Below are positions 1 through 64,000 of a stretch of DNA of 64,000 nucleotides, piece by piece. Location: positions 33,156,702 to 33,220,701 of the forward strand of contig NC_044504.1 of assembly GCF_902362185.1 (NCBI RefSeq), in the 5' to 3' direction. This DNA comes from Chanos chanos (taxonomy: Eukaryota). The notes under the pieces were generated by a model. That model saw nothing but the letters and a program-made list of their open reading frames with translations, was not told the DNA's origin and did not search any database. The translations under genes were made by a program, and so were the position numbers. Every line of letters starts with the position of its first letter. Positions within the stretch are counted from its first letter, which is position 1.

Positions 1-370
1 GCAGAAGTGGTGTTCTTGATGAAGTTGCCCCATAGGCCATCCTTGAGGTGGACTGTGCCCTTGAAGAGGTTGTTTGAGCACAGGAGGTCAAATGAAGGGT
101 TGGATCAGATATAGTAACCCATACATCTGTTAGATCAATGTGCTGCTTTCGGGGATCAGAGGGTTGTGAAATTTGATTTATCAATGGTTCACAAATCTTT
201 TTGGCCTGTTTTGTGACGAGGTCTTCTAATTTCTTTTTCACAAATTCATCTGTCTTTTCTTGTTGATAGCCTTCATACAGAGTCTTGTAATATGGCTTGA
301 AATGCAAACGAAAACAAGAAATCACCATCCATAGGACTGAGATTGCTGCTAGAAGGCCCAATCCGATGAG
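1..370 (-). CDS. CALHM/FAM26-family paralog A, exon 2 (3' end truncated by window start; stop lies ~6-8 nt before position 1)
   Basis: Near-identical to copy B exon 2 (position 1 corresponds to 3709). Minus-strand acceptor ttttcaag|CTCATCGGA gives LIGLGLLAAISVLWM...KPYYKTLYEDYQQEK.., the CALHM TM4 plus C-terminal helix pattern. Confidence 0.7.
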
Positions 371-524
371 CTTGAAAAAGATTAACAAACATTGTTACAA
401 ACTCCATTTGTAAATGCATTTTGGCCTGTTATTCCAGGTATTTCACAAAAGATTATTTTCTACTCACTTTTCAGTCCAGTACATTTTTCTGTCCAATCAT
501 TATGCAGCTATTCAGTATACTTAC

Positions 525-1001
525 ACGTGAATCAGCCTTATGTAGTCTCAGAGTTTCAAGCTCCTCAGCAGATTGTTTCTCTTTACAAGTGATTTGCTCT
601 TGCCCAGCTGTGGCAGTATGGTTTGTGGTCATAAGACACACGTACCAGTCTCCATCCATAAATGCTGTAACAATCCATAGTGTCCCAACAGTGAAGGCTT
701 TAAGGAGACATCTGAAGATAGTACATGAGTTGTAATTGATGTGGTTTCTGCATTGACCTTTGACACAGATTCTGATGGACAGCCCATCAATGATGAGTGT
801 AATCAAGAAAAGTATGATGAATGGTGCAAGCATGTAAACAAAGCAGACTGCATAGTTTTTCACTGGATCACATGGACATTCAAATTCCAGTTTGAACAGA
901 TACTGAAATATGACAAAAAGAATAACAAATGCAAATGCACTGCCTGTTAGCAATGCGGTTAGTACTTTGATGGTGAACTCTGGATGTACTGGACGTGCCA
1001 T
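525..1001 (-). CDS. CALHM/FAM26-family paralog A, exon 1 (ATG 1001..999; 159 codons; donor CGT|GTAAGT)
   Basis: Protein MARPVHPEF...FKLEFECPCDPVKNYAVCFVYMLAPFIILFLITL...AFMDGDWYVCL...LHKADSR. It matches the CALHM1 N-terminal architecture (FDFNCPC ... LLAPPLVLFLLGL ... TLLDGKCFLC). Canonical GTAAGT donor, phase 0. Confidence 0.75.
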
Positions 1002-3699
1002 TTTGATTAAACAGTATTTAGTACTATGTCCTGAAAATGTTGTCTACAAGTTCTTGACCAAAAAAAGAAAGAAAGAAAGAAAAGCATAAGTCAAACGGAA
1101 ATCTGTTTCATGCCACAAAATTTATCACAAAACCTCACATGTTGTTGTAACAGTCCCTCTGTTTATGTACAGCATTCTCAAAAGAAGTCCATTCACTTTC
1201 TGTTAACAAAATAGATGGTATAAAATGCAAGGACAGGTTTAGTGAAATGAAAATAACCAGCAGTCCATGATGTTTTGTTAAAATCCAATATTAGTCTATA
1301 ATGAAAAAATCATCTGAAGTAATAAAGCTACAAAATGCACTTGTCCAAGAGAGACACCTCTTGAGCATTTCTGCTCCAAAATTCAGATGGTCCTGAAGCA
1401 TTGTAAGGACTGGGAATTAAATAATCCCAAATCCTGATATCCTGATTGGATAAAAAAAAAGGTGCAGCTGACTGGATAATATCCTGCACAAGAGATTCTC
1501 CTCACAGATAGCGCAATCTAAAAATGTTTTGTGCTGCTTTTATACTGTCTATGTATACCTCAGAGGAGGAGCCTGCGATGTTTACTGCAAACTTTCTACT
1601 AACTCTTCTTGCATATTTCATAAAGAGACCTGGGAAACAAAAAAAGAAAACCGACAGTTTTGATTCTGCGGTGCCCACAGTTAGCTAAGTTCCTGTTCTG
1701 TGAAGTACAGCTTTGCATTGTGTTTTTTCTACAGGTGCATCTCAGTTCATTCCCACATTCAAGCCCAGACCTTGTCTTACATGTCTCGGTGTAAAAATCT
1801 GTTGTCTCACCTCGATGATCAAAAAAGTGCTGACAACAGGCTGGAGAAAGCAGAGACCGAAAATGGGAAAGGCTGTGGGAAAGGTTGGGGTAATACTGTG
1901 GTAAGCAAAGAAGGAGACTCAGCACATGAAAAGATAGACTTTCTATCTGCTCCAGCATCTCATTGTTCAATTCTTATATTGCGGACTATTTTTACCACAA
2001 AAGATAGGCACATGTGAAAAAAAAACACAGTATATCTGTTTGTCAGAATCTGTTCTAGTTTTCGGCTGTGCCCGTGGTTACAGAGCTTCCTGTCTCACGG
2101 TCTGCAGCATTTAAAAACTTGCATTTGGTCCACCAGTTATATCAGCTTAACTTTTTCCCACGAGCATTCAACCACGGGCCTTTATCTTCTTAACTTTCTC
2201 TAGCTTCCACACCTTCTAGAGATAGTCGTTATATGTTTGTGGCTATGAGCAATCTCTAAGAATGAAGCTATGTGTGATTTTTAATTAATTATAGACTAGA
2301 ATTTACTACATACTACAGTGCTTAAAAACGTTGTTGTTTTTTTCATATTTCAGGTATCCATCCAACACTCCTGCAAATGTCATAAACTCAACTATTAGGA
2401 GGTTAAATGTCACCAAGAGGTATAAATTTCCTGAGGCTCACTGTCTTTTTGGAAAAGGACTGTTACATTTTGTGCTAGAGATGCTTGGGTGGGTAGGAAT
2501 TATTCACCCTTCTACTTCACCTGCAACTTCAGGATTTTTATATGTTGGGGGAAAAAACATGAAGGTCTTCGACCTTGCATTGACTATAGCATGCTAAGAT
2601 CTCACCATGGAGTTTTGTTACCCCATTATATACAACTACCCCTTATAGATCATACTTAATGCCTCATAATGATTTAAAGTATGTTTCTCTGCAGGTTTGT
2701 CTTTGAAAGCTTGGTGGTGTATAAGGTCTCTCCACAGCAGAAGAGAAAGGAACCAAACCAGAGAGTTGTGTCTCTCCTTCACCAAACTCCTTAGGTGACC
2801 TGAGGGTCATGTTTGGCATCTAGAGGCAATAAAATGGGTGGTCTACTTAAAGACAAGGAGTCCTGTTAATGACTTGAGAATAAGAATATGAACCTAATTA
2901 ATGTACATGAGAATCTAGGGACCTAATAAATATGTACAGAAAGTGCACAATAGGGGACTTTAGGCTCTACAGAACAGCCCCAGTCAACCAACTCTGAGCT
3001 GAACTTAAAAGATTCTTTTTTAATGATATTTCTGTTTGTGTAACTATATGTTGTTGAATTTTAAGGGGTAATGAGTTATATTTCTGAACTATGTTTCTGA
3101 TACAGTGCTGTGTGTGTTGATAAAGGACCTGAAAATTTCTTGGTGATGCATATTTTAACAAAAGATGCAGAGTTGGAGTAGAGGAATTATAAATTATGAA
3201 TTTTATTTATATGGCAAAAAGAGAAAAGATAGGTGTTTGACTACAAAAAGAGGAAAAAAACAAGCAGTTAACAAATTATTTGGCCAAAAATCTTCTTGAG
3301 CAAATCATTAATCCGCACATGACCCTGATAATAGTAATTTTGAGCACATGTTATATACTTCAAATGCATCCAGTTCCAGTACGTCATCAATAACTAAACG
3401 CCGTTTTTTGAAGAAATAATCACTTATTGAGGAACATATACAGACTGATTTGTTCTCGTACAGAAAGACAGAGGTTCTGCACTTGCACACAAGGTGAGCT
3501 CACTTTTCCAACACAGAGCACCAAAGTTTACTCTCCATATTCAGACTGGTTCAAGTGTCTTGTCTGTGGGCATGTATTCCTGTGTTCCTTTCCAGGTGCA
3601 GATGGTTTATTTGTTCCTTAAATACCTACACTTAGTCTCTAAACCATGAGTTGATCACGCAAGGCATTCCAGTCAAAGTACATGAGAGTGTCTGTTGGA

Positions 3700-4077
3700 T
3701 CATGACGGCAGAAGTGGTGTTCTTGATGAAGTTGCCCCATAGGCCATCCTTGAGGTGGACTGTGCCCTTGAAGAGGTTGTTTGAGCACAGGAGGTCAAAT
3801 GAAGGGTTGGATCAGAGAGAGTAACCCATACATCTGTTATGTCACTGTGCTGATTTGAGGGATCAGAGGGTTGTGAAATTTGATTTATCAGTGGTTCACA
3901 AATCTTTTGGGCCTGTTTTTTGACTAACTCTTCTAATTCCTTTTTCACAAATTCATCTGTCTTTTCTTGTTGATAGTCTTGATACAGAGTCTTGTAATAT
4001 GGCTTGAAGCGCAAACGAAAACAAGAAATCACCATCCATAGGACTGAGATTGCTGCTAGAAGGCCAAATCCGATGAT
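3700..4077 (-). CDS. CALHM/FAM26-family paralog B, exon 2 (includes stop TGA 3702..3700)
   Basis: Acceptor ttttcaag|ATCATCGGA. Encodes IIGFGLLAAISVLWMVISCFRLRFKPYYKTLYQDYQQEKTDEFVKKELEELVKKQAQKI..., the CALHM C-terminal half. Phase 0 with exon 1. Confidence 0.75.
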   Translation of the reverse strand: MIGFGLLAAISVLWMVISCFRLRFKPYYKTLYQDYQQEKTDEFVKKELEELVKKQAQKICEPLINQISQPSDPSNQHSDITDVWVTLSDPTLHLTSCAQTTSSRAQSTSRMAYGATSSRTPLLPS

Positions 4078-4221
4078 CTTGAAAAAGATTAACAAACATT
4101 GTTATAAACTCCATTTATAAATGCATTTTGGCCTGTTATTCACAAAGGATTATTATCTATTCATTTGTCAGTCCAATACATTTTTCTGTCCAATCATTAT
4201 GCAGCTATTCAGTATACTTAC

Positions 4222-4722
4222 ACGTGAATCAGCCTTATGTAGTCTCAGAGTTTCAAGCTCCTCAGCAGACTGTTTCTTCTTACACATGACCTGTTCGTGC
4301 CAAGCAGTGGCATTATGGTTTGTGGTTGCAAGACACACATACCAGTCCCCATCGATAAACGCTGTGACGATCCAGAGTATCCCGGCAGTGAAGCCTTTAA
4401 GGAGACATCTCAAGATGGTGCAACAGTTGTATTTGATGTGACTTCTGCACTGACATTTGACACAGATTCTGATGAGCAGCCCATCAATGGTAAGTGTGAT
4501 CAAGAAAAGTATGATGAATGGCACAAACATGTAAACAAAGCAGACTGCATAGTTTTTCACGGGATCACACGGACACTCAAATTCAAGTTTGAACAGATAC
4601 TGATACACTACAAAAAAAAACACAAGTGTAAATGCGCTGCCTGTTTGTAATGATTTCATTGCTTTGTCACTGAAGTGTGGATGTTCTTGATCATGATGCC
4701 CTGGTTGCTCTGGATGCACCAT
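4222..4722 (-). CDS. CALHM/FAM26-family paralog B, exon 1 (ATG 4722..4720; 167 codons)
   Basis: MVHPEQPGHHDQEHPHFSDKAMKSL...FKLEFECPCDPVKNYAVCFVYMFVPFIILFLITL...AFIDGDWYVCL...ADSR|GTAAGT. About 85% identical to copy A except a divergent, His-rich N-terminus. Confidence 0.75.
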
Positions 4723-6109
4723 TTTGATTAAAAGAAGCGTTCACAGCTTGCTCCTGAAAATGTAGCAGGCAAATATTGTTTCAAAAAAAAGCACGTCATA
4801 TATGTCAGAATTTATCACAATTCATCATACTTATCAGAAAACATCATTCACATTGTTATAATATAACAGACGTTCAGGTCTTGCGGAGTACTCCAAAAAT
4901 AATTCTATACACCTTTAAAAGAAGGATTAATAGCATAACAGCAGAATGTGAGGGATGATGATGATGAAGTTCACATGGACGCTAAAAATCCAGCTAAAAA
5001 TAAACTCTGGAAACTTATGAAAAATTCAAAATTAAAAAGTATACTTGCCACAAAGAAACACTTCAAGAGCCTCTCTGCTGTAAAATTCAGATGGTCCTGA
5101 AAAAATGTTCTGAGAATTACTGAGAATTAAATTCTCCCGATTCAGAGATGGCAAAATGAGCAACGGGGGACCATGTGAGTGCCCAGTAAGAGAATACTTT
5201 GTTCTGCTTTTATATTCTCGACATGAGAGGCGGAGCATAGAAGATTTGCCACAAATTTTTCATGTAGTCTTTCTTTTATATACATCATGCCTTGAATGTA
5301 AAAGAAAAAAAAAACTGGTCTGGTTTTCTGCTGTGGGCATTGTAGCCTCTGCTCCTTGTTTACTCTGCAGGTGCATCTTAATTCATTCTCACGGAAGTAT
5401 AAGCCACAAGGTCACATGACCTGTTATAAACGTGATAACTCAATCTGTTAAAACTGCCTTTGATCTTGTCTGCCCTCTAGAAATTGCTGCAATCTATGCA
5501 GATGAGTGGTCTCCATGAATGAAGCCATCCGTGATTTTAAAGCTAATTGTACTTTGGCATTTAAACTACTTATACAGCTTTTTCATATTTAAAGTATCCA
5601 TTCAGTCCTTCTAATTTCAACAATTGTGCAAATATATGAATTTTAGCAGTCACAGTAGGTGGCTAGTGCTATCAGCAATCATTGAAGAACAAAATCATTT
5701 AAAGATTTTTTTTTCAAACTAACTTGAGATACTGGAGGAGCATTAGAGAAGATTCTGTCTTTTCCCCCTACTGGGCAGGCAGATTGCAGAGACCTGTTGA
5801 GTAGCAAACTGCTTCATGCAATAATAGACTAGATTCATGACTAGATGTATGCAAAGGCAAAGTTTGAATAACATTTTGTAAGGGCATGCATCAAGGATAG
5901 CAGCATGTTGTAGCCTGACAATGTTCTCAAGCTCACAACTTGTGATAAAAGCATTTTGCATTCACAATGCAAAAAATATTCTTTTCCTTAAAGAGTAATC
6001 ATGCTGTTCTGGTGCGAGTTCCAAGAAGAAATCGGTTCTTAATTCCCAGCCCTCCGTGTGATTAAGCTATTGGTGGTGTATGTAGCTATGGTGAGGAAAG
6101 AATCGATTG

Positions 6110-6425
6110 ATAAAAGAATTAGACTTCTTTTCTGACAAATTCCTGTGGCAATACTTTCACTATAGGGATCCATAGATCAGACTGAATGAAGGCTTTCACT
6201 TTCTTCTTAAGAGTGCAGTTTGGGCGAGGCTTCTAAGGTTGCCTAGAGTGACCCCTGGTGGCACAAAGAAAAACTGCAAAACAATACAGTGCAGTGTGAC
6301 AGTGTGGTCAAAACCAGTGTCACTCCTTCCACAGTTTCTCCAATATGTCATGGCCAGTTAAACAAATATATGTCTTAAGAACAGTACATCTGAAATACGA
6401 GTGAGCATTTTAATCAAGTAATAAT
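6110..6425. repeat. Dispersed repeat, copy 1 of 2 (second copy at 18555-18800)
   Basis: Shared blocks: ttcctgtggcaatac..tccatagatcagactgaatgaaggct; aaaactgcaaaacaatacagtg; gatacatctgaaatacgagtgagcattttaatcaag. These match 18560-18800 in the same orientation. Confidence 0.5.
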
Positions 6426-6899
6426 AGTGGCTATTTGGCGTGTCATGGTTTTTGAATTGTATAGCAGGTAGGCGTCAAGAACATATATATGAAATAGTTT
6501 AGCTTTTACATGGCGCTAAAGATTTTATTAAGATCTTTATTTTTAAGAATTTTATTACTGAACCTCAGGAGAACTTACGTGTTTGACTGATAGTGTCATG
6601 TAACACCAACTGAGTTCAACGAGCCACCTGTAGCTACTTTCCCGTTGTTGTCCTTGTTGTTGTTTTTCTCACACTGTCTTTCCTGGAGCTTTACAAGTGC
6701 TGCTCATCTCTGGGGCTTATCTTTACACCCATCCTATCTGCCAAACATAAAAGTCTGTGCAGGCATATGAAGGCAACAGCTATATACCAAGAAAGATTTT
6801 TTTAATGTCAGGCTTCCATTCTGAGTCATACTTGGCTGAGGAAGCAGTGAGGCTGCAACATTGTTACAGCTAATCAGCTGCCGCGGTAAGTTTGTAACA

Positions 6900-7080
6900 C
6901 ATCAAATGAGTCCTGTTATTTTTACCTCCATCCTGAAAAAGGATCTGTCATTTATGCTAGTTCTGCTGAAAGTGTTTCTATGTGGATTACCCGTCTGACA
7001 AGCTGCAAGACACATGTCATGGGTTGCTTGTCGGGTGTCCAGTGGGAGAAACGAAACTCTCGGATTTGCCAACCGTTATT
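6900..7080. repeat. Dispersed repeat, copy 1 of 2 (second copy at 20990-21200)
   Basis: tttctatgtggattacccgtctgacaag...gtcatgggttgcttgtc...gagaaacgaaactc matches tttctatgtggattacctgactaacaag...gtcataggttccttgtc...gagaaatgaaactt at 21090-21190. Confidence 0.5.
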
Positions 7081-7317
7081 GCCTACGTAAAAACTTTCTG
7101 TACTAGGCTATAATAAAACACACCGATACAGGCAGAAAATATGTACAAAATAGATACAGTGTAAATTGTAGAATACAGCAGTCAGTTGGTTGAATTCTTC
7201 ATTCTACACATGGTTATGTATAAAGGTTACATTAGCACAGCTACCCATCCTTAGTTTGAATGAAACAAAGTTTGTAAATTATTACATTTATAAATCATTG
7301 TTAAATATGGAGAATTA

Positions 7318-7550
7318 CAGAGCCCCTAAAGTCCCAAGACGTGATTTTTTTTTTTTTTAAATCTTGTGTGCACAAGTTACTGTCTTGTGGGAACAAGTTA
7401 GTATCTCGTGCAAACAAAATAATTATCTTGTGCAAACAAGATAGATAATTATCTTGTGCAAACAAGATAGATAATAACTTGTTTTCACAAGATAATTATC
7501 TTGTTCGCACAAGAAAAAAAGTATCACCTTTCAGGACTTTAGGGGCTCAG
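7318..7550. mobile_element. MITE-like non-autonomous DNA transposon (Tc1/mariner-like, TA-flanked) with about 17-bp terminal inverted repeats
   Basis: Left end TA|cagagcccctaaagtcc and right end ggactttaggggctcag|TA are 16/17 inverse-complementary. The 233-bp body holds nested palindromic subrepeats (cttgtgcaaacaagatagataattatcttgtgcaaacaag...). A poly-T run follows the left TIR. Confidence 0.6.
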
Positions 7551-7735
7551 TAGAGATTAGCTTATTTGCTAGAAAACTATACTTTCATAATAATTTAATC
7601 AAATGAGTAAGGAAGAGGTCTACTAGCCAAGATCAATTATTAGCTTACTTGCATAAGCATGATTAAATGAATAGTTTGTTAGCCTGTTATCTCTAGAATG
7701 AAGCTTAGGAAAACATTTGAAATGCTGACACTCTA

Positions 7736-7772
7736 ATGATGATGATGATGATGATGATGATGATAATGATGA
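7736..7772. repeat. (ATG/GAT)n trinucleotide microsatellite
   Basis: gatgatgatgatgatgatgatgatgataatgatga. Confidence 0.9.
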
Positions 7773-10356
7773 TACATCAGACAGCATGCAACTGTCATCC
7801 CGCTGGTCAAAATTTCTTTAAACCAATGCTTTTTTTCTGGCATCAAGCTAATGTAAGCTGAGGTAAGGTAATCTGCTATCTGTATAACTTGAAAGTTATT
7901 GTCATATAAATAGAAAAGTATAACATGTCAGATATTCAATTTACTTGTTGTTCTATTCATACTGTTTGTATAGTTGACTTAATATTATAAGACATATGTA
8001 AGTAACATATATTTATAGACAAAGCAATGGCTAGTCGAAGAGAAAAGAAATGTTATTGTTGCATTGTGTTTTTATCTGTGAAACGAAAATGATTTCAAAT
8101 CAACCTAAAATGGAAAGCCATTAAAGAAATCACTGGTCTATCTGACGGATGACCACATTCTTCCGCTCCATTTCATGCTTATTTCATCTATCCTACCTTA
8201 GACATCCATTCTGAGACTGGAAACACTCTTACTAGAATAACCACAGACAAGAAACCTATGACATCTCGTGCCTTGACACTCAGGCAACCCACATAAAAGC
8301 ACGTCCTAAACAGAATTAATATAAATAACTTCTCCTTTTTTCTGTGAGATTGAAACAATCATAACAGTTTGATGCAGCAAAAAATTACAGAAGTAATACG
8401 TCTACCTGAATACCTATAACATCATTATAACCTCATTAATTCTTCAGCCAAGCATTATTCTGTCAGTTTGTGATTCAATATAATAGTGTGGTTTCTGAAT
8501 GTGTCGTTAACACTTACATCCAGTGTTTCAGTCATGACAAAGGACCAGTTTTTGTTGTTTGTTTAATTTTTGTTAGGTTTTTTGTTTGTTTTGTTTTTTG
8601 GAGGAGGGGGTTTTGAGGGGGGGTTGTTGTTGTTGTTCTAGGGGTTGTAACTGTGAACTGTTAAAGATTTGAAATAATTACCGATGTGAGTGTTGTGTCT
8701 TTTTTTTCTTCTCAGAGTTGTGAATTGCAGAGTCGGTGAGCATCAAGATCAAGAAGTATTTTAAACACACAGTGACACTGAAACAAGGGGACAATCTGAT
8801 AAGAGTCAGGAAATATTTCTGCATTTTAAATGTTTTCATTAACTGAATGTAAACAGCTTTGACAAACAGTTTAACCTGAATTTAGACTGAGAAGTTGCCC
8901 TGTCTGTCAGATCAACACTTTGTCTGTTCTTTCTGTTTTCATTATCAGGCCATTCTTAGGTTTCCCAGTATGTAATGTTGTATGTGGGGCAGCTGTAAAA
9001 GCGCCAAGAAATATTTGAATATGTACAAGCTTCAGTCTCATGTGTTACTCCATAAAATGATAGAATTTGCCCTAGGATATTTGGCATAAAACCAAATTAA
9101 CAATTCAGAAACTGAAAGTGTTTCTTCTGTGTACATACCAGCCAAGACATGTGGGACATCATTCCATTATTCCTTTTTTCTTACAATGAGAAAAACCATC
9201 ATGAGAAACTTTCTTATGATACTTAGAAGGGTATGAGGCACACACAGTTTCAGGTAACATAAATTACAACCTGTTTTCTGTCTAAAAATGCAAAAAAAAA
9301 ATGTCAGTCAGTGTAATGCTGTCATTGTCTCACATGAAGGTCAGAGTTTTCAAATAAACTGGAACAATGCATGTGGAAACTTAAATGGTGCTAACTGGGA
9401 ACAATTGGAGAGTGCTTTTAACAGAAACCAGAGCTTTTCTCATTAAGCTGTGTACATTTTCACCTGCTTCTGAACCACTTGCATCAAAATTGTGGGATTT
9501 TAAATCATTCAGGACTTTCATTCATCTGTTCTTTGTGTTTGATCGCTTTAGTAGTTATTGTGTCCTTTGCTTATAAAATTGCAACAGATTTAATAAAAAC
9601 AACCATTTGACTAGAATTTCAACTCAAATCTCCAAAGTTCCACATATTTAGAATGGAAAACAATGCAGGTAAGTTGTGCATCAATTCTCTAAAGAGGTAT
9701 TTTGTTGTGGATATTGTCTTGGGAAAAAATCTATTGTTCAAACAATACGTTGCAAAGTTTTGAGAAAATGAACTACATGTATTTCTGTTACAGTGGTGTG
9801 TGCTTGTTTAGATATGTGACAGCCTCTCTGTGCGACATGGATTAACAAAAGAATGCAACGTTGGAGTAGACAACAAAAATTGTACTTTATTCATAGTGCA
9901 AAAATTTCAAAAGGTGGTAGTTTGATTACAGAAGCACAAGAAACCCACAGCAAACCAGCAAATTCTTTGTGTAAAAATTACCACAAGACAAAATCATGTT
10001 TATCTGTCTTCACAACTTTGGTTTTAATAAATCAAATGAATGTGTGTATGCCATAGTACACTCACCATTTCATACACACAGTGAATACACAAAATCCATC
10101 TTTAGTTTTCTGTTAATAATAAAACATATAATTTCATGAAGCACTAAGACTGATTGGCACAATAGTGAGAAGACCATAGATTCCTTGCATAAAAGAAAGA
10201 ATTGAGCATACTTGTCAAACATAGAGCACCAAAAATGTACTTCATATTCAGAGTGGTTAGAGTCTCCTGTTGCCAGGCATGCATTCTTGGAGCACAGTAG
10301 CTGATGGAGTATCTCTCTTTGTCCACACCACGTTAAATGACTTTGTGTGAAAGTGC

Positions 10357-10731
10357 TTAAGAATAGGACTCCTGTGACATTAGTGGTTCTTCTGATGAAG
10401 ATGATGCTGAAGTAATTTCTGGTGTTGAAGAGGTTTCCAGATGAAGGATTGGGTCTGATATTATAACCCACGAATGTGACTGATCCAGTGATTGATTTTG
10501 TGGATCAGTGGACTGTGAGATTTGTCTCCTCAGATTATTTAAATGCCCTCGGCAGATATTTTCAGCCTGATTTTTGGCAATCTCTTGTAATGTCTTTTCC
10601 AGGTGGGCAGCAGTCTCTTCCTGTAGATAGTCTTCATAAGCACTCTTGTAAAACGGTTTACAGCACAAACGGACACAGGAAATCACCATCCATATGACCG
10701 AAACTGCTGCTAGAAGGCTCAAGCCAATGAT
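10357..10731 (-). CDS. CALHM/FAM26-family paralog C, exon 2 (includes stop)
   Basis: Acceptor tttttcaag|ATCATTGGC. Encodes IIGLSLLAAVSVIWMVISCVRLCCKPFYKSAYEDYLQEETAAHLEKTLQEIAKNQAENI... Confidence 0.7.
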   Translation of the reverse strand: MIGLSLLAAVSVIWMVISCVRLCCKPFYKSAYEDYLQEETAAHLEKTLQEIAKNQAENICRGHLNNLRRQISQSTDPQNQSLDQSHSWVIISDPILHLETSSTPEITSASSSSEEPLMSQESYS

Positions 10732-10859
10732 CTTGAAAAATATAAATAAACATGGTTATGAAATCCATTTTTTAAACAATTTTACTTGTTATTCCAGGTT
10801 TATAGCATTATTATTTATTCATTTTCCATCAAATCCTTTTTAGCATTTAGTATACTTAC

Positions 10860-11339
10860 ACGTGAATCAGCCCTGAGGTCTTTCATAGTTGCAACTTCAT
10901 TGTTGGAAGGTCTCTCCTTACAAGCCATTTGCTCCTGCCAGGCTGTGATGTTGCCATTGTTGCTTTGTAAACAAACATACCAGTCTCCGTCAATAAACGC
11001 TGTAATGACCCATAGTAAAACAGCCACAGAGGCTTTCACGAGACGGCTACAGAACATGCAGCTGCAGCATGCTTGTCCGCACTGAGAATTTAAACATCTT
11101 GTACAAATCCTCACGAACAGTTTGTCAGTGAGAATTACAATGCAAAAAACAGTGACGGACGGAAGACCTATGTAAACCATGCAGACCTCCAAGTTTTTTT
11201 GTTTGTCACATGGACATTCAAACTCCAGTTTGAACAAGTACTGAAGAATGACAAAAAAAATAACAACTCCAAAAGCGCTGCCTCCCTGTAATTTGTTCAT
11301 CATTTTAGTGGTGAAGTGTGGATGTTCCACAGACACCAT
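10860..11339 (-). CDS. CALHM/FAM26-family paralog C, exon 1 (ATG 11339..11337; 160 codons)
   Basis: MVSVEHPHFTTKMMNKLQGGSAF...FKLEFECPCDKQKNLEVCMVYIGLP...Cys-rich loop CTRCLNSQCGQACCSCMFC...AFIDGDWYVCL...ADSR|GTAAGT. Confidence 0.7.
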
Positions 11340-13909
11340 TTTGAATAAACCAAGAGTGTCCTCAATTCAAAATGTGGCACGGAAATTATTGCTTCAAAAC
11401 AGCAGACTGGGATCAGATGTGGCACTCTGAAGGAGTAAGACCTTAAATAAGTAGACCCAGATGGTGAAGGTGAATATATATGCATGCATGTATTTGTTTT
11501 TGTTTTGAATTTTTTGTAACACGTTGCTTCCTCGTTTTTTACATAACCCTTAAGCACATAGCCCTAAGGAGATTGTTTGTGTTATTTACCGGTGCCTTAT
11601 CACAAAACCTCCATGACAAGGAAGTGATGTTCCTGAAGAAACTAAGTATCCACGGTAGTAGTGTCTGTGTCCACTCAGCATTTAGACACAAATCCCCAAA
11701 TCCAGGTGAAAGGATGGCTGAGGTTTAAGACCTTCGGGTAACATGTCTGTAAAGTTTCACCATCTTCAGTTGATGCTTTAAGTGTATGAAGTTTTCACTC
11801 TTTCTGTTTGGCACCCTCATTGCTGATAGTCATTGGCTTGTGGAGATCACATAGTTAAAATTCCTCTATCTTTGCGATAGTGACTATGACCTTTCATAGA
11901 GGGTTCAAGCCCGCTTCACCGATACTGTGACCCACTGACACTGAAACAAGAGAAGAGCTTGATCTTAACTAAATAAAGATATAGAATCTTAATTGGTGAT
12001 TTTAATTAAGTATAAAACACCTTTATACTTGATTGAGAGACAAAAAAAAAGTTAGAGGAAAATGATCCGTAGTGCATGGATGTAGTTAATGATAGCAAAG
12101 GAGTGGAATGCCCCGCACTGAAAATATCTGAAAGTTTTAAAGTGAAAGTAAAAACACTTTGGCAGATCTTTCATTTTTGCCACCAAAGTACTCTTAAGAT
12201 TCCAAACACATAATTTCATACGTGGGGTGTTTTACATTAAACTATTATTGGGAGCAGCTGCCAAAGTTGTGACCCAGACACATAAAGCTGAACACAAAAT
12301 ACCTGTGAGAGGAAAATGCATGGCATTTCTATTACTCTCATTCAGTTCCAACTAAATTTCTTTTGTATACAAAGTTGATCCTTCTGAAAAAAAGCTTATG
12401 CCTTGAGATGGGTGCTATTTCACAAAATCCTATGCTTCTTTGTCTAAAAAGGCAGGCATGTTTTGTGTTACCCTCACTCGTAAAAGAGAAGGCTCACTGC
12501 TACCTTTGTCAACTGAACTGCATCAGCAGAAATGTTTTATACTGTGCTTATCTCTGTTCAATTCTGAGAGAGTGAGATCTGCTGAGTTCTTATACCTTTA
12601 AGTGTAATGGATGTATAAAGGGTTTTTTGTTAGCAGTCTTGGCCTCTCTCCAAAGACTAACATTAGCAGCAACAAGGCATTAGGCATAAAACCCAATAAA
12701 CCAAACCAGCTATCTACAAACTGATAATGCCCCCTCTGCATTCACAACAGCCAAATAATGTAGAACATAAGCGTGTTATTCCTGTTATACAGGGACTCTT
12801 GTTTCCAGGAATGAAGAGGACCATCATGAAGCAAAAAAAAAAAATCTTTATTTGAAAAATCTTTATCTACTTACAAGAAAAGGCATGAAGTGCCTTATGT
12901 ATTTATATTTATACATATATATAAAATAATGTTATAATACAGTATTATATTATAATACAGTACATATTGTATAATGAAAAAAAGTCAGTATGGCATTCAG
13001 TATGGCAGTGTTACTGATGAAGATCAAAGATTTCAGAACAAAGAACTACAATGTCTGTTAGGATTATACATGGTGATTTTTGATGCTGTTTCAGTTTTAC
13101 ACTGTAGTGCTGAGATTCCTAATCCTTTACGCTTGATTAGGACCAATAACTGCTTCAGAGGCTTTTTACAAACATTGCTTCTGATATGATCTCTGAGAAC
13201 TACAATAGCCTGTACATGATTGTAGAAGCTGTTGCATCAACCAGGAAAAATACTTTAGCCACTCAACTGTGGGGACAAGACCGTTCTTGGACACCACTCA
13301 TTAATTAAACGTCCTGATGTATTGCATCCCCATTAACTGCTAAGCCAGAAAATGTGAACTCCCAAAATGGGAAATACCAGAGTGAGGGTCGTGCCTATGT
13401 TCTGTATAATGCAGACATATTCAGTTCGATGTTATGTAGAGTGTCCAGTAATATGGATGAGTTTGTGTTTGGGATTTCCATGAGAAGAAATAAAGCAAAC
13501 GTTGCAGAAAGTTCAGCAAAACCTTGGTGGTAATGAGAAGCTTAGACTCTGTACCAATCAGCAGTCGTCAAGGTAACTACAGGAACAGGATGCAATTCCA
13601 TGCCACAGATCTAGTCAGTGTCGTACATTGTAAATATTCAGTTCCTTTTTTGACAAAGTTCAGAGTTAAACACATAACACGATTTCACAATGTGAAGTCA
13701 CTGTGTGACCAACAAGAAGAGACCTTAGAGAGCCAGGCAGAGGGCAATGCCTTAACAGTGTATCATGTTTAAAGTAAAACTTATTTTTCCTAACACAGTG
13801 GACTGTTTTAAAGTTTCAGTACACACAAGATAGTGTATGCTTTCTGCATGTTGTCAGGGAAAACAGGGGACTCAGTTGCGGACTCACTGATGAATAAATA
13901 AAATGTTTA

Positions 13910-14420
13910 TTGTGCCAGGCAGAAGTCTTTCAATACACTAGGCAGAAAGCGGAATCCAAAAAACAAGCAGAGGTCGTACCACAGAGCAGTCAGAGGGAGG
14001 CAAACAATCCAAAACGGCAGACAAAGGCAAAATCCAGAGACAGGCAAATGTTCAAAAGCAGGTACAGGGCAAGGCAGGCAGGCAGAAGAGGCAAAATCCA
14101 ACAGGCAAAAAGTCAAAAAAACAGGCAGAGGTCAAGAACAGAAGACAATCAGGATAACAAAAGGCTAGGATGACACACTGTGGAAGGCAGTACGAACTGA
14201 CAAACAAAGGGTAGAACAGGCAGGGTTTAAATAGACAGACTAATTACTACTTCAACGAGACACAGGTGAGCACAATAAGTGAGGGGCGGGGCCCGGGCAC
14301 ATGGAAGACCAAAATAAACAAAAGCACATGACAAAACCAAAAACAAATGACAGCTGTCACCAGACCTGACCAGCAGGGGCACAATAGAGAGCAGGTCACG
14401 CAGGAACCCTGACACATGTT
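13910..14420. repeat. Low-complexity A/G/C-rich (caggca/aacagg-type) block, candidate interspersed repeat
   Basis: Reiterated caggcag / acaggca / aaacagg motifs. A similar composition and motif set recurs at 16190-16640. Spurious K/R/Q-rich ORFs are produced on both strands. Confidence 0.35.
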
Positions 14421-16189
14421 GCATGTTACCATGTCTTTTGAAATACTGCTATGATTTCACATAAAAATGTGAGATTGTGATACACTGAATGTGAAATTGT
14501 GATCAACAGTATTACAAGACTGAAAGGAATTTGTATGGCCCTTCCAAAGATCCTTCATGTTGAGTTTGAAACACTTAAAAAGCTTTACACTTTGTTCACA
14601 TCCTAAAAGACTTTTTTTTTTCTCACCAAATCAGACATGTTATCCTGAAGTTGTGGTGCATTCTATTGTCATGGAACGTTTTCCAAATGTTCATCTCACA
14701 GATATTTTTGTTCTTAAAAGAATATGTTTAGAATCCTTGTGTAAAATACGTTCTTTCTGATATAGAACCCAATAGCTTCTTTATGAGACATGGATCAACA
14801 AAAGAATGCAGAGTTGGAGTAGATGGAAAATGCTTAAGTTTATTTTTAATGCAAAAGTGGTGCAACAGGCAGGCAATTTAAAAAGCTCCTCGGCAAAAAT
14901 CCTTCCTGAGCACATCACATTTATTCCCACACAGCCCTAGCTACAGTTATTTAAGGCGTGGCATCCCGAGGTTGTGCAGTGTCTTCTTGTCAAGGAATTT
15001 ACAAAAAAAAAAAGTCACTTGTTCAGGCTGTCAGCAGATTCACAGTTATCAAACATGTAATCAGATGTTAAGTAGATGGAATCAAGTGGTGAAGACATCA
15101 CATGGTTTTGAGTTTGTTTCGCTTTGTTTTGTTTTGTTTTTATGACTGCCAGGCTACATGCAGTGTTTCCTTAACATAAAGCGTGTTTCCGTAAAGTGAA
15201 TATGTGTGGATGTGCATGCCATCCAAGTTAAGTGGGATTTTTCTATTTTGTTCTTTTAAGATAATGATACCGCACATATCTATAGAATTATCCACTGTAA
15301 TCCATATAGACCAGATGAGCCCTCTTTTTCTGCCCTAAAGCCAGCCCACTGACAGACAACAGTACATAATAACATACCATGCAAAAATGTTATACTGAGC
15401 CTTTTCAAAAATCCCAGATACTAACTCAGAAATAACCCAAGTTTTAAGTAGCCGTCACCTGTGGTGACATGCTCATTTTTCTCTCACATTGTTTTTTTGG
15501 GTTTTTTTTTCACTGATTTCCTTACAATGCTGCTCACCTTAGAAGTGACAAGAACTTAAATGTATATGGTAAAATAATCAGGTGTTGGTGTGTGAGTGCA
15601 ACAACTACATAACATTAATTCGTCATTCAATACTTGATGACAGGCCACCATGACAATCGCAGGAAACCCACATCATCATGGTGAAGCTCAAAATCATAAA
15701 CTAGGGCTATTCAATTACAAATTCAGTTTGGCGGGATTTCAAAACTTGGCTTTGTTCATGCGCCAGACATGTTTGGTTTTCCTCATCAAAAAGGACACAA
15801 GCTATTGCGTTGCTTATTCTTGGTATCCTACCTCTCAGTCTCTCTCTTCTTCTGTCACATTATACCTTGACTATCCTACCAGCTCAGACTGTTTCATCCA
15901 GTTTATTTTCTTTTTAGTTACTCTTGTGGGTAACCTCAAGCAAATGAATGGAAAGTGCAAACTGGAGCCAAAAGAGGATGAATGTGATGTGAAACAGACA
16001 GGTGAAGAAAACATATAAAGAGACATATGTTGGAAGTACATGAATAATATGAGAAATGAACAGCTAAGCACAATGTGTAGGGAGAAGTAACTCAATGAAC
16101 TCTCCTACAAAAGGTATTTGATTACCAAAATACAAAAAAAGAAAACCTCATATCCTTTTTGGAACAAGTATTTATCAGTTCAAACTCAC

Positions 16190-16640
16190 CCTATGGTACA
16201 ATAATTGAACAGAGTGCATTTATAACTGTCAGGAAATCACCAGGGGAACAGGACACAAGTGCATGGACACCAGATTTATTACCAGACTGTAGGCACGTAA
16301 ACTGAACAGGAGCAGGTTTGTTACAGGCAGGTTTGTTTACTTGTCGGACAGGATCAGCGTGAAACAGGAACAGGCAGATGCAACACAGGACTGAGGACGG
16401 CAAACGAACAGGATACCTGGGACTATCAGAAAGCGAACAGGTTCAATCAGAAGCATCAAACAAACCGCTTAGCGTACACCATGGCAAGTGTAGACTTCGC
16501 ACTGAGGGAGTGAAACAGAGGTGAATATATAGAGCAGTAAATGAGACAGAGTGAAAACAGGTGAAGAGTGAACAGACCGGTGATTAGTTAGCTGGAGACT
16601 CCGACTGCCGAATGGTTGGAGTCAGCATGGGAGGGGATGA
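16190..16640. repeat. Low-complexity cagg/aacagg-rich block resembling 13910-14420
   Basis: Motifs aacaggagcaggtttgttacaggcaggtttg, gtgaaacaggaacaggcagatg, gtgaaaacaggtgaagagtgaacag. Confidence 0.35.
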
Positions 16641-18289
16641 GGTTGTTTCAGTAATACAGGAAATTCACAACTCTGTACACATTTTTAATACATAAAATGC
16701 ATGCTATGTTAGTATTATTTTGTCAGCAATAAGACACACAATTTTTTTTGAAGCATTAATCATTCATTATTGAATGAATGAAGACTGATTTGTTTACTCG
16801 CAAGGAGACAGTGATATCTCATTTAAAAGCAAAAAAATGTATTGAACAAACATAGAGCATCAAAGCATAGTCTTTATCAGAGGTGCCCAAATCTAGCCCT
16901 CTAGAAAATCTAGAAAAGTGATCTCTGCACACCAGCATATCACAGCATGCAATATAGAGCAGATCACAGCAGCCCATTCAAATAACTAATTAGAAAATCC
17001 ATGAAACTACATACGAAATGACAAAGGAACAAAAAATAAGCACAAATTTTTACTTTCTCAAAGCGTGACAACTGTGCTGCAGATGACTGTCTTACTGAGC
17101 CCTTTGTCACATGATGCTTCAGAACTGGTTCCAGGTATCAACTGGTTCCAGGTCCCAAACTTCACTGTTAGTGAAAAAATGTAGCTATGGTGCCCCTCTG
17201 GGTAATTAAGGCTCAGTGAGGATAATGAGGTTGAACACAGAGTCCCTTAGAGAGATTGTGGGAGACAATTCTCAGCCTGGGCCAGATATGGCAGAGAATC
17301 CAGCCACACTGTTCACCTTCTTAAAAAAGAGACAATCAAAGTTTTCAGAGTCTGATGCAAGGTAGGTTTATTGTAAGAGCTCAAAGTGGCATACAGCAAA
17401 CCAAGCCGGTCCCGGGAGTGGCAGAAGCAACATTCACAAAGCACCAATCCTTATAGTAATTTCTTATCAATGTCAGACACTGACTTCAGTTGGGATGCAC
17501 TTGCTGGTTACGTCTAGCAAATTCCCAGACAATTCTGTTGTGCACCAAGGTTTCTGTTGAATCCATATTTTTAATTGTAACAATCAGAATCTGTCACTAA
17601 TATAGATTGCCCTCTTCCTTACACAAAGATGGCTCACACCATGGTACCTTGAATGACTGACCATCTGCACTCACTGCACAAAGACGAATTCAGAGTACCT
17701 TTTCTATTCCTCCATTCACAGATCACTTTTTTTTTTTTTATAAAAGAAGACCTTCATGCAGTTACTTTAATACAAATGAGGATATGGTTATGAAATCTTA
17801 ATACAAAATGATTATCAATACAAAATGATTGTTGATTAACACACAAAAAATGGCTACATAACTGTTACAGTGTTTTCATAAACCAAAGAAACATTTTATT
17901 TCTCCGACAAAATACTTGGAAAAGGCCATAAGATCTATTAAATCATTTTTATATGTTCTCCAGCACAGGAACTCCTTATACCCCCACTAGAACACTCTGC
18001 TCTACGACCTCTGGTCAACTGACAGTCCCCTCACTTCGGGGACCCGGCAGCCGCTCCTCTCGACCACGCCTCTCCTCCGCCATTGCCCCGGTGGTGGAAC
18101 GACTTCCCTCATACAGTTAGGACTGCGGAATCTCTTGCCATCTTCCACAAGGGACTGAAAACCCACCTCTTCGGAACCCACCTGTCCCCCACTGCCTAAC
18201 CTCCCTTTCTTTACAAAAAAAAAAAAAAACACCTTGTCTTGTATCTGTGTTTGTCATTCAGTGTCAATGTCTTCCAGGGGCGCAATATG

Positions 18290-18400
18290 AAGGGTAAATT
18301 AATGCTTAGTCTTATTGTGATCTCTGCTTATGAGGTAATAGGATCTTATTGATGCACTTATTGTAAGTCACTTTGGCTAAAAGCGTCTGCCAAATACCAA
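18290..18400 (+). repeat. Teleost interspersed-repeat (SINE-like) tail containing the conserved core tgtaagtcaCtttggCtaaaagcgtctgcCaaat
   Basis: This matches the widely dispersed fish repeat motif ..tgtaagtcgctttggataaaagcgtctgctaaat... An oligo(A)15 run lies just upstream at 18217-18231. Confidence 0.45.
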
Positions 18401-18554
18401 ATTGTAAATTGTAATTGTGAATACCAAACCACACCCAAGAAAGAGAGGCTCTGCAAATCCATGAAAATCTGTGGAATTTAAGCGTCCAATAAAAGAATTA
18501 CACAAAGTATGACCATTCACTCAAATGTTTATGCTTTAAAAAGTAAAGAAAAGA

Positions 18555-18800
18555 AGATTTCCAACTAATTCCTGTGGCAATCCATAGATCAGACTGGATG
18601 GAGGCTCCTACTTTCATTTTTAGAGTCATTTTGCATCAACTCTCAATGCTATCTGCAGCGACCTCTGTAGGCAAAAAAGCAGAACTGCAAAACAGTGTGT
18701 CAAAGTAAAAGTCTCTCCTCCTGAATTTTACCAATATGTCCAAAATCAATTAAAGTAATAGCTTCAGAATGATACATCTGAAACACAAGTGAGCATCAAG
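18555..18800. repeat. Dispersed repeat, copy 2 of 2 (pairs with 6110-6425)
   Basis: See 6110-6425. Shared blocks ttcctgtggcaatccatagatcagactggatggaggct and gatacatctgaaacacaagtgagcatcaagaattttaatg. Confidence 0.5.
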
Positions 18801-19583
18801 AATTTTAATGTGTCTTTAAAATTATGAGTTGTACAGCTGTACAGTTGTACAGTTATACAAGTACATGTCATAATTACGTATTTTGATTTTCATTACTTAA
18901 AACTCATCTTTCCACAAAAATCGTTTATATTCCCTTCGTGAATTTGAATAGTTTTTGGTTTTGTGTAAGTATGTCAGCATTTACGGTTAGTCATTTCTTC
19001 TCTAGAAATTGCTTGAGCAGAGAGCAAATTGGTCTTTTGAGCCTTATGTCACTTCACATTGAGGTACATTTTCCATTTCATGTTTTCTGTATATCTGTAC
19101 ATACAGAACCAGACCTGCTGTTTTATTTCCACCTGCACACGCAGTGGTGATTTGCAGGCAGCTCCTCAGGTGTTCCTTTACCCATGCACTGAACTGATGT
19201 ATGATTTATCCTCATATTGTCATAGTAATACATAGGCGCTTTTATCCATTTTATCCATATACTTGTGTGATTACACATTAAACATCCTCTTATAGGAGAA
19301 ATGAAAAGTCCAACTAATGACATGTAGGTTAACACAAATGGTCTGTTAGTACGTATGCTTTTTAAAGGAGTACCTCCCTTTGTAATTGTGTGGCAGTCCA
19401 AACACCTTGCCCTATCAAATTAGCATCATCTGTTAATAGACAGCACCACAAGACTGTTAGAAGGCAGTTGAAATCAGAAGAGAAACATGCAATGCTACCA
19501 CTTGTTTCTTGCTGTGGTTTAAAGAGTCAGACTGTTCGGGTAGAGGCCTTTTCTGTGAGACCGTTACAGGTATACTGGGCCTC

Positions 19584-19913
19584 TCAGACTGGGACCGTCA
19601 GATGGAACGTCGGGTCCGATATTTTACGCCATACGTCCTCCACGGAAGCTCCCAGCTGTCGGTATATCTGCTGTTGATTGTGTCCCTGTGTGTTGTCTTG
19701 CTGCTGATTTTGAAGTTCCTTCAGTGAGTTTTCACTGGCCCTTTGAACTGTTTCTGTCGCTTGTTCTTGCAGTCTTGCCTCCAGAATGGCACAAGTCTCC
19801 TCCTCCAAGTACATCTCATAAAGAGACTTGTAGTACAACTTGCAGCGAACAAGCAAAGAACTCATCACGGTTCCCAGAACTGAAATCCCCAAAATCAGCC
19901 CCAGGCCAATTAG
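19584..19913 (-). CDS. CALHM/FAM26-family paralog D, exon 2 (includes stop)
   Basis: Acceptor ttaaccag|CTAATTGGC. Encodes LIGLGLILGISVLGTVMSSLLVRCKLYYKSLYEMYLEEETCAILEARLQEQATETVQRASENSLKELQ..., the CALHM TM4 plus helical tail. Confidence 0.7.
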   Translation of the reverse strand, partial: LIGLGLILGISVLGTVMSSLLVRCKLYYKSLYEMYLEEETCAILEARLQEQATETVQRASENSLKELQNQQQDNTQGHNQQQIYRQLGASVEDVWRKISDPTFHLTVPV

Positions 19914-20132
19914 CTGGTTAAACAGAAAAAGGGGGGCGGGGGTGCAAAAAAAATCCGTTAGCTTTGTGAATATGTTGTTTTTCAAATATGATCAATTTAC
20001 TGAACAGAACAGCATAGTGAAAGTGTTTTATATTGTAGTATTTGCTATAACATTTATATTAGGTTTACATTTACCTTAGAATCTGCCAGTTCCACTACAA
20101 TTTTTCTTTTCTCTTAGTATCGGTGTACTTAC

Positions 20133-20699
20133 GCGTGACTCACTTCTGTATTTTCTGATGGTCTCGCTCTCTTGCGGGGAAGGTATATCCTTACAAAGAA
20201 TTTGTTCATTCAGGTCTGTATTATTGCTTTTAATGGTTTGCATGCATACATACCAGTCTCCATCAATGAATGCAATTATAACCCAAAGTGATCCAACAAA
20301 AAAGACTTTAAGTACGTGTTTACATATCATGCCCAGATAGTACCACCCTTCTTCGCCAAAACCAGTTGGGCAGAAGCAGTATCCATGGGCACAACAGCAG
20401 CACTCAAAACTGTGACAAAATTCACTGGTGCAGCATCTTCTGTCTGAGCGAATGCAGCACCTGCAGACGAAACACTGGCACACCTTCAGGAGAAGTGGGT
20501 CCATTAGAATGAGAAAGAAAAAGAGTGCGCCAACAGGTAAGACCATATAAAGCCAGCAATGCCATTTGGTTTCCTCTGGTGACAAGCAGGGACAGCTGAA
20601 AACGAACTCGAAAAAAATAAGCGTAACCACAATCAGCAAAACAGTTTTCACCGTCATCTTCTTCAGCCGTTCAGAGATAAGAGGTTTAGTAGGTGGCAT
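20133..20699 (-). CDS. CALHM/FAM26-family paralog D, exon 1 (longest ORF ATG 20699; 189 codons; a second in-frame ATG 14 codons downstream is an alternative start)
   Basis: MPPTKPLISERLKKMTVKTVLLIVVTLIFFEFVFSCPCLSPEETKWHCWLYMVLPVGALFFFLILMDPLL... A Cys-rich loop of about 50 aa (CQCFVCRCCIRSDRRCCTSEFCHSFECCCCAHGYCFCPTGFGEE) is followed by ...AFIDGDWYVCM...SESR|GTAAGT. Confidence 0.7.
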
Positions 20700-20989
20700 G
20701 TTGGGTAATAATGCTGAAAAAATAAAAAGCTTGGAATAGCTCGTTGGTCGTTCCCCACAATATGGAAAGTCCTCTGTTTTTAGCTATCAGAAGACTTCTC
20801 TGGAAATATTGAAGGAGGAGGGTTATGGAGGGTGTTACTTTAGGAGGCGTGTCCACGTGATCAAAATCAGTATCCAGCTTCACGGATAATTCAAAAAATC
20901 ATGTTATCACACTCAACCGCAAATTCCTCTTTTAATGCTTAAGTTGTCTCTGTCTCTGTGGTCTTGGGATGACATCATAGCTCCTCAAC

Positions 20990-21200
20990 TGCTTCTGTGA
21001 TTTCTCGGTGCATTAAAAAAGATTCATTGTTTCCACTTCCCTAGAGAAAGGATTTTTCTTTTTTTTGGCCATTTTGACATGGTTTCTATGTGGATTACCT
21101 GACTAACAAGTCACAAGACTCAAAGGATGTCATAGGTTCCTTGTCTGTGTTCACTTCAGTGAGAGAAATGAAACTTGCGGTTTTGCATGCCCCTGTTCCA
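20990..21200. repeat. Dispersed repeat, copy 2 of 2 (pairs with 6900-7080)
   Basis: See 6900-7080. Confidence 0.5.
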
Positions 21201-21294
21201 CTCATTCTTTATGAAACGTTTTGAATCAGTAAAGCCAAAAGACAAAGAAAACAGATACAATGCACATTGAAGAGTGATCAGTATAGAGTGCATG

Positions 21295-21350
21295 TACATT
21301 TGCATTAATTCGTTTAGCTGACACTTTTATCCAAAGCGATTTTCAAAGAC
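21295..21350 (-). repeat. Teleost SINE-like core motif, inverted orientation relative to 18330-18400
   Basis: cattaattcgtttagctgacacttttatccaaagcgatttt is the reverse complement of the ..aaatcgctttggataaaagtgtcagctaaacg.. core. Confidence 0.45.
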
Positions 21351-23220
21351 AGACAGAAAAGACGCCATGCATGTATCCACTAAGTTCTGCACTAAAGTAG
21401 ATACAAATGCAATAAAACAGTTTGTTAGGGGTTGGGTTCTGTATTTCAACATTTCAGTGCAATTACCACAAAACCTCAAGCAAAATTATTAGTGGTGTAG
21501 AGATGATGTGAAAAGTCCTCTATTTAATACCATAAAGCAACAGAAAGTCCATTAAAGGTGGTTTGTTTCTGGGTCAACAGGATATGCATGAGAGCAGGTT
21601 TTAATGGAGTTGGGTGTTAAACCAGTATAACACTAATTATTTACATTTGGTGCAAACTTTCCATTTCATCTTTTTGTGTATATCATACCTCAAACTAAAA
21701 AAGGGGGGGGGGGGGACAGGGAAAAAATCAGTGCCTTGGTTTTCTGCAGTGCCTTCGGTTACCTAAGTTCCTGCTTTATATCCTGCAGCTCAACACACAG
21801 TCTTTGTTGTGCAGCATCAGTATTTCTCATAGAACCTAAAGCCTCAGGCCCATAGCTTTAAGTAAAAAAACCTTTGACCTTCACTACTCTCCAGAGATAG
21901 TTATTATCTGTTTGTGGAGCTGACAGATCTCTGTGAATGAAGCCAAATAATTTTGCAGTCTATCTTTTTCTTTTATTTAAATATGAATATTTGCAGCTGA
22001 TAAAACATAAAAAAAACATCTCTCTTCAGAAGATCTATGGTAAAGTGGATCCTGGTCTTTTCTCCTCCTCATTTTGGATGATCAGAAATTTGTGAGGTGA
22101 CATCAGCATAGATTTGTTTGATATTGCTAACCGCATTTACTGAAAATGCATGAAATAATTTCTTGTTTTACACGTTTATTTTTCTTACATTATTATTTAT
22201 ATATTACTACTTTATATTTTAAAAACATGTTTTGATTTCTAATCAAAAAGGCTATAAAAAGTTTTCAGGACAGAAGATCTGTAACACTGTACCACTGAAC
22301 CCAATCTAAATCCACAAGGTTTCTTTGTCTTTCTCTTACACTGTGCTCCTTTTGTGGCAGAAACAATACCTGATACAAACAACGTATTGGTATCTCAGTT
22401 CCACTGTGCACATACTGACACTCAGATTACTTGATGGATTGAATGATTATTTATTAGGATTATGACTGAATGATTATTATAAACGATTATTTGGTTTGAA
22501 TCATTTACCTCCTTTTTGCTGAAAACTACAGATGGACCTAAAGTGACATTTTGCAAAACTGTTACTTAGTTGTGCATTATGTCAGGATTTCTAAAAGCAC
22601 GACAAGTCAAACCCTTGTGCGAAACACAAATTTGAGCAAACTGCCCCAGATTGACTGGAGTAGAGAAATAGCAGCCCTCTTTAGACAAACCGTCCTCATC
22701 AACCCCGGCATTATTTTTCTTTTCAATCAGCCAATAGGCGTCATTTCAATCAGCCAACGGGCATCATTTCCCTGTAAACCAAATTTACAGGAAAAGAAAT
22801 GTTTGACTAATCAAGTTTAATAGATTTTACGGTCAGCATGGATAACTGGCGGAGAAAATATCTGTCTTCGCTTGTGAAATATCCTCAACACAGTCTCAGC
22901 TCCTTTAAAAATCCTATCTGCTGTTTCAGGTCAGGCTAACGCTAACGTTGATTACTACCCCTTAAAGCCATGTTCATTTGCTGTCTGAACTCAGTGAGCC
23001 AACCATTAGGAAAAATTTTATTTGTGTAGAATCACATCTACACAGACAATTGTTTGTAAGTATCACAGAGGTGTGAATTAAAATGACTTGCAACCTGTAG
23101 ACAAGGGCTGGAGTTTGAGGGTTGTGTTTATACCATTAATGTCTGAAGTTAGCCTTGTGCAAACAGATTCTCTGTGTTATTATTCACAGGCTTTTGTTTT
23201 TGTGTGTGAGCATGGGCTTG

Positions 23221-23255
23221 TGCACGTGTGCGCGTGCGCGTGCGTGTGTGTGTGA

Positions 23256-23292
<37 letters not shown>
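23221..23292. repeat. Compound microsatellite (GY)n followed by (GA)17
   Basis: tgcacgtgtgcgcgtgcgcgtgcgtgtgtgtgtg...gagagagagagagagagagagagagagagagagag. Confidence 0.9.
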
Positions 23293-23294
<2 letters not shown>

Positions 23295-24030
23295 GTCAGC
23301 CTGTTAATGATGACAATGACACACTATGTCATCCTAAAAAAAAATGCTGTGATTTGAAGATAATTACACTGCAGAAGAGTAATAAATAAAATATGACTAT
23401 AGACAAATGTCGTGGCAGATTGTAAAATTGTATTACTTGACATTTAATAACTTGTGATTATGTTGTTGATGTGATCACAATGTGGCATTTCCTGCTGTTG
23501 TTTGGTGAAAACTGATCATGAGATGGTATGGCAAAATTTTGTAAATGCATCAAAATCCACAGAGAGAATATCGTGGTATTAGCTATACGGCCGTCAGAGC
23601 CATGCATTTTCAAATTGTGGCCACAAGGTGGAGCACTTCACTTCAAGTCCCAGCCGGTGAAGGGTAGACGTGATGAATCAGTCGAACGAGTGCTGTATCA
23701 GGAAGTCACGTGGTACAAGCATATGATTATTTTCATACATGTATAACCAAACGAGGTCACTAGTTGTTTTCTTTTGGGAGACAAGTGCAACTTTTCTGAA
23801 TGTTGTACGGTGCAGCAAACTATACTGCCGTTTATAATTCTACGTGGTGGGTACGTACACAGACACTCTTGGTAGATTTTAACTCCAAAATTATTAACCA
23901 CTGAGAGGATTAGTGTAACACTTTAATCATAAATCGTCATTAATGTCTGATACACCAGCAGATGCTGACTTATGGGGGAAAAATTCATGCATGGCCAGTT
24001 CTTTTTCACGTATAGATCTGCCTCCTTCAC

Positions 24031-24042
24031 GCTGATTGGTTC
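24031..24042 (+). promoter_or_regulatory. Inverted CCAAT box (ATTGG) about 130 bp upstream of the PARP4 ATG, candidate core-promoter NF-Y site
   Basis: gctgATTGGttc sits in a TATA-less, pyrimidine-rich region directly 5' of the first coding exon. Confidence 0.3.
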
Positions 24043-24167
24043 TTAGAGACCTTCCTTAGTTATGTCTTGTTATTACCGTAAAGGGGTTTGCGTTTATCAC
24101 ATATCAGTGTCTGTCTTAGTGACTCTCTCTTCTTCTAAGCAAGTTGTCTCTCTCCTGCACTGTAGCA

Positions 24168-24293
24168 ATGGCAGTGTTCGAGAGCTGTGCTGTGGTTTTA
24201 GAACTCAAGCATTTGCCTTACAAAGAGAAGAAGAGGTTCACTTTGGCCATAACAGATAATGGAGGAAGTGTGTGCTACGTTGTCAACAAACAG
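24168..24293 (+). CDS. parp4: PARP4 exon 1 (start codon; BRCT N-terminus)
   Basis: MAVFESCAVVLELKHLPYKEKKRFTLAITDNGGSVCYVVNKQ|gtaaag. Aligns with human PARP4 MVMGIFANCIFCLKVKYLPQQQKKKLQTDIKENGGKFSFSLNPQ. Confidence 0.85.
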
Positions 24294-24518
24294 GTAAAGT
24301 TGATATTTGTTTCCCTTTTTTAATCTTTATTTCTTTCTACACTCTAAAATTACTTCTAGTCAGTATAGATGTCTAATTATTGTCGTTGTCTTTTGAGCGC
24401 CATACCAGGTCCAGCGGTTAGTTAGACGAAGCAGCAGATGCGAATCTAAAATGAACTAATGTGCTGAAAGTGTTTTGAATACGTAATGATTGGTTTTGCG
24501 TCTTCTCGTCTCATCTAG

Positions 24519-24711
24519 TGCACTTTTGTAGTCGCAAGCAGCTGGGACGATTTGAGCAGCAGCCGTCAGCGTAGCGTAAAGAAGCACCAAATCCCGGTCG
24601 TAGGGCTGCAGTATGTGTGGGACTGTCTAGAGAAAAGAGTCCGCCTGCCTGTGGAGGGGCACGCTCTGGTTCCCGTAACGCCTCCACCCAGCTCTACTCT
24701 TCTGTGGTCAG
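24519..24711 (+). CDS. parp4: PARP4 exon 2 (BRCT)
   Basis: tcatctag|CTFVVASSWDDLSSSRQRSVKKHQIPVVGLQYVWDCLEKRVRLPVEGHALVPVTPPPSSTLLWS|gtacag. Aligns with human CTHIILDNADVLSQYQLNSIQKNHVHIANPDFIWKSIREKRLLDV. Confidence 0.8.
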
Positions 24712-25564
24712 GTACAGACCACGTATCACTGTTTTGTTTTTTGTTTTGTTTTGTTTTGTTTTGTAGGAAACTCCTATTCATAGGCCCAGTAACCATATCT
24801 GTCTGTCTGTGTTTGTGTATGTGTGTCACCCAACTTTACTCAATAATCTGCACAGTTTGCTTCTGAAAATCCTAGAACCTGCCCGCATTTGTGTGTGTGT
24901 GTGTGTGTGTGTGCGCTCTCCAATAAAACCCCACCTCAGCCATGTTATCTACACAGTTCATGTCTGTGTACCAGAATAATGATGTCTACATTGTTATCTA
25001 GTAAATGACAATAAAATTTGAAACTTGAAAATTGAAACCAGTAACCTTAATGTTTGTGGAAATGTTTGCATATGTTGGTTTGGAGCTATTCATTCAGGGT
25101 GTCTTTGTCCAAAACCCTTATGTATTCATACCCACACACTTCACAAATGTTACGTAGCGCAACACATTTTGAATAAACGCATCATTGTTACTCACAAAAA
25201 AATTCTTCTTTCTTACCCCAGTTGTAAATGTTTTTATAACTTTTCACACATTCCGTTGTCACTGGAATTTCTGTTTCTTTGTCTCTACATTGTGAGGGCA
25301 AGGGAGGGGTACTTGAGATTACGACAGCCTGTGGTCTTGATTAGTCAGTGTGTTCTATGCTGTCAGTGCACTTGTGTATTTGTTGTATCTACCTTAAGAT
25401 TATTTTCCTACGAGAGTGACTGGAAAGATCTTTGAGAATAGCAGGACCAGACAGACGAACGCAAGGTGACAAGATGTGATAAAGACAGATATAGGTGCTT
25501 CATGTCAGATATCGCTCTGTTCACTTAAAAGACCAGCTTTCCTTCTGCTTGGCTGTTTGTACAG

Positions 25565-25694
25565 ATTTCACTGTGCCTAAGCCATCTGAAGAAGCATGGA
25601 AGTCCAGAGGTCAGCCTCTACCCCCGAGCTCTGCTGCTCAGAGACGCAAAGCGGAGGATCCAGCCAAGGATGACAACTCCCTGGCTAAAATCAG
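25565..25694 (+). CDS. parp4: PARP4 exon 3
   Basis: tgtacag|DFTVPKPSEEAWKSRGQPLPPSSAAQRRKAEDPAKDDNSLAKI|gtctgt. Phase-consistent linker region. Confidence 0.6.
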
Positions 25695-25949
25695 GTCTGT
25701 CCTGGTCACCCGTGCAATCAGAAGTCTTAAACTCTCCTCCATGTCATGTCAGTCTAATTTAGACATCTTTAAACTCCATATATACTGCATCCTTAAATGT
25801 CATAATGTCATATTGCATTATTTCTCATTGTTCATTCATAAACATAACTAAGCATTTGTATTTTTGGCTAAGGTGTCTTACTATGATTATTGGTTATTTG
25901 TGTTGTGCTGTATATGCTTAGCATTGGTTTTTTATTATTATTATTGATA

Positions 25950-26009
25950 GAGTCTACACTGAAAATGACCTTTGCGTGCCAGAATTTCCCAGAAATTTTC
26001 AAGTGGCCA
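25950..26009 (+). CDS. parp4: PARP4 exon 4
   Basis: ttgatag|RVYTENDLCVPEFPRNFQVA|gtactc. Aligns with human TEFGMQNVEIPHLPQDFEVA. Confidence 0.6.
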
Positions 26010-26167
26010 GGTACTCAGTATTGGAAAAGGTCAGTCTGTAATCCGTTTGAAAACCACAGTGGTTATTTGACAGTTACAGAATGTGGTTCTGACAGTCATG
26101 TCCACAAGACCTACTCTGCGTGGCTGCGTGAACATGGACTTGTTTGTGTGCTCTAGGTTAATCCCAG

Positions 26168-26258
26168 GACAGGGTCAGTTTTGGAACTGCAGAGTGCCAA
26201 AGGAGAAACAGGACAGATGTATCGTGTAGTGTGTGTTATTGTGCCTGACTGGAAAGAG
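26168..26258 (+). CDS. parp4: PARP4 exon 5
   Basis: aatcccag|RTGSVLELQSAKGETGQMYRVVCVIVPDWKE|gtaagg. Aligns with human AVVVELQCSRDSRDCPFLISSHF. The acceptor was chosen to keep the reading frame. Confidence 0.6.
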
Positions 26259-26610
26259 GTAAGGGATAGTTCAAAGCCGCAGAGCATCAGGGTTAGGTAT
26301 TTATCAATCCAAGCCTTAAAAACTATATCTCCTGTCCATATATGAAATTCTTTCTACTCCTTTTGTGTAATAGCTGCTTATTTAGTAAATAGTGGATTCA
26401 GCTTAAGACTGCAAGACACAGAATGACTCGAGATGCTCCTTCGTAAAACTGTAGTTACTCAGTAATTACAAATAATCAAACCTGTTACAGAATTCCTTTT
26501 TTTTTAAGTTTTCTAAGAACTAAGCTGTGATAGTTTTCAGAGTGATGGTAATAACAGTGAGAGTGATTAAGCTGCTGATGATAAATGGCATGCTGTGTTC
26601 TCCCGTGCAG

Positions 26611-26769
26611 GAGGCCGTGGTGCGGGATAAGTTAGTGCACTGCAGTAAGTCTGAGGAGGCTCTGGACGTGTATCTGATGATACAGAAAGAGCTGCAGAGT
26701 AAGAACTTCGTGGAGAGGGACACTCTTCCTCCAGAGGCCAAGAACCTGGGCTCCCAGAGCCTACAACAG
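26611..26769 (+). CDS. parp4: PARP4 exon 6
   Basis: cccgtgcag|EAVVRDKLVHCSKSEEALDVYLMIQKELQSKNFVERDTLPPEAKNLGSQSLQQ|gtctgt. Aligns with human RRQFAIKKTSEDASEYFENYIEELKKQGFLLREHFTPEATQLASEQLQ. Confidence 0.8.
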
Positions 26770-27146
26770 GTCTGTCACCATAAGCAGCACTATCACCAGC
26801 ATACGGGTGCTTCTGAACATACTCAGTGTTGCCTCTGTTTAGACATCCATCCAAGAGGCTTTCCGTCTTCTAATGTGTCATCAGCATACATTACAAATAA
26901 ATGCGGGCAAAACAAATGAATAAAGCGAAATAATTATTTGTCATGTGCTTAGCTTGATTACAGCTCAGTGTTCTCTCGTTATCTAAAGATGAATAATTTA
27001 CTGAGTTAATTTAAGTGGATCATTTTTTAAAATGTGACAGATATGCCGCAAGGCATTTGTCATTTTTTGGCCACAGTGAGGTGTAAGATTTCGCTTTGTT
27101 TGGCTCTTAGGGATTGTAAATCCTTATTTACTCTTTTTATCAACAG

Positions 27147-27284
27147 CTTCTGCTGGAGGAGAAGCTCAGCTGTAGCACGCTGTCACAGGAAGTGGGCGCT
27201 TTCGTGGAGCTCGTCTGGACAGAGGCCATCGGTTGCCTCGGAAACATTCTCACAGTTCCCTTCAGCAGCATCAGTCTTAATGAC
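27147..27284 (+). CDS. parp4: PARP4 exon 7
   Basis: caacag|LLLEEKLSCSTLSQEVGAFVELVWTEAIGCLGNILTVPFSSISLND|gtaatg. Aligns with human ALLLEEVMNSSTLSQEVSDLVEMIWAEALGHLEHMLLKPVNRISLND. Confidence 0.8.
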
Positions 27285-27416
27285 GTAATGACTGAATTTT
27301 TTTATACGGGACCATATTCTGTAAATGTATTTGTAGTCATTTGTTGTTTGTGTTGAAAACAAGCGTGAAGATGCACTGTTTGTGTGTTTGCATCAGTTTC
27401 TGTGCACATCCTCTGC

Positions 27417-27516
27417 ATGTGTGTTTGTGAGCCTGTGTAATGAACTGTGCCCAGGCTTGTGAATGTGCACATGTGTGTGTCCACATATGTGTGTGTGTAG
27501 CTGTGTGCATGCATAC

Positions 27517-27551
<35 letters not shown>

Positions 27552-27625
27552 TAGGCTGGTTTTTGTGTACAGGTGTCTGTATGTGTGTATGCAGGTGTGC
27601 GTATGTTTATGTGTGTGCGTATGTT

Positions 27626-27673
<48 letters not shown>

Positions 27674-27715
27674 AGCGTGTGCAGTTCTTTGTGTGCACGG
27701 GTGTGTGCGTGTTTG
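27417..27715. repeat. Large compound (GT)n/(GY)n microsatellite, about 300 bp, in PARP4 intron 7
   Basis: Long tgtgtg runs interrupted by tatg/tgca, including pure (GT)14 and (GT)20 tracts. Produces the spurious Cys/Val-rich ORFs 27440-28063 and 27463-27789. Confidence 0.9.
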
Positions 27716-27745
27716 ACCGTTTTGAACAGCTGTGTGTTAATGCAG

Positions 27746-27904
27746 GTGAGCAGAGCAGAAGGACTGCTGCTCCAGGCTCAGAGGAGTAAAGACGAAGCGG
27801 AGATTCAGACCCTGTTCGAGGAGGTCAACAGTCTGCTGCCTCACAGAATGCCCGAACACCCTGTCAAAGCCAAGCTTGTTTCACAGAAACTAGACCTCTG
27901 TCAG
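27746..27904 (+). CDS. parp4: PARP4 exon 8
   Basis: aatgcag|VSRAEGLLLQAQRSKDEAEIQTLFEEVNSLLPHRMPEHPVKAKLVSQKLDLCQ|gtaaca. Aligns with human VSKAEGILLLVKAALKNGETAEQLQKMMTEFYRLIPHKGTMPKEVNLGLLAKKADLCQ. Confidence 0.8.
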
Positions 27905-28295
27905 GTAACATCACAATGTCAACACAAAACACACACACACACACAAACATGCATTCAACCACCGCCATTCACCAGTCCTATTTTTCACACTCGTCCAGCA
28001 GCTGCAAAAATGCCAGCAAAAAGAAACAAGAGAAACACAAGAACTCTCTGTTTGCCCTCATGAGGTGTAACCAGTTTTTTTTTTTGTTCAGTACACTCAA
28101 AGGGACAGGTAAAAGACCATTTACGAAGTGAGAATTTATCCGTTCACAGAACCAGTGAACAGACATGTCTGTTTCCCATTTAACCCGTTTAGCTGGTATT
28201 TTGACAGAGACAGATTATAACATGAGCTCCTCACACCACAAAGAGTGAAACCACATCCTCCCAAAGAAACAAGTCACGTAACCTTTTATCACATT

Positions 28296-28570
28296 ACGAA
28301 CCCTTACTATCACATTTACAAACCCTTACCATCACATTTACAAACCCTTACCATCACATTTACAAACCCTTACCATCACATTTACAAACCCTTACCATCA
28401 CATTTACAAACCCTTACCATCACATTTACAAACCATTACTATCACATTTACAAACCTTACCATCACATTTACAAACCCTTACCATCACATTTACAAACCC
28501 TTACCATCACATTTACAAACCATTACTATCACATTTACAAACCCTTACCATCACATTTACAAAGCCTTAG
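28296..28570. repeat. Minisatellite of about 12 copies of a 22-bp unit (acccttaccatcacatttacaa) in PARP4 intron 8
   Basis: Perfect or near-perfect head-to-tail repeats. Produces the spurious repetitive ORF 28245-28586. Confidence 0.9.
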
Positions 28571-28618
28571 TTTGACTAGGCAGTGAAAAGCTAACCAAGA
28601 CCTACTGTCTTCTTCTAG

Positions 28619-28770
28619 TTAATCAGAGATATGTTGAACGTGAGTGAGACGACCATGAGAAGCGTATTTCCTTCTTGTTTGGGAAAATACCGTGCTCTTA
28701 GATGCAGCATCGACAGCGTTCCTGCAGGCAGTCCGGAATTTCACTCTGTCCAGCTGTTACTACAGGACAG
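28619..28770 (+). CDS. parp4: PARP4 exon 9
   Basis: tcttctag|LIRDMLNVSETTMRSVFPSCLGKYRALRCSIDSVPAGSPEFHSVQLLLQDR|gtactg. Aligns with human LIRDMVNVCETNLSKPNPPSLAKYRALRCKIEHVEQNTEEFLRVRKEVLQNH. Confidence 0.85.
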
Positions 28771-28895
28771 GTACTGTCAAAGGATGAATGCTGTGTGTTT
28801 GAGTGTGGCTGTGTTTGTGCTCTTGTTTCTGCTCAGAAGTTTGTGTTTTTGTTCACTTAAGCTTGTCTATCTAATACACTGCATCACTCCCTCAG

Positions 28896-29027
28896 GCCCA
28901 TCCAGATTATGCAGGTTTTTTCTGTGAGAAGAGGGGTGGAGCTACAGATGTTTAGGGAGGAGCTTGGGAATATCAGGCCCCTCCTTCATTCAACCAGTTC
29001 TAGCAGCTTTGTGGGAATACTTTCTCG
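28896..29027 (+). CDS. parp4: PARP4 exon 10 (PARP regulatory/catalytic region)
   Basis: ccctcag|PIQIMQVFSVRRGVELQMFREELGNIRPLLHSTSSSSFVGILSR|gtgaga. Aligns with human PVDVLQIFRVGRVNETTEFLSKLGNVRPLLHGSPVQNIVGILCR. Confidence 0.85.
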
Positions 29028-29126
29028 GTGAGAAAATCATGACCGTGCTGTTGTCAGTGAAATACAATGAAAACCAGCCGTCGGATAACTTACTGAGCAC
29101 CGTTTATAATGTTCTCCTCTCTCCAG

Positions 29127-29225
29127 GGGACTGTTGCTTCCTAGAGTTGGAGTTGAGCAACATGGGATTGAAAGGACAGACATAGGCTTCCTGGGATCTG
29201 GCATCTACTTTAGTGACTCTCTCAG
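29127..29225 (+). CDS. parp4: PARP4 exon 11 (PARP catalytic)
   Basis: ctctccag|GLLLPRVGVEQHGIERTDIGFLGSGIYFSDSL|gtcagt. Aligns with human GLLLPKVVEDRGVQRTDVGNLGSGIYFSDSLS. Confidence 0.85.
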
Positions 29226-29543
29226 GTCAGTAAACTAAAATGTGTGAGAGTTTTTTGTTTGTTTGTTTCCTCATTTGTGTGTCTGTTTGTTGAGAATGCA
29301 AGAGAGTAATATCTGATGGTCCGCCATTCCAGACAAGAGTACTGTGATGCTGTCCTTTCCATAGAGACATTGTGTAGTTACCATAGAGACATTGTGTAGT
29401 TACCATAGAGACATTCTGCAGAACCGAGGCAGAAAATGGGTCTTACGGGGCCTTTCACCAGCAGCAGCATGAAATCTTGTGAAGGTCCACTTTGTGTACG
29501 CGGCATCACTAGTGCTAACTCTGAGACATATTCTGTATTGTAG

Positions 29544-29727
29544 CACCAGTGTGAAGTACTCTAAACCCAGTGTCACCGATGGCTCGCGTCTTCTGCTGGT
29601 ATGCGAGGTGGCTCTGGGTCGCTGCAGGGACCTTCAGAAGAAAGATACCACGCTGACCTCTGCCCCCAAAGGCTACCACAGTGTGCACGGAGTTCGCCGC
29701 TCCCCAAAAGTTCACTCTGAATTTGAG
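29544..29727 (+). CDS. parp4: PARP4 exon 12 (PARP catalytic core)
   Basis: ttgtag|STSVKYSKPSVTDGSRLLLVCEVALGRCRDLQKKDTTLTSAPKGYHSVHGVRRSPKVHSEFE|gtgctt. Aligns with human TDGTRLLLICDVALGKCMDLHEKDFSLTEAPPGYDSVHGVSQTASVTTDFE. Confidence 0.9.
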
Positions 29728-30157
29728 GTGCTTTTTTTACCTCCTTTTTTTTTAATGTTTTCTCCTTTTTCTCCCAGTTTGGGATGCTCAGATATCAGCA
29801 GTCTTGTAAGTAACCTCCTTCTTCTGTAATCACAGTTGAGGTGAATGAGGTTGCACCTGCCTCTTCCAAGGCGCATTGAGTTGCATAGTACGGCCAGCTG
29901 ACAAAGAACTAATTGACTATCAGTCACTGTGAATTACCACAGCTACACAGGGCCAGGACTCTGGCCAGTTAATCCGTCCATGGAACACAACTCGACAAGT
30001 GTCACCCAGTTAGGATTTGAGCCAGTCCCTCTAGATGTAGGGCAAATCTCTGTTAGACAATGCCTCAGTTGAGTACCACATCACTTAAGAGCCAGGCTCT
30101 TTAACACAAACAGTCCTTTACTTTTTTTCCTACTACGGGTGCAATCCCGTGTTTCAG

Positions 30158-30305
30158 GACGATGAGTACGTGGTGTATAGCCCGGACCAGGTCAAGATTA
30201 AGTATGTGGTCCAATACACGCTGGAGGGAGATCAGATGAAGACGTTTCAGCCACACATTGACATGTCTTTGGAGCTGACGGAGCCTGCTGTGACCTCTGA
30301 TACTT
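30158..30305 (+). CDS. parp4: PARP4 exon 13 (end of PARP catalytic domain)
   Basis: gtttcag|DDEYVVYSPDQVKIKYVVQYTLEGDQMKTFQPHIDMSLELTEPAVTSDT|gtgagt. Aligns with human DDEFVVYKTNQVKMKYIIKFSMPGDQIKDFHP. Confidence 0.9.
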
Positions 30306-30586
30306 GTGAGTCCTTAACGTTTTGGTGTGCTTCGTTCAGAATGACTGTCGCTATGGATACCATCACAGAACTATAAACGTTACCGACGGACACAGTGCAA
30401 AGTCTTTGAGTTTGACTCTCTAATTAAGTGTGTGTCCTGATCATCACTGATAAAGACAACCTGACATACTACCAGGGTTTAATCTCGGTTTCAATCTAGG
30501 GCCCATTAATCATAAGAAAATCACTGTTGCATCATGTACAGCACTCCATTTGGTGTTGACTGTTGTGTATATGTTTGTTCTTGTAG

Positions 30587-30729
30587 TGTCCAGCGAAGAC
30601 AGTGATGGGTTAGGGCTCACTAAGAACCCACTGGAGACCGTGACTGCTGGTCTACTCAACAGCAGCGGTGAGACCCTCCCCTTGCAGGCTGTCCATGTGA
30701 GGAGCAAGCTGATGGACCTGCTCTGTCAG
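30587..30729 (+). CDS. parp4: PARP4 exon 14
   Basis: cttgtag|LSSEDSDGLGLTKNPLETVTAGLLNSSGETLPLQAVHVRSKLMDLLCQ|gtacgc. Phase 1 in, phase 0 out. Confidence 0.75.
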
Positions 30730-30943
30730 GTACGCCATCATATTGTACTCCTATAAGTCACACTACACGCCACTGTGCAGAACCAAGCAATATTAGTGTT
30801 GAGCTTTATTACAGTAAAATGTGTTCACATGTCGTGTCATGTCATTCACTGAACTGTGTCGTGTTAATGGTTCGTCACTTTTGATTCTTGTTCTTAACTA
30901 AACCGTCTCCAACATGAACTCGCTCATTCACCTCTGTTTTCAG

Positions 30944-31075
30944 GTCATCATTTTCCAGACATACACCAATAACAGTGCCTCACCCATTGAGGCCAAATAC
31001 GTGTTCCCATTGGAGGAGACAGCAGCGGTGTGTGGTTTTGAAGCCTTTATTAATGGAAAGCATGTTGTTGGAAAG
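30944..31075 (+). CDS. parp4: PARP4 exon 15 (VIT domain)
   Basis: gttttcag|VIIFQTYTNNSASPIEAKYVFPLEETAAVCGFEAFINGKHVVGK|gtaagg. Near-identical to human VIVFQTYTNKSHVPIEAKYIFPLDDKAAVCGFEAFINGKHIVGE. Confidence 0.9.
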
Positions 31076-31209
31076 GTAAGGGAGCTCAGCAATAACAGCT
31101 AATCCCTGTGATAAGACGCCCTCTAATGTCTAATGGGATGACCAAAGTTTTTCTCGGTTACCGATTTACAGATAGCTTTACTTTTGTTGCTGCTGTGAGA
31201 CTCAGAAGG

Positions 31210-31241
<32 letters not shown>

Positions 31242-31306
31242 GTCTTTCTTTCTTTCTTTCTGTCTGTCTCTCTGTCTGTTTGTTTCGCTCACTCTCTCTC
31301 TCTTAG

Positions 31307-31393
31307 GTGAAAGAGAAGGAGCAGGCCCGTAAGGAGTATAAACAGGCCATACAACAAGGCCACGGAGCCTATCTGATGGACCAAGATGCCCCT
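31307..31393 (+). CDS. parp4: PARP4 exon 16 (VIT)
   Basis: ctcttag|VKEKEQARKEYKQAIQQGHGAYLMDQDAP|gtatgt. Aligns with human IKEKEEAQQEYLEAVTQGHGAYLMSQDAP. Confidence 0.9.
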
Positions 31394-31659
31394 GTATGTC
31401 TCATCTCCATCACTTCTCATATACATTTAATATAACAGTCTGCGTAAATCTGAGCAGTTATAGCATGACATTGATGAAAATTCTGCTCTGTCCTGAGTGA
31501 GTCACTCTAAGATCTGGAGTAAAAGTTTGATTATTACGTTCTACTTTCTCTTCTTTTTTGTCTAACTGATTGTGAATGTGGCTTATGTCGAAATTGAATG
31601 GTTGACACGATGTGCCCTGTTAAATATTTTCAGTAATGTTATTACCATGAAACTTTCAG

Positions 31660-31824
31660 GATGTCTTCACCATCAGTGTAGGAAACCTGCCTCCTGGTGC
31701 CACCGTCTTGATCAAAGTGACCTTTATCACAGAGTTGGTTGTGAAGTCCGGCTCGATTCTCTTCTCCCTGCCTGGCAGTGTGGCACCGTGGGAAAAGAGT
31801 TCAGCCCTGAATCAGAGAACTCAG
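31660..31824 (+). CDS. parp4: PARP4 exon 17 (VIT)
   Basis: aactttcag|DVFTISVGNLPPGATVLIKVTFITELVVKSGSILFSLPGSVAPWEKSSALNQRTQ|gtcaga. Aligns with human DVFTVSVGNLPPKAKVLIKITYITELSILGTVGVFFMPATVAPWQQDKALNENLQ. Confidence 0.9.
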
Positions 31825-31857
31825 GTCAGAGTCATACCATTCTCCTCACGCTGTCAG

Positions 31858-31884
31858 CCCCCCCCCCCCAAAAGGGGGGGGGGG
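31858..31884. repeat. Perfect C12-A4-G11 palindrome (hairpin-capable homopolymer inverted repeat) in PARP4 intron 17
   Basis: cccccccccccc aaaa ggggggggggg. Confidence 0.9.
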
Positions 31885-32062
31885 GTTGCCACCATTGTCA
31901 TTCTGCAGTTAACATTTACCAAAAATATCTCAGAGAACACAGTTATTGTTTTAGTTGCTGTTTCCGTGTTAACGTGATGTTGTTAGGAAACGTTGCTTTT
32001 CGTAAAGCGCAAATTCGATTTAACGTCTCTGTTCTCCATGCCGACGCATTTGTGTGTATCAG

Positions 32063-32106
32063 ACGACAGTGGAGAAGGTGTGTGTGGATGAGCTGACACC
32101 CGAGGG
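32063..32106 (+). CDS. parp4: PARP4 exon 18 (44-nt micro-exon)
   Basis: gtatcag|TTVEKVCVDELTPEG|gtaaga. Aligns with human DTVEKICIKEIGTKQ. The phase 0-to-2 transition is needed for the downstream frame. Confidence 0.75.
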
Positions 32107-32247
32107 GTAAGAATCTCTGTAGTCTTTTTTTTTTTTTTCTTCAAAGATTCCCTTGATGTGACAACCGCTCTTAAAAGCATTGGGTTGTTGTGTTAATGAT
32201 CACGGGTGATAGCGTAATCCTGTTTCTGTCTCTCTGAAAAACCTTAG

Positions 32248-32329
32248 GGAATTCTCTCTGTGCATGTCCGTTGAGATGCCATACGAGATCACCGACCTGA
32301 CCTGTGTCACACACCGTGTCAAAATAAAG
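32248..32329 (+). CDS. parp4: PARP4 exon 19
   Basis: accttag|EFSLCMSVEMPYEITDLTCVTHRVKIK|gtctgt. Aligns with human SFSLTMSIEMPYVIEFIFSDTHELKQK. Confidence 0.85.
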
Positions 32330-32332
32330 GTC

Positions 32333-32368
<36 letters not shown>

Positions 32369-32836
32369 TGTGTATATCCACTTTTGTCTAAATAAGGATG
32401 TATATTTGAGGTGTTTTGAAGTTTTCACTGTTCATGATGTTAAGGATTTTGATGATAACAATTTATCAATTCAAGACAATGTGTCTTCTTTCAAGTTGGA
32501 GCTTGTTTGAGAACAGACTAATTAAACAGACTTCAAATGAGTGTATATGTTGTGAATTATATAAATGATTCCCCTCTTAATGTGAAAATATGTACTCATT
32601 CATTCATTCATGCATTTAATTATTCACTTCTTAATGCATTTCCTTATTTATTTATCCATGGATACATGGACACCCTGCAGCAAACAAGTTCTGGCCCAGC
32701 GTACATGTTTGTCAAAGGAGAGAATGAAAACATTGCATTTTTATTTGGTGCAAATGAGTGTGTATTTATTTTGTTGGTGTATATAGTGTTGTGTGTCTTC
32801 TGGAGTGTGACGGTCATTTGTGTGTGTCATGGTCAG

Positions 32837-32974
32837 AGGACAGACTGTAAAGCAGTGGTCAGCACTCTGCCAGGGGAGACTCTAGGCTCAGACGGCTTCC
32901 AGCTCTCCTTTGGTCTGTCCCAGATCCACATGCCCAGGATGTGGGTTGAGAATCATCCAGAGAAAGATAGTCAG
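32837..32974 (+). CDS. parp4: PARP4 exon 20
   Basis: ggtcag|RTDCKAVVSTLPGETLGSDGFQLSFGLSQIHMPRMWVENHPEKDSQ|gtgcag. Aligns with human RTDCKAVISTMEGSSLDSSGFSLHIGLSAAYLPRMWVEKHPEKESE. Confidence 0.9.
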
Positions 32975-33211
32975 GTGCAGTTGTCTTGACTCACGTGCAC
33001 ACACACACACACACATACACACACACACTCATTACTTAAGTGTTACTCCTCTGCTCTGTAATTGTCTTCAAAATGCAGCTTTTTTTAGGATGATTAAGTG
33101 TGACATGATGGGGAGTTCACATGTACACACACACACACACACACACACAAACATGCACTTTTTCACCAAGAGCAAGTAAATTGTATTAACTTACCCATGT
33201 TTTCTCTCCAG

Positions 33212-33419
33212 GCATGCATGTTGGTATTCTACCCAGACTTTGAGACTAGCAGTGTGACTGGCTCTGATTCTCTGTCTGCTGTTAGCAATGTGATCATTCT
33301 GCTGGACACCTCTGAGTCAATGCGGGGAGAAGCCATGCTGAATAGCCGAAGAATTGCCCTGCAAGTTCTGAAAAGCCTGGACCGCTCTGTAAAGATCAAC
33401 GTAGTGTCCTTTGGCACAG
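33212..33419 (+). CDS. parp4: PARP4 exon 21 (start of vWA domain with MIDAS DxSxS)
   Basis: tctctccag|ACMLVFYPDFETSSVTGSDSLSAVSNVIILLDTSESMRGEAMLNSRRIALQVLKSLDRSVKINVVSFGT|gttaga. Aligns with human ACMLVFQPDLDVDLPDLASESEVIICLDCSSSMEGVTFLQAKQIALHALSLVGEKQKVNIIQFGT. Confidence 0.9.
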
Positions 33420-33730
33420 GTTAGACCTCTTTAAACGCATCATAGAATACTTAAATGTAACTCTAACGCTGGCTGTTTCTCTTGGCCTGTGTATGATTTC
33501 AACCAGTTTTAACTTCAGATTAATTTTAAAAAGTGAATTGAAGGTCGCTGGGGAGCACCACATAGAGACTCTTTCTATAGAGACCTTCATTTGAAAATGT
33601 GTCACGCTGATGCATCTTTGGAAGAACATATATCCCCAAGGCTGTCCCTTAAACACTTCCATACCTGTATGGATAAGAGTCTTTGTGAAGGCTTGAGCTT
33701 TGTACCATAAACTCTCTTAAACTTGTTTAG

Positions 33731-33801
33731 ATTACAAGGAGGCCTTCCCCTCCCAATGTGTGCTTGAGGATGTCCAGGAACAAGCCAAGAAATTCATCAT
33801 G
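33731..33801 (+). CDS. parp4: PARP4 exon 22 (vWA)
   Basis: cttgtttag|DYKEAFPSQCVLEDVQEQAKKFIM|gtgagt. Aligns with human GYKELFSYPKHITSNTMAAEFIM. Confidence 0.8.
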
Positions 33802-33970
33802 GTGAGTACCCACAATGCTCTCAAATCGTCTGCTGTCGGTGTTGATAGTGAGAGCATCTCATAAATGAGTTAGGTCTGACATTTAGACATTTCTCACTAA
33901 ACGCCCCACAGTCACCCGTGTGGTTAGCCTCTAACCCCTTACCACTATCTGTCATTTCACCTCCGTTTAG

Positions 33971-34158
33971 ACTTCTCCTCCTGTTGGCGGCAGCACTGAG
34001 TTATGGAGAACCTTGCGTAGCTTGAGTCTCCTGCCTCCGTCGCGAGGAGTTAGGAACCTGCTGTTGCTTTCTGACGGTCACGTTCAGAACCAGGCTGTGA
34101 CCCTGCAGCTCGTACGGGACAACGTACCCCACACACGTCTTTTTACCTGCGGACTCAG
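33971..34158 (+). CDS. parp4: PARP4 exon 23 (vWA)
   Basis: ccgtttag|TSPPVGGSTELWRTLRSLSLLPPSRGVRNLLLLSDGHVQNQAVTLQLVRDNVPHTRLFTCGL|gtcagc. Aligns with human SATPTMGNTDFWKTLRYLSLLYPARGSRNILLVSDGHLQDESLTLQLVKRSRPHTRLFACGIG. Confidence 0.9.
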
Positions 34159-34497
34159 GTCAGCAGCCAAGTGTCATGAATTTGATCGTGAAGTGGCTCG
34201 GTCTGGTCTTCCATAAACAGCTGCCTGTTAATGCCCTTTTGTTTTCAACGGAAGACAATGCACTGAGAAATCACACTGCACACAAATACAAACGGACTGA
34301 AAGACAGTATAGGAAAAAAATTGATATGCACTGTTGTCAGTCATAGACTCATAGTAGAAGTAATGCCATGCTAGCTCCAGACACATCTCCTTTATATATG
34401 TCTCTATTTTTGTGAGCTTAATTATGATGATGCTGATGATGATGCTAATGTGTGATTTTGTGTGTTTGTGTGTGTGTGCATGGCTATCCATAATCAG

Positions 34498-34597
34498 TTC
34501 AACGGCCAATCGGCATATGCTGCGAACCCTGGCTCAGGTTGGGGGCGGAGCTTACGAATTTTTCGATACGAAGACGAAGCACACTTGGACAGGGAAG
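34498..34597 (+). CDS. parp4: PARP4 exon 24 (vWA)
   Basis: taatcag|SSTANRHMLRTLAQVGGGAYEFFDTKTKHTWTGK|gttagc. Aligns with human STANRHVLRILSQCGAGVFEYFNAKSKHSWRKQ. Confidence 0.9.
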
Positions 34598-34966
34598 GTT
34601 AGCTGTTATCTGGTTCATATTCATTAAAGCTATTAAATACGAGTGTTGTAAATTTGGTTCTTGTAGCCATTGTGACTGTTTTAGACTCTTAGCGCTGTAA
34701 AGCCAGTATATCCTGACTTGACAGGCTTTTAACAGATTTTGTGACAATAGTATGTAATGTGTTAATCATGATAAACAGATTTGTCACATATGCACAAAAG
34801 ATGGCTGACCCTTTTACAAAGAGCGTCAAACATATCATAACTCAACAGGCATTCAGAAAGCACACGCTGGGTGTGACAGCATTGTAGCATATCTATGATG
34901 GTTGTAAAGAATATTGGTAATGGTGGTAACAGCGGTACGTTAAACAAGTCTTCCTGTCTCTTACAG

Positions 34967-35137
34967 GTGTCCTCCCAAGTCCAGCGTATGGTATCTCCAG
35001 GCTGTAGCTCGGTTTGTGTGAAGTGGCAGCAGTTTAACCCCACAGCTCCGTCTCCTCTCCAGGCTCCTGCTCAGCTCCAGGCCCTCTTCAGTAACTGCCA
35101 CGCCTTAATTTACGGCTTTGTGCCCCACTGCACGCAG
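34967..35137 (+). CDS. parp4: PARP4 exon 25
   Basis: cttacag|VSSQVQRMVSPGCSSVCVKWQQFNPTAPSPLQAPAQLQALFSNCHALIYGFVPHCTQ|gtacac. Aligns with human IEDQMTRLCSPSCHSVSVKWQQLNPDVPEALQAPAQVPSLFLNDRLLVYGFIPHCTQ. Confidence 0.9.
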
Positions 35138-35253
35138 GTACACAGCATCGCTGGGTCGACAGAAATGCTTTATGAAGTCGCCGAGAGTTTGGGGGGGGTG
35201 GATAGAGGGCGAAGTTTCAGGGCTTGTCTGATGGTGGTGTTTCTGTCATTCAG

Positions 35254-35334
35254 GCGACGCTGCTTGGTAATCTCAGTGGACAGGAGATTAAGACTATGGT
35301 TTCAACCACGGAGCTGCAGAAGACCAGAGGCACG
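35254..35334 (+). CDS. parp4: PARP4 exon 26
   Basis: cattcag|ATLLGNLSGQEIKTMVSTTELQKTRGT|gtgaga. Aligns with human ATLCALIQEKEFRTMVSTTELQKTTGT. The frame differs from the overlapping listed ORF 34895-35338. Confidence 0.9.
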
Positions 35335-35554
35335 GTGAGAAATGTCAAACAACAACTTTTCATCTCAAATAGATCATTGTACCTGCATTCTCAGCACTGC
35401 TAACCAAATGTCTACTATATGTATCTATCTCTACCTATGTATCTCTAGATAGATAGATAGATATGTTCTACATATCCTGTAGTTCATGTTTCGTGTATGT
35501 TTGTGTAGTTTTGTATATATGCATAATTATATGTGTCTAATTTCTTATGTTTAG

Positions 35555-35635
35555 TTCCTTCACAAGCTCACCGCAAGAGCCATCATCAGAGACTATGAGG
35601 ATGGCAACCTGGATATCAGTGAGGCAGAGCATGAG
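35555..35635 (+). CDS. parp4: PARP4 exon 27
   Basis: tgtttag|FLHKLTARAIIRDYEDGNLDISEAEHE|gtagag. Aligns with human MIHKLAARALIRDYEDGILHENETSHE. Confidence 0.9.
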
Positions 35636-37085
35636 GTAGAGTTTGTGTGACCTGACTGTGGTAAATTACTGTGTGTATTCTGTGAGAGAAGAAAAGAAGA
35701 TTTTTATGTCCTCAATGGTTATGCAGAACACAACAGAAAACTACAAATCAACTTTCAGGCTGGATCATTTAGTTAAGAGCGTCAGTATGTGACAGTTTGG
35801 GTAAAAAGAAACCATGGAATGAATTTCATCAGTGGTGAGATGTGTATATACTGTATGTGTATATATATATAGACAAACTATATTTAACAACAGTGTAATA
35901 AACAGTGTGGTTAAGCATATGTTTGAATGACAAGGAATTCAAACATATATCACTTTCACACCTCTCTAGTGACAAATAGGTACGATAGTTTTTAAATGTA
36001 ATAATGGTTTGTGGTGGCTGTGAGACAGACATGAAGCATGCGCTTGTGTGTCCAGGGACTGGTTTGAAACCGCAGCTGGTGATATGGGTACAGAAATACT
36101 GGAGTGTACCCAGGAGCTATGGCATTTGTCATTTGTCATGTCATCCTCCCTCAGCACTGGAGATAGATTTCTTCGTTTTTAACGCGTGCCCTGTTACTGA
36201 TATTTTAATAGCCGGCTGAACTTATTTATCAAATATCAACGTCCACTCTAATGTAACCCAGAGATCACTGGTGTGTTCATCTTAATGCAAATTAATCAGT
36301 ATGTTTGTTGTAATCACATGTACATCAATTAGGCTACTTCACTTGCAAATGAGTAAATTAGAATATAGTGACTAAAGCTTTGATCACTGATATCTTACTC
36401 CAGTCAGGATTTTCTCCCACATCAAAGTACCTGCCGTTCAAGCAGCACACATCCAAAAAATCTAAATGTTATCAGTGAACATATGAACGTGGATTGTATT
36501 GAATTAATTTTGTTTGCATGAATTTGAAGTCATTCCTAGCCACTGCTACAACTAACCCCACCTGTGAGGTGTGCTGGAATGTCTGGTCTTCTGCTACTTT
36601 TGGTTTAATTGTGAATAAGTGATTCAGTGACTGAATAGTATTGTTGTCAGAGAGTGTTCTTTTACACACTCTAACAACAACTCTATTCAGTTATTGAATC
36701 AGTTATTCGCAGTTAAACCAAAAGTAGCAGAAGTAAGGATGTTGGTTTAAGTGAGTGATAAATTTTTCCCTACTTTCACACACATAAACAAATCAAAAGG
36801 GATGAAAGGGGGAATGAGTGATAGTGCGTTGAGCATTGAGTATGTCCCGTTTTCCTCCAGTTTGCTCTGCGATCATTTTCACAAGGATCAGATGGGTGGG
36901 GCTGCAGCATAGACCACAAAGTCATTTGGTCAGAGCCGGCATACAGCTCACTGTTAACACAAGAGAGGCCCAGTATAAAATGATATGTCCAGCAAAATTT
37001 CAGTGAAACTGAAAAAAAAGATGGTGCCTTACTGATGTCCTTCCATACTGTTTTTTTTGTTTGTTTGTTTGTTTTTCTTTGACAG

Positions 37086-37181
37086 GAGAAGAAAGCAGAG
37101 CTGAAGTCTTACATCATTCAACTCAGTAAAGAGTTCTCGGTCCTCTCCCAGTTCACCAGCTTTGTAGCCATCGAAGAGAGG
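37086..37181 (+). CDS. parp4: PARP4 exon 28
   Basis: ctttgacag|EKKAELKSYIIQLSKEFSVLSQFTSFVAIEER|gtatag. Aligns with human KKQTLKSLIIKLSKENSLITQFTSFVAVEKR. Confidence 0.9.
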
Positions 37182-37406
37182 GTATAGTCACTTAATTAAA
37201 AAAATAAAAAAAAGAAAATCTCAAACACAGTACAGCTGTGACTCAAAAGACAATGAGTACGTCCACTAATGTAAAGCATGATAAACACTGCCTTGAGTTT
37301 ATTTACTGTTCTGTTCTATTTAAATGGTATGAAGTGAGTGGTAATAAATAAACCAATGACCAGATGGCAAGAAATATTTATCTTGTCCTGTGTGGCTTTC
37401 TCCCAG

Positions 37407-37523
37407 GACCAAAAGCAACAAGATTCTGGATTCACAGACATTCCGAAACTGATTGCCAAGGAGGATGTTGATTTTCTGCCTTACATGGACTGGCAGGAAG
37501 AGAGCTTTGAGGAATTGTTTGAA
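37407..37523 (+). CDS. parp4: PARP4 exon 29
   Basis: tctcccag|DQKQQDSGFTDIPKLIAKEDVDFLPYMDWQEESFEELFE|gtaaga. Aligns with human DENESPFPDIPKVSELIAKEDVDFLPYMSWQGE. Confidence 0.9.
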
Positions 37524-37601
37524 GTAAGAACATGCCCAAGCATCTCAGATACCACATTAGACTACACTTTACTGATTTTTCTGTTTGTTTGTTTTTTTAA
37601 G

Positions 37602-37664
37602 TTCGGCCTTGGTGATACGATTTCATTGTCCTGGTCTGATCATCTAGCTATTGATGGCTTAGAG
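37602..37664 (+). CDS. parp4: PARP4 exon 30 (less conserved linker)
   Basis: ttttttaag|FGLGDTISLSWSDHLAIDGLE|gtaggt. Weak similarity to human EDGLGVLPAF..LLDLSWTES. Phase 0/0, short introns. Confidence 0.5.
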
Positions 37665-37756
37665 GTAGGTGATGAATTTGAAAAAGGGCAAATAGCCAAA
37701 CAACTCGTGTGACATCATAACTTCCCATTTTCTGTTTTTTTTTTTTTTCTTTGAAG

Positions 37757-37840
37757 TTGGAAGAAGATGAAGACTTTTCAATGCCTCTTTCCTTTCTTGA
37801 AATGCATGAGTCATCTGATGGGGATTTTGGTGAGCCTATG
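37757..37840 (+). CDS. parp4: PARP4 exon 31 (less conserved linker)
   Basis: ctttgaag|LEEDEDFSMPLSFLEMHESSDGDFGEPM|gtgagt. Phase 0/0. Confidence 0.5.
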
Positions 37841-37929
37841 GTGAGTGAGAAACCTTCAGTAGGGAGACGTCAGAACATCTTCAATACCATCAGTCCTTCA
37901 CATCTTCTTGTTGGGTTCTTTCTCCCCAG

Positions 37930-39077
37930 GCTGTCCAGGATATTATTCAGGGGGGTCCTCTCAGTGAAGATGAAATTATAGGAGCTTGTGCCTTATCAAT
38001 GCCCCTTTCCCGTACTGTTCCTGGTCCTCCTCCACGTCCGCCCGCTTCTTCCATGCCCTCTCCTCGTACTGGTAGTGGTTTTGTGCCTCTTCCTCCTCCT
38101 CCTCCTCCACCTCCTCTTCATCCTACTTTGATATGTGATTCTCTTTCTTCACCTCCTCCTTTCATGTTTGGTTCTCTTCCTCCTCCTCATCTGACATCTT
38201 ATGCTTCTTCCCTTGGTTCTCAGTCTTCCTGCTCTTTAGATTATGAGCCTCCTGCTTTTTTGCCCATAAAAGGTCTCCCTCCTGTCAGAGGTTCTGCTTC
38301 TCCTCCTCTGCCTTCCAGGCGCTTGTCTGCTCTTTCTTCCGATTTGGGTTACGCTTCTCCTTCTCTGCCTTCCAGGCGCTTGTCTGCTCTTTCTTCTGGT
38401 TTTGCTTCTGCTCCTCCTCCTCTGCCTCTCATGGGCTTGTGTGCTCCTCCTCCTACTCCTCCTCCCATGTGCTTGTCTGCTCCTTCTTCCGGTTTTGCTT
38501 CTGCTCCTCCTCCTCTGCCTCCCATGCGCTTGTCTGCTCCTCCTCCTCCTCCCGTGCGCTTGTCTGCTCCTTCTTTTGCTTTTGGTTCTGCTCCTCCTCC
38601 TCTGCCTCCCATGCACTTGTCTGCTCCTCCTCCTCCTCCTCCTCCTCCCATGCGCTTGTCTGCTCCTTCTTCCGGTTTTGCTTCTGCTCTTCCTCCTCTG
38701 CCTCCCATGCATTTGTCTGCTCCTTCTCCTCCTCCTCCTCCCATGCACTTGTCTGCTCCTTCTTACAGTTTTGCTTCTGCTCCCCCTCCTCTGCCTCCCA
38801 AACGCTTGTCTGCTCCTTCTTTCAGTTTCGGTTCTGCTCCTCATCATCACCTTTTTGGTTCAATAAAAGGCAAAGTATCAAGAGCTCGTAAACCTCGCTC
38901 TGAACGTGAGGACATTCAGACTATTCACAACAAAGCTCAGTGTTTATCAGTAAATTCTGAAGAATTCGACCGTGGTTTAATAAAAAGTGACCGTGACCGT
39001 GACCGCCACCGTGCAGACATGGTTGTACCCATGGATCTATCCAGGAGAAAAGCAGGCGTAGTAACCATCGGCGCAAG
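37930..39077 (+). CDS. parp4: PARP4 exon 32: 1,148-nt exon encoding a proline/serine-rich repetitive C-terminal region (MVP-interaction region equivalent)
   Basis: ctccccag|AVQDIIQGGPLSEDEIIGACALSMPLSRTVPGPPPRPPASS...then about 9 tandem units of ~19 aa such as (LSAPSSGFASAPPPLPPMR)...SERED IQTIHNKAQ...KAGVVTIGAR|gtttgg. The donor gives phase 2, which is required by the conserved downstream exons. Confidence 0.65.
38290..38850 (+). repeat. Intragenic coding tandem repeat (about 57-nt period, CT/CCT-rich) inside PARP4 exon 32
   Basis: Reiterated ...ctgcctcccatgcgcttgtctgctccttcttccggttttgcttctgctcctcctcct... units encode LSAPSSGFASAPPPLPPMRL variants. Low-complexity antisense ORFs are produced on the minus strand. 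Confidence 0.8.
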
Positions 39078-39164
39078 GTTTGGGAGGTTTTTTTTAAAAA
39101 TTGCACTTTTTTGGATTACGTGTGTGCTCTCAGGTGTTTAAATAGTTCTCATGCTGCTGTTTCA

Positions 39165-39249
39165 GTTATCCTCAGATTTCTGAGCAAAAAGGTTTCAGAC
39201 GTCCCACTCAGCAGATGGAGGTGGGGAAGCTTTTTGACCTCCAACACCA
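39165..39249 (+). CDS. parp4: PARP4 exon 33
   Basis: ctgtttcag|SYPQISEQKGFRRPTQQMEVGKLFDLQHQ|gtaaat. The tail KLFDLQHQ aligns with human ELLSLQTE just before the DGFWKL motif. Confidence 0.65.
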
Positions 39250-39351
39250 GGTAAATATATGCATTACCTGTATATTGTCCTCAAGTATATCAGTGATACT
39301 TTTGTCTTTAATTGGTTGTGAATCATTCTGACAATAAACTCTCTGTTGCAG

Positions 39352-39454
39352 GATGGATATTGGGAATGTACCGGACAACTGAGAGGATTTCTTGGCCTGG
39401 ATATTGAACTCTTTGCTAATGTTTTCCTGAAGGAGAGAGGCATCTGTTCATTGG
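39352..39454 (+). CDS. parp4: PARP4 exon 34
   Basis: tgttgcag|DGYWECTGQLRGFLGLDIELFANVFLKERGICSLG|gtataa. Aligns with human DGFWKLTPELGLILNLNTNGLHSFLKQKGIQSLG. Confidence 0.85.
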
Positions 39455-39763
39455 GTATAATCCATTTCAGGAGTAATTCGTAGACTCAGTTCATGAGTGA
39501 TGGGTCTGACAGAAGACAAGCTTTTCAAAGCTGTGTTCAGTACACATGGCTATCACAGTCATTTATACCACATTTGTATACCACATTATTCCTGCCACTA
39601 TTTTTTACAGTCTGAGATTAACAGTTCAGGAGTAGACTAGTGCAAGTAGGATATTATATGACAGCGTTTGTTGTAAAGTTTCTCTCAGGTCAGGGTATTG
39701 GGTAATTTGGTAGTTGCTTCTCTGAGACTATTTTTTTTTTTTTTTTCTGTTTTGTTTATTCAG

Positions 39764-39896
39764 GTCTAAAGGCCCATGCTGACATTCTGAGGCTACTGGC
39801 CACTTTGCTGGTCCTGCAGCTGCTGAGGGTAATGGAAGTGCCTGAAGGAAAGCTTCTCCAATCCCTCTTCCGCCTGAAGGAACTCCCCCAGGCCAA
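39764..39896 (+). CDS. parp4: PARP4 exon 35
   Basis: ttattcag|GLKAHADILRLLATLLVLQLLRVMEVPEGKLLQSLFRLKELPQA|gtaagc. Aligns with human GVKGRECLLDLIATMLVLQFIRTRLEKEGIVFKSLMKMDDAS. Confidence 0.8.
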
Positions 39897-39977
39897 GTAA
39901 GCTTGCCTGTTCAGCTCTGTTCTTGGCAGATCCATCCCCGCACAACCCCCTTGACATGTTTGTGATTTTGCTCTTAG

Positions 39978-40182
39978 GTCATCAGTGCGTTGGGAGGCTA
40001 TGAAGAGAGCTGTGAAATGGGCGTGTTGGGCAGACAGACAGTACCCCTGTGTCTGTAGTAGGCTGGAATTTGGCGTGGACTGGGAGTCTTCCACTCGCCA
40101 GCTCCTGGGCTTCGATGCACTGCCTTCTGTCTCTCCGCTCATTCCCGTTTTGAAGAGGACCGAAGAATTACTGGTCGCGTAA
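39978..40182 (+). CDS. parp4: PARP4 exon 36 (terminal; stop TAA 40180-40182)
   Basis: ctcttag|KSSVRWEAMKRAVKWACWADRQYPCVCSRLEFGVDWESSTRQLLGFDALPSVSPLIPVLKRTEELLVA*. Aligns with the human C-terminus RNIPWAFEAIKQASEWVRRTEGQYPSICPRLELGNDWDSATKQLLGLQPISTVSPLHRVLHYSQG*. Summed CDS is 5,496 nt (1,831 aa), in frame throughout. Confidence 0.9.
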
Positions 40183-41096
40183 GACGGGCAACGTGATAGC
40201 CGTTTCGCGTCTTGTTTTCTTTGTCCCAACCCATTCACTATAAACCACTGCTTGCACTGCGACGCCTTTCTGCCAACACAGAAAGAACGGGAGCACTCAC
40301 GTAGTGTCGCTTTTCTCCGCAAACTTCAGTACCACTAGTAATAGCCAGCTTTGTAAAATATACAAAAAGATGAACAAGGCAAAAAAAAAACAGCGGCTAA
40401 ACAAAATTTTGATTTACATCTATGCTTAGCCATGCTAATCATATAGTTAAAAATAAATAATACACTGATTTTAAATCTCTCCTTTTTTTTGGCATCTTTT
40501 TAAATTTTGAGTAGACTTGAGTAGAATCGTTTGCGCCTTGTAGGGTAAAGGAATACATGGCGGTTTCTTTCAGTGGGTTCTTATATACCCTAAATATTTT
40601 CTCAGCGGTTTTCTGCTTTTACGTAGTATAAGTAATTTTCTCTAGAATACCTTCTCTAGAAGTAATCAATCATTATGTATTTGAATCGGGGTTTTAAGTA
40701 ACAAAGGAAAAGGGATGCCACCACCGCGGGTTATTTTTAGTGTCTTTGCGGTAGAACTTAATTGATGCAGATGTACACAAACAGGAGCAAAATCGTGTGT
40801 ATCCATGTGCCTACAGGCCTAGCCACAGTTCTTACCCTGGAATGTACTCGCTCATCATAGCACTTGGTGGAGAACAGGACAGTGGCGGAAACCTCAAAGT
40901 GCCACGGAGGATGGCATTGGAAAGTCAGTTAGCTACCGGTACTACCAACACATCAGTGGCCTTCTTTAGAAGTAATGTTTACCTTTGGTGGCGAGCAAAA
41001 CGATTGACCTACTTTGTGTTCCACGGGATAGGGAAAGAAGTGCCTTCAAGAAGAGTTGCAATCAAATCTCAGGCAGGTTGTGTTTTGGTCGTGTTT

Positions 41097-41150
41097 TGTA
41101 GTTGTTTTTTTGTTTGTTTGTTTTTTGTTTTGTTTTGTTTTTTGTTTCGT
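41097..41150. repeat. (GTTTT)n/(GTTTTTT)n pentanucleotide-type microsatellite
   Basis: gtttttttgtttgtttgttttttgttttgttttgttttttgtttcgttt. Confidence 0.85.
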
Positions 41151-43195
41151 TTGGCACTTTTGAAAAGTTACGTACATTAAAAGCCTGATACTTTTAAGAT
41201 TTTGACTCAAGTTTTGTGTGTGTGTGTGTGTGTGTGTGTTTTTTCAAGATTTAAAATTATGCAATATTTTCTGTATTTGATTTGTAGCAGTTACTGAGTT
41301 GGCCTTAAAGACATTCGTGTTTGTTGAATTTCAGTATTCTGATACAGCTGTCCCAGCAAGCATACTTTATACTGTTTTTATAAAGATTTGATAAGGCCAT
41401 TTTACATCATACCACAATCACAAGCCTCACTTGTTTAATACCTGAAAGATGACAGTATCTATTGGAACAAAAATCAAGCTTTAGGTCTTACTATTCTTCT
41501 TCTTAAAATAATGTGTTTATAGAAAAAAAAAAGTATGATTTCATGATATCAAAAAGATGAAACAACAACATGACTGAAACAGCAGAAACTAAATTCATAC
41601 AACATAGTAAATGATGTAAAATCATGTGCATCATACAAATGCATACAGATTAAAACAGGAAGATTTTATCAATATAATCCTTGCCCTTAGACTTCATACA
41701 AATTTTTGCTCTCAGGGCAGTAGCATACTCCGTCATGTAACATTTTTCACACCTCACCATATGACTCTGATGGTTGTGGTATACCGTCTCCCCACGAGAT
41801 GCGGTCTTTGGAGTTGCGAGAATTTGACTACACAAGGAATTTCAAGCAATACTCCTACTTTGGCTTACGAGGCTTTTTCAGACCTAAGTGGACCAGTTGC
41901 CCTCCAAGAGTTGAATAACACACGCACACACACACATATATATATAACTTCTATATGTCATGACATCTATAACATCTATATATCAACCATTTAATGAGTA
42001 CACAGCGAAACAAGGCTCAAAAGCACAGTGTGGGGTTCCACAGAACTTCTCGTTGTCTGAGGTTGTGGTTCTGGTTGCTCCAAAATGCCAACAATTAATG
42101 GAGGAGGACACGAGATGTAACCAAACCCATGCTTGTGAACACCATCCCTGCAGGAACAGAAGAAATCATTTGAAAGATACACTTGAGAACGTATAGGGTT
42201 ATACGAGGAGCATCTGTAGTTGTACACACCACAGTTAGCAGTGGATCGATTCAAGCTTCGTGCTTTGGGAGCACAGACGTTCAAGCGGAGAGCTGTGTCT
42301 CCCACTCAAGTTTTCTGGGGGCCATTGGGTAAATTGTTTCACTTGTCTTGAGGTCATAATAGCATTGTAGGCCATTTTCGGTGTTTGAAAAACAATTGGG
42401 ATAACTAATCCGATAGGATCTGTGGGTGTGCGTCTTTGCATGAAACTTTAAGTAGGTGTGACTTTAAACAGGCATCAAAATCCACATACCAAACCATAAA
42501 AAACTCTCAGAGTCACACACATGGACTTTAATCATTTAATTATTTTTGTCCAAGGTTTGTTTTGAGGTAGTGGTGCTAATGGTACCTTTGAAAGCCAACG
42601 CTTTTGAAAAGGTTGGGATAAAAAGGTTACTAGATAGAGCAAATGTATCATTATTTTATGTATATTTCAGTTGAGCCCATTCGTTTTTAGCACACACCTC
42701 CTAAAGACAATATTGACTTAAGGGGCAGTTACAACACTCACTCCTCTAACTTGAGGCCAGAGGCTTAAGCAAGGACATGGCATACAGGCAAGGAAGAGGT
42801 GTGGATCGACAGGAGAATGCAGTGTCCCACCATGCAGCCTGTTGAGTCATTGTTCACGGACGCCGATCAGAAGAACAGATCACTCCACGTGAATCGTTGC
42901 ATCATTATCATCAAGGCTTAGAGAGGATTCTCACTATGGCCTCATTTGGTCAAATCATCTTCTGGGGGTGGAGTATCCTAGACGTTGTTTTCCGTAATAA
43001 CATCCAATAGAACATTTCAAATGTATATTTGCAGACGGACGTTTTATCCTGCTGCGATACGATGTTGACCGCAACGTGTTGTTGATTTAAGTGTGAAAGG
43101 ATACAAATTATATTTTTTTATTAGTTACATATTATGTTCTTTGGGCTACTTGTTTTTTTTTTTTCTCATAAATTGTTTTGTCTGTCTGTTGCAGC

Positions 43196-43259
43196 ATGAT
43201 CGTCCTCATATTTATAATAAGTGGACTCATCATTCTCATTTTGGCTTTGGCATTTTCAG
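43196..43259 (+). CDS. vtcn1: VTCN1 (B7-H4)-like exon 1: start codon plus signal peptide, phase-1 donor
   Basis: ttgcagcATG: MIVLIFIISGLIILILALAFS(G)|gtaggt. Resembles the human B7-H4 leader ...IISIIIILAGAIALIIGFGISG. An acceptor immediately 5' of the ATG implies an upstream non-coding exon. Confidence 0.7.
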
Positions 43260-43424
43260 GTAGGTTTGTTCAAAACCGTCAGTGTGTCAGTATGTGTTAA
43301 ACCATTATGATGTTCAGGTTCCTGTGCTTTCCCATGTTAATATGAGCATCTTCAGTCCTCTTTTTTTGTGTAAAATAGATAAACAGAGCTGTTTGCATGT
43401 CCGTCCTGTCCATGTGATTCCCAG

Positions 43425-43787
43425 TTTCAAACGGTTTTGTGGAAAGCAGTGACCTCTTTCCTGTGGGGAATCTGGGGCAGGATGTAATCCTGCACTGCAG
43501 GTTCAATCCCAGCAGTGGGACCGGGGTGAAAATGAATGATGTGTCAATCACCTGGGAGAAAAAGGGACTCAGCGGAGTGGTGTACCAGTACAAGAATGGA
43601 GCAGCACAATTAAAAGACCAAAACCCACTATTCACAGAGAGGACTCAGCTTTTTACAGATTTCATCACGCTGGGCAATGCCTCCCTGCTGCTGAGGAGCG
43701 TAAGGATGGAGGATGCCGGCGTTTACCAGTGTAGCGTTAGTGCTCCTGCAAGCCGAGGGACTATCAGTGTACATCTCAGAGTGGCTG
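43425..43787 (+). CDS. vtcn1: VTCN1 (B7-H4)-like exon 2: IgV domain (363 nt, phase 1/1)
   Basis: tcccag|VSNGFVESSDLFPVGNLGQDVILHCRFNPSSGTGVKMNDVSITWEKKGLSGVVYQYKNGAAQLKDQNPLFTERTQLFTDFITLGNASLLLRSVRMEDAGVYQCSVSAPASRGTISVHLRVAG|gtatga. Aligns with human B7-H4 GEDGILSCTFEPDIKLSDIVIQWLKEGVLGLVHEFKEGKDELSEQDEMFRGRTAVFADQVIVGNASLRLKNVQLTDAGTYKCYI. Confidence 0.85.
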
Positions 43788-43884
43788 GTATGACATCCTA
43801 TCCTCTGGGGGAGGAAGGAAGGGGGGGGGGGTGCAAAATTGTGTATGTTTGTGTACATTGTGTGTGGGTGTGTGAGTGTGAGTA

Positions 43885-43929
<45 letters not shown>

Positions 43930-44329
43930 TGGGGGAAAAAGAGAATTCACATTAATAAAGTGAGATGTCATTAAAAGGTAGAGAAAAAAAAAGACTTAGT
44001 CGCGCTCGTAAGTCATAAATCAAAAACACTCCGAACTGTAGCTATTAATAGAACGGTATTTCAACAAGGTTTAAATGCTGAGAGACTTCCTGTAACTAGT
44101 TGCTTTTATGTTTAGACCCATTAACAAAGGCCCTTAAGATCATACAAATATTTAAATATTGGGCATTATTCTGCAGGGAAGACCCATTTGTCCATGTGTT
44201 TGGTTCTGTCAAAGAAATCCAGGCCATGATTTGAACTGTATCACATATTCTATGATTTTAGGATCTTAGGATTTCTTCCTGATAATCAGAAAGCATAAAA
44301 TGTATGTCACAAATGTAATGTCTTTCCAG

Positions 44330-44584
44330 CTTTCTCAGCTCCTACATTCACCATCTCAAACACAAGTCTGACTGCTGAAGCACAGAGATGGCTCCCCAAA
44401 CCAGATGTGAGCTGGTCGGACTATGCAGGGAATCCCTTAAACGCGAGCACTCATTTTTACAACAATTCTGCTGGGATACTACGAATAGTGAGCACCCTTC
44501 AAGACCCAGTGAGAATGGATGACACATATACCTGTGTTATCCAGAACATTCTAGTGAAAGCTGTCTCCCAGGCAACACTGACAG
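44330..44584 (+). CDS. vtcn1: VTCN1 (B7-H4)-like exon 3: IgC domain (255 nt, phase 1/1)
   Basis: ctttccag|AFSAPTFTISNTSLTAEAQRWLPKPDVSWSDYAGNPLNASTHFYNNSAGILRIVSTLQDPVRMDDTYTCVIQNILVKAVSQATLT|gtaaac. Aligns with human GAFSMPEVNVDYNASSETLRCEAPRWFPQPTVVWASQVD...NNTYSCMIEN. Confidence 0.85.
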
Positions 44585-44875
44585 GTAAACAACGCACTTC
44601 TCTATGTATAAGAGTACACAAATATGATAAGATGCCTGGGAAAACAGCACGCTCCCACTTCAAAAACATTGCACATACAACGATACCAACTCGTAACAAG
44701 GGCAGGCGTGTCAAGAATTTAAAATGATCTCACAGCATAGCAGTTGATGAAGCGGTGTGTTTCAAAGGAGTTATGTTTCAGGAATTATAAGCGTAGTGAA
44801 GTTACCATTACCATGAAAAGATAAATCACATAAGAGTTCATTATTTCTCCATGTCTTTTTTTTTTTAATGTCCAG

Positions 44876-44991
44876 ATCAACAGATGCAAGAGAAGACATA
44901 TTTCACATTTAACATAGCTTCACCAAAACTGATGCCATCATGTTTGACCCTCTTTGCTGCCTTCTGCCTCTTTTCATCCAAGACGACATGA
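44876..44991 (+). CDS. vtcn1: VTCN1 (B7-H4)-like terminal exon: short stalk plus hydrophobic tail (stop TGA 44989-44991)
   Basis: aatgtccag|DQQMQEKTYFTFNIASPKLMPSCLTLFAAFCLFSSKTT*. Phase-1 compatible. A short hydrophobic C-terminus like the B7-H4 GPI/TM-type tail. Total 265 aa. Confidence 0.5.
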
Positions 44992-45919
44992 TATACAGTG
45001 GATGTCCCAGCAGATACATGAACTACAGGCATTGGCCATGACGCTGTTTTATGCAGATTTACTGGTCTACTACCACAAGGTCTTTTTGTCAGCCTGTAAG
45101 CAGAGAAATAAAACAGTCTGTCCTGCATGTTGCAATGTAGGATGCATGATCTCAAGGTTGAGCTGTTAAAATGAGATGGAAATGAGATCATAGATATTTA
45201 TAGTTATTCTAGGAAATCAAAGTACTTGGTCATCATGGAGATGTGTTGTTCAGATAGAGAGAAAACTGTTGTCTTGTTGTGCTTAGGCTACTGTGTATGT
45301 GAACATCCAGGTGATTATTTGAATTTACATCGTCTCATTTTTTCTCTCCCATAATCTACCGTTATACCCCTCTCCCTCTCCTCAAATTGTGAACTTGTAG
45401 TTTTTCTAAATAAAAACAAAATAAATGCGTTTTAAATAAACACCAAGTGACGTTTTGTACTCTACTTGGGATCATTAGTCTTTCAAACCAGCAGATGGGG
45501 ACACTAGGATTTGCACCGCGTAGTTAGCTTTGCTAGGGTTCGCTTAAATGCCTTTAAAAACAGGAGTTTTGCACATTAGGCCACGCCTGTGACCAGTGTG
45601 ATGATTGGTCTGAGTCTTGGGGTTTCGAATATCATGTGCAAGAATACACAAGAGATAACTGTAACACTTTAAAAGCTCTGAAGTGTGGTAAAGTAAAGTA
45701 GGCTATAAAAAGCATATGTTGTGCTGCACATATAGAAATAAAGAAGCTAGGCTGTAGAGTGGGCAACTGTTTTGAGCATTCAGTTGAGTTTAAGTCCCAC
45801 TTTTTTCCCAATTGAGTTTACTTTTCGGTGAACTCAAACTTTAGCATAACTTCATACTGCCAATACGCTGCCTTTGTTACTTCGTTATTTTAACATTTAG
45901 GTTGAAATATCCCAGTAGC

Positions 45920-46419
45920 ATGTCACATTGTAACGACAATCCGACACAAGAAGAAGAAAAGGGACCACAGAAACCAAAATCAGATGAAAGGTCCCCCCTG
46001 AATGATAACGGGTATGTCACCAACAACTCTAAAGCTATCTGTGGCGTTTGTAAGCGAATGTATAGAGACCCAAAAATTCTTCCTTGTCTTCATACGTTTT
46101 GTGCTGACTGCGTCCGACAACTTGAACCGTTCTCAGTTTTGGGAGTTAACGGTAAACCGCTCTCACGAGAAAATCCGGCGCTTTTACGCGACCAAGCAGC
46201 AGTAACGGTTTTATGTCCCGAATGTGACTCCGAAGTGGACCTTCCGTCATCGGGGGTGGATGGGTTGACCACAGACCACCTTGCTCTTGACGAGGTCTTT
46301 ATGGAAACGCTTTTGATCGAAAACAGCGTAGTATGTGACCTGTGCGCCGATAGCGATGCTGAGAAACGTTGTGCGGTGTGTTCCGTGAATCTTTGCGAGT
46401 TCTGCAGCAAAGCCCACAG
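45920..46419 (+). CDS. trim45: TRIM45 exon 1 (RING plus B-box 1)
   Basis: MSHCNDNPTQEEEKGPQKPKSDERSPLNDNGYVTNNSKAICGVCKRMYRDPKILPCLHTFCADCVRQLEPFSVLGV...LCPECDSEVDLPSSGVDGLTTDHLALDEV...VCDLCADSDAEKRCAVCSVNLCEFCSKAH|gttagt. Aligns with human TRIM45 CPLCLGLFKAPRLLPCLHTVCTTCLEQLEPFSVV...ILCPVCDAQVDLPMGGVKALTIDHLAVNDV...VCDLCNDREVEKRCQTCKANLCHFCCQAHR. Confidence 0.9.
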
Positions 46420-46614
46420 GTTAGTGGCTGTACAGTTTGATTTTTCGTACTCTATTCCAAACTTCTTACTTGGCCTGATTGCATTTTCATAGTAATTGTT
46501 AGTTATCACTAGCGTTTTTTACAAATTCAAAATTTTTGTTTGAGGATATTTAATAGTCTGATACTATGAGCTCCAATCTAGGAGTGTCATAATTTGTAAT
46601 GATTGGTTCTGCAG

Positions 46615-47366
46615 GAGACAGAAGAAGACAGCTGCTCATTCCATTCAAAACCTGGAAGAGCTGAAGTCTCAGGGTCATCTCTCCAGACCTGTCATGTGCT
46701 CTCTGCACCCAGGCCAGGAACTACGTCTTTTCTGTGACCCTTGTGATATCACTGTCTGCATCGAGTGTGCCTCCACTTTTCACAGAGACCATAAGTGCAC
46801 CCCTACTCAGGACGTCATCAATCGCCATGGAGACAATATCCGAGAGCTTGTCACCGGAAGCCTTCGGCCACGGCTCGAGCGCCTGGAGGAGTCCTTGCGT
46901 CGGGTAGAAGTTTCTCAGGAGGCTTTGCACACGAAGGCTGAGACGCTGGCAAAAGAGATAAGAACGTTCGCAAGAAGCTACGCCATTGCGGTAGAAACCC
47001 ACTGCTGTTCCCTGCTACGCACACTGGAGGACATGAGGCTACAACGAAGGAACCAGCTCCATCTGCAGAAGGCACAGCTGCAACAGGCGTTGTGTGACGC
47101 ACGGGGCGCGGTGGAGTTTGCTGAACGTTTGCTCACGTGTGGGTCAGATGTGGAGATTCTCAGCACCAAGGGGGTCACCATGAGGAGGCTGGTAAACCTG
47201 GTGGAGTCTGGATATGACCCCCACCCAGCAACCGTCGCCCAGGACAGTGGGAGCAGCATTTGCTTCCTGCCTCTGGAGATCGCAGGACAGGTGGACGGAT
47301 ACCCTGTGGTAGGAGTCTTACATGACAAAACTGTGGACCCCGGCAAGTGCACCATCCAGGGAGAAG
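46615..47366 (+). CDS. trim45: TRIM45 exon 2 (B-box 2, coiled coil, start of filamin repeat)
   Basis: ttctgcag|RRQKKTAAHSIQNLEELKSQGHLSRPVMCSLHPGQELRLFCDPCDITVCIECASTFHRDHKCTPTQDVINRHGDNIRELV...LQKAQLQQALCDARGAVEFAERLLTCGSDVEILSTKGV...DPGKCTIQGE(G)|gtgagg. Aligns with human RRQKKTTYHTMVDLKDLKGYSRIGKPILCPVHPAEELRLFCEFCDRPVCQDCVVGEHREH...LQKAQLEQLLADMRTGVEFTEHLLTSGSDLEIL...DPAKCVLQGED. Confidence 0.9.
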
Positions 47367-48575
47367 GTGAGGAGTGGCACTCCATGAAAGGCATATCAAT
47401 TACACACTTAGTTCTCAGACCGATACTCCACCAGCCGTGGCAGTCCAATAACGTTGTGCTTAAGGTTAATGTCTTCATATACAGACATATCATAGGCAGT
47501 CTATACTGTAAACTGTATGAGCCTCCAGTACATGATAATTAGAAACACTGATACTATCACATTTTTTATCACATTTTTATCACTCTGGTATTGTTTTAGT
47601 CAGAGCGCTGTGGAAAAAGTACCCGCATAGCTGTCTTGGTCTAGGTCACGTCCTGAAACTTTGCCAAATAACTGTTTTCCTATGTAAACACAAATACACG
47701 CACACGTTACATAAACACAAAGCAAACCTCTTTGCATGGATGGATTACAAGTAGGTGACATGAGTAAGGGCTGCATCACAGACCAGGACTCGCGAACCAG
47801 GGTTTTTGAGCTGACTCTGTGTGTAAATAAAGCTGGCGTTTTTTGTTTTGTTTTAAACCTGGATATATCCTTTGTTCTTATTACAGAATCTGAATATTAC
47901 TGCATGTGCATGCTTTTTTTTCTCTTGCCTGGTGATATTATGGTGTCTCAAACAAAGTTCGATGAAAGACGTATGAATCAGTCCGTAAGGTGACGAGAAA
48001 TATTCTTCCCTCCAAATGTCCTTCCTGCTTGTATCAGCAGTCATGTTTGTTGGTGTATCACTGTGTGTTGTAAGGTTGTCATCATTATTCAGATGTGATG
48101 CAAATTGGATGTTTAGTGCCAAAGAGATGGTGAGCATGTGAAAGCCTACATTTGCTGCCTCACCATGTGGAGCAGCTGAAGCTGTAAAAACCCAGTGTTT
48201 CTCAACAACAGCTGGTGCAGTCATGGAAGACAGATCCCCAGTTCCTAGTGGCGGGTCAGTCACAGGCTCTGTGATTAGAGGATAGCTCAGCTTCAGTTCA
48301 GTACATTCATGGAGATATCAGATGTGGAGAAACTCTTGTCTTGCAAATATAATGTTCTATACACGACTCTCCATTTCGGTTCCTCAACAGCCTAATCAGT
48401 GTTTAAAAAAAAAAAAAAAAAAAAGTACACCTTCAGTTTACTTTTTCGCAGAGGGAATTAAGCATGACCGGACATCCACTGGTTACGTGCTTACCGCAGC
48501 ATTTTTAAAACTGTCCTGTGTCAGCACACAAGTCCTTCCATCTGTTTGATCTCTGATGGTCTAACACCCCGTCAG

Positions 48576-48705
48576 GTGTTCAGCAGGGTCGTGAGGGCCA
48601 GCGGGGGAAGTTCACGCTCGTCTGCAGGGACTCGGCAGGGGAGCAGATGAGCAAAGGAGGAGATGCAGTTTTGGTCAGCATAGTGCACAAGGAGAAGAAA
48701 GACTG
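48576..48705 (+). CDS. trim45: TRIM45 exon 3 (filamin-type Ig repeat)
   Basis: cccgtcag|VQQGREGQRGKFTLVCRDSAGEQMSKGGDAVLVSIVHKEKKD(C)|gtgagt. Aligns with human LHRAREKQTASFTLLCKDAAGEIMGRGGDNVQVAVVPKDKKDS. Confidence 0.9.
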
Positions 48706-49455
48706 GTGAGTACATCAGTGTATCGTCTCAGGTTGGATTACGGTCAGTGGATTCCACTTACTAAGAGCGTTTTATAAATATGAATGTATACATCGACTGG
48801 TTTTCTGAGAACATGTATAGGGGCATGTACTTAACAGACCATTGTACTGTTTCCTTATATGAGTCACTGGTATGGTATGGCTGAGGGTGATCTATAGTGC
48901 CATTTCATTGTACAGCACTGAAATGTTGCAGTTACATACACACACACACACACACACACAGTAAACAAGCCTGGGGTAGTGGAATGCAGGGATAACTAGT
49001 AGGTGACATTCCAGGTCTGTGGATCAGCTTTTGAAGTGGTGGCTGTTGCCTTTGTGTGAAAAGAGGAATTTAGTTCTCGACCCAGCCAGCCCTGTCCCAG
49101 CATGCCTAGCGGAAGGTCTGACACACGCAGTTCAACCTTTGACTCCTGATGGAAACCTGAAAGAAGAATGTCACACATTAACACGAGGAAATGATCATGG
49201 CCTCTGTGATTGAAAGAATCTAAACCACTTCCACACTGATGAATACAGCCTTCAGCCAATAGAGAGCAACCCACAGCATCCAGTTCTCACAATCGTAATT
49301 ATATATTTTTCTGCATCTGTTACCATGTGTATTACATATTTTTTCAGGACTTTTTGCCCTTAACTTGTGGCTACTTGCTCTCACTCTTGATAAGATCCTG
49401 ATGGTTTGGGTGAGTCATTCTGATGGTAATGTTTTGTCTTAATTTCTTCTGGTAG

Positions 49456-49570
49456 CACATTGGAGGCATCTGTGGTGGACAACAACGATGGTTCGTATAG
49501 TGTTTCTTACACACCTGTGGAACCGGGCCCTTACTCCGTGTGGGTGTGTGTGAAAGCCCAGCATGTTAAG
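49456..49570 (+). CDS. trim45: TRIM45 exon 4 (filamin repeat)
   Basis: ctggtag|(C)TLEASVVDNNDGSYSVSYTPVEPGPYSVWVCVKAQHVK|gtaaat. Aligns with human VRTMVQDNKDGTYYISYTPKEPGVYTVWVCIKEQHVQ. Confidence 0.9.
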
Positions 49571-50271
49571 GTAAATGCACACTTTCAAGGCTGTCAGAAT
49601 TGTTGTCAGGATTTTCTCTTTTACATATGAACTTACCTTACTTCATTCAGTGGGTCACCTTGCCTTGATTCAGTATCATTAAATACTTTTCTTATGTATA
49701 GGTGCAGTGGTGCTGCTTTGTCATTGATATTCTCTTGCCAAGTTTCTGGTGCATGAAAGCATGCTCTTTTTCCATAAGTCTAGTTCAAATGGAACACATT
49801 CTCTGCAGTCTGTGACTTCAGAGGGCTTGTACTTATCTGGTCATTTATGTTACGTTTTAAGGAAGCCAGATGAAAGCAAAGTAGATAGGAGTTTGGGAAT
49901 AAGGTATTAGCAAATTATCGTAACTCAGTAGATGTCAAGAGCCAAACTGAGACTCTTAGATTATTTGCAAAGGTTTATATTAGTATCTGGTGAACGATAA
50001 TTTTATGATGTCGTGACCGATGCTATTTCAGTTCTGAAGCAATTAGATTACGTTATTGTCAGTGTTACAGTTGGCAGGCCAGCACTGACTATACTGTGGA
50101 AATTACTGTAATTATCTATAATGACTGCACTGTTAGTACACTGCTTTTGTTTTGATAACAGAACAGAATAATGTTTGTGTGTTGTGTGCACTGTTGTAAT
50201 TTTTAGGCATTTGGAAGTGGAAACTTGAGGAGGGTAGACTCGATTATAATTGTTCATTTGCATGCTTGTAG

Positions 50272-50398
50272 GGTTCACCATTTGTGTTGGCCGTGAAGAG
50301 AAAGTTCCGGAGACACCGTGGCACATTCCACTGCTGCTCTTTCTGCTCCAGCGGAGGTGCTAAAGAGGCCCGATGTGCCTGTCCAGGGACAATGCCAG
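50272..50398 (+). CDS. trim45: TRIM45 exon 5
   Basis: gcttgtag|GSPFVLAVKRKFRRHRGTFHCCSFCSSGGAKEARCACPGTMP(G)|gtaaaa. Aligns with human GSPFTVMVRRKHRPHSGVFHCCTFCSSGGQKTARCACGGTMPG. Confidence 0.9.
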
Positions 50399-50849
50399 GT
50401 AAAAATGTCCACTGCAGTAACTCTGTAAAAGATTCTCTGGAGGTTTACTCACTATAGTGAAGATTTGTGCTTGGTAAAGATGAGCTAGACTAAAAATGTA
50501 TTATTTAGAGTCAGTCGTGTGGCTCCATAAGTTATTTCCCACAGAGCTTAAATGCTCTGTATCATTTTAAATGGAAAAAAATAATGAGATGCTTGTATTG
50601 CTAGTCTGTTAGAAAGTGGGAAAACTACATTTGCATGCAAGAAGAGTCACAGCCTACCTTATTTGTTCATGCTGTGTTACATCATCAGGTGAAAAGGTTT
50701 CCCTAATGTAGGAATGTTTGCTGATTATGGAATGTCACCTGGATCCTACGCCAGTGGAAGATTTTTTTTTTTTTTTCATTCTTAAAATGTGCTTTTATGA
50801 GAAAAATAATAGGCATATCTGTTTGTGTTTATGTGTTCTGTGTCATTAG

Positions 50850-51001
50850 GGGGGTTCCAGGGCTGTGGGCATGGCCATAAAGGACACCCTGGGAAGCCAC
50901 ACTGGTCCTGCTGTGGAAGTGTTGTGGAGAAGTCTGAGTGTCTTTCACAGAGGGTGGGGCCAGACTCCCCCCGTGGATGCCTCCGCACTGTGGAACTCTG
51001 A
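50850..51001 (+). CDS. trim45: TRIM45 exon 6 (terminal; stop TGA 50999-51001)
   Basis: gtcattag|GGFQGCGHGHKGHPGKPHWSCCGSVVEKSECLSQRVGPDSPRGCLRTVEL*. Aligns with human GGYLGCGHGHKGHPGHPHWSCCGKFNEKSECTWTGGQSAPRSLLRTVAL*. Summed CDS is 1,776 nt (591 aa). Confidence 0.9.
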
Positions 51002-54000
51002 GAGCTCCGTGGGATACGTCTACCTGTATCTGGAGTTTTATAAGTTAGAGCACAGAGAATAATGACATTCAGTGGTTTTGAAAACACATCTTTTGAATCA
51101 TCGCAATAAGCTATGGTAGAATTTCGAGGATTCCATTTTATATTTATGGATTACTGTAGTGCTCTAGTTAGAAGACCTGTCACAGATAATCAATTGAAAC
51201 CCATCGGTTGTTGCAGTGTTAACTTTCCAACTCTTTTTGCTGTTCATATCAAAGTCTCGGTCCGAGGGTGTTTTCACACGTGGTTCTCTCGAAAGTAATT
51301 CGGTCCCCGTTTAAACAACCTACGAGGTGAAAATAGAAGAGAAACACTTAATTTGCTTTGTGCTCACATTGCCATCTCATTTGTGGGTTTCACTTCAGCT
51401 GTATCTCAGTTTCAATTCGCATTGCCATATTTATATTCAACTGAAAAGTTTTGATTCGATTAAAAAAATGTTTAAAGTGATTTGGAGCAAATTTAAAATA
51501 CGCCAAACTCAATTCTCTTTTCTTTTCATGGCAAGATGGTCTGAGTTTGGTTTACTTCAGAAACCTCTGAGTTTATTTAAAGCATTCACATGAGTGAGAG
51601 CATTCTGGTGAACTAGTTTTGAGTTTGAAAAAAAAAAAAAAATTTACCTGAAACACAGCAAGTGTAAAAACACTTTATGACACCTACAAGAAGCCCTAAG
51701 AGTACTCTTTGTGGAAGTTTGATTTCACTTTTTAATGTACTTCGAGCAAGCAAGCAGTTAGCTAGCTCTTCTGTGTTCAAATACATTTAGTCCAGTAAAC
51801 TGCTTATGTCTGCACCGTACCAAAGCACACTATTAGGGAATAGGAGAGGTTTATGTAGATTCAGTGTTTGCTGCAGCAGACAGAGAGAGAGAGAGTAGAT
51901 CTATATTTAGAAGTGTTCATTGACAATCAGAAGTGACTTATTGATATCTTTGTGCTGTACTTTATGAATAATGGGGCTTATTCACTGACATTATTATTAT
52001 TATTATTCTTATAAAGCCTTAATGATTCTATAGGTCTAACAGATCTAAGTTCTGACAGTGGTGCTATAGAAATGGAAAATGATGTGCCTGTGAAAGAATC
52101 TGGGTCTCTGTTACCCTGAGCTAGTCCTTTTTAAAATATGAGGATGTAGTCTAATGTTTTGTGATTGTGTTAAACTCTGTGGATAACTATGTAACACACT
52201 ACAGCATTTTTTATGACTGGTTATTATAATCACATACTGTCAATTATCTCTGTCTTTTAGCCTTTGGATTGCTGTGTTCTCAAAATGTGTAATCATGACA
52301 CTTGTGACAATCTTCATTGCACATCATATGAAAGACACTATAGCAATAAATAATGGAGAATTTTAGTGCCATATATAGTAGCTACTTCCTGTGCATGTTC
52401 CCCTGTCTTAATACCAAAGAATTTCTTTAACCACAACAATGTCTTTTGTCTTTTGTTTTGCTTGACAGTGACTAGTAGTTTTCTAGAATTACACTGGAAA
52501 TGTTTGTTTACCTTGTTTGTTCTTTTAGTACAGCTGTTCCACTATATCACCTTGTTCAGTCTTGCATGGGTGTCTTGCGATGTCTGTTGACTGAACAGCC
52601 CTGAGGTTATATAACCTGGGCTGAAACCAAATGTGCTGTTTGTTCAGGCTTAGTTAGTGTGTGATGAACTGGGTGTATCATGAAAGAGCTTAGACTCTTA
52701 AATACTTTCACACACACACAAAAAAAAACCCCTCACCATAACTGTGATCATCATAGTTCAGTTATAACATAAAAATGTTAATTTACTCAAAAGTATACTG
52801 GGCATATTCTTAACACTTGACCCTAAGTTTTTCATTTTAGCTTTACACCCTGATAAATATCATACACTTGGGAAAGATATTGCTGCCTTGGATCTTTGTT
52901 CACTGTTTTCAGAAAGAGTTATCTTACTCTCTTGGAAGAAGACCAGTAAAGCAAAGTTCATCAATTGGATTATAGAATTGTCCATAACTTTCCCTCTGAA
53001 AAAGATTGCTTACATTATTAAAGGTAAACAGTCACTCTTTGAAAACATGTGGGGTCCTCTTATACAATATATGGAGAATGTGGCGGGCGAGGTAGAAATG
53101 TACGTGGTCCTCTGCAGTTGCTTGAACGAACTCGTTTTCATACTTGATTGTTCTGTTCCGTGTGAACTGTGTCTTTGAGCTTGATCATGACGTACGAATA
53201 ATGAAAGGAAGACATGAATATATAAGTAGGAGAACCCATGTGAAAAGCAGAGAAACTCATTTGATTTTTATTTATTTTAATTATTTTAATTTAGTTTACT
53301 AGTATTTTATTAACCTCTTTATTTAGTTATATATGTTTTCATTTTTGTTATGGTTCTTTGCATCCTGTTATTATCCTCCAAATATCTGACATGGAAGGCC
53401 TAAGTTTAATGTTGGACAATAATTTATTTACATTGTGATATCTCTCTTGCTGGATGAGAACTCATTTGTTTCTTTGTTGTTGGAAATAAGTATTTAAACG
53501 TATTAATAAATGTATTGCTGGAAAAAATGTTCATTTATATGATCAGCTGCTACATAAAACATCGTGGTTCGGGCAAAGTGGCATTACGGATGTGTTTCAG
53601 TGAATGTTGTATCCTTGTTACTTTAGCGGTATCTTGTTTTATAGTTATTTTACCCATACAGCTTTGATTTTACTGTAAGATTATTTTAATAATGCAAGAA
53701 ATGCTTCCACTGTGCCTGAATCTTTGCTCAAATTCGTTCCCTAAGTTTGTGGTGTTCCTCATCTGACACTAGGTGGCAGTAATGAGCTTTGAAAGTGCAA
53801 AGTGGCGATTTCAGAAATGGGCTGTATCTGCAAAGAAGAGTAGTGTCCATACATCCTCTTATTGATCTGCACTGAGGACAATGAACAGATTTAGTGTTTT
53901 AAAGAGAACGCACTAATCCTTTAGGATTAAGGATACAGCCTCATAATGAAAATCTGTAAGTACAACACGTCACTGGAAAGGATATTGTCCGAATGGCTGT

Positions 54001-54552
54001 TTGGCTTAGCTAAAAACATTTCTTCAAAAGCCAAAAGCAAAGCAGACATATTAATAACATGCATGTTGTTTGGCATTAGGAGTGATGTGTGACCAAATGA
54101 CATCATTTCTGGTGAGCACATCTGTTTCTTTCCACGCCAAACAGATCATTATGTCCTTGCATCTGTTTTTCAGAGCTCTTTCATTTCCCTCTCTGTACAG
54201 GAGTATAGTGCTTTCCCAGGGTCCATCAGCTCTACCCACACACTTCGAATTCCATAATAAGAACTGATGATATTCCCATCGTCTGTGGTGGTATAATGAA
54301 ACACACTCTACGAGGGGTCATTGACTCTAAAAACATGTATCGTTGCTGTTGAATGTCCCTTACCCCTCTACCCCGTTGCCCTTCGTCACTGACTGCCATG
54401 TCTCTGTTTCATAATATTGCTTTTTTTAATCCCTTGCCTTTATTTTAAACATTTCCCTCTTCACAACCGATCAGCACATTTTTTTAAAATCATTTTCCCA
54501 TGATAGAACCTTGTTCTTGGTTTAAGCCTTTCTCAGTTAAGCTAATGTGTGT

Positions 54553-54557
54553 GTCTC

Positions 54558-54592
<35 letters not shown>
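54553..54592. repeat. (TC)n dinucleotide microsatellite
   Basis: tctctctctctctcgctctctctctctctctctctctc. Confidence 0.9.
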
Positions 54593-54595
<3 letters not shown>

Positions 54596-57500
54596 CCTTT
54601 CTCCCTTTCTCATCTCTTTTGATTTATCTCCTAGTATCTATCTTTCTACCCCAACCTATTCTTGTAATGTATCTCCTTGTATCAAACTCCTTGTCTCCTC
54701 TCTCGGTGCGTTGAGTTGTGATCGCTGCTGCTTCTGTTATCTCCCATCTGCCTTGTGCAAGGTGAGTGCACTTACTCATGTCAAACAAATCGTCTCACTC
54801 CTGCAAACAGCAATGTTGTGACACTGCCTGACAGCCCTTTCTGAGAGGTTCTCTATCTTTTTAGTTCTTATGATGTGTTGCTACTTTCCCAAACATTGCC
54901 AGGTTATTTAAAAAAAAAAAAAGAAGCTTCACTCCTATGCTGCATGATGCAAAGAACTGTGAATTAGACACAGGTTTCAATAATTCAGATATGTTAGAAT
55001 GTTTTAGCTCTTTGTGTATAATTCATTCTTAAAAGGACTATGATTTCCAGGACAACTCACATTGTGTGATATGATCAGTCCTTTTTTTGACCAGTTTAAA
55101 TTTAATAAGGAGGGATTCAAATGAAAAGTTTATTTCCTTATGCCTTGTAATGTATGAATGTTTAATGCTGGTGTCTCTTTGACCTTGCTAATGCAAAACC
55201 ATGATAGGTAGTGTAGATCAACAGATGTAAGGTCAGGTACTTTTAATGCTATTTGGCAATTCTGTCTCATAACAAATGTACATCTTAAAGTGATCTGTCT
55301 GCAGTGGTTCTGCGTTTCACCTCTTGTCAGTGTATGCGACATAAATGGAGACAGAATGGGTCACTCTGAATGCTGTGTAATGTGATTAGGAACTAAAACC
55401 AGGCCATAGACCACCACACTAATACAGTTAAACTCCTCTAAATGGAGTCTGTGTCGCACAACAAACTGATTACCTTTACCTCACCACAACGAACCGTGCC
55501 GATTTTAAACACTAATTATGATTCAAGTCGGTGTTCGACCAGTAGCATGGCAGCACAATGCTCATCAGTGATCTCGCTGGCAAGAACAAGATGGCCCAAT
55601 TAATTGTGAGTTTCACATTTTCAGGTGTAACTCAGTCAGTCAGTTTTGTTGCTGACAGCTCACTGGCTCTTGAGACACAAACTGACTACAAAACACTTGC
55701 TGGATCAGTTCCAACAAATAGCTTGAAATGCAGTCATTGTTCTGAATCATTCCCCGCCCGCTACCTCCTCTGGTCTGTCCTATAAGGTCCTTGTCATGCT
55801 CCATGCCAGTATGTCATGCTACGTTCCACACTTTCTATTTGTGAACTCTCGCCTTGGCATCATGGGAGAGAGCGCTGCAATGCCTGATTAACTGGAACAT
55901 TGGATACAGTGCCACCAACAGTTATTGGTGGCGGAACATTCAGTTGACAGACGTCTACCTGACTCTGAGCCAATCAGCTCGCCCTTGACTTTGACTGCCT
56001 GCATAACCCGGTGGTAAAATGACATCATGTTCCTGAACTCCAACTCATTCTTAACCACAGACAAATGCTAGCCCATTCAATTCACGGCACCAAGGTCTCC
56101 TCTACCCCTGCCTTATTCCATTCTCTTTCATCATGTAATCCTTCTTTCCTTGTTTTTCCCCCTTATGCTCATGAATATGGATTGCGTTCTTAGTCTTGTC
56201 CTTTTGACCATATAAAGTAAATGGTCATTCGACTAATCTGTGATCAGTGATCTATCTATCCATTATGCTAAATTTAAGAATAACAAAACTAAGTAAAATT
56301 ACTAAGTCTTAATGGGGTCTGAAATGTGGGATGTCTTTTCATCTTTCCTTTTTTTTTTCCAGAGGGGAAGTGTGTCAAGTCCCATGGCTGTTCTTTTGCT
56401 CAGCATGACTCACACATGATCTGTTTCCAAGAGCAGACCACATAGTGATAATGAAACAGTGGCTGCATGCCACAGCACAGCCACTAATTCATTCTCTGAA
56501 GATTTGTCCTGTAAATCAGTGGTGTAGGGTAGAGAAGAACAGACGCCAGTGCCAATGGCAGCTCAAGGACCTTACATTAGACAGTGCTACGTAGCCGATT
56601 CCGTGACCTCGCGGCTCAACAGAACGTGACCACGTCCTTTGACGGATCTTTTCAACTCCTACATAAACTGTAGAGAATTATTTGCGTACAGTACCTGGTT
56701 GTATGGTTGACAACAATCATACATCTAACCATTACATGTTTGTTTATTTATTTGAATGATTCATTCAATTAATTATATTTGATATGGCATACTATGTCTT
56801 ATAAGTCTGTGCTACTCGCTTAAGGTCAGTTAAAAATCTTAATGGGTGTCTTATGATATCGGTTGGAATTTTCTGTTCAATTTCACTTCTTAGTCTTATG
56901 TACAGTTATATGCACTCGGGTAATATTGTGAGTAGGAGCCTGTCATTAAACTCTCTTTGCCCCTATTAACACCCCTTAATTATTTAATTGGAATTGATAT
57001 CTGAATGTTCGTTGTAGCGGTGAAATTTGTCATACGTCTCAGTTACGTTCACTGTGACAAATTACAACGGTTCCATTAATGTGCACTGTAATTTACGTTG
57101 CAAATTAATGCTCGGAATTGGTGGACAATCCCTAGATTTACCAAGCGGCAGTTGATGGGATGTTGGAGGACCGAGGGGAGGAGTAGTTGTTGCAGTAACA
57201 TCCTGGAGATAGGCGGTTGGCGGCGCACATACTAAAATAAAGGAGGTGAAAAGCAAAGAAGAATCGGTGTTCATTCACAGACTCAAAGATATGGAAATAA
57301 TATCGAAAACCTCTTTCTTGAAAAAGTGATTCTGGCTTCCTGTCTCATGCTGCCGATTTATCCCGAGGCACCAGTGAGGTGTTGCAGTAGCAGCGGCGGC
57401 GAGGTAGAGGAACGGTTCGCTACAGCTAGCTAGATGCCTATACAGAGGAAGGCGCAGTCTCTTGCAGTACAGGCCAACTACATTTTTATTTGAAGCAACC

Positions 57501-58802
57501 TTTTCATAAAGGTTACCTTTTTACTGTGCAGTTGTACGACACTACTCGTTCATTCTCTTAAAAAGACTGGATAGTCAGTGTGAAGGGTTATCTTGCTTTT
57601 CTTCTGTGGATGCAGCGACGCAGGCCCGTTTCAGAAACGCTGTTAGCAAGCTAATACAATCAGAAAACAGTATTCACACCAATGCAGGTCCGAAAACGAA
57701 ATGAGACGGAAGCTTTAATATTTCATTAAAAAATATTTGGGCAGTCTCGCCGTGTTGACATGAGAGTCTGACGAATTGGCATATCTGTCTCAAGACTGCA
57801 ATTTTGTTTACATTTTGTTCGCAATATTATTGTCCTGAGATTTGGACAGATTTTCTCCACAGCTGACAGGAGTACAGTCTTCTTACACAGAAATATTTCT
57901 TCAAAGTCCTTACGTGATTAGCTTGCAGACTACAAACGGGATATGTTCACGACTGAAGACCGTGGATCAGAATGACTGAAAGACTATCTAAGTAAGTGGA
58001 TGCAATCGTTTTCCGTTGATAGTATTTGCCGTTCTGTTTCCTGTTCTATGTAAGGACCTTATGTGTTCGCCGACTGTCAACTTCATAAAAACCTGAGGGA
58101 TATTGAGGATAATGTAGCAGTTTCAAACCGTATAGCTTTGGTAAATTATTGTAATTCAGAAGCACTGACAGCTGTCAGAAATCGAAAAGATATATGGCGT
58201 CAAATTTAAGGACTGCAGAAATTATTTTGCAGAGTGGTTTTGTACTGTTACCACTGAAAGAGATGGCAGTCTCGTGACGGTGACGTGATGAGTCGTGTAT
58301 TATCGAATGCTTACAAGTGCTCTGGGGGGAATCATTCGTAGTGTCGAAATGTAGACCTATCCCCCACACCTCGAGCGTCAATACAGAAATGGATGTATTC
58401 ATTTATTTATTTTTTATTTTTTGCGATATTGCATTTTTTGTATAGCTATTGTCCTGGGAAGATGCAGTACACCCAATATAGACAGACTTACTTTCTCCCG
58501 TGAGAAAGTACCACTTGGTCGGCTATTTTTCTATAGTAGTGAGGATTGAAATTGCTATGGTAACCGCAGCTCATTGTCAGATTGCTAAATGTCCACTCCT
58601 TCAATATTACAGATGACAACATCTAATTGTTTTCATAATTTTTCAGATCAGAGGTGCCCGTGGTCCAGATGCTCCTTCTGCCCATTAAAATCACCATGGT
58701 TTGACAGTTAATCATATGGTTGCTGCAATGAGATAATAGAGCTGCCTGTTCAAGACAACCTTGACGCTTGTCCATCCACACACTCTCTTACAATAGACGA
58801 AC

Positions 58803-59116
58803 ATGACAACGCCGGCTCTTCTGCCCCTCTCGGGGCGTAGGATACCAACTCTCTCGCCAGGCGCCTCATCGTTCCCCCACCACAGAGCCACCTTGCGACT
58901 TTCCGAGAAGTTCATCCTCCTCCTCATCCTCAGTGCCTTCATCACCCTATGCTTCGGAGCATTCTTCTTTCTTCCGGACAACTCCAAACACAAGCGTTTT
59001 GATCTGGGCTTGGAGGACGTGCTAATACCGCATATTGAGTCTGGGAAAGAGGGGAGGCATAATGGAGGACAGGTTATCATACATGGACAAGGAGGGCATG
59101 ATGAGCATAGACACAG
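58803..59116 (+). CDS. man1a2: MAN1A2 (Golgi alpha-1,2-mannosidase IB) exon 1: cytoplasmic tail plus signal-anchor TM; remaining exons lie beyond the window
   Basis: MTTPALLPLSGRRIPTLSPGASSFPHHRATLRLSEKFILLLILSAFITLCFGAFFFLPDNSKHKRFDLGLEDV...EHRH|gtaaga. The first ~60 aa are almost identical to the human MAN1A2 N-terminus MTTPALLPLSGRRIPPLNLGPPSFPHHRATLRLSEKFILLLILSAFITLCFGAIFFLPDSSK. The donor position is less certain. Confidence 0.8.
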
Positions 59117-59211
59117 GTAAGACCAGAGAGGAGGAGAGATCACTGCCAGCTTCGGTCCATTTACAACATTTTCCTAATCCTGACCAAGGTGTTTGTGTTT
59201 ATGTTTGTGTT

Positions 59212-59244
<33 letters not shown>

Positions 59245-61015
59245 TTGTAACAGAGTCTTACACAATTTGTATGTCATTTGAAAAGCAAACCATGAGCCTG
59301 AAGGCATAGGTTTGTATAGGTATAGGTTTGTGTAGGTTTGTATAGGTTTGAGGTTTCTCCTTTCGGAAGATATTGTTCCCACCCTTATATTGTGATTGTG
59401 TGCTTCAGGGGTTTCTCAATACCTGATTATCTGAATCAGGTGTGTTTGTGAAATGCTGTGTGTCTCTGGGAGGTTATGCCCTCTATATTCCTGTGGCCTG
59501 TTACTTTTGTGGTGCATGCATTCTCCAGACTGCCTTTGAGAGAACTCAAAAGCTAATGATATTCTAATGAAAAGAATGCACATGCTAGATATGAAAACAT
59601 TATTCTTTTGAGTTTCAGATAGACGTCAATTCATTCTGCTCTAAGGACCATTTAGAGCAAGCAAAAGCAAAAATGGTTTGATGGCTTTTCTCTCCTGCCC
59701 ACAATAAGAGCTTTCATGTCTAAGTGTGGTCAAACACAGTGGCTGAATGACAAATCCTAGATATGCAGTAGATAACAATACACATAAACAAAGAATCTCA
59801 CAGAATCTTTGCAAGCAGAAATCATTGAAACGATATTGACAGGTACTGAATATCAACTGATATATTTAGTAAATTACCAAAGCTTTGCGTTTTGTATCAT
59901 TTACTCCTTTTCTGTCCCAGAGGCATAATCCTTATTTCCATTATTTACCTCAAAGAGTGGATCACTGGAACCGGGTCTTCTGGGGCATGAAAACACACAC
60001 GCACACACACACAAAACAACACTCACTCACTGACTCACTCACTCACACAAACACTCAGGAGTTCCCTTTTCTGAAAGTGCTGTAGTTGAGTTCACTCCAT
60101 TTTCTGCTGATGCCTGCTGGACTTGGTAAGAGCCTTAGAGAGAATGGAGACAGGGAACATTGTCTGCGTCTGAAGCCAGCCCACTCTCCCGGCAGAAATG
60201 TGTAACTGATGTTTTAGTCTGCAGTGTTTTCCTCCACTGTTGTCCGTTGCAGTTCAAACACCGTTCTCACGGCTTTGCACAGGTTGTCAACATCCAGTCA
60301 GGTTTTCACTGTGTGAGTTTTCGACATCCAGTCAGGCTATCACTGTGTGAGGTACCTGACTGTTATGTCACCATGAACAATAACATGATCCAGAATTCCC
60401 TTTAAATTTTGTGAGGAAGAGGATGAGCATGAGTTCTGGTCCGTTTTCTCACTAAAGACATCATGTGAAACGTGCACCATTTTAGGCCAGCGCTGCCGTG
60501 GAGCCCGTTTGTTTTTCTGCCACAGGAACCAGATGACGTCTTACTGGGCTCTGACCCGCTGAGAATGATGACTTCAGACTGTTCACTGTGATTTTTGGTG
60601 CCAAGAGCAGGTAGGACGGACAAAGAGAGAATTGGTCTTATGCGAGTTATGGTGAAGAGGCTGAGATGCATTTCTTGATGTAAAGGAAATGGTGACCAGA
60701 GTGAGTTACGGGTTTTATAAAGTGACAGAAAGAGAAGAAAGCGCGAGACTGGTTTTGGAAACTTGCGCTGTTCTTCTTCTAAGTGTTGTCTGTCAGACAG
60801 GAGACAGACAACTGGCATGCTGTGTCAGCTTTTCATTTACATCACAAAGACACAATAGAGCTGTGAGCAGAACTGGAGGGTCTGGGGAGGGGGGTTATCT
60901 CCAGGTATTTGAGATAAGGCTTTTGGATAAGTATAAGTTTGCCCTAAAAAGTTATTTGTTTTCCGAACTTGGCTTTTATTTTCTTTTATGGTTTGTGTAT
61001 CTGTGTGTGTGTATC

Positions 61016-61046
<31 letters not shown>

Positions 61047-62220
61047 CCATGGGTCCATATTCTCGCCGCTTATAGAGACACATCTCATTTTGCAAATGCT
61101 GACTCAGTCTTGGCTGTGCATTAGAGTGGTACTGAGGACGGAGCTCAGGTTGGCCTAAAAGCAAAACGTCTCGGATATAGAGATTAGACGCTTGCTAAGC
61201 CATCGGATGAACACACAGAGGTGAGATGAGATGATGGAATGCTTGGTCATTGCTTTTTACATTTCCACTGCAGCCTGGTCTCCCAGGGGTCACTCAGAGT
61301 CGAATGGTTCTGTGAGTGTGGCATAACTTCTTCAATAACATTAAGAGATATCTTTTGTTTGACTACACACATCTGGTGCTGTCTCCATGTGACCGTGTTT
61401 GTTTAACCTGCCCCAGCAGGAGGAGGGCTGGGATATCTCGGCAAAATAGTCAATTGCTCATTAGGTTGCTTATGTTTATCAGTTACACAATACAATGACA
61501 CAATACTTATCTTTTTAATTTGTTTTTCTGCAAACAAGCATGGGTTCCCGCTTGAAATCTCTATGTAAGCTACGGTTTTCATTTTAAATGTTCTGTCAGT
61601 GGCAGTAATGCCTTTGGGATCACTTAAAGGTCAGGGTCAGAGGTCAGTCAACCAGTAAAGCCGGATCCCTCAGATCTGGACCTAGATAACTTTCATATCA
61701 ACCCAGCTTTATGGCCTCATGTTGACTGAAGAGTGTACGCACCCTTTCCCAGGGAAATATAAGCTTCCGGTTGTGAGGTGAGGAGAAAACCAGTAAGGCT
61801 CCAGACATCCAAGGTTGGATTTGAGGATCTCTACCTGACAGAAACTGCCGTTTAGTGTCCACTTTGCACCAATGTCATCTCCACATTCAGCTCAAAGTAT
61901 CTTATTGCTCCTCTCATCCACAGAAATTTCACCCTGTTACATGTAGTTTCTGTCTCTATCATGGGAAATCTGTATTCTGCTGCTGTGTTAATAGTGTTAC
62001 TGAGAGTTTGGTACGGCTGTGGTCTGGTTGCATGTTAATCTCTACTTAGACCTGCAGCTTCACAGAATTGGAGCTAACGCCAGCCTCGTCGCTGTGCTTA
62101 TTTGTTATGTCAAGTGTGATCTGAAACATTGTTCTGGGGCTCCAGACATTGTGTTCTTTAAACAAATAGGCTGTGTTGGTGTGTACTTTGTAGGTGTGAG
62201 GCTCAGCTACAGTCTGCAGT

Positions 62221-62245
62221 CCCCCCCCCCCCCCCCCCCCCCCCC
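62221..62245. repeat. C25 homopolymer (poly-C/poly-G tract) in presumptive MAN1A2 intron 1
   Basis: 25 consecutive C residues followed by atcccgaagtccc. Confidence 0.9.
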
Positions 62246-64000
62246 ATCCCGAAGTCCCTGTCCTCAACACACACACACACACCCCAGATGTACATATGTC
62301 CTGTACATACACGTACAGCAGTAATCGCGCATGGCAGTCTTAAATGAGGTGAGCCCCATTCCTGTGCAGAAATGCTGGGGCAGCAGAATGACTGGTTTGG
62401 CTGCTGGAATCACTCGCATTAACTCTGTCATCACCCATTTAGCGGAGGATGAGTCCACTCTGTCGAGCTGGCCTTTTTTTTTTTTTTCCCCTTATCTAAC
62501 ACAGCTCTCCAATCAACAGCCAGAGGAGACTCAAAAACATCTCTTCAACCAATACAGAAGGTCATGACCTGGTGTCCAGATGGGCTTTTTTAGGTTAGAG
62601 GTGTCAGTACGGAGTCTTGCCTTGCCTTTTCAGAACAATATGGCATCAGTAGAAGTATAAAAAAACAATCACATTATGTATACACACAGTCGTTTTTTCT
62701 TTATTACATCCACTACCTCTTTTACCCTTCCTGTTTTCCTCTTGTTCTCTCAATCTTATCAGTCTGACACGGTGGTGCTCATGGCAGAATGGGTAGGCTC
62801 CCATTACGAGGTGTTTTGTCTTAACGGTGTATCCAGTGGCTGCTCTGGTATACGTGTCCACTGGCCTTGTTATCTTATGAATAATGTATCTTATTCAGAC
62901 TGGCTGCTGGCCATCTGCTTTGTTTTATGACTCATCCTCACCACAAGCGCTGGGACCAGACACAAGAGTTCTGTCTGATCCTCCCTCTAACCGGAGCTCT
63001 GCTCTGCTCCGCTCCGCTCTGTGCCAGTCTCTGCCCTGCCGCTCCAGTTTCTGTGCCACCCAGAACCAGTCTATGCCATTCCGTAATAGTTTCGCCCATT
63101 GGCAGTGGATTACCAGTTTCAGTTTCTCTTTATGTGTCCCTGCCAGCTTAGCCAGCACTTTGCCAGCTCACAGCGATCTGGCTCTGCCCTACTTCACCAC
63201 ACTGTTATATCTGCCCATGCCGGTTCTGACAGCTCCACATCTCTGACAGGGTTGGGTTTTTTTTTTTTAAGGATTTGTGCTTTGTTTTATACTGAACCAG
63301 TTGGGCTGGTTGTGTGGTCAACCAACAAGATTGAGTTAACGTAGACAGCAACAGTTTCTCAGGTATAATTCAGGCTTTTTCTTTTCTTTTCTTTTCTTTT
63401 CTTTGTTTAATATTGTACGTGTGTCTATGGTGCTGAATACACCAGAGGAGCTATGGTTCTTGGTGTGTCCACACAGTCCCCTGGAGTGTTCAGTAATTGA
63501 GTAAGAGCTCTGACCTGGCAGTCTGAACAAAAATGTAACACCTCACTTAAGCTGAATGTGCATCTGAAATATAATCTTTCACACACCTAATCCTAACTTA
63601 CTATAACCAAACGTTGGTCCCAAGAATGAAACTCAGCTCTTGCAGGCCACTGAAAGAGTGATTTGGAACATCTCAACTGGAAACAAAAGATATACTGAGG
63701 ATGTTTCCCACTTAATCTGTTTGGAGCTGGAACCTATGCGCTGAGACTAAACCTTAAACCGTATTGGTCTGGGGGAAAAAAAAAAAAAAAAAGATTCAAA
63801 CTTTTTCAACTGAAACTGCTGCCAGAGTAACACACCATCTCTCAATGCTAATCAGTCCTAGAGCCTCAGGGCTGAGAGAGAGAAATGAAGGAGCAGGCTT
63901 TACGGGGCCTGCTCATTACTTATGGAGAAGCAATTTCAGTGTTCCTCCTCCTCGCCGCCGCGGAGCGCGGCACCACCGCACGAGTTGTGTGACAGAAGTG

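Follow-up and report, generated by a model that had tools for sequence, protein, structure and literature searches.

The start of the window, as we call the whole 64 kb stretch of Chanos chanos DNA that was analysed, carries with a probability of roughly 0.8 four intact, divergent CALHM genes in tandem that represent an unnamed, fast-evolving teleost lineage lying outside CALHM1-6 and having its sister group among sharks and rays. The genes share the same orientation on the minus strand and were located at positions 1-1001 (copy A), 3700-4722 (copy B), 10357-11339 (copy C) and 19584-20699 (copy D). Their parts are as follows, with the basis of each assignment in brackets:

525..1001, minus strand: copy A coding exon 1, encoding the N-terminus, TM1-TM3 and extracellular loop 2 and ending ...ADSR before GTAAGT (ORF and donor; Pfam)
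371..524, minus strand: copy A intron, 154 nt, GT..AG, phase 0 (94% identity to the B intron)
1..370, minus strand: copy A coding exon 2, encoding TM4 and the C-terminal helix, truncated at the edge of the window (comparison with B)
4222..4722, minus strand: copy B coding exon 1 (ORF and donor; Pfam)
4078..4221, minus strand: copy B intron, 144 nt (donor and acceptor)
3700..4077, minus strand: copy B coding exon 2, through to the stop codon (an AATAAA follows 89 nt further 3')
10860..11339, minus strand: copy C coding exon 1 (ORF and donor; Pfam)
10732..10859, minus strand: copy C intron, 128 nt (donor and acceptor)
10357..10731, minus strand: copy C coding exon 2, through to the stop codon (acceptor and ORF)
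20133..20699, minus strand: copy D coding exon 1, in which the TM2-TM3 loop is expanded and cysteine-string-like, with 15 Cys (ORF and donor; Pfam; Hemibagrus orthologue)
19914..20132, minus strand: copy D intron, 219 nt, acceptor AACCAG (donor and acceptor)
19584..19913, minus strand: copy D coding exon 2, through to the stop codon (acceptor and ORF)

These models agree with the initial annotation in that four minus-strand genes share a common structure, with phase-0 GTAAGT...AG introns of 128-219 nt. Exon 1 ends at the same codon in all four copies (...SR, phase 0), where TCACG(T/C) is followed by GTAAGT. The introns of A, B and C end in TTTTCAAG and that of D in AACCAG; the initial annotation had proposed an ...A(D/E)SR donor before GTAAGT and ttttcaag/aaccag acceptors. 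The intron site is kept family-wide, as ...S(R/K/Q)VS... was observed at the equivalent position in 17 of 25 truncated homologue predictions. The encoded proteins are 292 (B), 284 (C) and 298 aa (D) long, while copy A lacks about 2 codons and the stop relative to B at the window edge. In A, B and D, acceptor-like sites were observed 14-37 nt 5' of the ATG, and the transcripts probably contain an extra 5' non-coding exon; the genes are therefore described here as having two coding exons each and not, as before, as two-exon genes. A tblastn search of the whole 64 kb window with all four proteins recovered these four genes and nothing else, whether whole copies or fragments, and extra degraded copies in the array were accordingly rejected. 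The array may extend past coordinate 1.

The spliced conceptual proteins scored 67.5 (A), 70.5 (B), 82.5 (C) and 35.8 bits (D) against the Pfam profile PF14798 (Ca_hom_mod), all above the cutoff of 25 bits and covering about positions 24-245 of the 252 in the profile. In a sequence search of the PDB only CALHM chains were returned below E=0.8, the sole non-CALHM match being 7ane_d at E=0.85. The motifs put forward in the initial annotation were recovered in part. CPC and DGDWYVC are invariant across A-D, but F-x-F-x-CPC is exact in D only (A-C read L-E-F-E-CPC) and (L/F)(L/V)AP is exact in A only, with just the proline kept across copies; DGDWYVC is, on the aligned sequences, a signature of the divergent clade and not of canonical CALHMs.

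Residues invariant in canonical CALHMs that are kept in A-D comprise F44, C46, P47, C48, P64, W117, G125, C130, C162, S184 and G188 (CALHM2 numbering), so that the TM2 proline (P64) and the TM3 tryptophan (W117) are retained, as is Ser/Gly at the start of TM4. All four cysteines of the disulfides described for CALHM, C46=C130 and C48=C162 (PMC13183375), are present in A-D, the CPC pairing with ...YVC and ...xCK; in other aligned clade members three of them were found in 28 of 28 and the fourth (C48) in 27 of 28. Both extracellular disulfide pairs are thus predicted from the cysteine positions to be conserved. Replaced in all four copies, on the other hand, are the following residues that are invariant in CALHM1-6: Y56 (V in A-C, H in D), G57 (C), G72, A113-P114, A131, Q185 (R), W189 (L/F), W220, E227 and F251. 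Mutation of the Y56 equivalents has been shown experimentally to affect gating in CALHM1 and CALHM6 (PMC13183375). One N-glycosylation sequon per copy was found in extracellular loop 2.

Structure prediction with AlphaFold2 on a 107-sequence alignment resulted in a pLDDT of 82.5 and a pTM of 0.67; with an alignment of the four window proteins only, the pLDDT was 45 and the model unusable. When compared to the PDB with Foldseek, the best 37 matches were all CALHM1/2/4/5/6 or CLHM-1 chains (probability 1.0, TM 0.39-0.68) and the next match had E>1. The predicted structure has the CALHM fold of four TM segments, in which TM4 is long and leads to a C-terminal helix. Four hydrophobic segments were detected in A, C and D and three above cutoff in B, where TM1 falls below it. 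Pfam scores, predicted fold and disulfide cysteines together uphold the initial assignment of the array to tandem CALHM/FAM26-family paralogs. Each protein would be expected to assemble, like the solved CALHMs, into an 8- to 13-mer ring via contacts of the TM segments and C-terminal helices, with a wide pore lined by the N-terminus and TM1. Neighbouring paralogues may also co-assemble; CALHM2/4 do so in two solved structures (8rml and 8rmm), and heteromers have also been reported for CALHM1/3 (PMC13183375). The Cys-rich TM2-TM3 loop, most extreme in D with 15 Cys, would be cytoplasmic and could act as a multi-palmitoylation or metal-binding module tuning membrane association or gating.

The array has been built by duplications of three ages, as shown by graded sequence divergence: the D-type is ancient, the A/B pair is recent, and C predates that pair. 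Copies A and B are 82% identical in protein and 88.6% identical in DNA over 993 bp, close to the ~85% estimated at first, and C and D are, as had also been noted, far more diverged (52-54% protein identity between A or B and C, 37-38% between D and the others). Synonymous divergence (dS) is 0.23 for A-B and 0.83-0.96 when either is compared with C, and it is saturated in comparisons with D. The corresponding dN/dS values of 0.41 (A-B), 0.36-0.43 (C compared with A or B) and 0.24 (C-D) indicate purifying selection on the genes. For A-B, dS is 0.41 in exon 1 versus 0.06 in exon 2 and the intron is 94% identical; since exon 1 shows roughly 7 times the synonymous divergence of the intron and exon 2, the 3' half of A/B looks to have been homogenised by a putative gene-conversion tract. 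An orthologue of copy D in the catfish Hemibagrus (P0001) shares 49% identity with it at 99.5% bootstrap, and the Cys-rich loop is kept there too. Of the birth-and-death process proposed in the initial annotation, tandem duplicates of different ages are evident from the graded dS, but as tblastn returned neither pseudogenes nor fragments in the 64 kb, only the birth half is visible here.

The array had further been described as lying next to an immune B7-family gene. A B7/butyrophilin-like IgV+IgC gene is located at 43.4-44.7 kb, ~23 kb from the array, but a PARP/VIT/VWA gene at 24.5-39 kb lies in between, and the B7-like gene was therefore rejected as an immediate neighbour. The immune association suggested for the array is likewise not supported. 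An ISRE-consensus match was found ~960 nt upstream of D, one of 3 in the window versus 0.6 expected, which we do not regard as informative. Rfam and tRNA scans gave no matches.

In order to place the array relative to CALHM1-6, homologues were collected by exhaustive HMMER search of a representative library, which returned 469 family members; a word-index search with copy C had missed the family. In a distance-based neighbour-joining tree (200 bootstraps), support was 100% for A+B, 95.5% for A+B+C, 99.5% for D+Hemibagrus and 93.5% for the teleost clade. The teleost and chondrichthyan clades were together separated from canonical CALHM1-6 in 95% of replicates, while monophyly of the canonical proteins reached only 69%, in a tree with long branches where CALHM2/4/5 were represented by human sequences only and teleost canonical CALHMs were absent. 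With phmmer the array proteins scored -4 to 52 bits against canonical CALHMs, compared to 101-242 bits among human paralogues and 81 bits between human CALHM5 and nematode CLHM-1, with CALHM6 and CALHM2 about equal as best canonical match. By hhalign, the clade profile scored 125 against CALHM6, 112 against CALHM3, 98 against CALHM4, 97 against CALHM1, 94 against CALHM2 and 91 against CALHM5, that is 91-125 versus 138 for the lowest canonical pair.

The label "CALHM5/6-like" given to the genes at first is hence not supported by the tree, within its limited sampling, and the clade falls outside all six subfamilies. We consider it unlikely that the genes are instead lineage-specific, fast-evolving co-orthologues of CALHM5/CALHM6 (FAM26E/F) whose outside position is a long-branch artefact, even though long-branch attraction could push a fast-evolving CALHM6 offshoot outside the crown. 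Such an origin would be in line with CALHM6 being the best canonical match between profiles (125 versus 91-112) and often by phmmer also, with the best scores of the unnamed intermediates P0147 and P0134 being against CALHM6, with the NCBI label "CALHM6-like" on some clade members and with two features common to CALHM2/4/5/6 and not CALHM1/3, namely a C-terminal W-x-x-I-S and a TM2-TM3 loop that is Cys-rich and contains a CC motif. The margins of CALHM6 over CALHM2/3/4 are however small, the names of other clade members are "CALHM2-like" or uncharacterised, and the divergence from CALHM6 exceeds that of any canonical paralogue pair. CALHM5/6 grouped with the divergent clades in 0% of replicates, rising to 22.5% once the two intermediates were included. 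These observations favour a separate lineage.

Two further readings concern the state of the genes rather than their ancestry. In some heterologous assays CALHM2, 4 and 6 have produced hardly any current or none, and the array might encode CALHM-fold proteins that no longer conduct alone and serve as modulatory or auxiliary heteromer subunits or as membrane scaffolds. Replacement of CALHM1-6-invariant residues, including Y56 with its gating-relevant equivalents (PMC13183375), and a C-terminal tail that is nearly neutral between A and B point in this direction. The pore-forming scaffold is nevertheless fully conserved (TM1-TM4, disulfides, TM2 proline, TM3 tryptophan) and exon 1 is under purifying selection with a dN/dS of 0.30, and we consider this reading fairly unlikely. 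It is highly improbable that any of the copies is an unexpressed, unprocessed pseudogene that died recently and still looks intact. The A/B dN/dS of ~1 in exon 2, calculated from only 21 substitutions, would fit, and because the A/B upstream regions are unalignable past ~40 nt from the ATG, one of the two copies may have lost its promoter. Against this, the reading frames are complete (282-298 codons) with canonical GT-AG phase-0 introns, every conserved cysteine is intact, overall dN/dS is 0.24-0.43 and the catfish orthologue of D retains the unusual Cys-rich loop.

The array is an ordinary multigene family and belongs to what is probably an undescribed CALHM subfamily. The clade is not described in the papers returned by literature searches, and a study of how CALHM6 domains evolved (PMC10768655) was uninformative on it. 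We tentatively propose, as a possibility with the odds against it, a seventh, undescribed gnathostome CALHM lineage that tetrapods lost while cartilaginous and ray-finned fishes kept it and expanded it repeatedly, in which the cytoplasmic cysteine-string TM2-TM3 module of up to 15 Cys would confer lipidation- or metal/redox-dependent control of the pore and tandem paralogues would heteromerise with diversified properties. Few large-pore channels are as poorly understood as the CALHM channels, half of whose six human members are considered "dark" (PMC13183375). A well-populated fish clade that keeps the structural scaffold while swapping residues invariant in the six named subfamilies, one of them at a tested, gating-relevant position, offers natural variation for telling structural from gating determinants. 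Source names of clade members are mostly "uncharacterized protein", otherwise "CALHM6-like", "CALHM2-like" and even "samkC" or "golgin"; given such inconsistent naming, definition of the subfamily would improve fish genome annotation.

Among known systems, CALHM6/FAM26F and the CALHM2/4/5/6 group share with the array the Ca_hom_mod domain, the four-TM fold, CPC, both disulfide pairs, the proline of TM2, the tryptophan of TM3, a cytoplasmic TM2-TM3 loop with Cys and a C-terminal W-x-x-I-S/T. The human CALHM4-5-6 genes also lie in a tandem cluster. Identity is however ~20% over aligned profile columns, and phmmer scores are 12-52 bits compared to 101-242 among human paralogues. The array proteins lack Y56, G57, A113-P114, A131, Q185, W189, W220 and E227 (CALHM2 numbering), DGDWYVC is specific to their clade, and the clade fell outside the CALHM1-6 crown in 69% of replicates. 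CALHM1/CALHM3, the taste-cell ATP-release channel, resembles the array in fold, disulfide architecture and neighbouring paralogous genes, and its reported heteromers provide a precedent for co-assembly of tandem paralogues (PMC13183375), but similarity by phmmer is weaker (7-28 bits) and the Cys-rich loop and C-terminal W-x-x-I-S motif are absent. Chondrichthyan proteins (Mobula, Pristiophorus, Heptranchias, Heterodontus and Hemiscyllium) form the sister clade to the teleost A-D clade (95% jointly), are similarly far from canonical CALHMs and carry the names "CALHM6-like", "CALHM2-like" and "uncharacterized"; they are separately monophyletic (98.5%), with DGDWYVC and the Cys-rich loop less developed (4-5 Cys). 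C. elegans CLHM-1 shares the fold and is the best PDB sequence match for copy B (38.7 bits, E 7e-9), but it is the invertebrate orthologue of the whole family, and its top score reflects the conserved TM1-TM3 core only and no specific relationship.

Six-frame ORF listing, together with direct reading of the strand, identified four gene copies (A–D) lying in the same orientation on the minus strand at the start of the window, each with two coding exons:

exon 1 1001..525, exon 2 370..<1, minus strand, copy A, incomplete at the window edge, which removes about two codons and the stop
exon 1 4722..4222, exon 2 4077..3700, minus strand, copy B
exon 1 11339..10860, exon 2 10731..10357, minus strand, copy C
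exon 1 20699..20133, exon 2 19913..19584, minus strand, copy D

The first coding exon is long and in all copies spans the N-terminus to extracellular loop 2, ending at a phase 0 donor in which ...TCACG(T/C) is followed by GTAAGT. The acceptor of exon 2 is TTTTCAAG in A, B and C and AACCAG in D, and both the translations and an AlphaFold2 model confirmed that this exon starts immediately ahead of TM4, as the initial annotation had placed it. Introns measure 154, 144, 128 and 219 nt in A, B, C and D, and the conceptual proteins 282+, 292, 284 and 298 aa. No further copies or fragments were found in the 64-kb window by tblastn with all four proteins as queries. A and B are 82% identical at the protein level, A or B and C 52–54%, and D and the others 37–38%. 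The DNA of A and B is 88.6% identical over 993 bp, a similarity that ends near the ATG. Acceptor-like sites, composed of a pyrimidine tract and CAG, are located 14–37 nt upstream of the ATG in A, B and D:

1002-1040, minus strand, acceptor-like site
4723-4760, minus strand, acceptor-like site
20700-20715, minus strand, acceptor-like site

The counterpart in copy C is mutated. The sequence suggests an extra, unannotated 5' non-coding exon upstream of the A, B and D ATGs. The interval separating B from C contains a 21–26 bp tandem repeat (7361-7514).

All four proteins cleared the Pfam gathering threshold of 25 bits for Ca_hom_mod (PF14798), scoring 67.5 (A), 70.5 (B), 82.5 (C) and 35.8 (D) bits. 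A PDB sequence search with B returned matches that were all weak (top 38.7 bits), to CALHM chains and one non-CALHM chain (7ane_d, E=0.85). The AlphaFold2 model, computed from a 107-sequence homologue alignment, had a pLDDT of 82.5 and a pTM of 0.67; in a Foldseek comparison against the PDB the first 37 matches were all chains of CALHM1/2/4/5/6 and the C. elegans family member CLHM-1 (probability 1.0, TM 0.39–0.68), and the match after these was already at E>1. We conclude that A–D are CALHM superfamily members. The family call made from the sequence was thereby borne out, and its core interpretation, that CALHM-family paralogues stand here in tandem and each have two coding exons, is correct.

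An exhaustive HMMER search of a representative library recovered 469 homologues, of which 201 fell under 1e-10 and 14 under 1e-30. The top homologues were teleost (Hemibagrus, Megalops, Prochilodus, Danio, Danionella, Poecilia, Arapaima, Scleropages, Salmo, Alosa, Micropterus and others), the best of them nearly all labelled 'uncharacterized protein LOC...' or 'hypothetical protein' and one 'CALHM6-like'. Database names were inconsistent or wrong among homologues of the clade, including P0004, P0009, P0083 and P0037 ('samkC', 'golgin A6-like', 'CALHM2-like', 'CALHM6-like', 'uncharacterized'), and the names 'samkC' and 'golgin A6-like' were probably driven by low-complexity C-terminal tails.

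A neighbour-joining tree (244 columns, 200 bootstraps) was calculated for A–D, 30 representatives and 13 references from the canonical, named subfamilies. Bootstrap support was 100% for A with B, 95.5% for A, B and C, 99.5% for D with the catfish homologue P0001 from Hemibagrus, 93.5% for the teleost clade that contains A–D and 98.5% for a chondrichthyan sister clade with members named CALHM6-like, CALHM2-like or uncharacterized. The teleost and chondrichthyan clades were separated from canonical CALHM1–6 and two unnamed intermediates at 95%; monophyly of canonical CALHM1–6 reached 69%, and a grouping of the divergent clades and intermediates with CALHM5/6 was found in 22.5%. With this low value and the 95% split, the CALHM5/6-like label originally attached to the array is unsupported. 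Score comparisons gave the same picture as the tree. The scores of A–D with canonical CALHMs all lay between -4 and 52 bits, compared with 101–242 bits among human paralogues and 81 bits between human CALHM5 and nematode CLHM-1. In profile-profile comparison the teleost clade scored 125 with CALHM6, 112 with CALHM3, 98 with CALHM4, 97 with CALHM1, 94 with CALHM2 and 91 with CALHM5. The A–D clade could conceivably have been derived from CALHM6, which gave the highest of these scores, but we consider this unlikely: the lowest-scoring canonical pair, at 138, lies above every teleost-clade score. We conclude instead that A–D belong to a separate, fast-evolving fish lineage. No description of this subfamily was found in the searchable literature, and A–D add new members to a known family, in an unnamed fish-specific subfamily.

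A–D were aligned with the 13 canonical references (CALHM2 numbering), of which human CALHM2/4/5 are 100% identical to PDB chains 6lmu, 6ytk and 7d60 and CALHM1/3/6 were taken from the database. F44, C46, P47, C48, P64, W117, G125, C130, C162, S184 and G188 are retained in A–D, and Y56, G57, G72, A113-P114, A131, Q185, W189, W220, E227 and F251 are replaced. Pan-CALHM patterns include F44, Y56, I61, P64, W117 and the disulfides C46=C130 and C48=C162, and mutating the Y56 equivalent alters gating (PMC13183375). With Y56 and other invariant residues replaced, gating may be different or conduction lost. Between its two loop-2 cysteines each copy carries exactly one N-x-S/T sequon, consistent with an extracellular loop. 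The motifs initially proposed held in part: CPC and DGDWYVC are invariant, while F-x-F-x-CPC is exact in D only and LAP in A only.

Cysteines in the TM2-TM3 loop number 4 in A, 6 in B, 8 in C and 15 in D. The D loop (20260-20500, minus strand; residues about 72–118) is expanded, includes a CCCC run and resembles a cysteine string; it is kept in P0001, likewise with 15 cysteines.

Nei-Gojobori estimates were made for pairs of copies. A and B differ by a dS of 0.23 (dN/dS 0.41) and A or B from C by 0.83–0.96 (dN/dS 0.36–0.43); dN/dS for C and D is 0.24, with dS against D saturated. D is orthologous to the catfish gene P0001 (49% identity), and the split between D-type and ABC-type genes therefore long predates the A/B/C duplications. 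The comparison of A with B is mosaic, with dS 0.41 and dN/dS 0.30 in exon 1, dS 0.06 and dN/dS of about 1 in exon 2, a 94% identical intron and a switch in divergence near A coordinate 555:

1-555 versus 3708-4250, minus strand, low-divergence A/B tract (3' end of exon 1, intron and exon 2)

Synonymous divergence differs roughly 7-fold between the two parts, for which gene conversion of the 3' half is the best explanation. The 'death' half of the birth-and-death process envisaged earlier is unsupported, as the four copies are intact and tblastn with the A–D proteins found no pseudogenes in the 64-kb window. In 17 of 25 truncated, unspliced fish homologue predictions ...S(R/K/Q)VS... stands at the equivalent site, which is read-through of a GTnAGy donor and makes the intron position family-wide. 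In Prochilodus, Scleropages and Poecilia, homologues on a single contig carry neighbouring locus tags or LOC numbers, suggesting tandem clusters in other fishes too.

Upstream of D the following genes were located:

24500-39200 (about 24.5-39 kb), plus strand, multi-exon PARP4-like gene with PARP catalytic, VIT and VWA exons, next upstream of D
37849-39138, plus strand, proline-rich repeat exon of the PARP4-like gene, 430 codons open, 'SAPPPPLPPMRLSAPS'-type repeats
43418-44724, plus strand, B7/butyrophilin-like gene with IgV (V-set, 50 bits) and IgC exons
45845-47539, plus strand, TRIM gene with RING, two B-box and coiled-coil exons

The IgC exon scored 26.7 bits for C2-set_3, slightly below the 27-bit cutoff. 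The B7-family gene described as lying beside the array is about 23 kb away with the PARP4-like gene intervening; it is thus non-adjacent, its proximity is uninformative on function, and an immune association of A–D is not supported. We take the order B7-H4-like, TRIM45-like and then a possible MAN1A2-like N-terminal exon (58797-59117, no Pfam match) to resemble that of human 1p13-p12. An ISRE-consensus match, GAAATGGAAAGT, is situated at 21656-21667 (minus strand), about 960 nt upstream of the D start codon; matches number 3 window-wide against 0.6 expected, too few for interpretation. The PARP4-like gene region contains (CA)n-type microsatellites and a minisatellite translating as 'HHIYKPLPSHLQTLTITFTN' repeats (27300-27750; 28221-28583). 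Window scans found no Rfam families or tRNAs.

By homology with solved CALHMs, each gene would encode a four-TM subunit with cytoplasmic N-terminus and C-terminal helix and with extracellular loops stapled by two disulfides, and subunits would form a ring in which TM1 lines a wide pore. The cytoplasmic TM2-TM3 loop may undergo multiple palmitoylation or bind metal. Co-assembly among the neighbouring paralogues is plausible given the precedent of CALHM1/3 and CALHM2/4 heteromers (PMC13183375; PDB 8rml, 8rmm). The clade is loosely linked to the CALHM2/4/5/6 group, and not to CALHM1/3, by a cysteine-containing TM2-TM3 loop and by a C-terminal W-x-x-I-S/T motif (WVTISDPTLHL, against WKDISVPTLL in CALHM4 and WQQISSLYTF in CALHM6).

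Follow-up and report, generated by a model that had tools for sequence, protein, structure and literature searches.

Channels of the CALHM family are already known to be modified at cysteines that face the cytosol. The S-acylated residues are C100 and C207 in mouse CALHM1, and C99, C200 and C204 in CALHM3, and S-acylation at these cytosolic juxtamembrane cysteines affects both the gating of the two channels and their association with rafts (PMC10903462). On the extracellular side, cysteines of CALHM1 form two disulfides between EL1 and EL2 (C42-C127 and C44-C161 in human; PMC8560582), and conserved positions shared among CALHM proteins include a proline in TM2, a tryptophan in TM3 and the aspartate of the DG kink of TM3 (PMC13183375). 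Outside the family, dense groups of acylated cysteines occur in the palmitoylated cysteine string of CSPalpha, which contains 12-14 cysteines (PMC9712954), and in the endodomain of the SARS-CoV-2 spike, where 10 cysteines undergo multi-site S-acylation and the juxtamembrane clusters matter most (PMC8950683).

Here we describe a CALHM-like gene of Chanos chanos, the product of which carries 14 cysteines in a stretch of 37 residues between TM2 and TM3. The gene, referred to below as copy D, lies in a stretch of 64,000 nucleotides of contig NC_044504.1 that was analysed as a whole (hereafter the window), and is one of four tandem CALHM-like copies, all on the minus strand, the other three of which were found by tblastn with the copy D protein (Table 1). 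Copy D is an intact two-exon gene with a spliced product of 298 aa. Exon 1 encodes TM1, the CPC motif of EL1, TM2, the cysteine-rich loop, TM3 and EL2, and its coding sequence ends in ...RSESR immediately before a gtaagt donor. Exon 2, which begins with CTA after an acceptor that reads ctgtttaaccag, encodes TM4 and two C-terminal features, a helix and the conserved W..ISDP..HL motif. The cysteine segment sits inside a 207-codon ORF at 20076-20699 of the minus strand. Copies A, B and C share the two-exon structure, with a phase-0 donor at which ...DSR is followed by gtaagt, and copies A and B are approximately 90% identical at the DNA level. Neither a comparison of the entire window with Rfam nor a word-indexed homolog search with copy C returned any match.

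Table 1 Coordinates of the CALHM-like copies, the cysteine cluster and the neighbouring gene (positions are those of the window)
Feature	Position	Strand	Basis
Copy A (exon 1 525-1001; exon 2 from 370 past the window start)	1..1001	-	tblastn, splice sites
Copy B, 292 aa read from first ATG (exon 1 4222-4722; exon 2 3700-4077)	3700..4722	-	tblastn, splice sites
Copy C, 284 aa (exon 1 10860-11339; exon 2 10357-10731)	10357..11339	-	tblastn, splice sites, Pfam
Copy D exon 2 (codons 190-298 and stop; from 19913 to the stop codon at 19584)	19584..19913	-	ORF and splice-site inspection
Phase-0 intron of copy D (219 nt; GT...AG)	19914..20132	-	splice-site inspection
Copy D exon 1 (codons 1-189)	20133..20699	-	ORF and splice-site inspection; same exon structure at three orthologous loci
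Cysteine cluster C74-C110 of copy D	20370..20480	-	translation, Cys count, binomial test, AlphaFold2, conservation across 11 orthologs
PARP4-like gene, 5' part, head-to-head with copy D	24152..30327	+	colinear tblastx to the gene beside the Serrasalmus ortholog

The CALHM identity of copy D, which had been proposed in an earlier reading of the window made without database searches (hereafter the sequence-only reading), is borne out by both profile and structural comparisons. Copy D matches Pfam Ca_hom_mod (PF14798) at 35.8 bits, above the curated gathering cutoff of 25, and copies C and B match it at 82.5 and 70.5 bits, respectively. When copy D alone was compared with PDB sequences using phmmer, no significant CALHM match was obtained (best E 0.63), and the protein is therefore very divergent; matches to BmrR in the same comparison were dismissed as noise. 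Where a single sequence had been insufficient, a 73-sequence profile built from fish relatives and the window copies matched human CALHM6 (3e-28), CALHM2, CALHM5, CALHM1 and CALHM4, together with CLHM-1 of C. elegans, at E values from 3e-28 to 1e-13. The AlphaFold2 model of copy D (mean pLDDT 79.5) comprises four TM helices and a C-terminal helix, at residues 17-33, 41-78 (divided into 41-66 and 68-78), 116-146, 175-213 and 216-263. The best 26 PDB matches of this model in Foldseek were all CALHM or CLHM-1 structures, with a probability of 1.00 and TM-scores of 0.4-0.64; CALHM5 was the top match, and identity to the solved CALHM structures is 13-20%.

Residues diagnostic of the family are also in place. 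In the 73-sequence alignment, P55 and W139 do not vary and D146-G147 hardly varies, and C36-P-C38, C152 and C169, all present in copy D, are invariant or nearly invariant. The hallmark residues of copy D align with C42/C44, W114, D121 and C127 of human CALHM1 (the sequence of which was verified against PDB 8gmr_B), and W139 precedes D146 by 7 residues, matching the spacing of W114 and D121 in the human protein. On sequence and modelled structure, copy D is a divergent but genuine member of the CALHM family, and it may assemble into an oligomeric large-pore channel that conducts ATP or ions. Homology to CALHM proteins, the extracellular disulfide cysteines and an NNT sequon in EL2 together place the TM2-TM3 connection on the cytoplasmic side, and allow the strong inference that the cysteine cluster is cytoplasmic and belongs to the TM2b/intracellular-loop region. 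The position of the cluster in the TM2-TM3 loop, as originally suggested, agrees with the alignment to CALHM1 and with the AlphaFold2 model, in which it falls between helices 41-78 and 116-146; the intervening stretch of approximately 37 residues (79-115) is modelled at low confidence (pLDDT 53-56). The first cluster cysteine follows D67, the counterpart of the TM2 kink, by 7 residues, and the last lies approximately 6-8 residues before TM3a. Its CCCC run, C108 and C110 lie some 30-40 residues from the end of TM2, yet only about 10 from the start of TM3a.

The 44-aa peptide quoted for copy D in the sequence-only reading, CQCFVCRCCIRSDRRCCTSEFCHSFECCCCAHGYCFCPTGFGEE, is the exact translation of 20349-20480 on the minus strand, and lies in frame 1 of 20330-20490, which reads LKVCQCFVCRCCIRSDRRCCTSEFCHSFECCCCAHGYCFCPTGFGEEGWYYLG in full; both alternative frames contain stop codons. 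The accompanying count of about 20 cysteines in about 50 residues was overstated, however: there are 14 cysteines in the 37 residues from C74 to C110 (38%), and the densest 50-aa window of the protein likewise holds 14. The cluster does contain the CCCC run (at 100-103) and CC pairs (at 81-82 and 89-90) that had been noted, and it also includes C-x-C and C-x-x-C arrangements, as well as the aromatic residues F77, F94, F98, Y107 and F109. Against a background of 3.1% cysteine in the remainder of the copy D protein, the binomial probability of at least 14 cysteines in 37 residues is approximately 2e-12, so the density lies far above chance. Tandem Repeats Finder detected no DNA tandem repeat under the loop; the loop is therefore not a trinucleotide microsatellite, and an origin of its present sequence as a (TGY)n microsatellite is ruled out.

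It had been proposed that the loop be compared with orthologs in other teleosts, and this comparison shows that the cysteine-rich loop has been kept across three orders. Orthologs with the loop were found in Serrasalmus rhombeus, Cyprinus carpio, Puntigrus tetrazona, another cyprinid assembly, two Hemibagrus species, Clarias gariepinus and several additional contigs, with overall identities to copy D of 42-57%. The description of the expansion as lineage-specific consequently holds for one gene lineage but not for a species, given these orthologs in Cypriniformes, Characiformes and Siluriformes. In each genomic locus examined the loop lies within a single open exon and its indels are multiples of 3. 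Synonymous sites are saturated between copy D and its orthologs, with a dN of 0.21-0.40 in the loop, close to that of the TM core (0.30); Puntigrus and Cyprinus, the most similar pair, have a loop dN/dS of 0.16.

Within the loop, conservation is concentrated on the cysteines. In an alignment of 11 sequences, 12 of the 14 cluster cysteines are present in at least 9, C95 occurs in 7 and C110 in the window sequence only, and 11 cysteines are invariant in a 4-species alignment; the window sequence itself has F113 and L122 in place of two otherwise conserved cysteines. Conserved cysteine positions swap TGC and TGT codons among orthologs. Identity to copy D averages 84% across the cysteine columns, compared with 42% across loop columns of other residues and 57% across the TM2/TM3 flanks, and this difference, as read from alignment columns, shows that purifying selection targets the loop cysteines themselves. 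Other conserved loop residues are E99, A104, G106, Y107 (present in 7 of 10 orthologs), P111, G115 and E117. F98 is shared by all sequences of the 4-species alignment, and neither H96 nor H105 is conserved. The total number of loop cysteines among D orthologs is kept at 13-17, or 9 in Clarias, where a 12-residue deletion includes 5 cysteines, and 4 residues are missing from the loop in Hemibagrus. Thus deletions of 4-12 aa are tolerated within the D clade, and the cysteines near TM3 shift position.

Synteny provides a second line of evidence for the age of the loop. The D ortholog group is syntenic with PARP4 at three of the four ortholog loci examined. In Serrasalmus, the gene head-to-head with the D ortholog has Pfam matches to BRCT, PARP, VIT and VWA and is PARP4-like; at the same position, Cyprinus has a BRCT-encoding fragment and Puntigrus a divergently transcribed gene of 1,621 residues that is without a Pfam match on record. 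Around the Hemibagrus locus (P0005), the PARP4 neighbour is absent within 10 kb. Downstream of the D ortholog in Serrasalmus there is a paralog of the A/B/C type, the loop of which has 1 cysteine, and the order in the window is alike. From the shared orthologs and synteny it follows that the D type and its cysteine string are older than the divergence of the window species from the Cypriniformes, Characiformes and Siluriformes, and by these comparisons the cysteine loop has long been part of a single ortholog group. A sequence from Arapaima (P0015; Osteoglossiformes), with a 42-aa loop and 8 cysteines, was considered as a further D ortholog, but it is not adjacent to PARP4 and so gained no support from synteny.

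Relative to its neighbours in the array, the loop of copy D is expanded as had been claimed, with 14 cysteines versus 4 in copy A, 6 in copy B and 7 in copy C. The shorter cysteine-rich loop attributed to copy C contains the quoted peptide CTRCLNSQCGQACCSCMFC exactly (7 cysteines in 19 aa), and the figure of about 5 that had been given jointly for copies A and B becomes 4 and 6 on recounting the equivalent stretch. More widely, among the 77 family representatives in which both loop anchors could be located, loop length varies between 14 and 91 aa and cysteine number between 0 and 26, although most have approximately 15 residues and 1-4 cysteines. Several loops outside the D clade are cysteine-rich, including one of 26 cysteines in 91 aa from Menidia menidia (P0023) and others with 15 (P0051), 11 (P0039) and 10 (P0100). 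When the loop was masked, the nearest relatives of these four sequences proved to have shorter and cysteine-poorer loops, some of them still with 5-7 cysteines. Judged from such loop-masked nearest relatives, cysteine-rich loop expansions appear to be independent in other teleost CALHM-like clades. The loop of human CALHM6 (GCCSSARASC) has 3 cysteines, and that of CALHM2 is likewise cysteine-bearing. The loop of copy D would then be an exaggeration of an ancestral trait, namely the possession of 1-4 juxtamembrane cysteines, and not a new domain.

The sequence-only reading had placed the cluster where CALHM1 has palmitoylated cysteines, and this is correct as regards the cytoplasmic element but not the register. 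In killifish CALHM1 the intracellular loop consists of 9 residues (Arg83-Ala91), and Cys100 is located on TM3a, facing the bilayer, 20 residues before Asp120. Counting from the DG motif, the CALHM1 site (C100 in mouse, C101 in human; 20 residues before Asp121) corresponds to C126 of copy D and to C97 of copy C, the latter in the context CMFCS where human CALHM1 has YMFCS. C126 lies outside the cluster, 16 residues past its last cysteine, and among the 11 orthologs this position is a cysteine in the window sequence only. By alignment, then, the copy D cluster shares a cytoplasmic element with the CALHM1 site, but not its position, and both replaces and expands TM2b and the short loop.

A potential explanation for the cluster, and the one towards which we lean slightly, is that the loop of copy D is a candidate cysteine-string-like, multiply S-acylated membrane anchor, by analogy with the systems described above. 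If so, the loop thiols would be free in the reducing cytosol from a few residues past the membrane end of TM2, and zDHHC enzymes would S-acylate many of them, so that the TM2b-loop-TM3a element, which protrudes, would be held against the inner leaflet. If the channel is oligomeric, the result would be a collar of acyl chains around the pore complex, which, by analogy with CALHM1 and CALHM3, may influence gating, its voltage dependence, trafficking or the partitioning of the channel into ordered lipid domains. Taking a string module to comprise at least approximately 10 cysteines in some 20-40 residues that are cytosolic and membrane-adjacent, copy D has 14 in 37 and its orthologs 9-17, in a topology that homology predicts to be of this kind. 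The fact that cysteine number is kept at 9-17 while positions turn over fits selection on near-membrane cysteine density, rather than on a fixed coordination geometry. Two observations weigh on the other side. In the model, the distal half of the cluster is not strictly juxtamembrane, and the 11-12 cysteines that have stayed fixed since the cypriniform/characiform/siluriform split, together with the conserved non-cysteine residues, hint that a metal-thiolate fold may suit the loop at least equally well.

Any functional reading supposes that the loop is translated at all, and the sequence-only reading had itself asked whether the segment is exonic or an unspliced intron, and had named a frameshift in copy D as a refutation. 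An artefactual or functionless loop, whether unspliced intron, decaying pseudogene or neutral low-complexity expansion, could be argued from the labile loop length across the family, and from the Logan ortholog contigs (P0007, P0008, P0157-P0159), which run past the exon 1 donor into the intron and are genomic or unspliced; P0009, which seemed spliced, was also rejected as a transcript, since it comes from a genome assembly and is a truncated gene model. Such a reading is nevertheless extremely improbable. The loop is coding exon, with its frame kept in all orthologs examined, and copy D is no frameshifted pseudogene: the ORF is intact across both exons, the splice sites are canonical GT/AG, and all family-invariant residues are kept. 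An internal intron in exon 1 was rejected on the sequence, as read by eye, in which the only donor-like site (AAG|GTGTGC at K72/V73) pairs with acceptor-like AGs that lack a polypyrimidine tract and would yield introns either out of frame or of insufficient length, and the conservation data are also against it. Moreover, the NCBI assembly gene models and RefSeq records include the loop, dN is low despite saturated synonymous sites, the cysteine columns are twice as conserved as the remaining loop columns, and the DNA under the loop is free of tandem repeats. From these comparisons, the artefact, intron or pseudogene reading is essentially excluded.

The main rival to S-acylation is metal-thiolate binding, under which the loop would be a metallothionein-like module (for Zn2+, Cu+, Cd2+ or Fe-S) that acts as a sensor, buffer or structural clasp regulating the channel; we consider this unlikely. 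Metallothioneins have approximately 30% cysteine in CxC, CC and CxxC motifs, and the loop has 38% in C-x-C, CC, CCCC and C-x-x-C arrangements, with 11 cysteines invariant in 4 species, 12 in at least 9 of 11 orthologs, several conserved non-cysteine positions, a small beta-hairpin at 102-109 in the AlphaFold2 model (at low confidence) and a cytoplasmic location that would leave its thiols reduced and available. However, the isolated cysteine-rich loops of copy D and two other proteins matched no Pfam family, metallothionein included, at E ≤ 10, and the loop is attached to the membrane through both of its ends and bears aromatic residues, F98 and Y107 among the conserved ones, whereas classical metallothioneins are not known to contain any. 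The lack of conservation of H96 and H105 and the losses in Clarias and Hemibagrus also count against it, and a cysteine number that varies between orthologs, and continuously from 0 to 26 with changing spacing across the family, is unexpected for a fixed cluster geometry. Less probable again is a redox or NO sensor, in which reversible oxidation, S-nitrosylation, glutathionylation or, under oxidative stress, inter-subunit disulfides would couple channel opening to redox state. Vicinal cysteine pairs are redox-reactive, and the loop contains them in its CC and CCCC runs. Control of CALHM1 activity by S-nitrosylation has been reported (PMC11059852), and the human protein matched best by the fish-family profile, CALHM6, is reported to be immune-expressed (PMC10068325). 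Yet 14 cysteines are more than a sensor needs, and the start of the cysteines at the membrane interface is left unexplained; redox or NO sensing would, in any case, be compatible with acylation.

Full-text literature searches found no description of cysteine-rich CALHM loops or of teleost CALHM-like expansions, and database labels for these proteins are 'hypothetical', 'uncharacterized' or 'CALHM5/6-like' predictions only. Overall, the results offer a modest family-level annotation insight, and no new kind of system. With S-acylation as the preferred reading, the D ortholog group would stand as a natural extreme of the one-or-two-cysteine acylation design of CALHM1 and CALHM3, kept across three large fish orders, and if multiply acylated it would be a ready model for the control of a large-pore channel by lipidation density. 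Binding of metal or sensing of redox state would instead introduce a new regulatory principle for the CALHM family. A bolder and rather doubtful extension is that a poly-cysteine collar evolved, apparently at least four times, in teleost CALHM-like channels, and that it goes beyond lipid anchoring, either gating the channel in response to metal or redox state or organising an acyl-chain lipid nanodomain around the pore. Solved CALHM assemblies contain 8-11 subunits per channel. In the D ortholog group the collar, kept at 9-17 cysteines per subunit since before the cypriniform/characiform/siluriform split, would present roughly 100-150 thiols per channel, and it would be a kind of regulatory module not known from any large-pore channel characterised so far.

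Among described proteins, the closest solved relatives of copy D are CALHM6 and CALHM5 (FAM26F and FAM26E), the former by profile and the latter as the top structural match, and some fish members of the family are indeed named 'CALHM5-like' or 'CALHM6-like' by NCBI. CALHM6 resembles copy D in having cysteines in the loop and a C-terminal W..IS motif, but has 3 loop cysteines against 14. CALHM1 and CALHM3 share with it the family, the fold and the cytoplasmic side, their known sites falling within TM2b-loop-TM3a or shortly beyond TM4. CALHM1 differs in having 1 cysteine in this element, where copy D has 14 and C126, and, in killifish, a loop of 9 residues, compared with approximately 37 low-confidence residues in the copy D model. 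The likeness to CSPalpha (DNAJC5) lies in poly-cysteine runs of similar density, in a heavily palmitoylated string of 12-14 cysteines that anchors the protein to the membrane (PMC9712954). CSPalpha is, however, a soluble J-domain chaperone that needs its string for membrane attachment, whereas in copy D, itself an integral membrane channel, the string has a TM helix on either side; the two are without homology, and with no Pfam match the loop would be an analogue of the CSP cysteine string, not a member. Similarly, the coronavirus spike has 10 cysteines in approximately 20 cytosolic residues directly after its TM helix, resembling the CQCFVCRCC of copy D, but it is a viral single-pass protein without homology to the loop, and its cysteines occupy a C-terminal tail rather than a connection between helices.

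Upstream of copy D, the exons of a PARP4-like gene are colinear with the gene that adjoins the D ortholog of Serrasalmus, and their head-to-head arrangement with copy D suggests that the two genes share a bidirectional intergenic region, approximately 3.4 kb long. Two tandem repeats, a (GT)n-type microsatellite and a minisatellite, both fall within introns of this gene. The proline-rich ORF of 380 codons yielded no match in Pfam; it could belong to the PARP4-like gene as a low-complexity exon, or else be an element of its own. Further along the window, the succession of V-set, RING finger plus B-box and B-box ORFs suggests that a TRIM-like gene containing an Ig domain lies here; at the Hemibagrus locus, the gene that neighbours the D ortholog on its upstream side possesses an identical domain set (V-set, RING, B-box and Filamin).

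Features in the window and their positions
Feature	Position	Strand	Remarks
Copy A	1-1001	minus	exon 2 extends beyond the window start
Copy B	3700-4722	minus	~90% DNA match to copy A
Copy D C-terminal motif, [DE]xW..[IV]S[DN]P..HL	19599-19640	minus
PARP4-like gene exons	24152-30327	+	head-to-head with copy D
(GT)n-type microsatellite	27440-27700	+	in ORF, translates to CVCVCV
Minisatellite	28245-28586	+	codes for repeated ...HIYKPLPSHLQTLTITFTN... units
380-codon ORF	37999-39141	+	proline-rich repeat, variants of SAPPPPLPPMRLSAPS
Ig V-set; RING finger and B-box; second B-box ORFs	43439-43963; 45902-46492; 46694-47542	+

Among the CALHM-like genes themselves, the identity between copies A and B (~90% at the DNA level) is sustained over ~950 bp, including the intron and flanks, and the two look like a recent tandem duplication. 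The C-terminal motif is conserved and common to copies A-D, the orthologs and distant fish relatives, and a partial version of it (EWQQIS) occurs in human CALHM6.

The Cys-rich loop between TM2 and TM3 varies considerably among relatives. Eight consecutive Cys occur within the D-type loop of P0006, a MetaClust record, while the loop of P0023, from Menidia menidia, reaches 91 aa with 26 Cys and is divided by a Ser/Asn/Pro-rich spacer; P0020, which is 74% identical to P0023, retains this spacer, yet has only 7 Cys. In one cyprinid assembly (L007, 4274-5033), ~190 bp lie between codons 42 and 43 of the D ortholog and interrupt its exon 1; they represent either an insertion or an additional intron. 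At this locus the annotated model is truncated (123 aa), and the Cys-rich loop of the ortholog is intact, with 16 Cys.

Most family members also carry a CC pair directly after TM4. Copy C has three Cys in this juxtamembrane region and copy D a single one, C213. The second acylation site of CALHM1 lies close to the post-TM4 CC pair of the family, and in D orthologs this pair has given way to R-W-K (in the region of copy D residues 210-216). In the D clade, the loop may have taken over the Cys load of the TM4 site.

Follow-up and report, generated by a model that had tools for sequence, protein, structure and literature searches.

B7-H4, encoded by VTCN1, exists in mammals also in a soluble form. 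Its relative B7-H3 (CD276) has a true transmembrane segment with a cytoplasmic tail and is encoded at a different locus. The first descriptions of B7-H4 in fish are said to be those of Hansen et al. 2009 (Mol Immunol 46:457) and Sugamata et al. 2009 (J Immunol 182:6799), and in the latter study fugu B7-H4 reportedly promoted rather than inhibited T-cell growth. PMC5732181 cites Sugamata et al. 2009 differently from this growth-promoting result; according to the same paper, the B7-H4 receptor is still unknown in mammals. As for membrane attachment, mammalian B7-H4 was found to be partially sensitive to PI-PLC (PMC3817299), and it has been described as a type I transmembrane protein (PMC13212089). 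The human gene lies at 1p13.1-p12 in the order TTF2-TRIM45-VTCN1-MAN1A2 (PMC9356560).

We analysed a window of 64 kb (the whole stretch of DNA under study) from milkfish, Chanos chanos. Its region 42936-44991 on the plus strand is almost certainly the milkfish VTCN1/B7-H4 orthologue, an intact five-exon gene for a 276-aa cell-surface glycoprotein of the B7 family. The locus is already known, being annotated by NCBI as VTCN1, and is no new gene; it is the counterpart of a well-known gene at the chromosomal place where this gene is expected, and matters little for the genome scan itself. The original prediction of a B7-H4 (VTCN1)-like gene was borne out by protein matches, IgV scores, gene order and exon plan. 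The top protein match was NCBI milkfish VTCN1 (P0001), with 99% identity over exons 1-4, and the other 119 matches listed were fish proteins with 45-64% identity, mostly named VTCN1 at the source; fish proteins of this name among the best matches numbered more than 100. Tetrapod VTCN1 proteins were recovered by name from camel, bats, turtle, frogs and a caecilian; for human VTCN1 the identity was 33%, an approximate value. GNASL and DAG.Y.C of the IgV domain are shared by mammals and milkfish. The motif string that had been put forward for strong similarity to the human B7-H4 IgV domain was loose; the human protein, for example, has IQW in place of the fish ITW, and 12 residues, not 7, come before ITW. 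Against this string can be set the full-length identity to a mammalian protein, camel VTCN1, of 34% over 277 aa (E = 1e-55), N-terminus and tail included. Milkfish and mammalian VTCN1 have in common a leader, IgV and IgC domains, a short stalk and a short hydrophobic C-terminus that lacks a cytoplasmic domain, as well as TRIM45 as a neighbour. When the window was searched by tblastn, the matches at the IgV exon (E = 1e-80) and the IgC exon (E = 4e-54) were far above chance. No second VTCN1 copy was found in the 64-kb window with our model, longer fish isoforms (333, 299, 289 and 286 aa) or tetrapod VTCN1 as tblastn queries, and the predicted single-copy status thus holds within this window.

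The five coding exons of 32/65/363/255/116 nt are the unique exact GT-AG solution for milkfish VTCN1, and all lie on the plus strand. The coding part of exon 1 (32 nt, 42936-42967) starts with ATG and encodes MASFGQIIFWG, of which Gly11 is represented by its first two bases, followed by the donor GTGGAG of a phase-2 intron. Exon 2 (65 nt, 43195-43259), delimited by GT-AG reconstruction, encodes the hydrophobic leader segment MIVLIFIISGLIILILALAFS and is followed by a phase-1 intron. Exon 3 (363 nt, 121 codons, 43425-43787) encodes the IgV domain with Cys57, Cys135 and the GNASL motif, and exon 4 (255 nt, 85 codons, 44330-44584) the IgC domain with Ala169 and Cys222; as had been predicted, each of these two exons is flanked on either side by phase-1 GT-AG introns. 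The coding part of exon 5 (116 nt including the stop TGA at 44989-44991, 44876-44991) encodes the stalk DQQMQEKTYFTFNIAS and the weakly hydrophobic tail PKLMPSCLTLFAAFCLFSSKTT. Liparis (32/65/360/252/113 nt) and Danio (32/65/360/255/110 nt) have the same five-exon plan, the 32-nt first coding exon included, and the teleost VTCN1 of NCBI (about 100 species) is the same gene as the milkfish copy, with common flanking genes and the exon plan of Liparis and Danio.

The small exon 1 had been missed in the original prediction. Its 265-aa model could be reproduced exactly from its exons, and both the ATG at 43196-43198 and the stop TGA at 44989-44991 are present, but this ATG encodes the internal Met12: the gene begins 260 nt upstream, 42967 is spliced to 43195, and the length of the protein has to be corrected to 276 aa. 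Because exon 1 precedes it, the leader exon 43195-43259 follows a phase-2 intron; of the two phase-1 introns claimed for it, only the one on the 3' side is correct. The start MAS.GQ was present in 69 of the 120 orthologue matches, and the N-terminus is found in the NCBI milkfish protein P0001 as well as in orthologues (about 100). The ectodomain of the 276-aa protein contains four N-X-S/T sequons. Fish VTCN1 sequences agree better in exons 1 and 2 (identity 0.71 and 0.65) than in the Ig domains (0.54 and 0.58), and the first ten residues of VTCN1 are identical in bats and salmonids.

The last exon with a short hydrophobic tail, as predicted, was found at 44876-44991 and corresponds to the conserved terminal exon of VTCN1. 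It encodes ...SCLTLFAAFCLFSSKTT, and the 276-aa protein ends with ...CLTLFAAFCLFSSKTT; its orthologues end alike. The acceptor of this exon (44875) is preceded by a 13-T tract, the exon agrees in size and position with the terminal exons annotated for Liparis (113 nt) and Danio (110 nt), and cyprinid VTCN1 tails match it in tblastn. Its open frame retains the conserved KTYFTFN.AS motif of the stalk, and its end is hydrophobic, as in the 69 motif-bearing orthologues among the fish proteins scanned. The NCBI milkfish model differs from fish VTCN1 at this point. Its terminal coding exon (44983-45041, plus strand), which uses an AG acceptor (44981-44982) lying within exon 5 and a stop TGA at 45039-45041 and reconstructs P0001 exactly, encodes D followed by DMIYSGCPSRYMNYRHWP, a tail without a hydrophobic anchor, and 44876-44991 is absent from the milkfish proteins among the matches listed. 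The evidence on a different 3' exon is therefore divided, as the NCBI model has one whereas the orthologue tails match the exon originally predicted. Apart from the five exons and the alternative end of the NCBI model, tblastn on the window revealed no further coding exon or alternative transmembrane exon before TRIM45.

If milkfish VTCN1 ended only at 44983-45041, it would be a secreted, anchor-less protein and exon 5 an unused relic. We consider this unlikely in view of the upstream acceptor with its 13-T tract, the fit of exon 5 in size to Liparis and Danio and the conservation of its frame, and also because nothing like the peptide DMIYSGCPSRYMNYRHWP occurs in the other orthologues. In its favour, the NCBI model is the sole public annotation for milkfish, a reasonable pyrimidine tract (TGCCTTCTGCCTCTTTTCATCCAAG) lies ahead of acceptor 44982, other fish have anchor-less or truncated models as well (Megalops P0004, Coregonus P0054), and reviews place B7-H4 in compartments beyond the cell surface (PMC13212089); both isoforms may, however, coexist. 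The tail-less isoform of the NCBI model is probably a minor or an erroneous one, and the product of the acceptor 44982/44983, if real, would presumably be a tail-less, secreted form. Exon 44876-44991 is, as judged from its conservation, the predicted anchor-coding exon of VTCN1, and it is conservation alone that suggests an anchored isoform in milkfish. This exon should be added to the milkfish annotation.

Read by hand, the C-terminal tail consists of the small-residue cluster N254-I-A-S257, the spacer PKLMPS, the core CLTLFAAFCLF and the terminal SSKTT, the last being slightly atypical for a GPI signal. The strongly hydrophobic core comprises just 11 residues, and the best Kyte-Doolittle 19-residue window scores 1.48, which is below 1.6 (fish median: 1.56). 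The C-terminal tail of VTCN1 is poorly conserved and no more than marginally hydrophobic, and that of milkfish is shorter and less hydrophobic than the mammalian one and unrelated to it in sequence (15% identity). A GPI signal is expected to have small residues at omega, omega+1 and omega+2, then 5-10 polar residues as a spacer and a hydrophobic end of 10-20 residues, and the hand reading is compatible with this; release by PI-PLC serves to confirm such an anchor. We give GPI addition near the conserved cluster N254-I-A-S257 nearly an even chance, and a minimal type I transmembrane segment whose tail has at most five residues a somewhat smaller one; other anchor arrangements take up the remaining probability. 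Milkfish VTCN1 is too short at this end for a cytoplasmic signalling domain. Fish tails, being short and weakly hydrophobic and following a conserved small-residue cluster, provide comparative evidence on the question of whether B7-H4 is a GPI-anchored or a transmembrane protein.

The leader of the milkfish protein is a hydrophobic segment as well, with a best Kyte-Doolittle 19-residue window of 3.30. The N-terminus MASxGQIxFW and the following hydrophobic segment of ~25 residues are encoded on two exons in milkfish and align with camel, bat and frog VTCN1; the human VTCN1 leader is likewise split over two exons. Milkfish (MASFGQIIFW) and bats (MASLGQIIFW) have almost the same first ten residues. 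No basic residue precedes the hydrophobic stretch, which has transmembrane length, and AlphaFold places a helix of 29 residues at positions 4-32 (pLDDT 84-96). The strong conservation of this leader is a small feature without explanation. It is conceivable, if improbable, that the VTCN1 'signal peptide' has a conserved function of its own, for instance as an uncleaved signal-anchor helix that holds the protein in the membrane alone or together with GPI or a weak C-terminal anchor. If this were true, then, taken with the missing IgC disulfide of ray-finned fish (see below), it would mean that existing descriptions of B7-H4 have its membrane topology wrong. No paper pairing B7-H4 with 'signal anchor' was found in the open-access literature.

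By homology with its mammalian counterpart, the leader would take milkfish VTCN1 into the ER, the C-terminal hydrophobic tail would tether it to the outside of the plasma membrane, and through its IgV face it would bind a receptor on T cells, thereby modulating their activation. The role in T-cell activation, like the label 'immune checkpoint' originally attached to the gene, is thus a putative one, assigned by homology only.

Both Ig domains were recognizable at the sequence and structure levels. Pfam V-set matched the IgV domain with 49.7 bits (E = 4.8e-13, cutoff 26), and C2-set_3 matched the IgC domain with 25.2 bits, just below the cutoff of 27. The AlphaFold2 model (mean pLDDT 91.5, pTM 0.78) showed IgV and IgC beta-sandwiches, with pLDDT of 94-98 in the IgC domain (10-residue block means). 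In Foldseek searches against PDB, the model matched the ectodomains of PD-L1, B7-H3, BTN, ICOS-L and B7-H6 with a probability of 1.00, PD-L1 being the top hit; since no full VTCN1 ectodomain has been solved, this search confirms the fold and cannot separate B7/BTN members. The disulfide pair Cys57-Cys135 of the IgV domain is present. In the IgC domain, the B-strand cysteine position is occupied by Ala169, while Cys222 is kept, and the canonical disulfide is absent.

Taken with the IgC score below the Pfam cutoff, this missing disulfide might point to a decaying, non-functional copy of the gene, which we regard as highly improbable. Position 169 is Ala in 111 of 117 VTCN1 sequences of ray-finned fish, including gar, and Cys in none of the 117; Ala is also found in sturgeon. 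Tetrapod VTCN1, in contrast, has Cys at the B-strand position in all eight sequences examined. Because Ala169 is common across ray-finned fish, it gives no ground for excluding the milkfish gene from VTCN1. In addition, the reading frame is intact over five exons, every splice site is GT-AG, the structure model is of high confidence, and the gene shows 45-64% identity to its orthologues, among which 13 positions are invariant and more than 50 nearly so. Ray-finned-fish B7-H4 has lost the IgC disulfide and mostly kept the now-unpaired Cys222, which is relevant for the expression of fish B7-H4 ectodomains.

The chromosomal neighbourhood is that of VTCN1. The gene directly downstream encodes a RING domain and two B-boxes (Pfam), its best protein matches are TRIM45, and its ATG at 45920 lies ~0.9 kb past the end of VTCN1. 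Upstream, PARP, VIT and VWA pieces were detected (Pfam), i.e., PARP4. VTCN1 and TRIM45 are likewise adjacent in Danio aesculapii, and Liparis has the complete order PARP4-VTCN1-TRIM45, which differs from the human order TRIM45-VTCN1-MAN1A2. Further along the window, at 58797-59117, lies what we take to be a MAN1A2-like first exon. Synteny with TRIM45 (and PARP4) is independent support for the identity of the gene as VTCN1.

Among paralogues, B7-H3 comes closest to milkfish VTCN1 in sequence, with 70-73 bits for each V-C pair; the two agree in their IgV-IgC fold and in the motif LF.D....GNASL.L..V...D.G. The 4Ig chains of B7-H3 even topped the full-length PDB search (E = 5e-41), a rank that we rejected, since the IgV-only search showed that the duplicated V-C pair had been counted twice. 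In that search, human VTCN1 (PDB 4GOS) scored 82 bits, PD-L1 45, B7-H3 41-43 per IgV, MOG 41 and BTN2A1 33, so that the best match is VTCN1, with about twice the score of B7-H3, PD-L1 and butyrophilins. Another gene of the B7/butyrophilin family (B7-H3/CD276, PD-L1 or butyrophilin-like) merely resembling VTCN1 can thus be dismissed with near certainty, although one fish match among those listed (P0088) is named 'CD276 antigen isoform X2' at the source and the fold search ranks PD-L1 first, because the IgV score of B7-H3 is half that of VTCN1, the MASxGQIIFW N-terminus, two-exon leader and short tail align with mammalian VTCN1, TRIM45 adjoins the gene as it does human VTCN1, and the ~0.9 kb before the TRIM45 ATG leave no room for butyrophilin B30.2 exons.

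A butyrophilin identity was rejected on its own account: the stop codon ends at 44991, predicted polyadenylation signals follow from 45107, the next ATG is at 45920, and the BTN IgV scores are the lowest. In butyrophilins, the IgV-IgC ectodomain is followed by a transmembrane segment and, as a rule, by a cytoplasmic B30.2 (PRY/SPRY) domain; a Pfam scan of open stretches downstream of VTCN1 gave no B30.2 match. The first AATAAA consensus after the stop, read directly from the sequence, is at 45107-45112 on the plus strand, and further copies, also predicted signals on this strand, are at 45409-45414, 45420-45425 and 45435-45440. Direct reading also revealed a (GT)n(GA)n microsatellite with a G-run at 43850-43925, inside intron 3.

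The window carries spliced vertebrate genes, and the identification of one of them as VTCN1 (B7-H4) in the original prediction was correct: named orthologues, the scores of the IgV exon alone and the adjacency of TRIM45 all make it the VTCN1 orthologue. In a large protein search, the first match was the NCBI protein 'V-set domain-containing T-cell activation inhibitor 1 [Chanos chanos]' (99% identity, 88% query coverage); therefore, the window is milkfish DNA and its VTCN1 is a known gene that the annotation already includes. The remaining 119 matches listed were fish proteins with 45-64% identity, mostly VTCN1 by source name. An exhaustive HMMER scan over 1.84 billion representatives added tetrapod proteins, source-named VTCN1 in camel, bats, turtle, frogs and a caecilian; the camel VTCN1 aligned with the milkfish protein from Met1 into the tail (BLASTP: 34% identity, 277 residues, E = 1e-55). 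Among PDB sequences, the 4Ig form of B7-H3 was on top with the full-length query, because its duplicated V-C pair counts double. When the IgV exon alone was used, it was nearest to human VTCN1 (4GOS; 82 bits, one domain) and not to B7-H3 (41-43 bits per IgV), PD-L1 (45 bits) or BTN2A1 (33 bits); MOG scored 41 bits. In Pfam, the milkfish protein matched V-set with 49.7 bits, and the butyrophilin-type IgC reached 25.2 bits, slightly below the cutoff of 27. Hansen et al. and Sugamata et al. reportedly gave the first descriptions of fish B7-H4 in 2009; the effect of fugu B7-H4 is said to have been stimulatory, which is at odds with how PMC5732181 cites the fugu study. By homology, the milkfish protein would be a surface B7 ligand whose IgV binds a receptor on the surface of T cells (PMC5732181).

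The gene first placed at 43196-44991 is real, but its start had been set 260 nt too late, the true ATG being at 42936. On the + strand, the rebuilt gene consists of exon 1 (coding part 42936-42967, 32 nt, MASFGQIIFWG), exon 2 (43195-43259, 65 nt), exon 3 encoding IgV (43425-43787, 363 nt), exon 4 encoding IgC (44330-44584, 255 nt) and exon 5 (44876-44991, 116 nt including the TGA). The GT donor after 42967 is joined to the acceptor at 43194/43195, which sits one base ahead of the ATG chosen originally (43196). Every intron has GT-AG ends; introns 2-4 are in phase 1, as had been claimed, but the intron between exons 1 and 2 is in phase 2. The product has 276 aa, and the 265-aa protein proposed earlier is the same apart from its missing first 11 residues. 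An exhaustive search of GT-AG paths translating exactly into the 276-aa protein gave only one solution.

The first two exons, which encode the hydrophobic leader, are more conserved in fish (identity 0.71 for exon 1 and 0.65 for exon 2) than those for IgV (0.54) and IgC (0.58), and MASLGQIIFW is the same in bats and salmonids. The hydrophobic stretch comprises ~25 residues with no basic residue before it (Kyte-Doolittle 19-residue window 3.30). Since cleavable signal peptides usually have a short hydrophobic core and evolve quickly, this long conserved leader is atypical; we found no discussion of this feature in the open-access literature. It is possible, but quite unlikely, that the N-terminal helix is functional or uncleaved.

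The NCBI model of milkfish VTCN1 (257 aa) has exons 1-4 in common with ours and continues as ...TLTD|DMIYSGCPSRYMNYRHWP, using an alternative last exon at 44983-45041 (+; stop 45039-45041) whose acceptor AG (44981-44982) lies inside our exon 5. Its 18-residue tail is unconserved, has no hydrophobic segment or membrane anchor and has no counterpart elsewhere. Exon 5 encodes DQQMQEKTYFTFNIASPKLMPSCLTLFAAFCLFSSKTT, which agrees with the tail of other fish (..V..KTYF.F[NS].AS, a few polar residues, short hydrophobic end); F248 is conserved in at least 90%, and residues 242-250 form a confident strand in the AlphaFold2 model. No further TM-coding exon was found by tblastn with longer isoforms of other species, either between 44585 and 45900 or elsewhere in the window. 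Given the shared tail pattern and the lack of another TM exon, the terminal exon of the original prediction is the conserved orthologous one. As for the NCBI form, it is a minor soluble isoform or else an error of modelling or annotation.

The tail has a strongly hydrophobic core of 11 residues, and its best 19-residue window on the Kyte-Doolittle scale scores 1.48 (median of the fish tails, 1.56), values at or under the classical threshold of 1.6. A cluster of small residues, N-I-A-S, precedes this core by 6-7 residues. Of the anchor types suggested originally, this composition would fit a GPI signal and, just as well, a minimal TM segment. The same alternative is debated for mammalian VTCN1, which is reported to be partially sensitive to PI-PLC (PMC3817299) and is described as a type I TM protein in a current review (PMC13212089).

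The AlphaFold2 model, calculated from an alignment of 80 orthologues, was confident (pLDDT 91.5, pTM 0.78) and contained both sandwiches. Foldseek matched it with a probability of 1.00 to the ectodomains of PD-L1, B7-H3, BTN, ICOS-L and B7-H6, which confirms the predicted fold and does not discriminate among family members. The IgC B-strand cysteine (position 169) is Ala in milkfish (44330-44584, ...SLTAEAQRW...). Ala was present at this position in 111 of 117 ray-finned-fish VTCN1, gar included, and Cys in none; the same residue was seen in the representatives from sturgeon and paddlefish. All eight tetrapod VTCN1 examined have Cys; the ray-finned-fish VTCN1 examined differ from the mammalian protein in lacking the canonical first IgC cysteine. 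The partner Cys222 is kept in 103/117 fish (88%) and is therefore an unpaired F-strand cysteine. Despite Ala169, the IgC had a pLDDT of 94-98 (10-residue block means, AlphaFold2).

TRIM45 (45920-47539 and beyond, +; best matches fish TRIM45, 70-76% identity) opens at 45920, ~0.9 kb past the VTCN1 stop, with RING and B-box at 45920-46489 and a second B-box and coiled coil at 46562-47539. On the 5' side of VTCN1, on the same strand, lies a PARP4-like gene (~24500-39200) with Pfam matches to PARP catalytic (29473-29826), VIT (31651-31974) and vWA (33104-33421) domains. A 35.8-kb contig of Liparis tanakae carries, on one strand, PARP4 (VIT, VWA, PARP4_MVP-ID), VTCN1 and a RING/B-box gene in this order, and a RING/B-box/Filamin gene comes next after VTCN1 in Danio aesculapii. 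Human 1p13.1-p12 has TTF2, TRIM45, VTCN1 and MAN1A2 in succession (CNV table, PMC9356560). The exon lengths are 32/65/363/255/116 nt in milkfish, 32/65/360/252/113 in Liparis and 32/65/360/255/110 in Danio, the leader exons being equal to the nucleotide. An open stretch at 58797-59117 (+), reading MTTPALLPLSGRRIPTLSPGASSFPHHRATLRLSEKFILLLILSAFITLCFGAFFFLPD... and having no Pfam match, resembles the first coding exon of MAN1A2; we take it to be a candidate first exon of this human neighbour of VTCN1.

In the PARP4-like region, the ORF 24519-24863 looks like BRCT but has no Pfam match, and the strong strand skews at 38-40 kb fall together with a long open stretch of low complexity that is rich in Pro and Ser (37849-39138). 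The cyprinid 'VTCN1' entry P0072 (438 aa, BRCT domains) is apparently a PARP4-VTCN1 fusion misannotation. Four CALHM/FAM26-like (calcium homeostasis modulator) tandem paralogues with two coding blocks each occupy 2-20783 on the - strand: 474-1043 with 2-394 (Pfam Ca_hom_mod, E = 1.4e-15), 4171-4740 with 3703-4101 and 10818-11366 with 10360-10755 (both by sequence similarity only), and 20079-20783 with 19587-19991 (Ca_hom_mod, E = 1.9e-5). A tandem repeat at 28221-28583 (+), in the PARP4-like gene region, has all three + frames open and reiterates a ~22-residue unit, …PYHHIYKPLPSHLQTLTITFTN…, and a long (CA/TG)n-rich microsatellite block at 27305-27800 gives rise, on either strand, to spurious ORFs rich in His/Thr and in Cys/Val.
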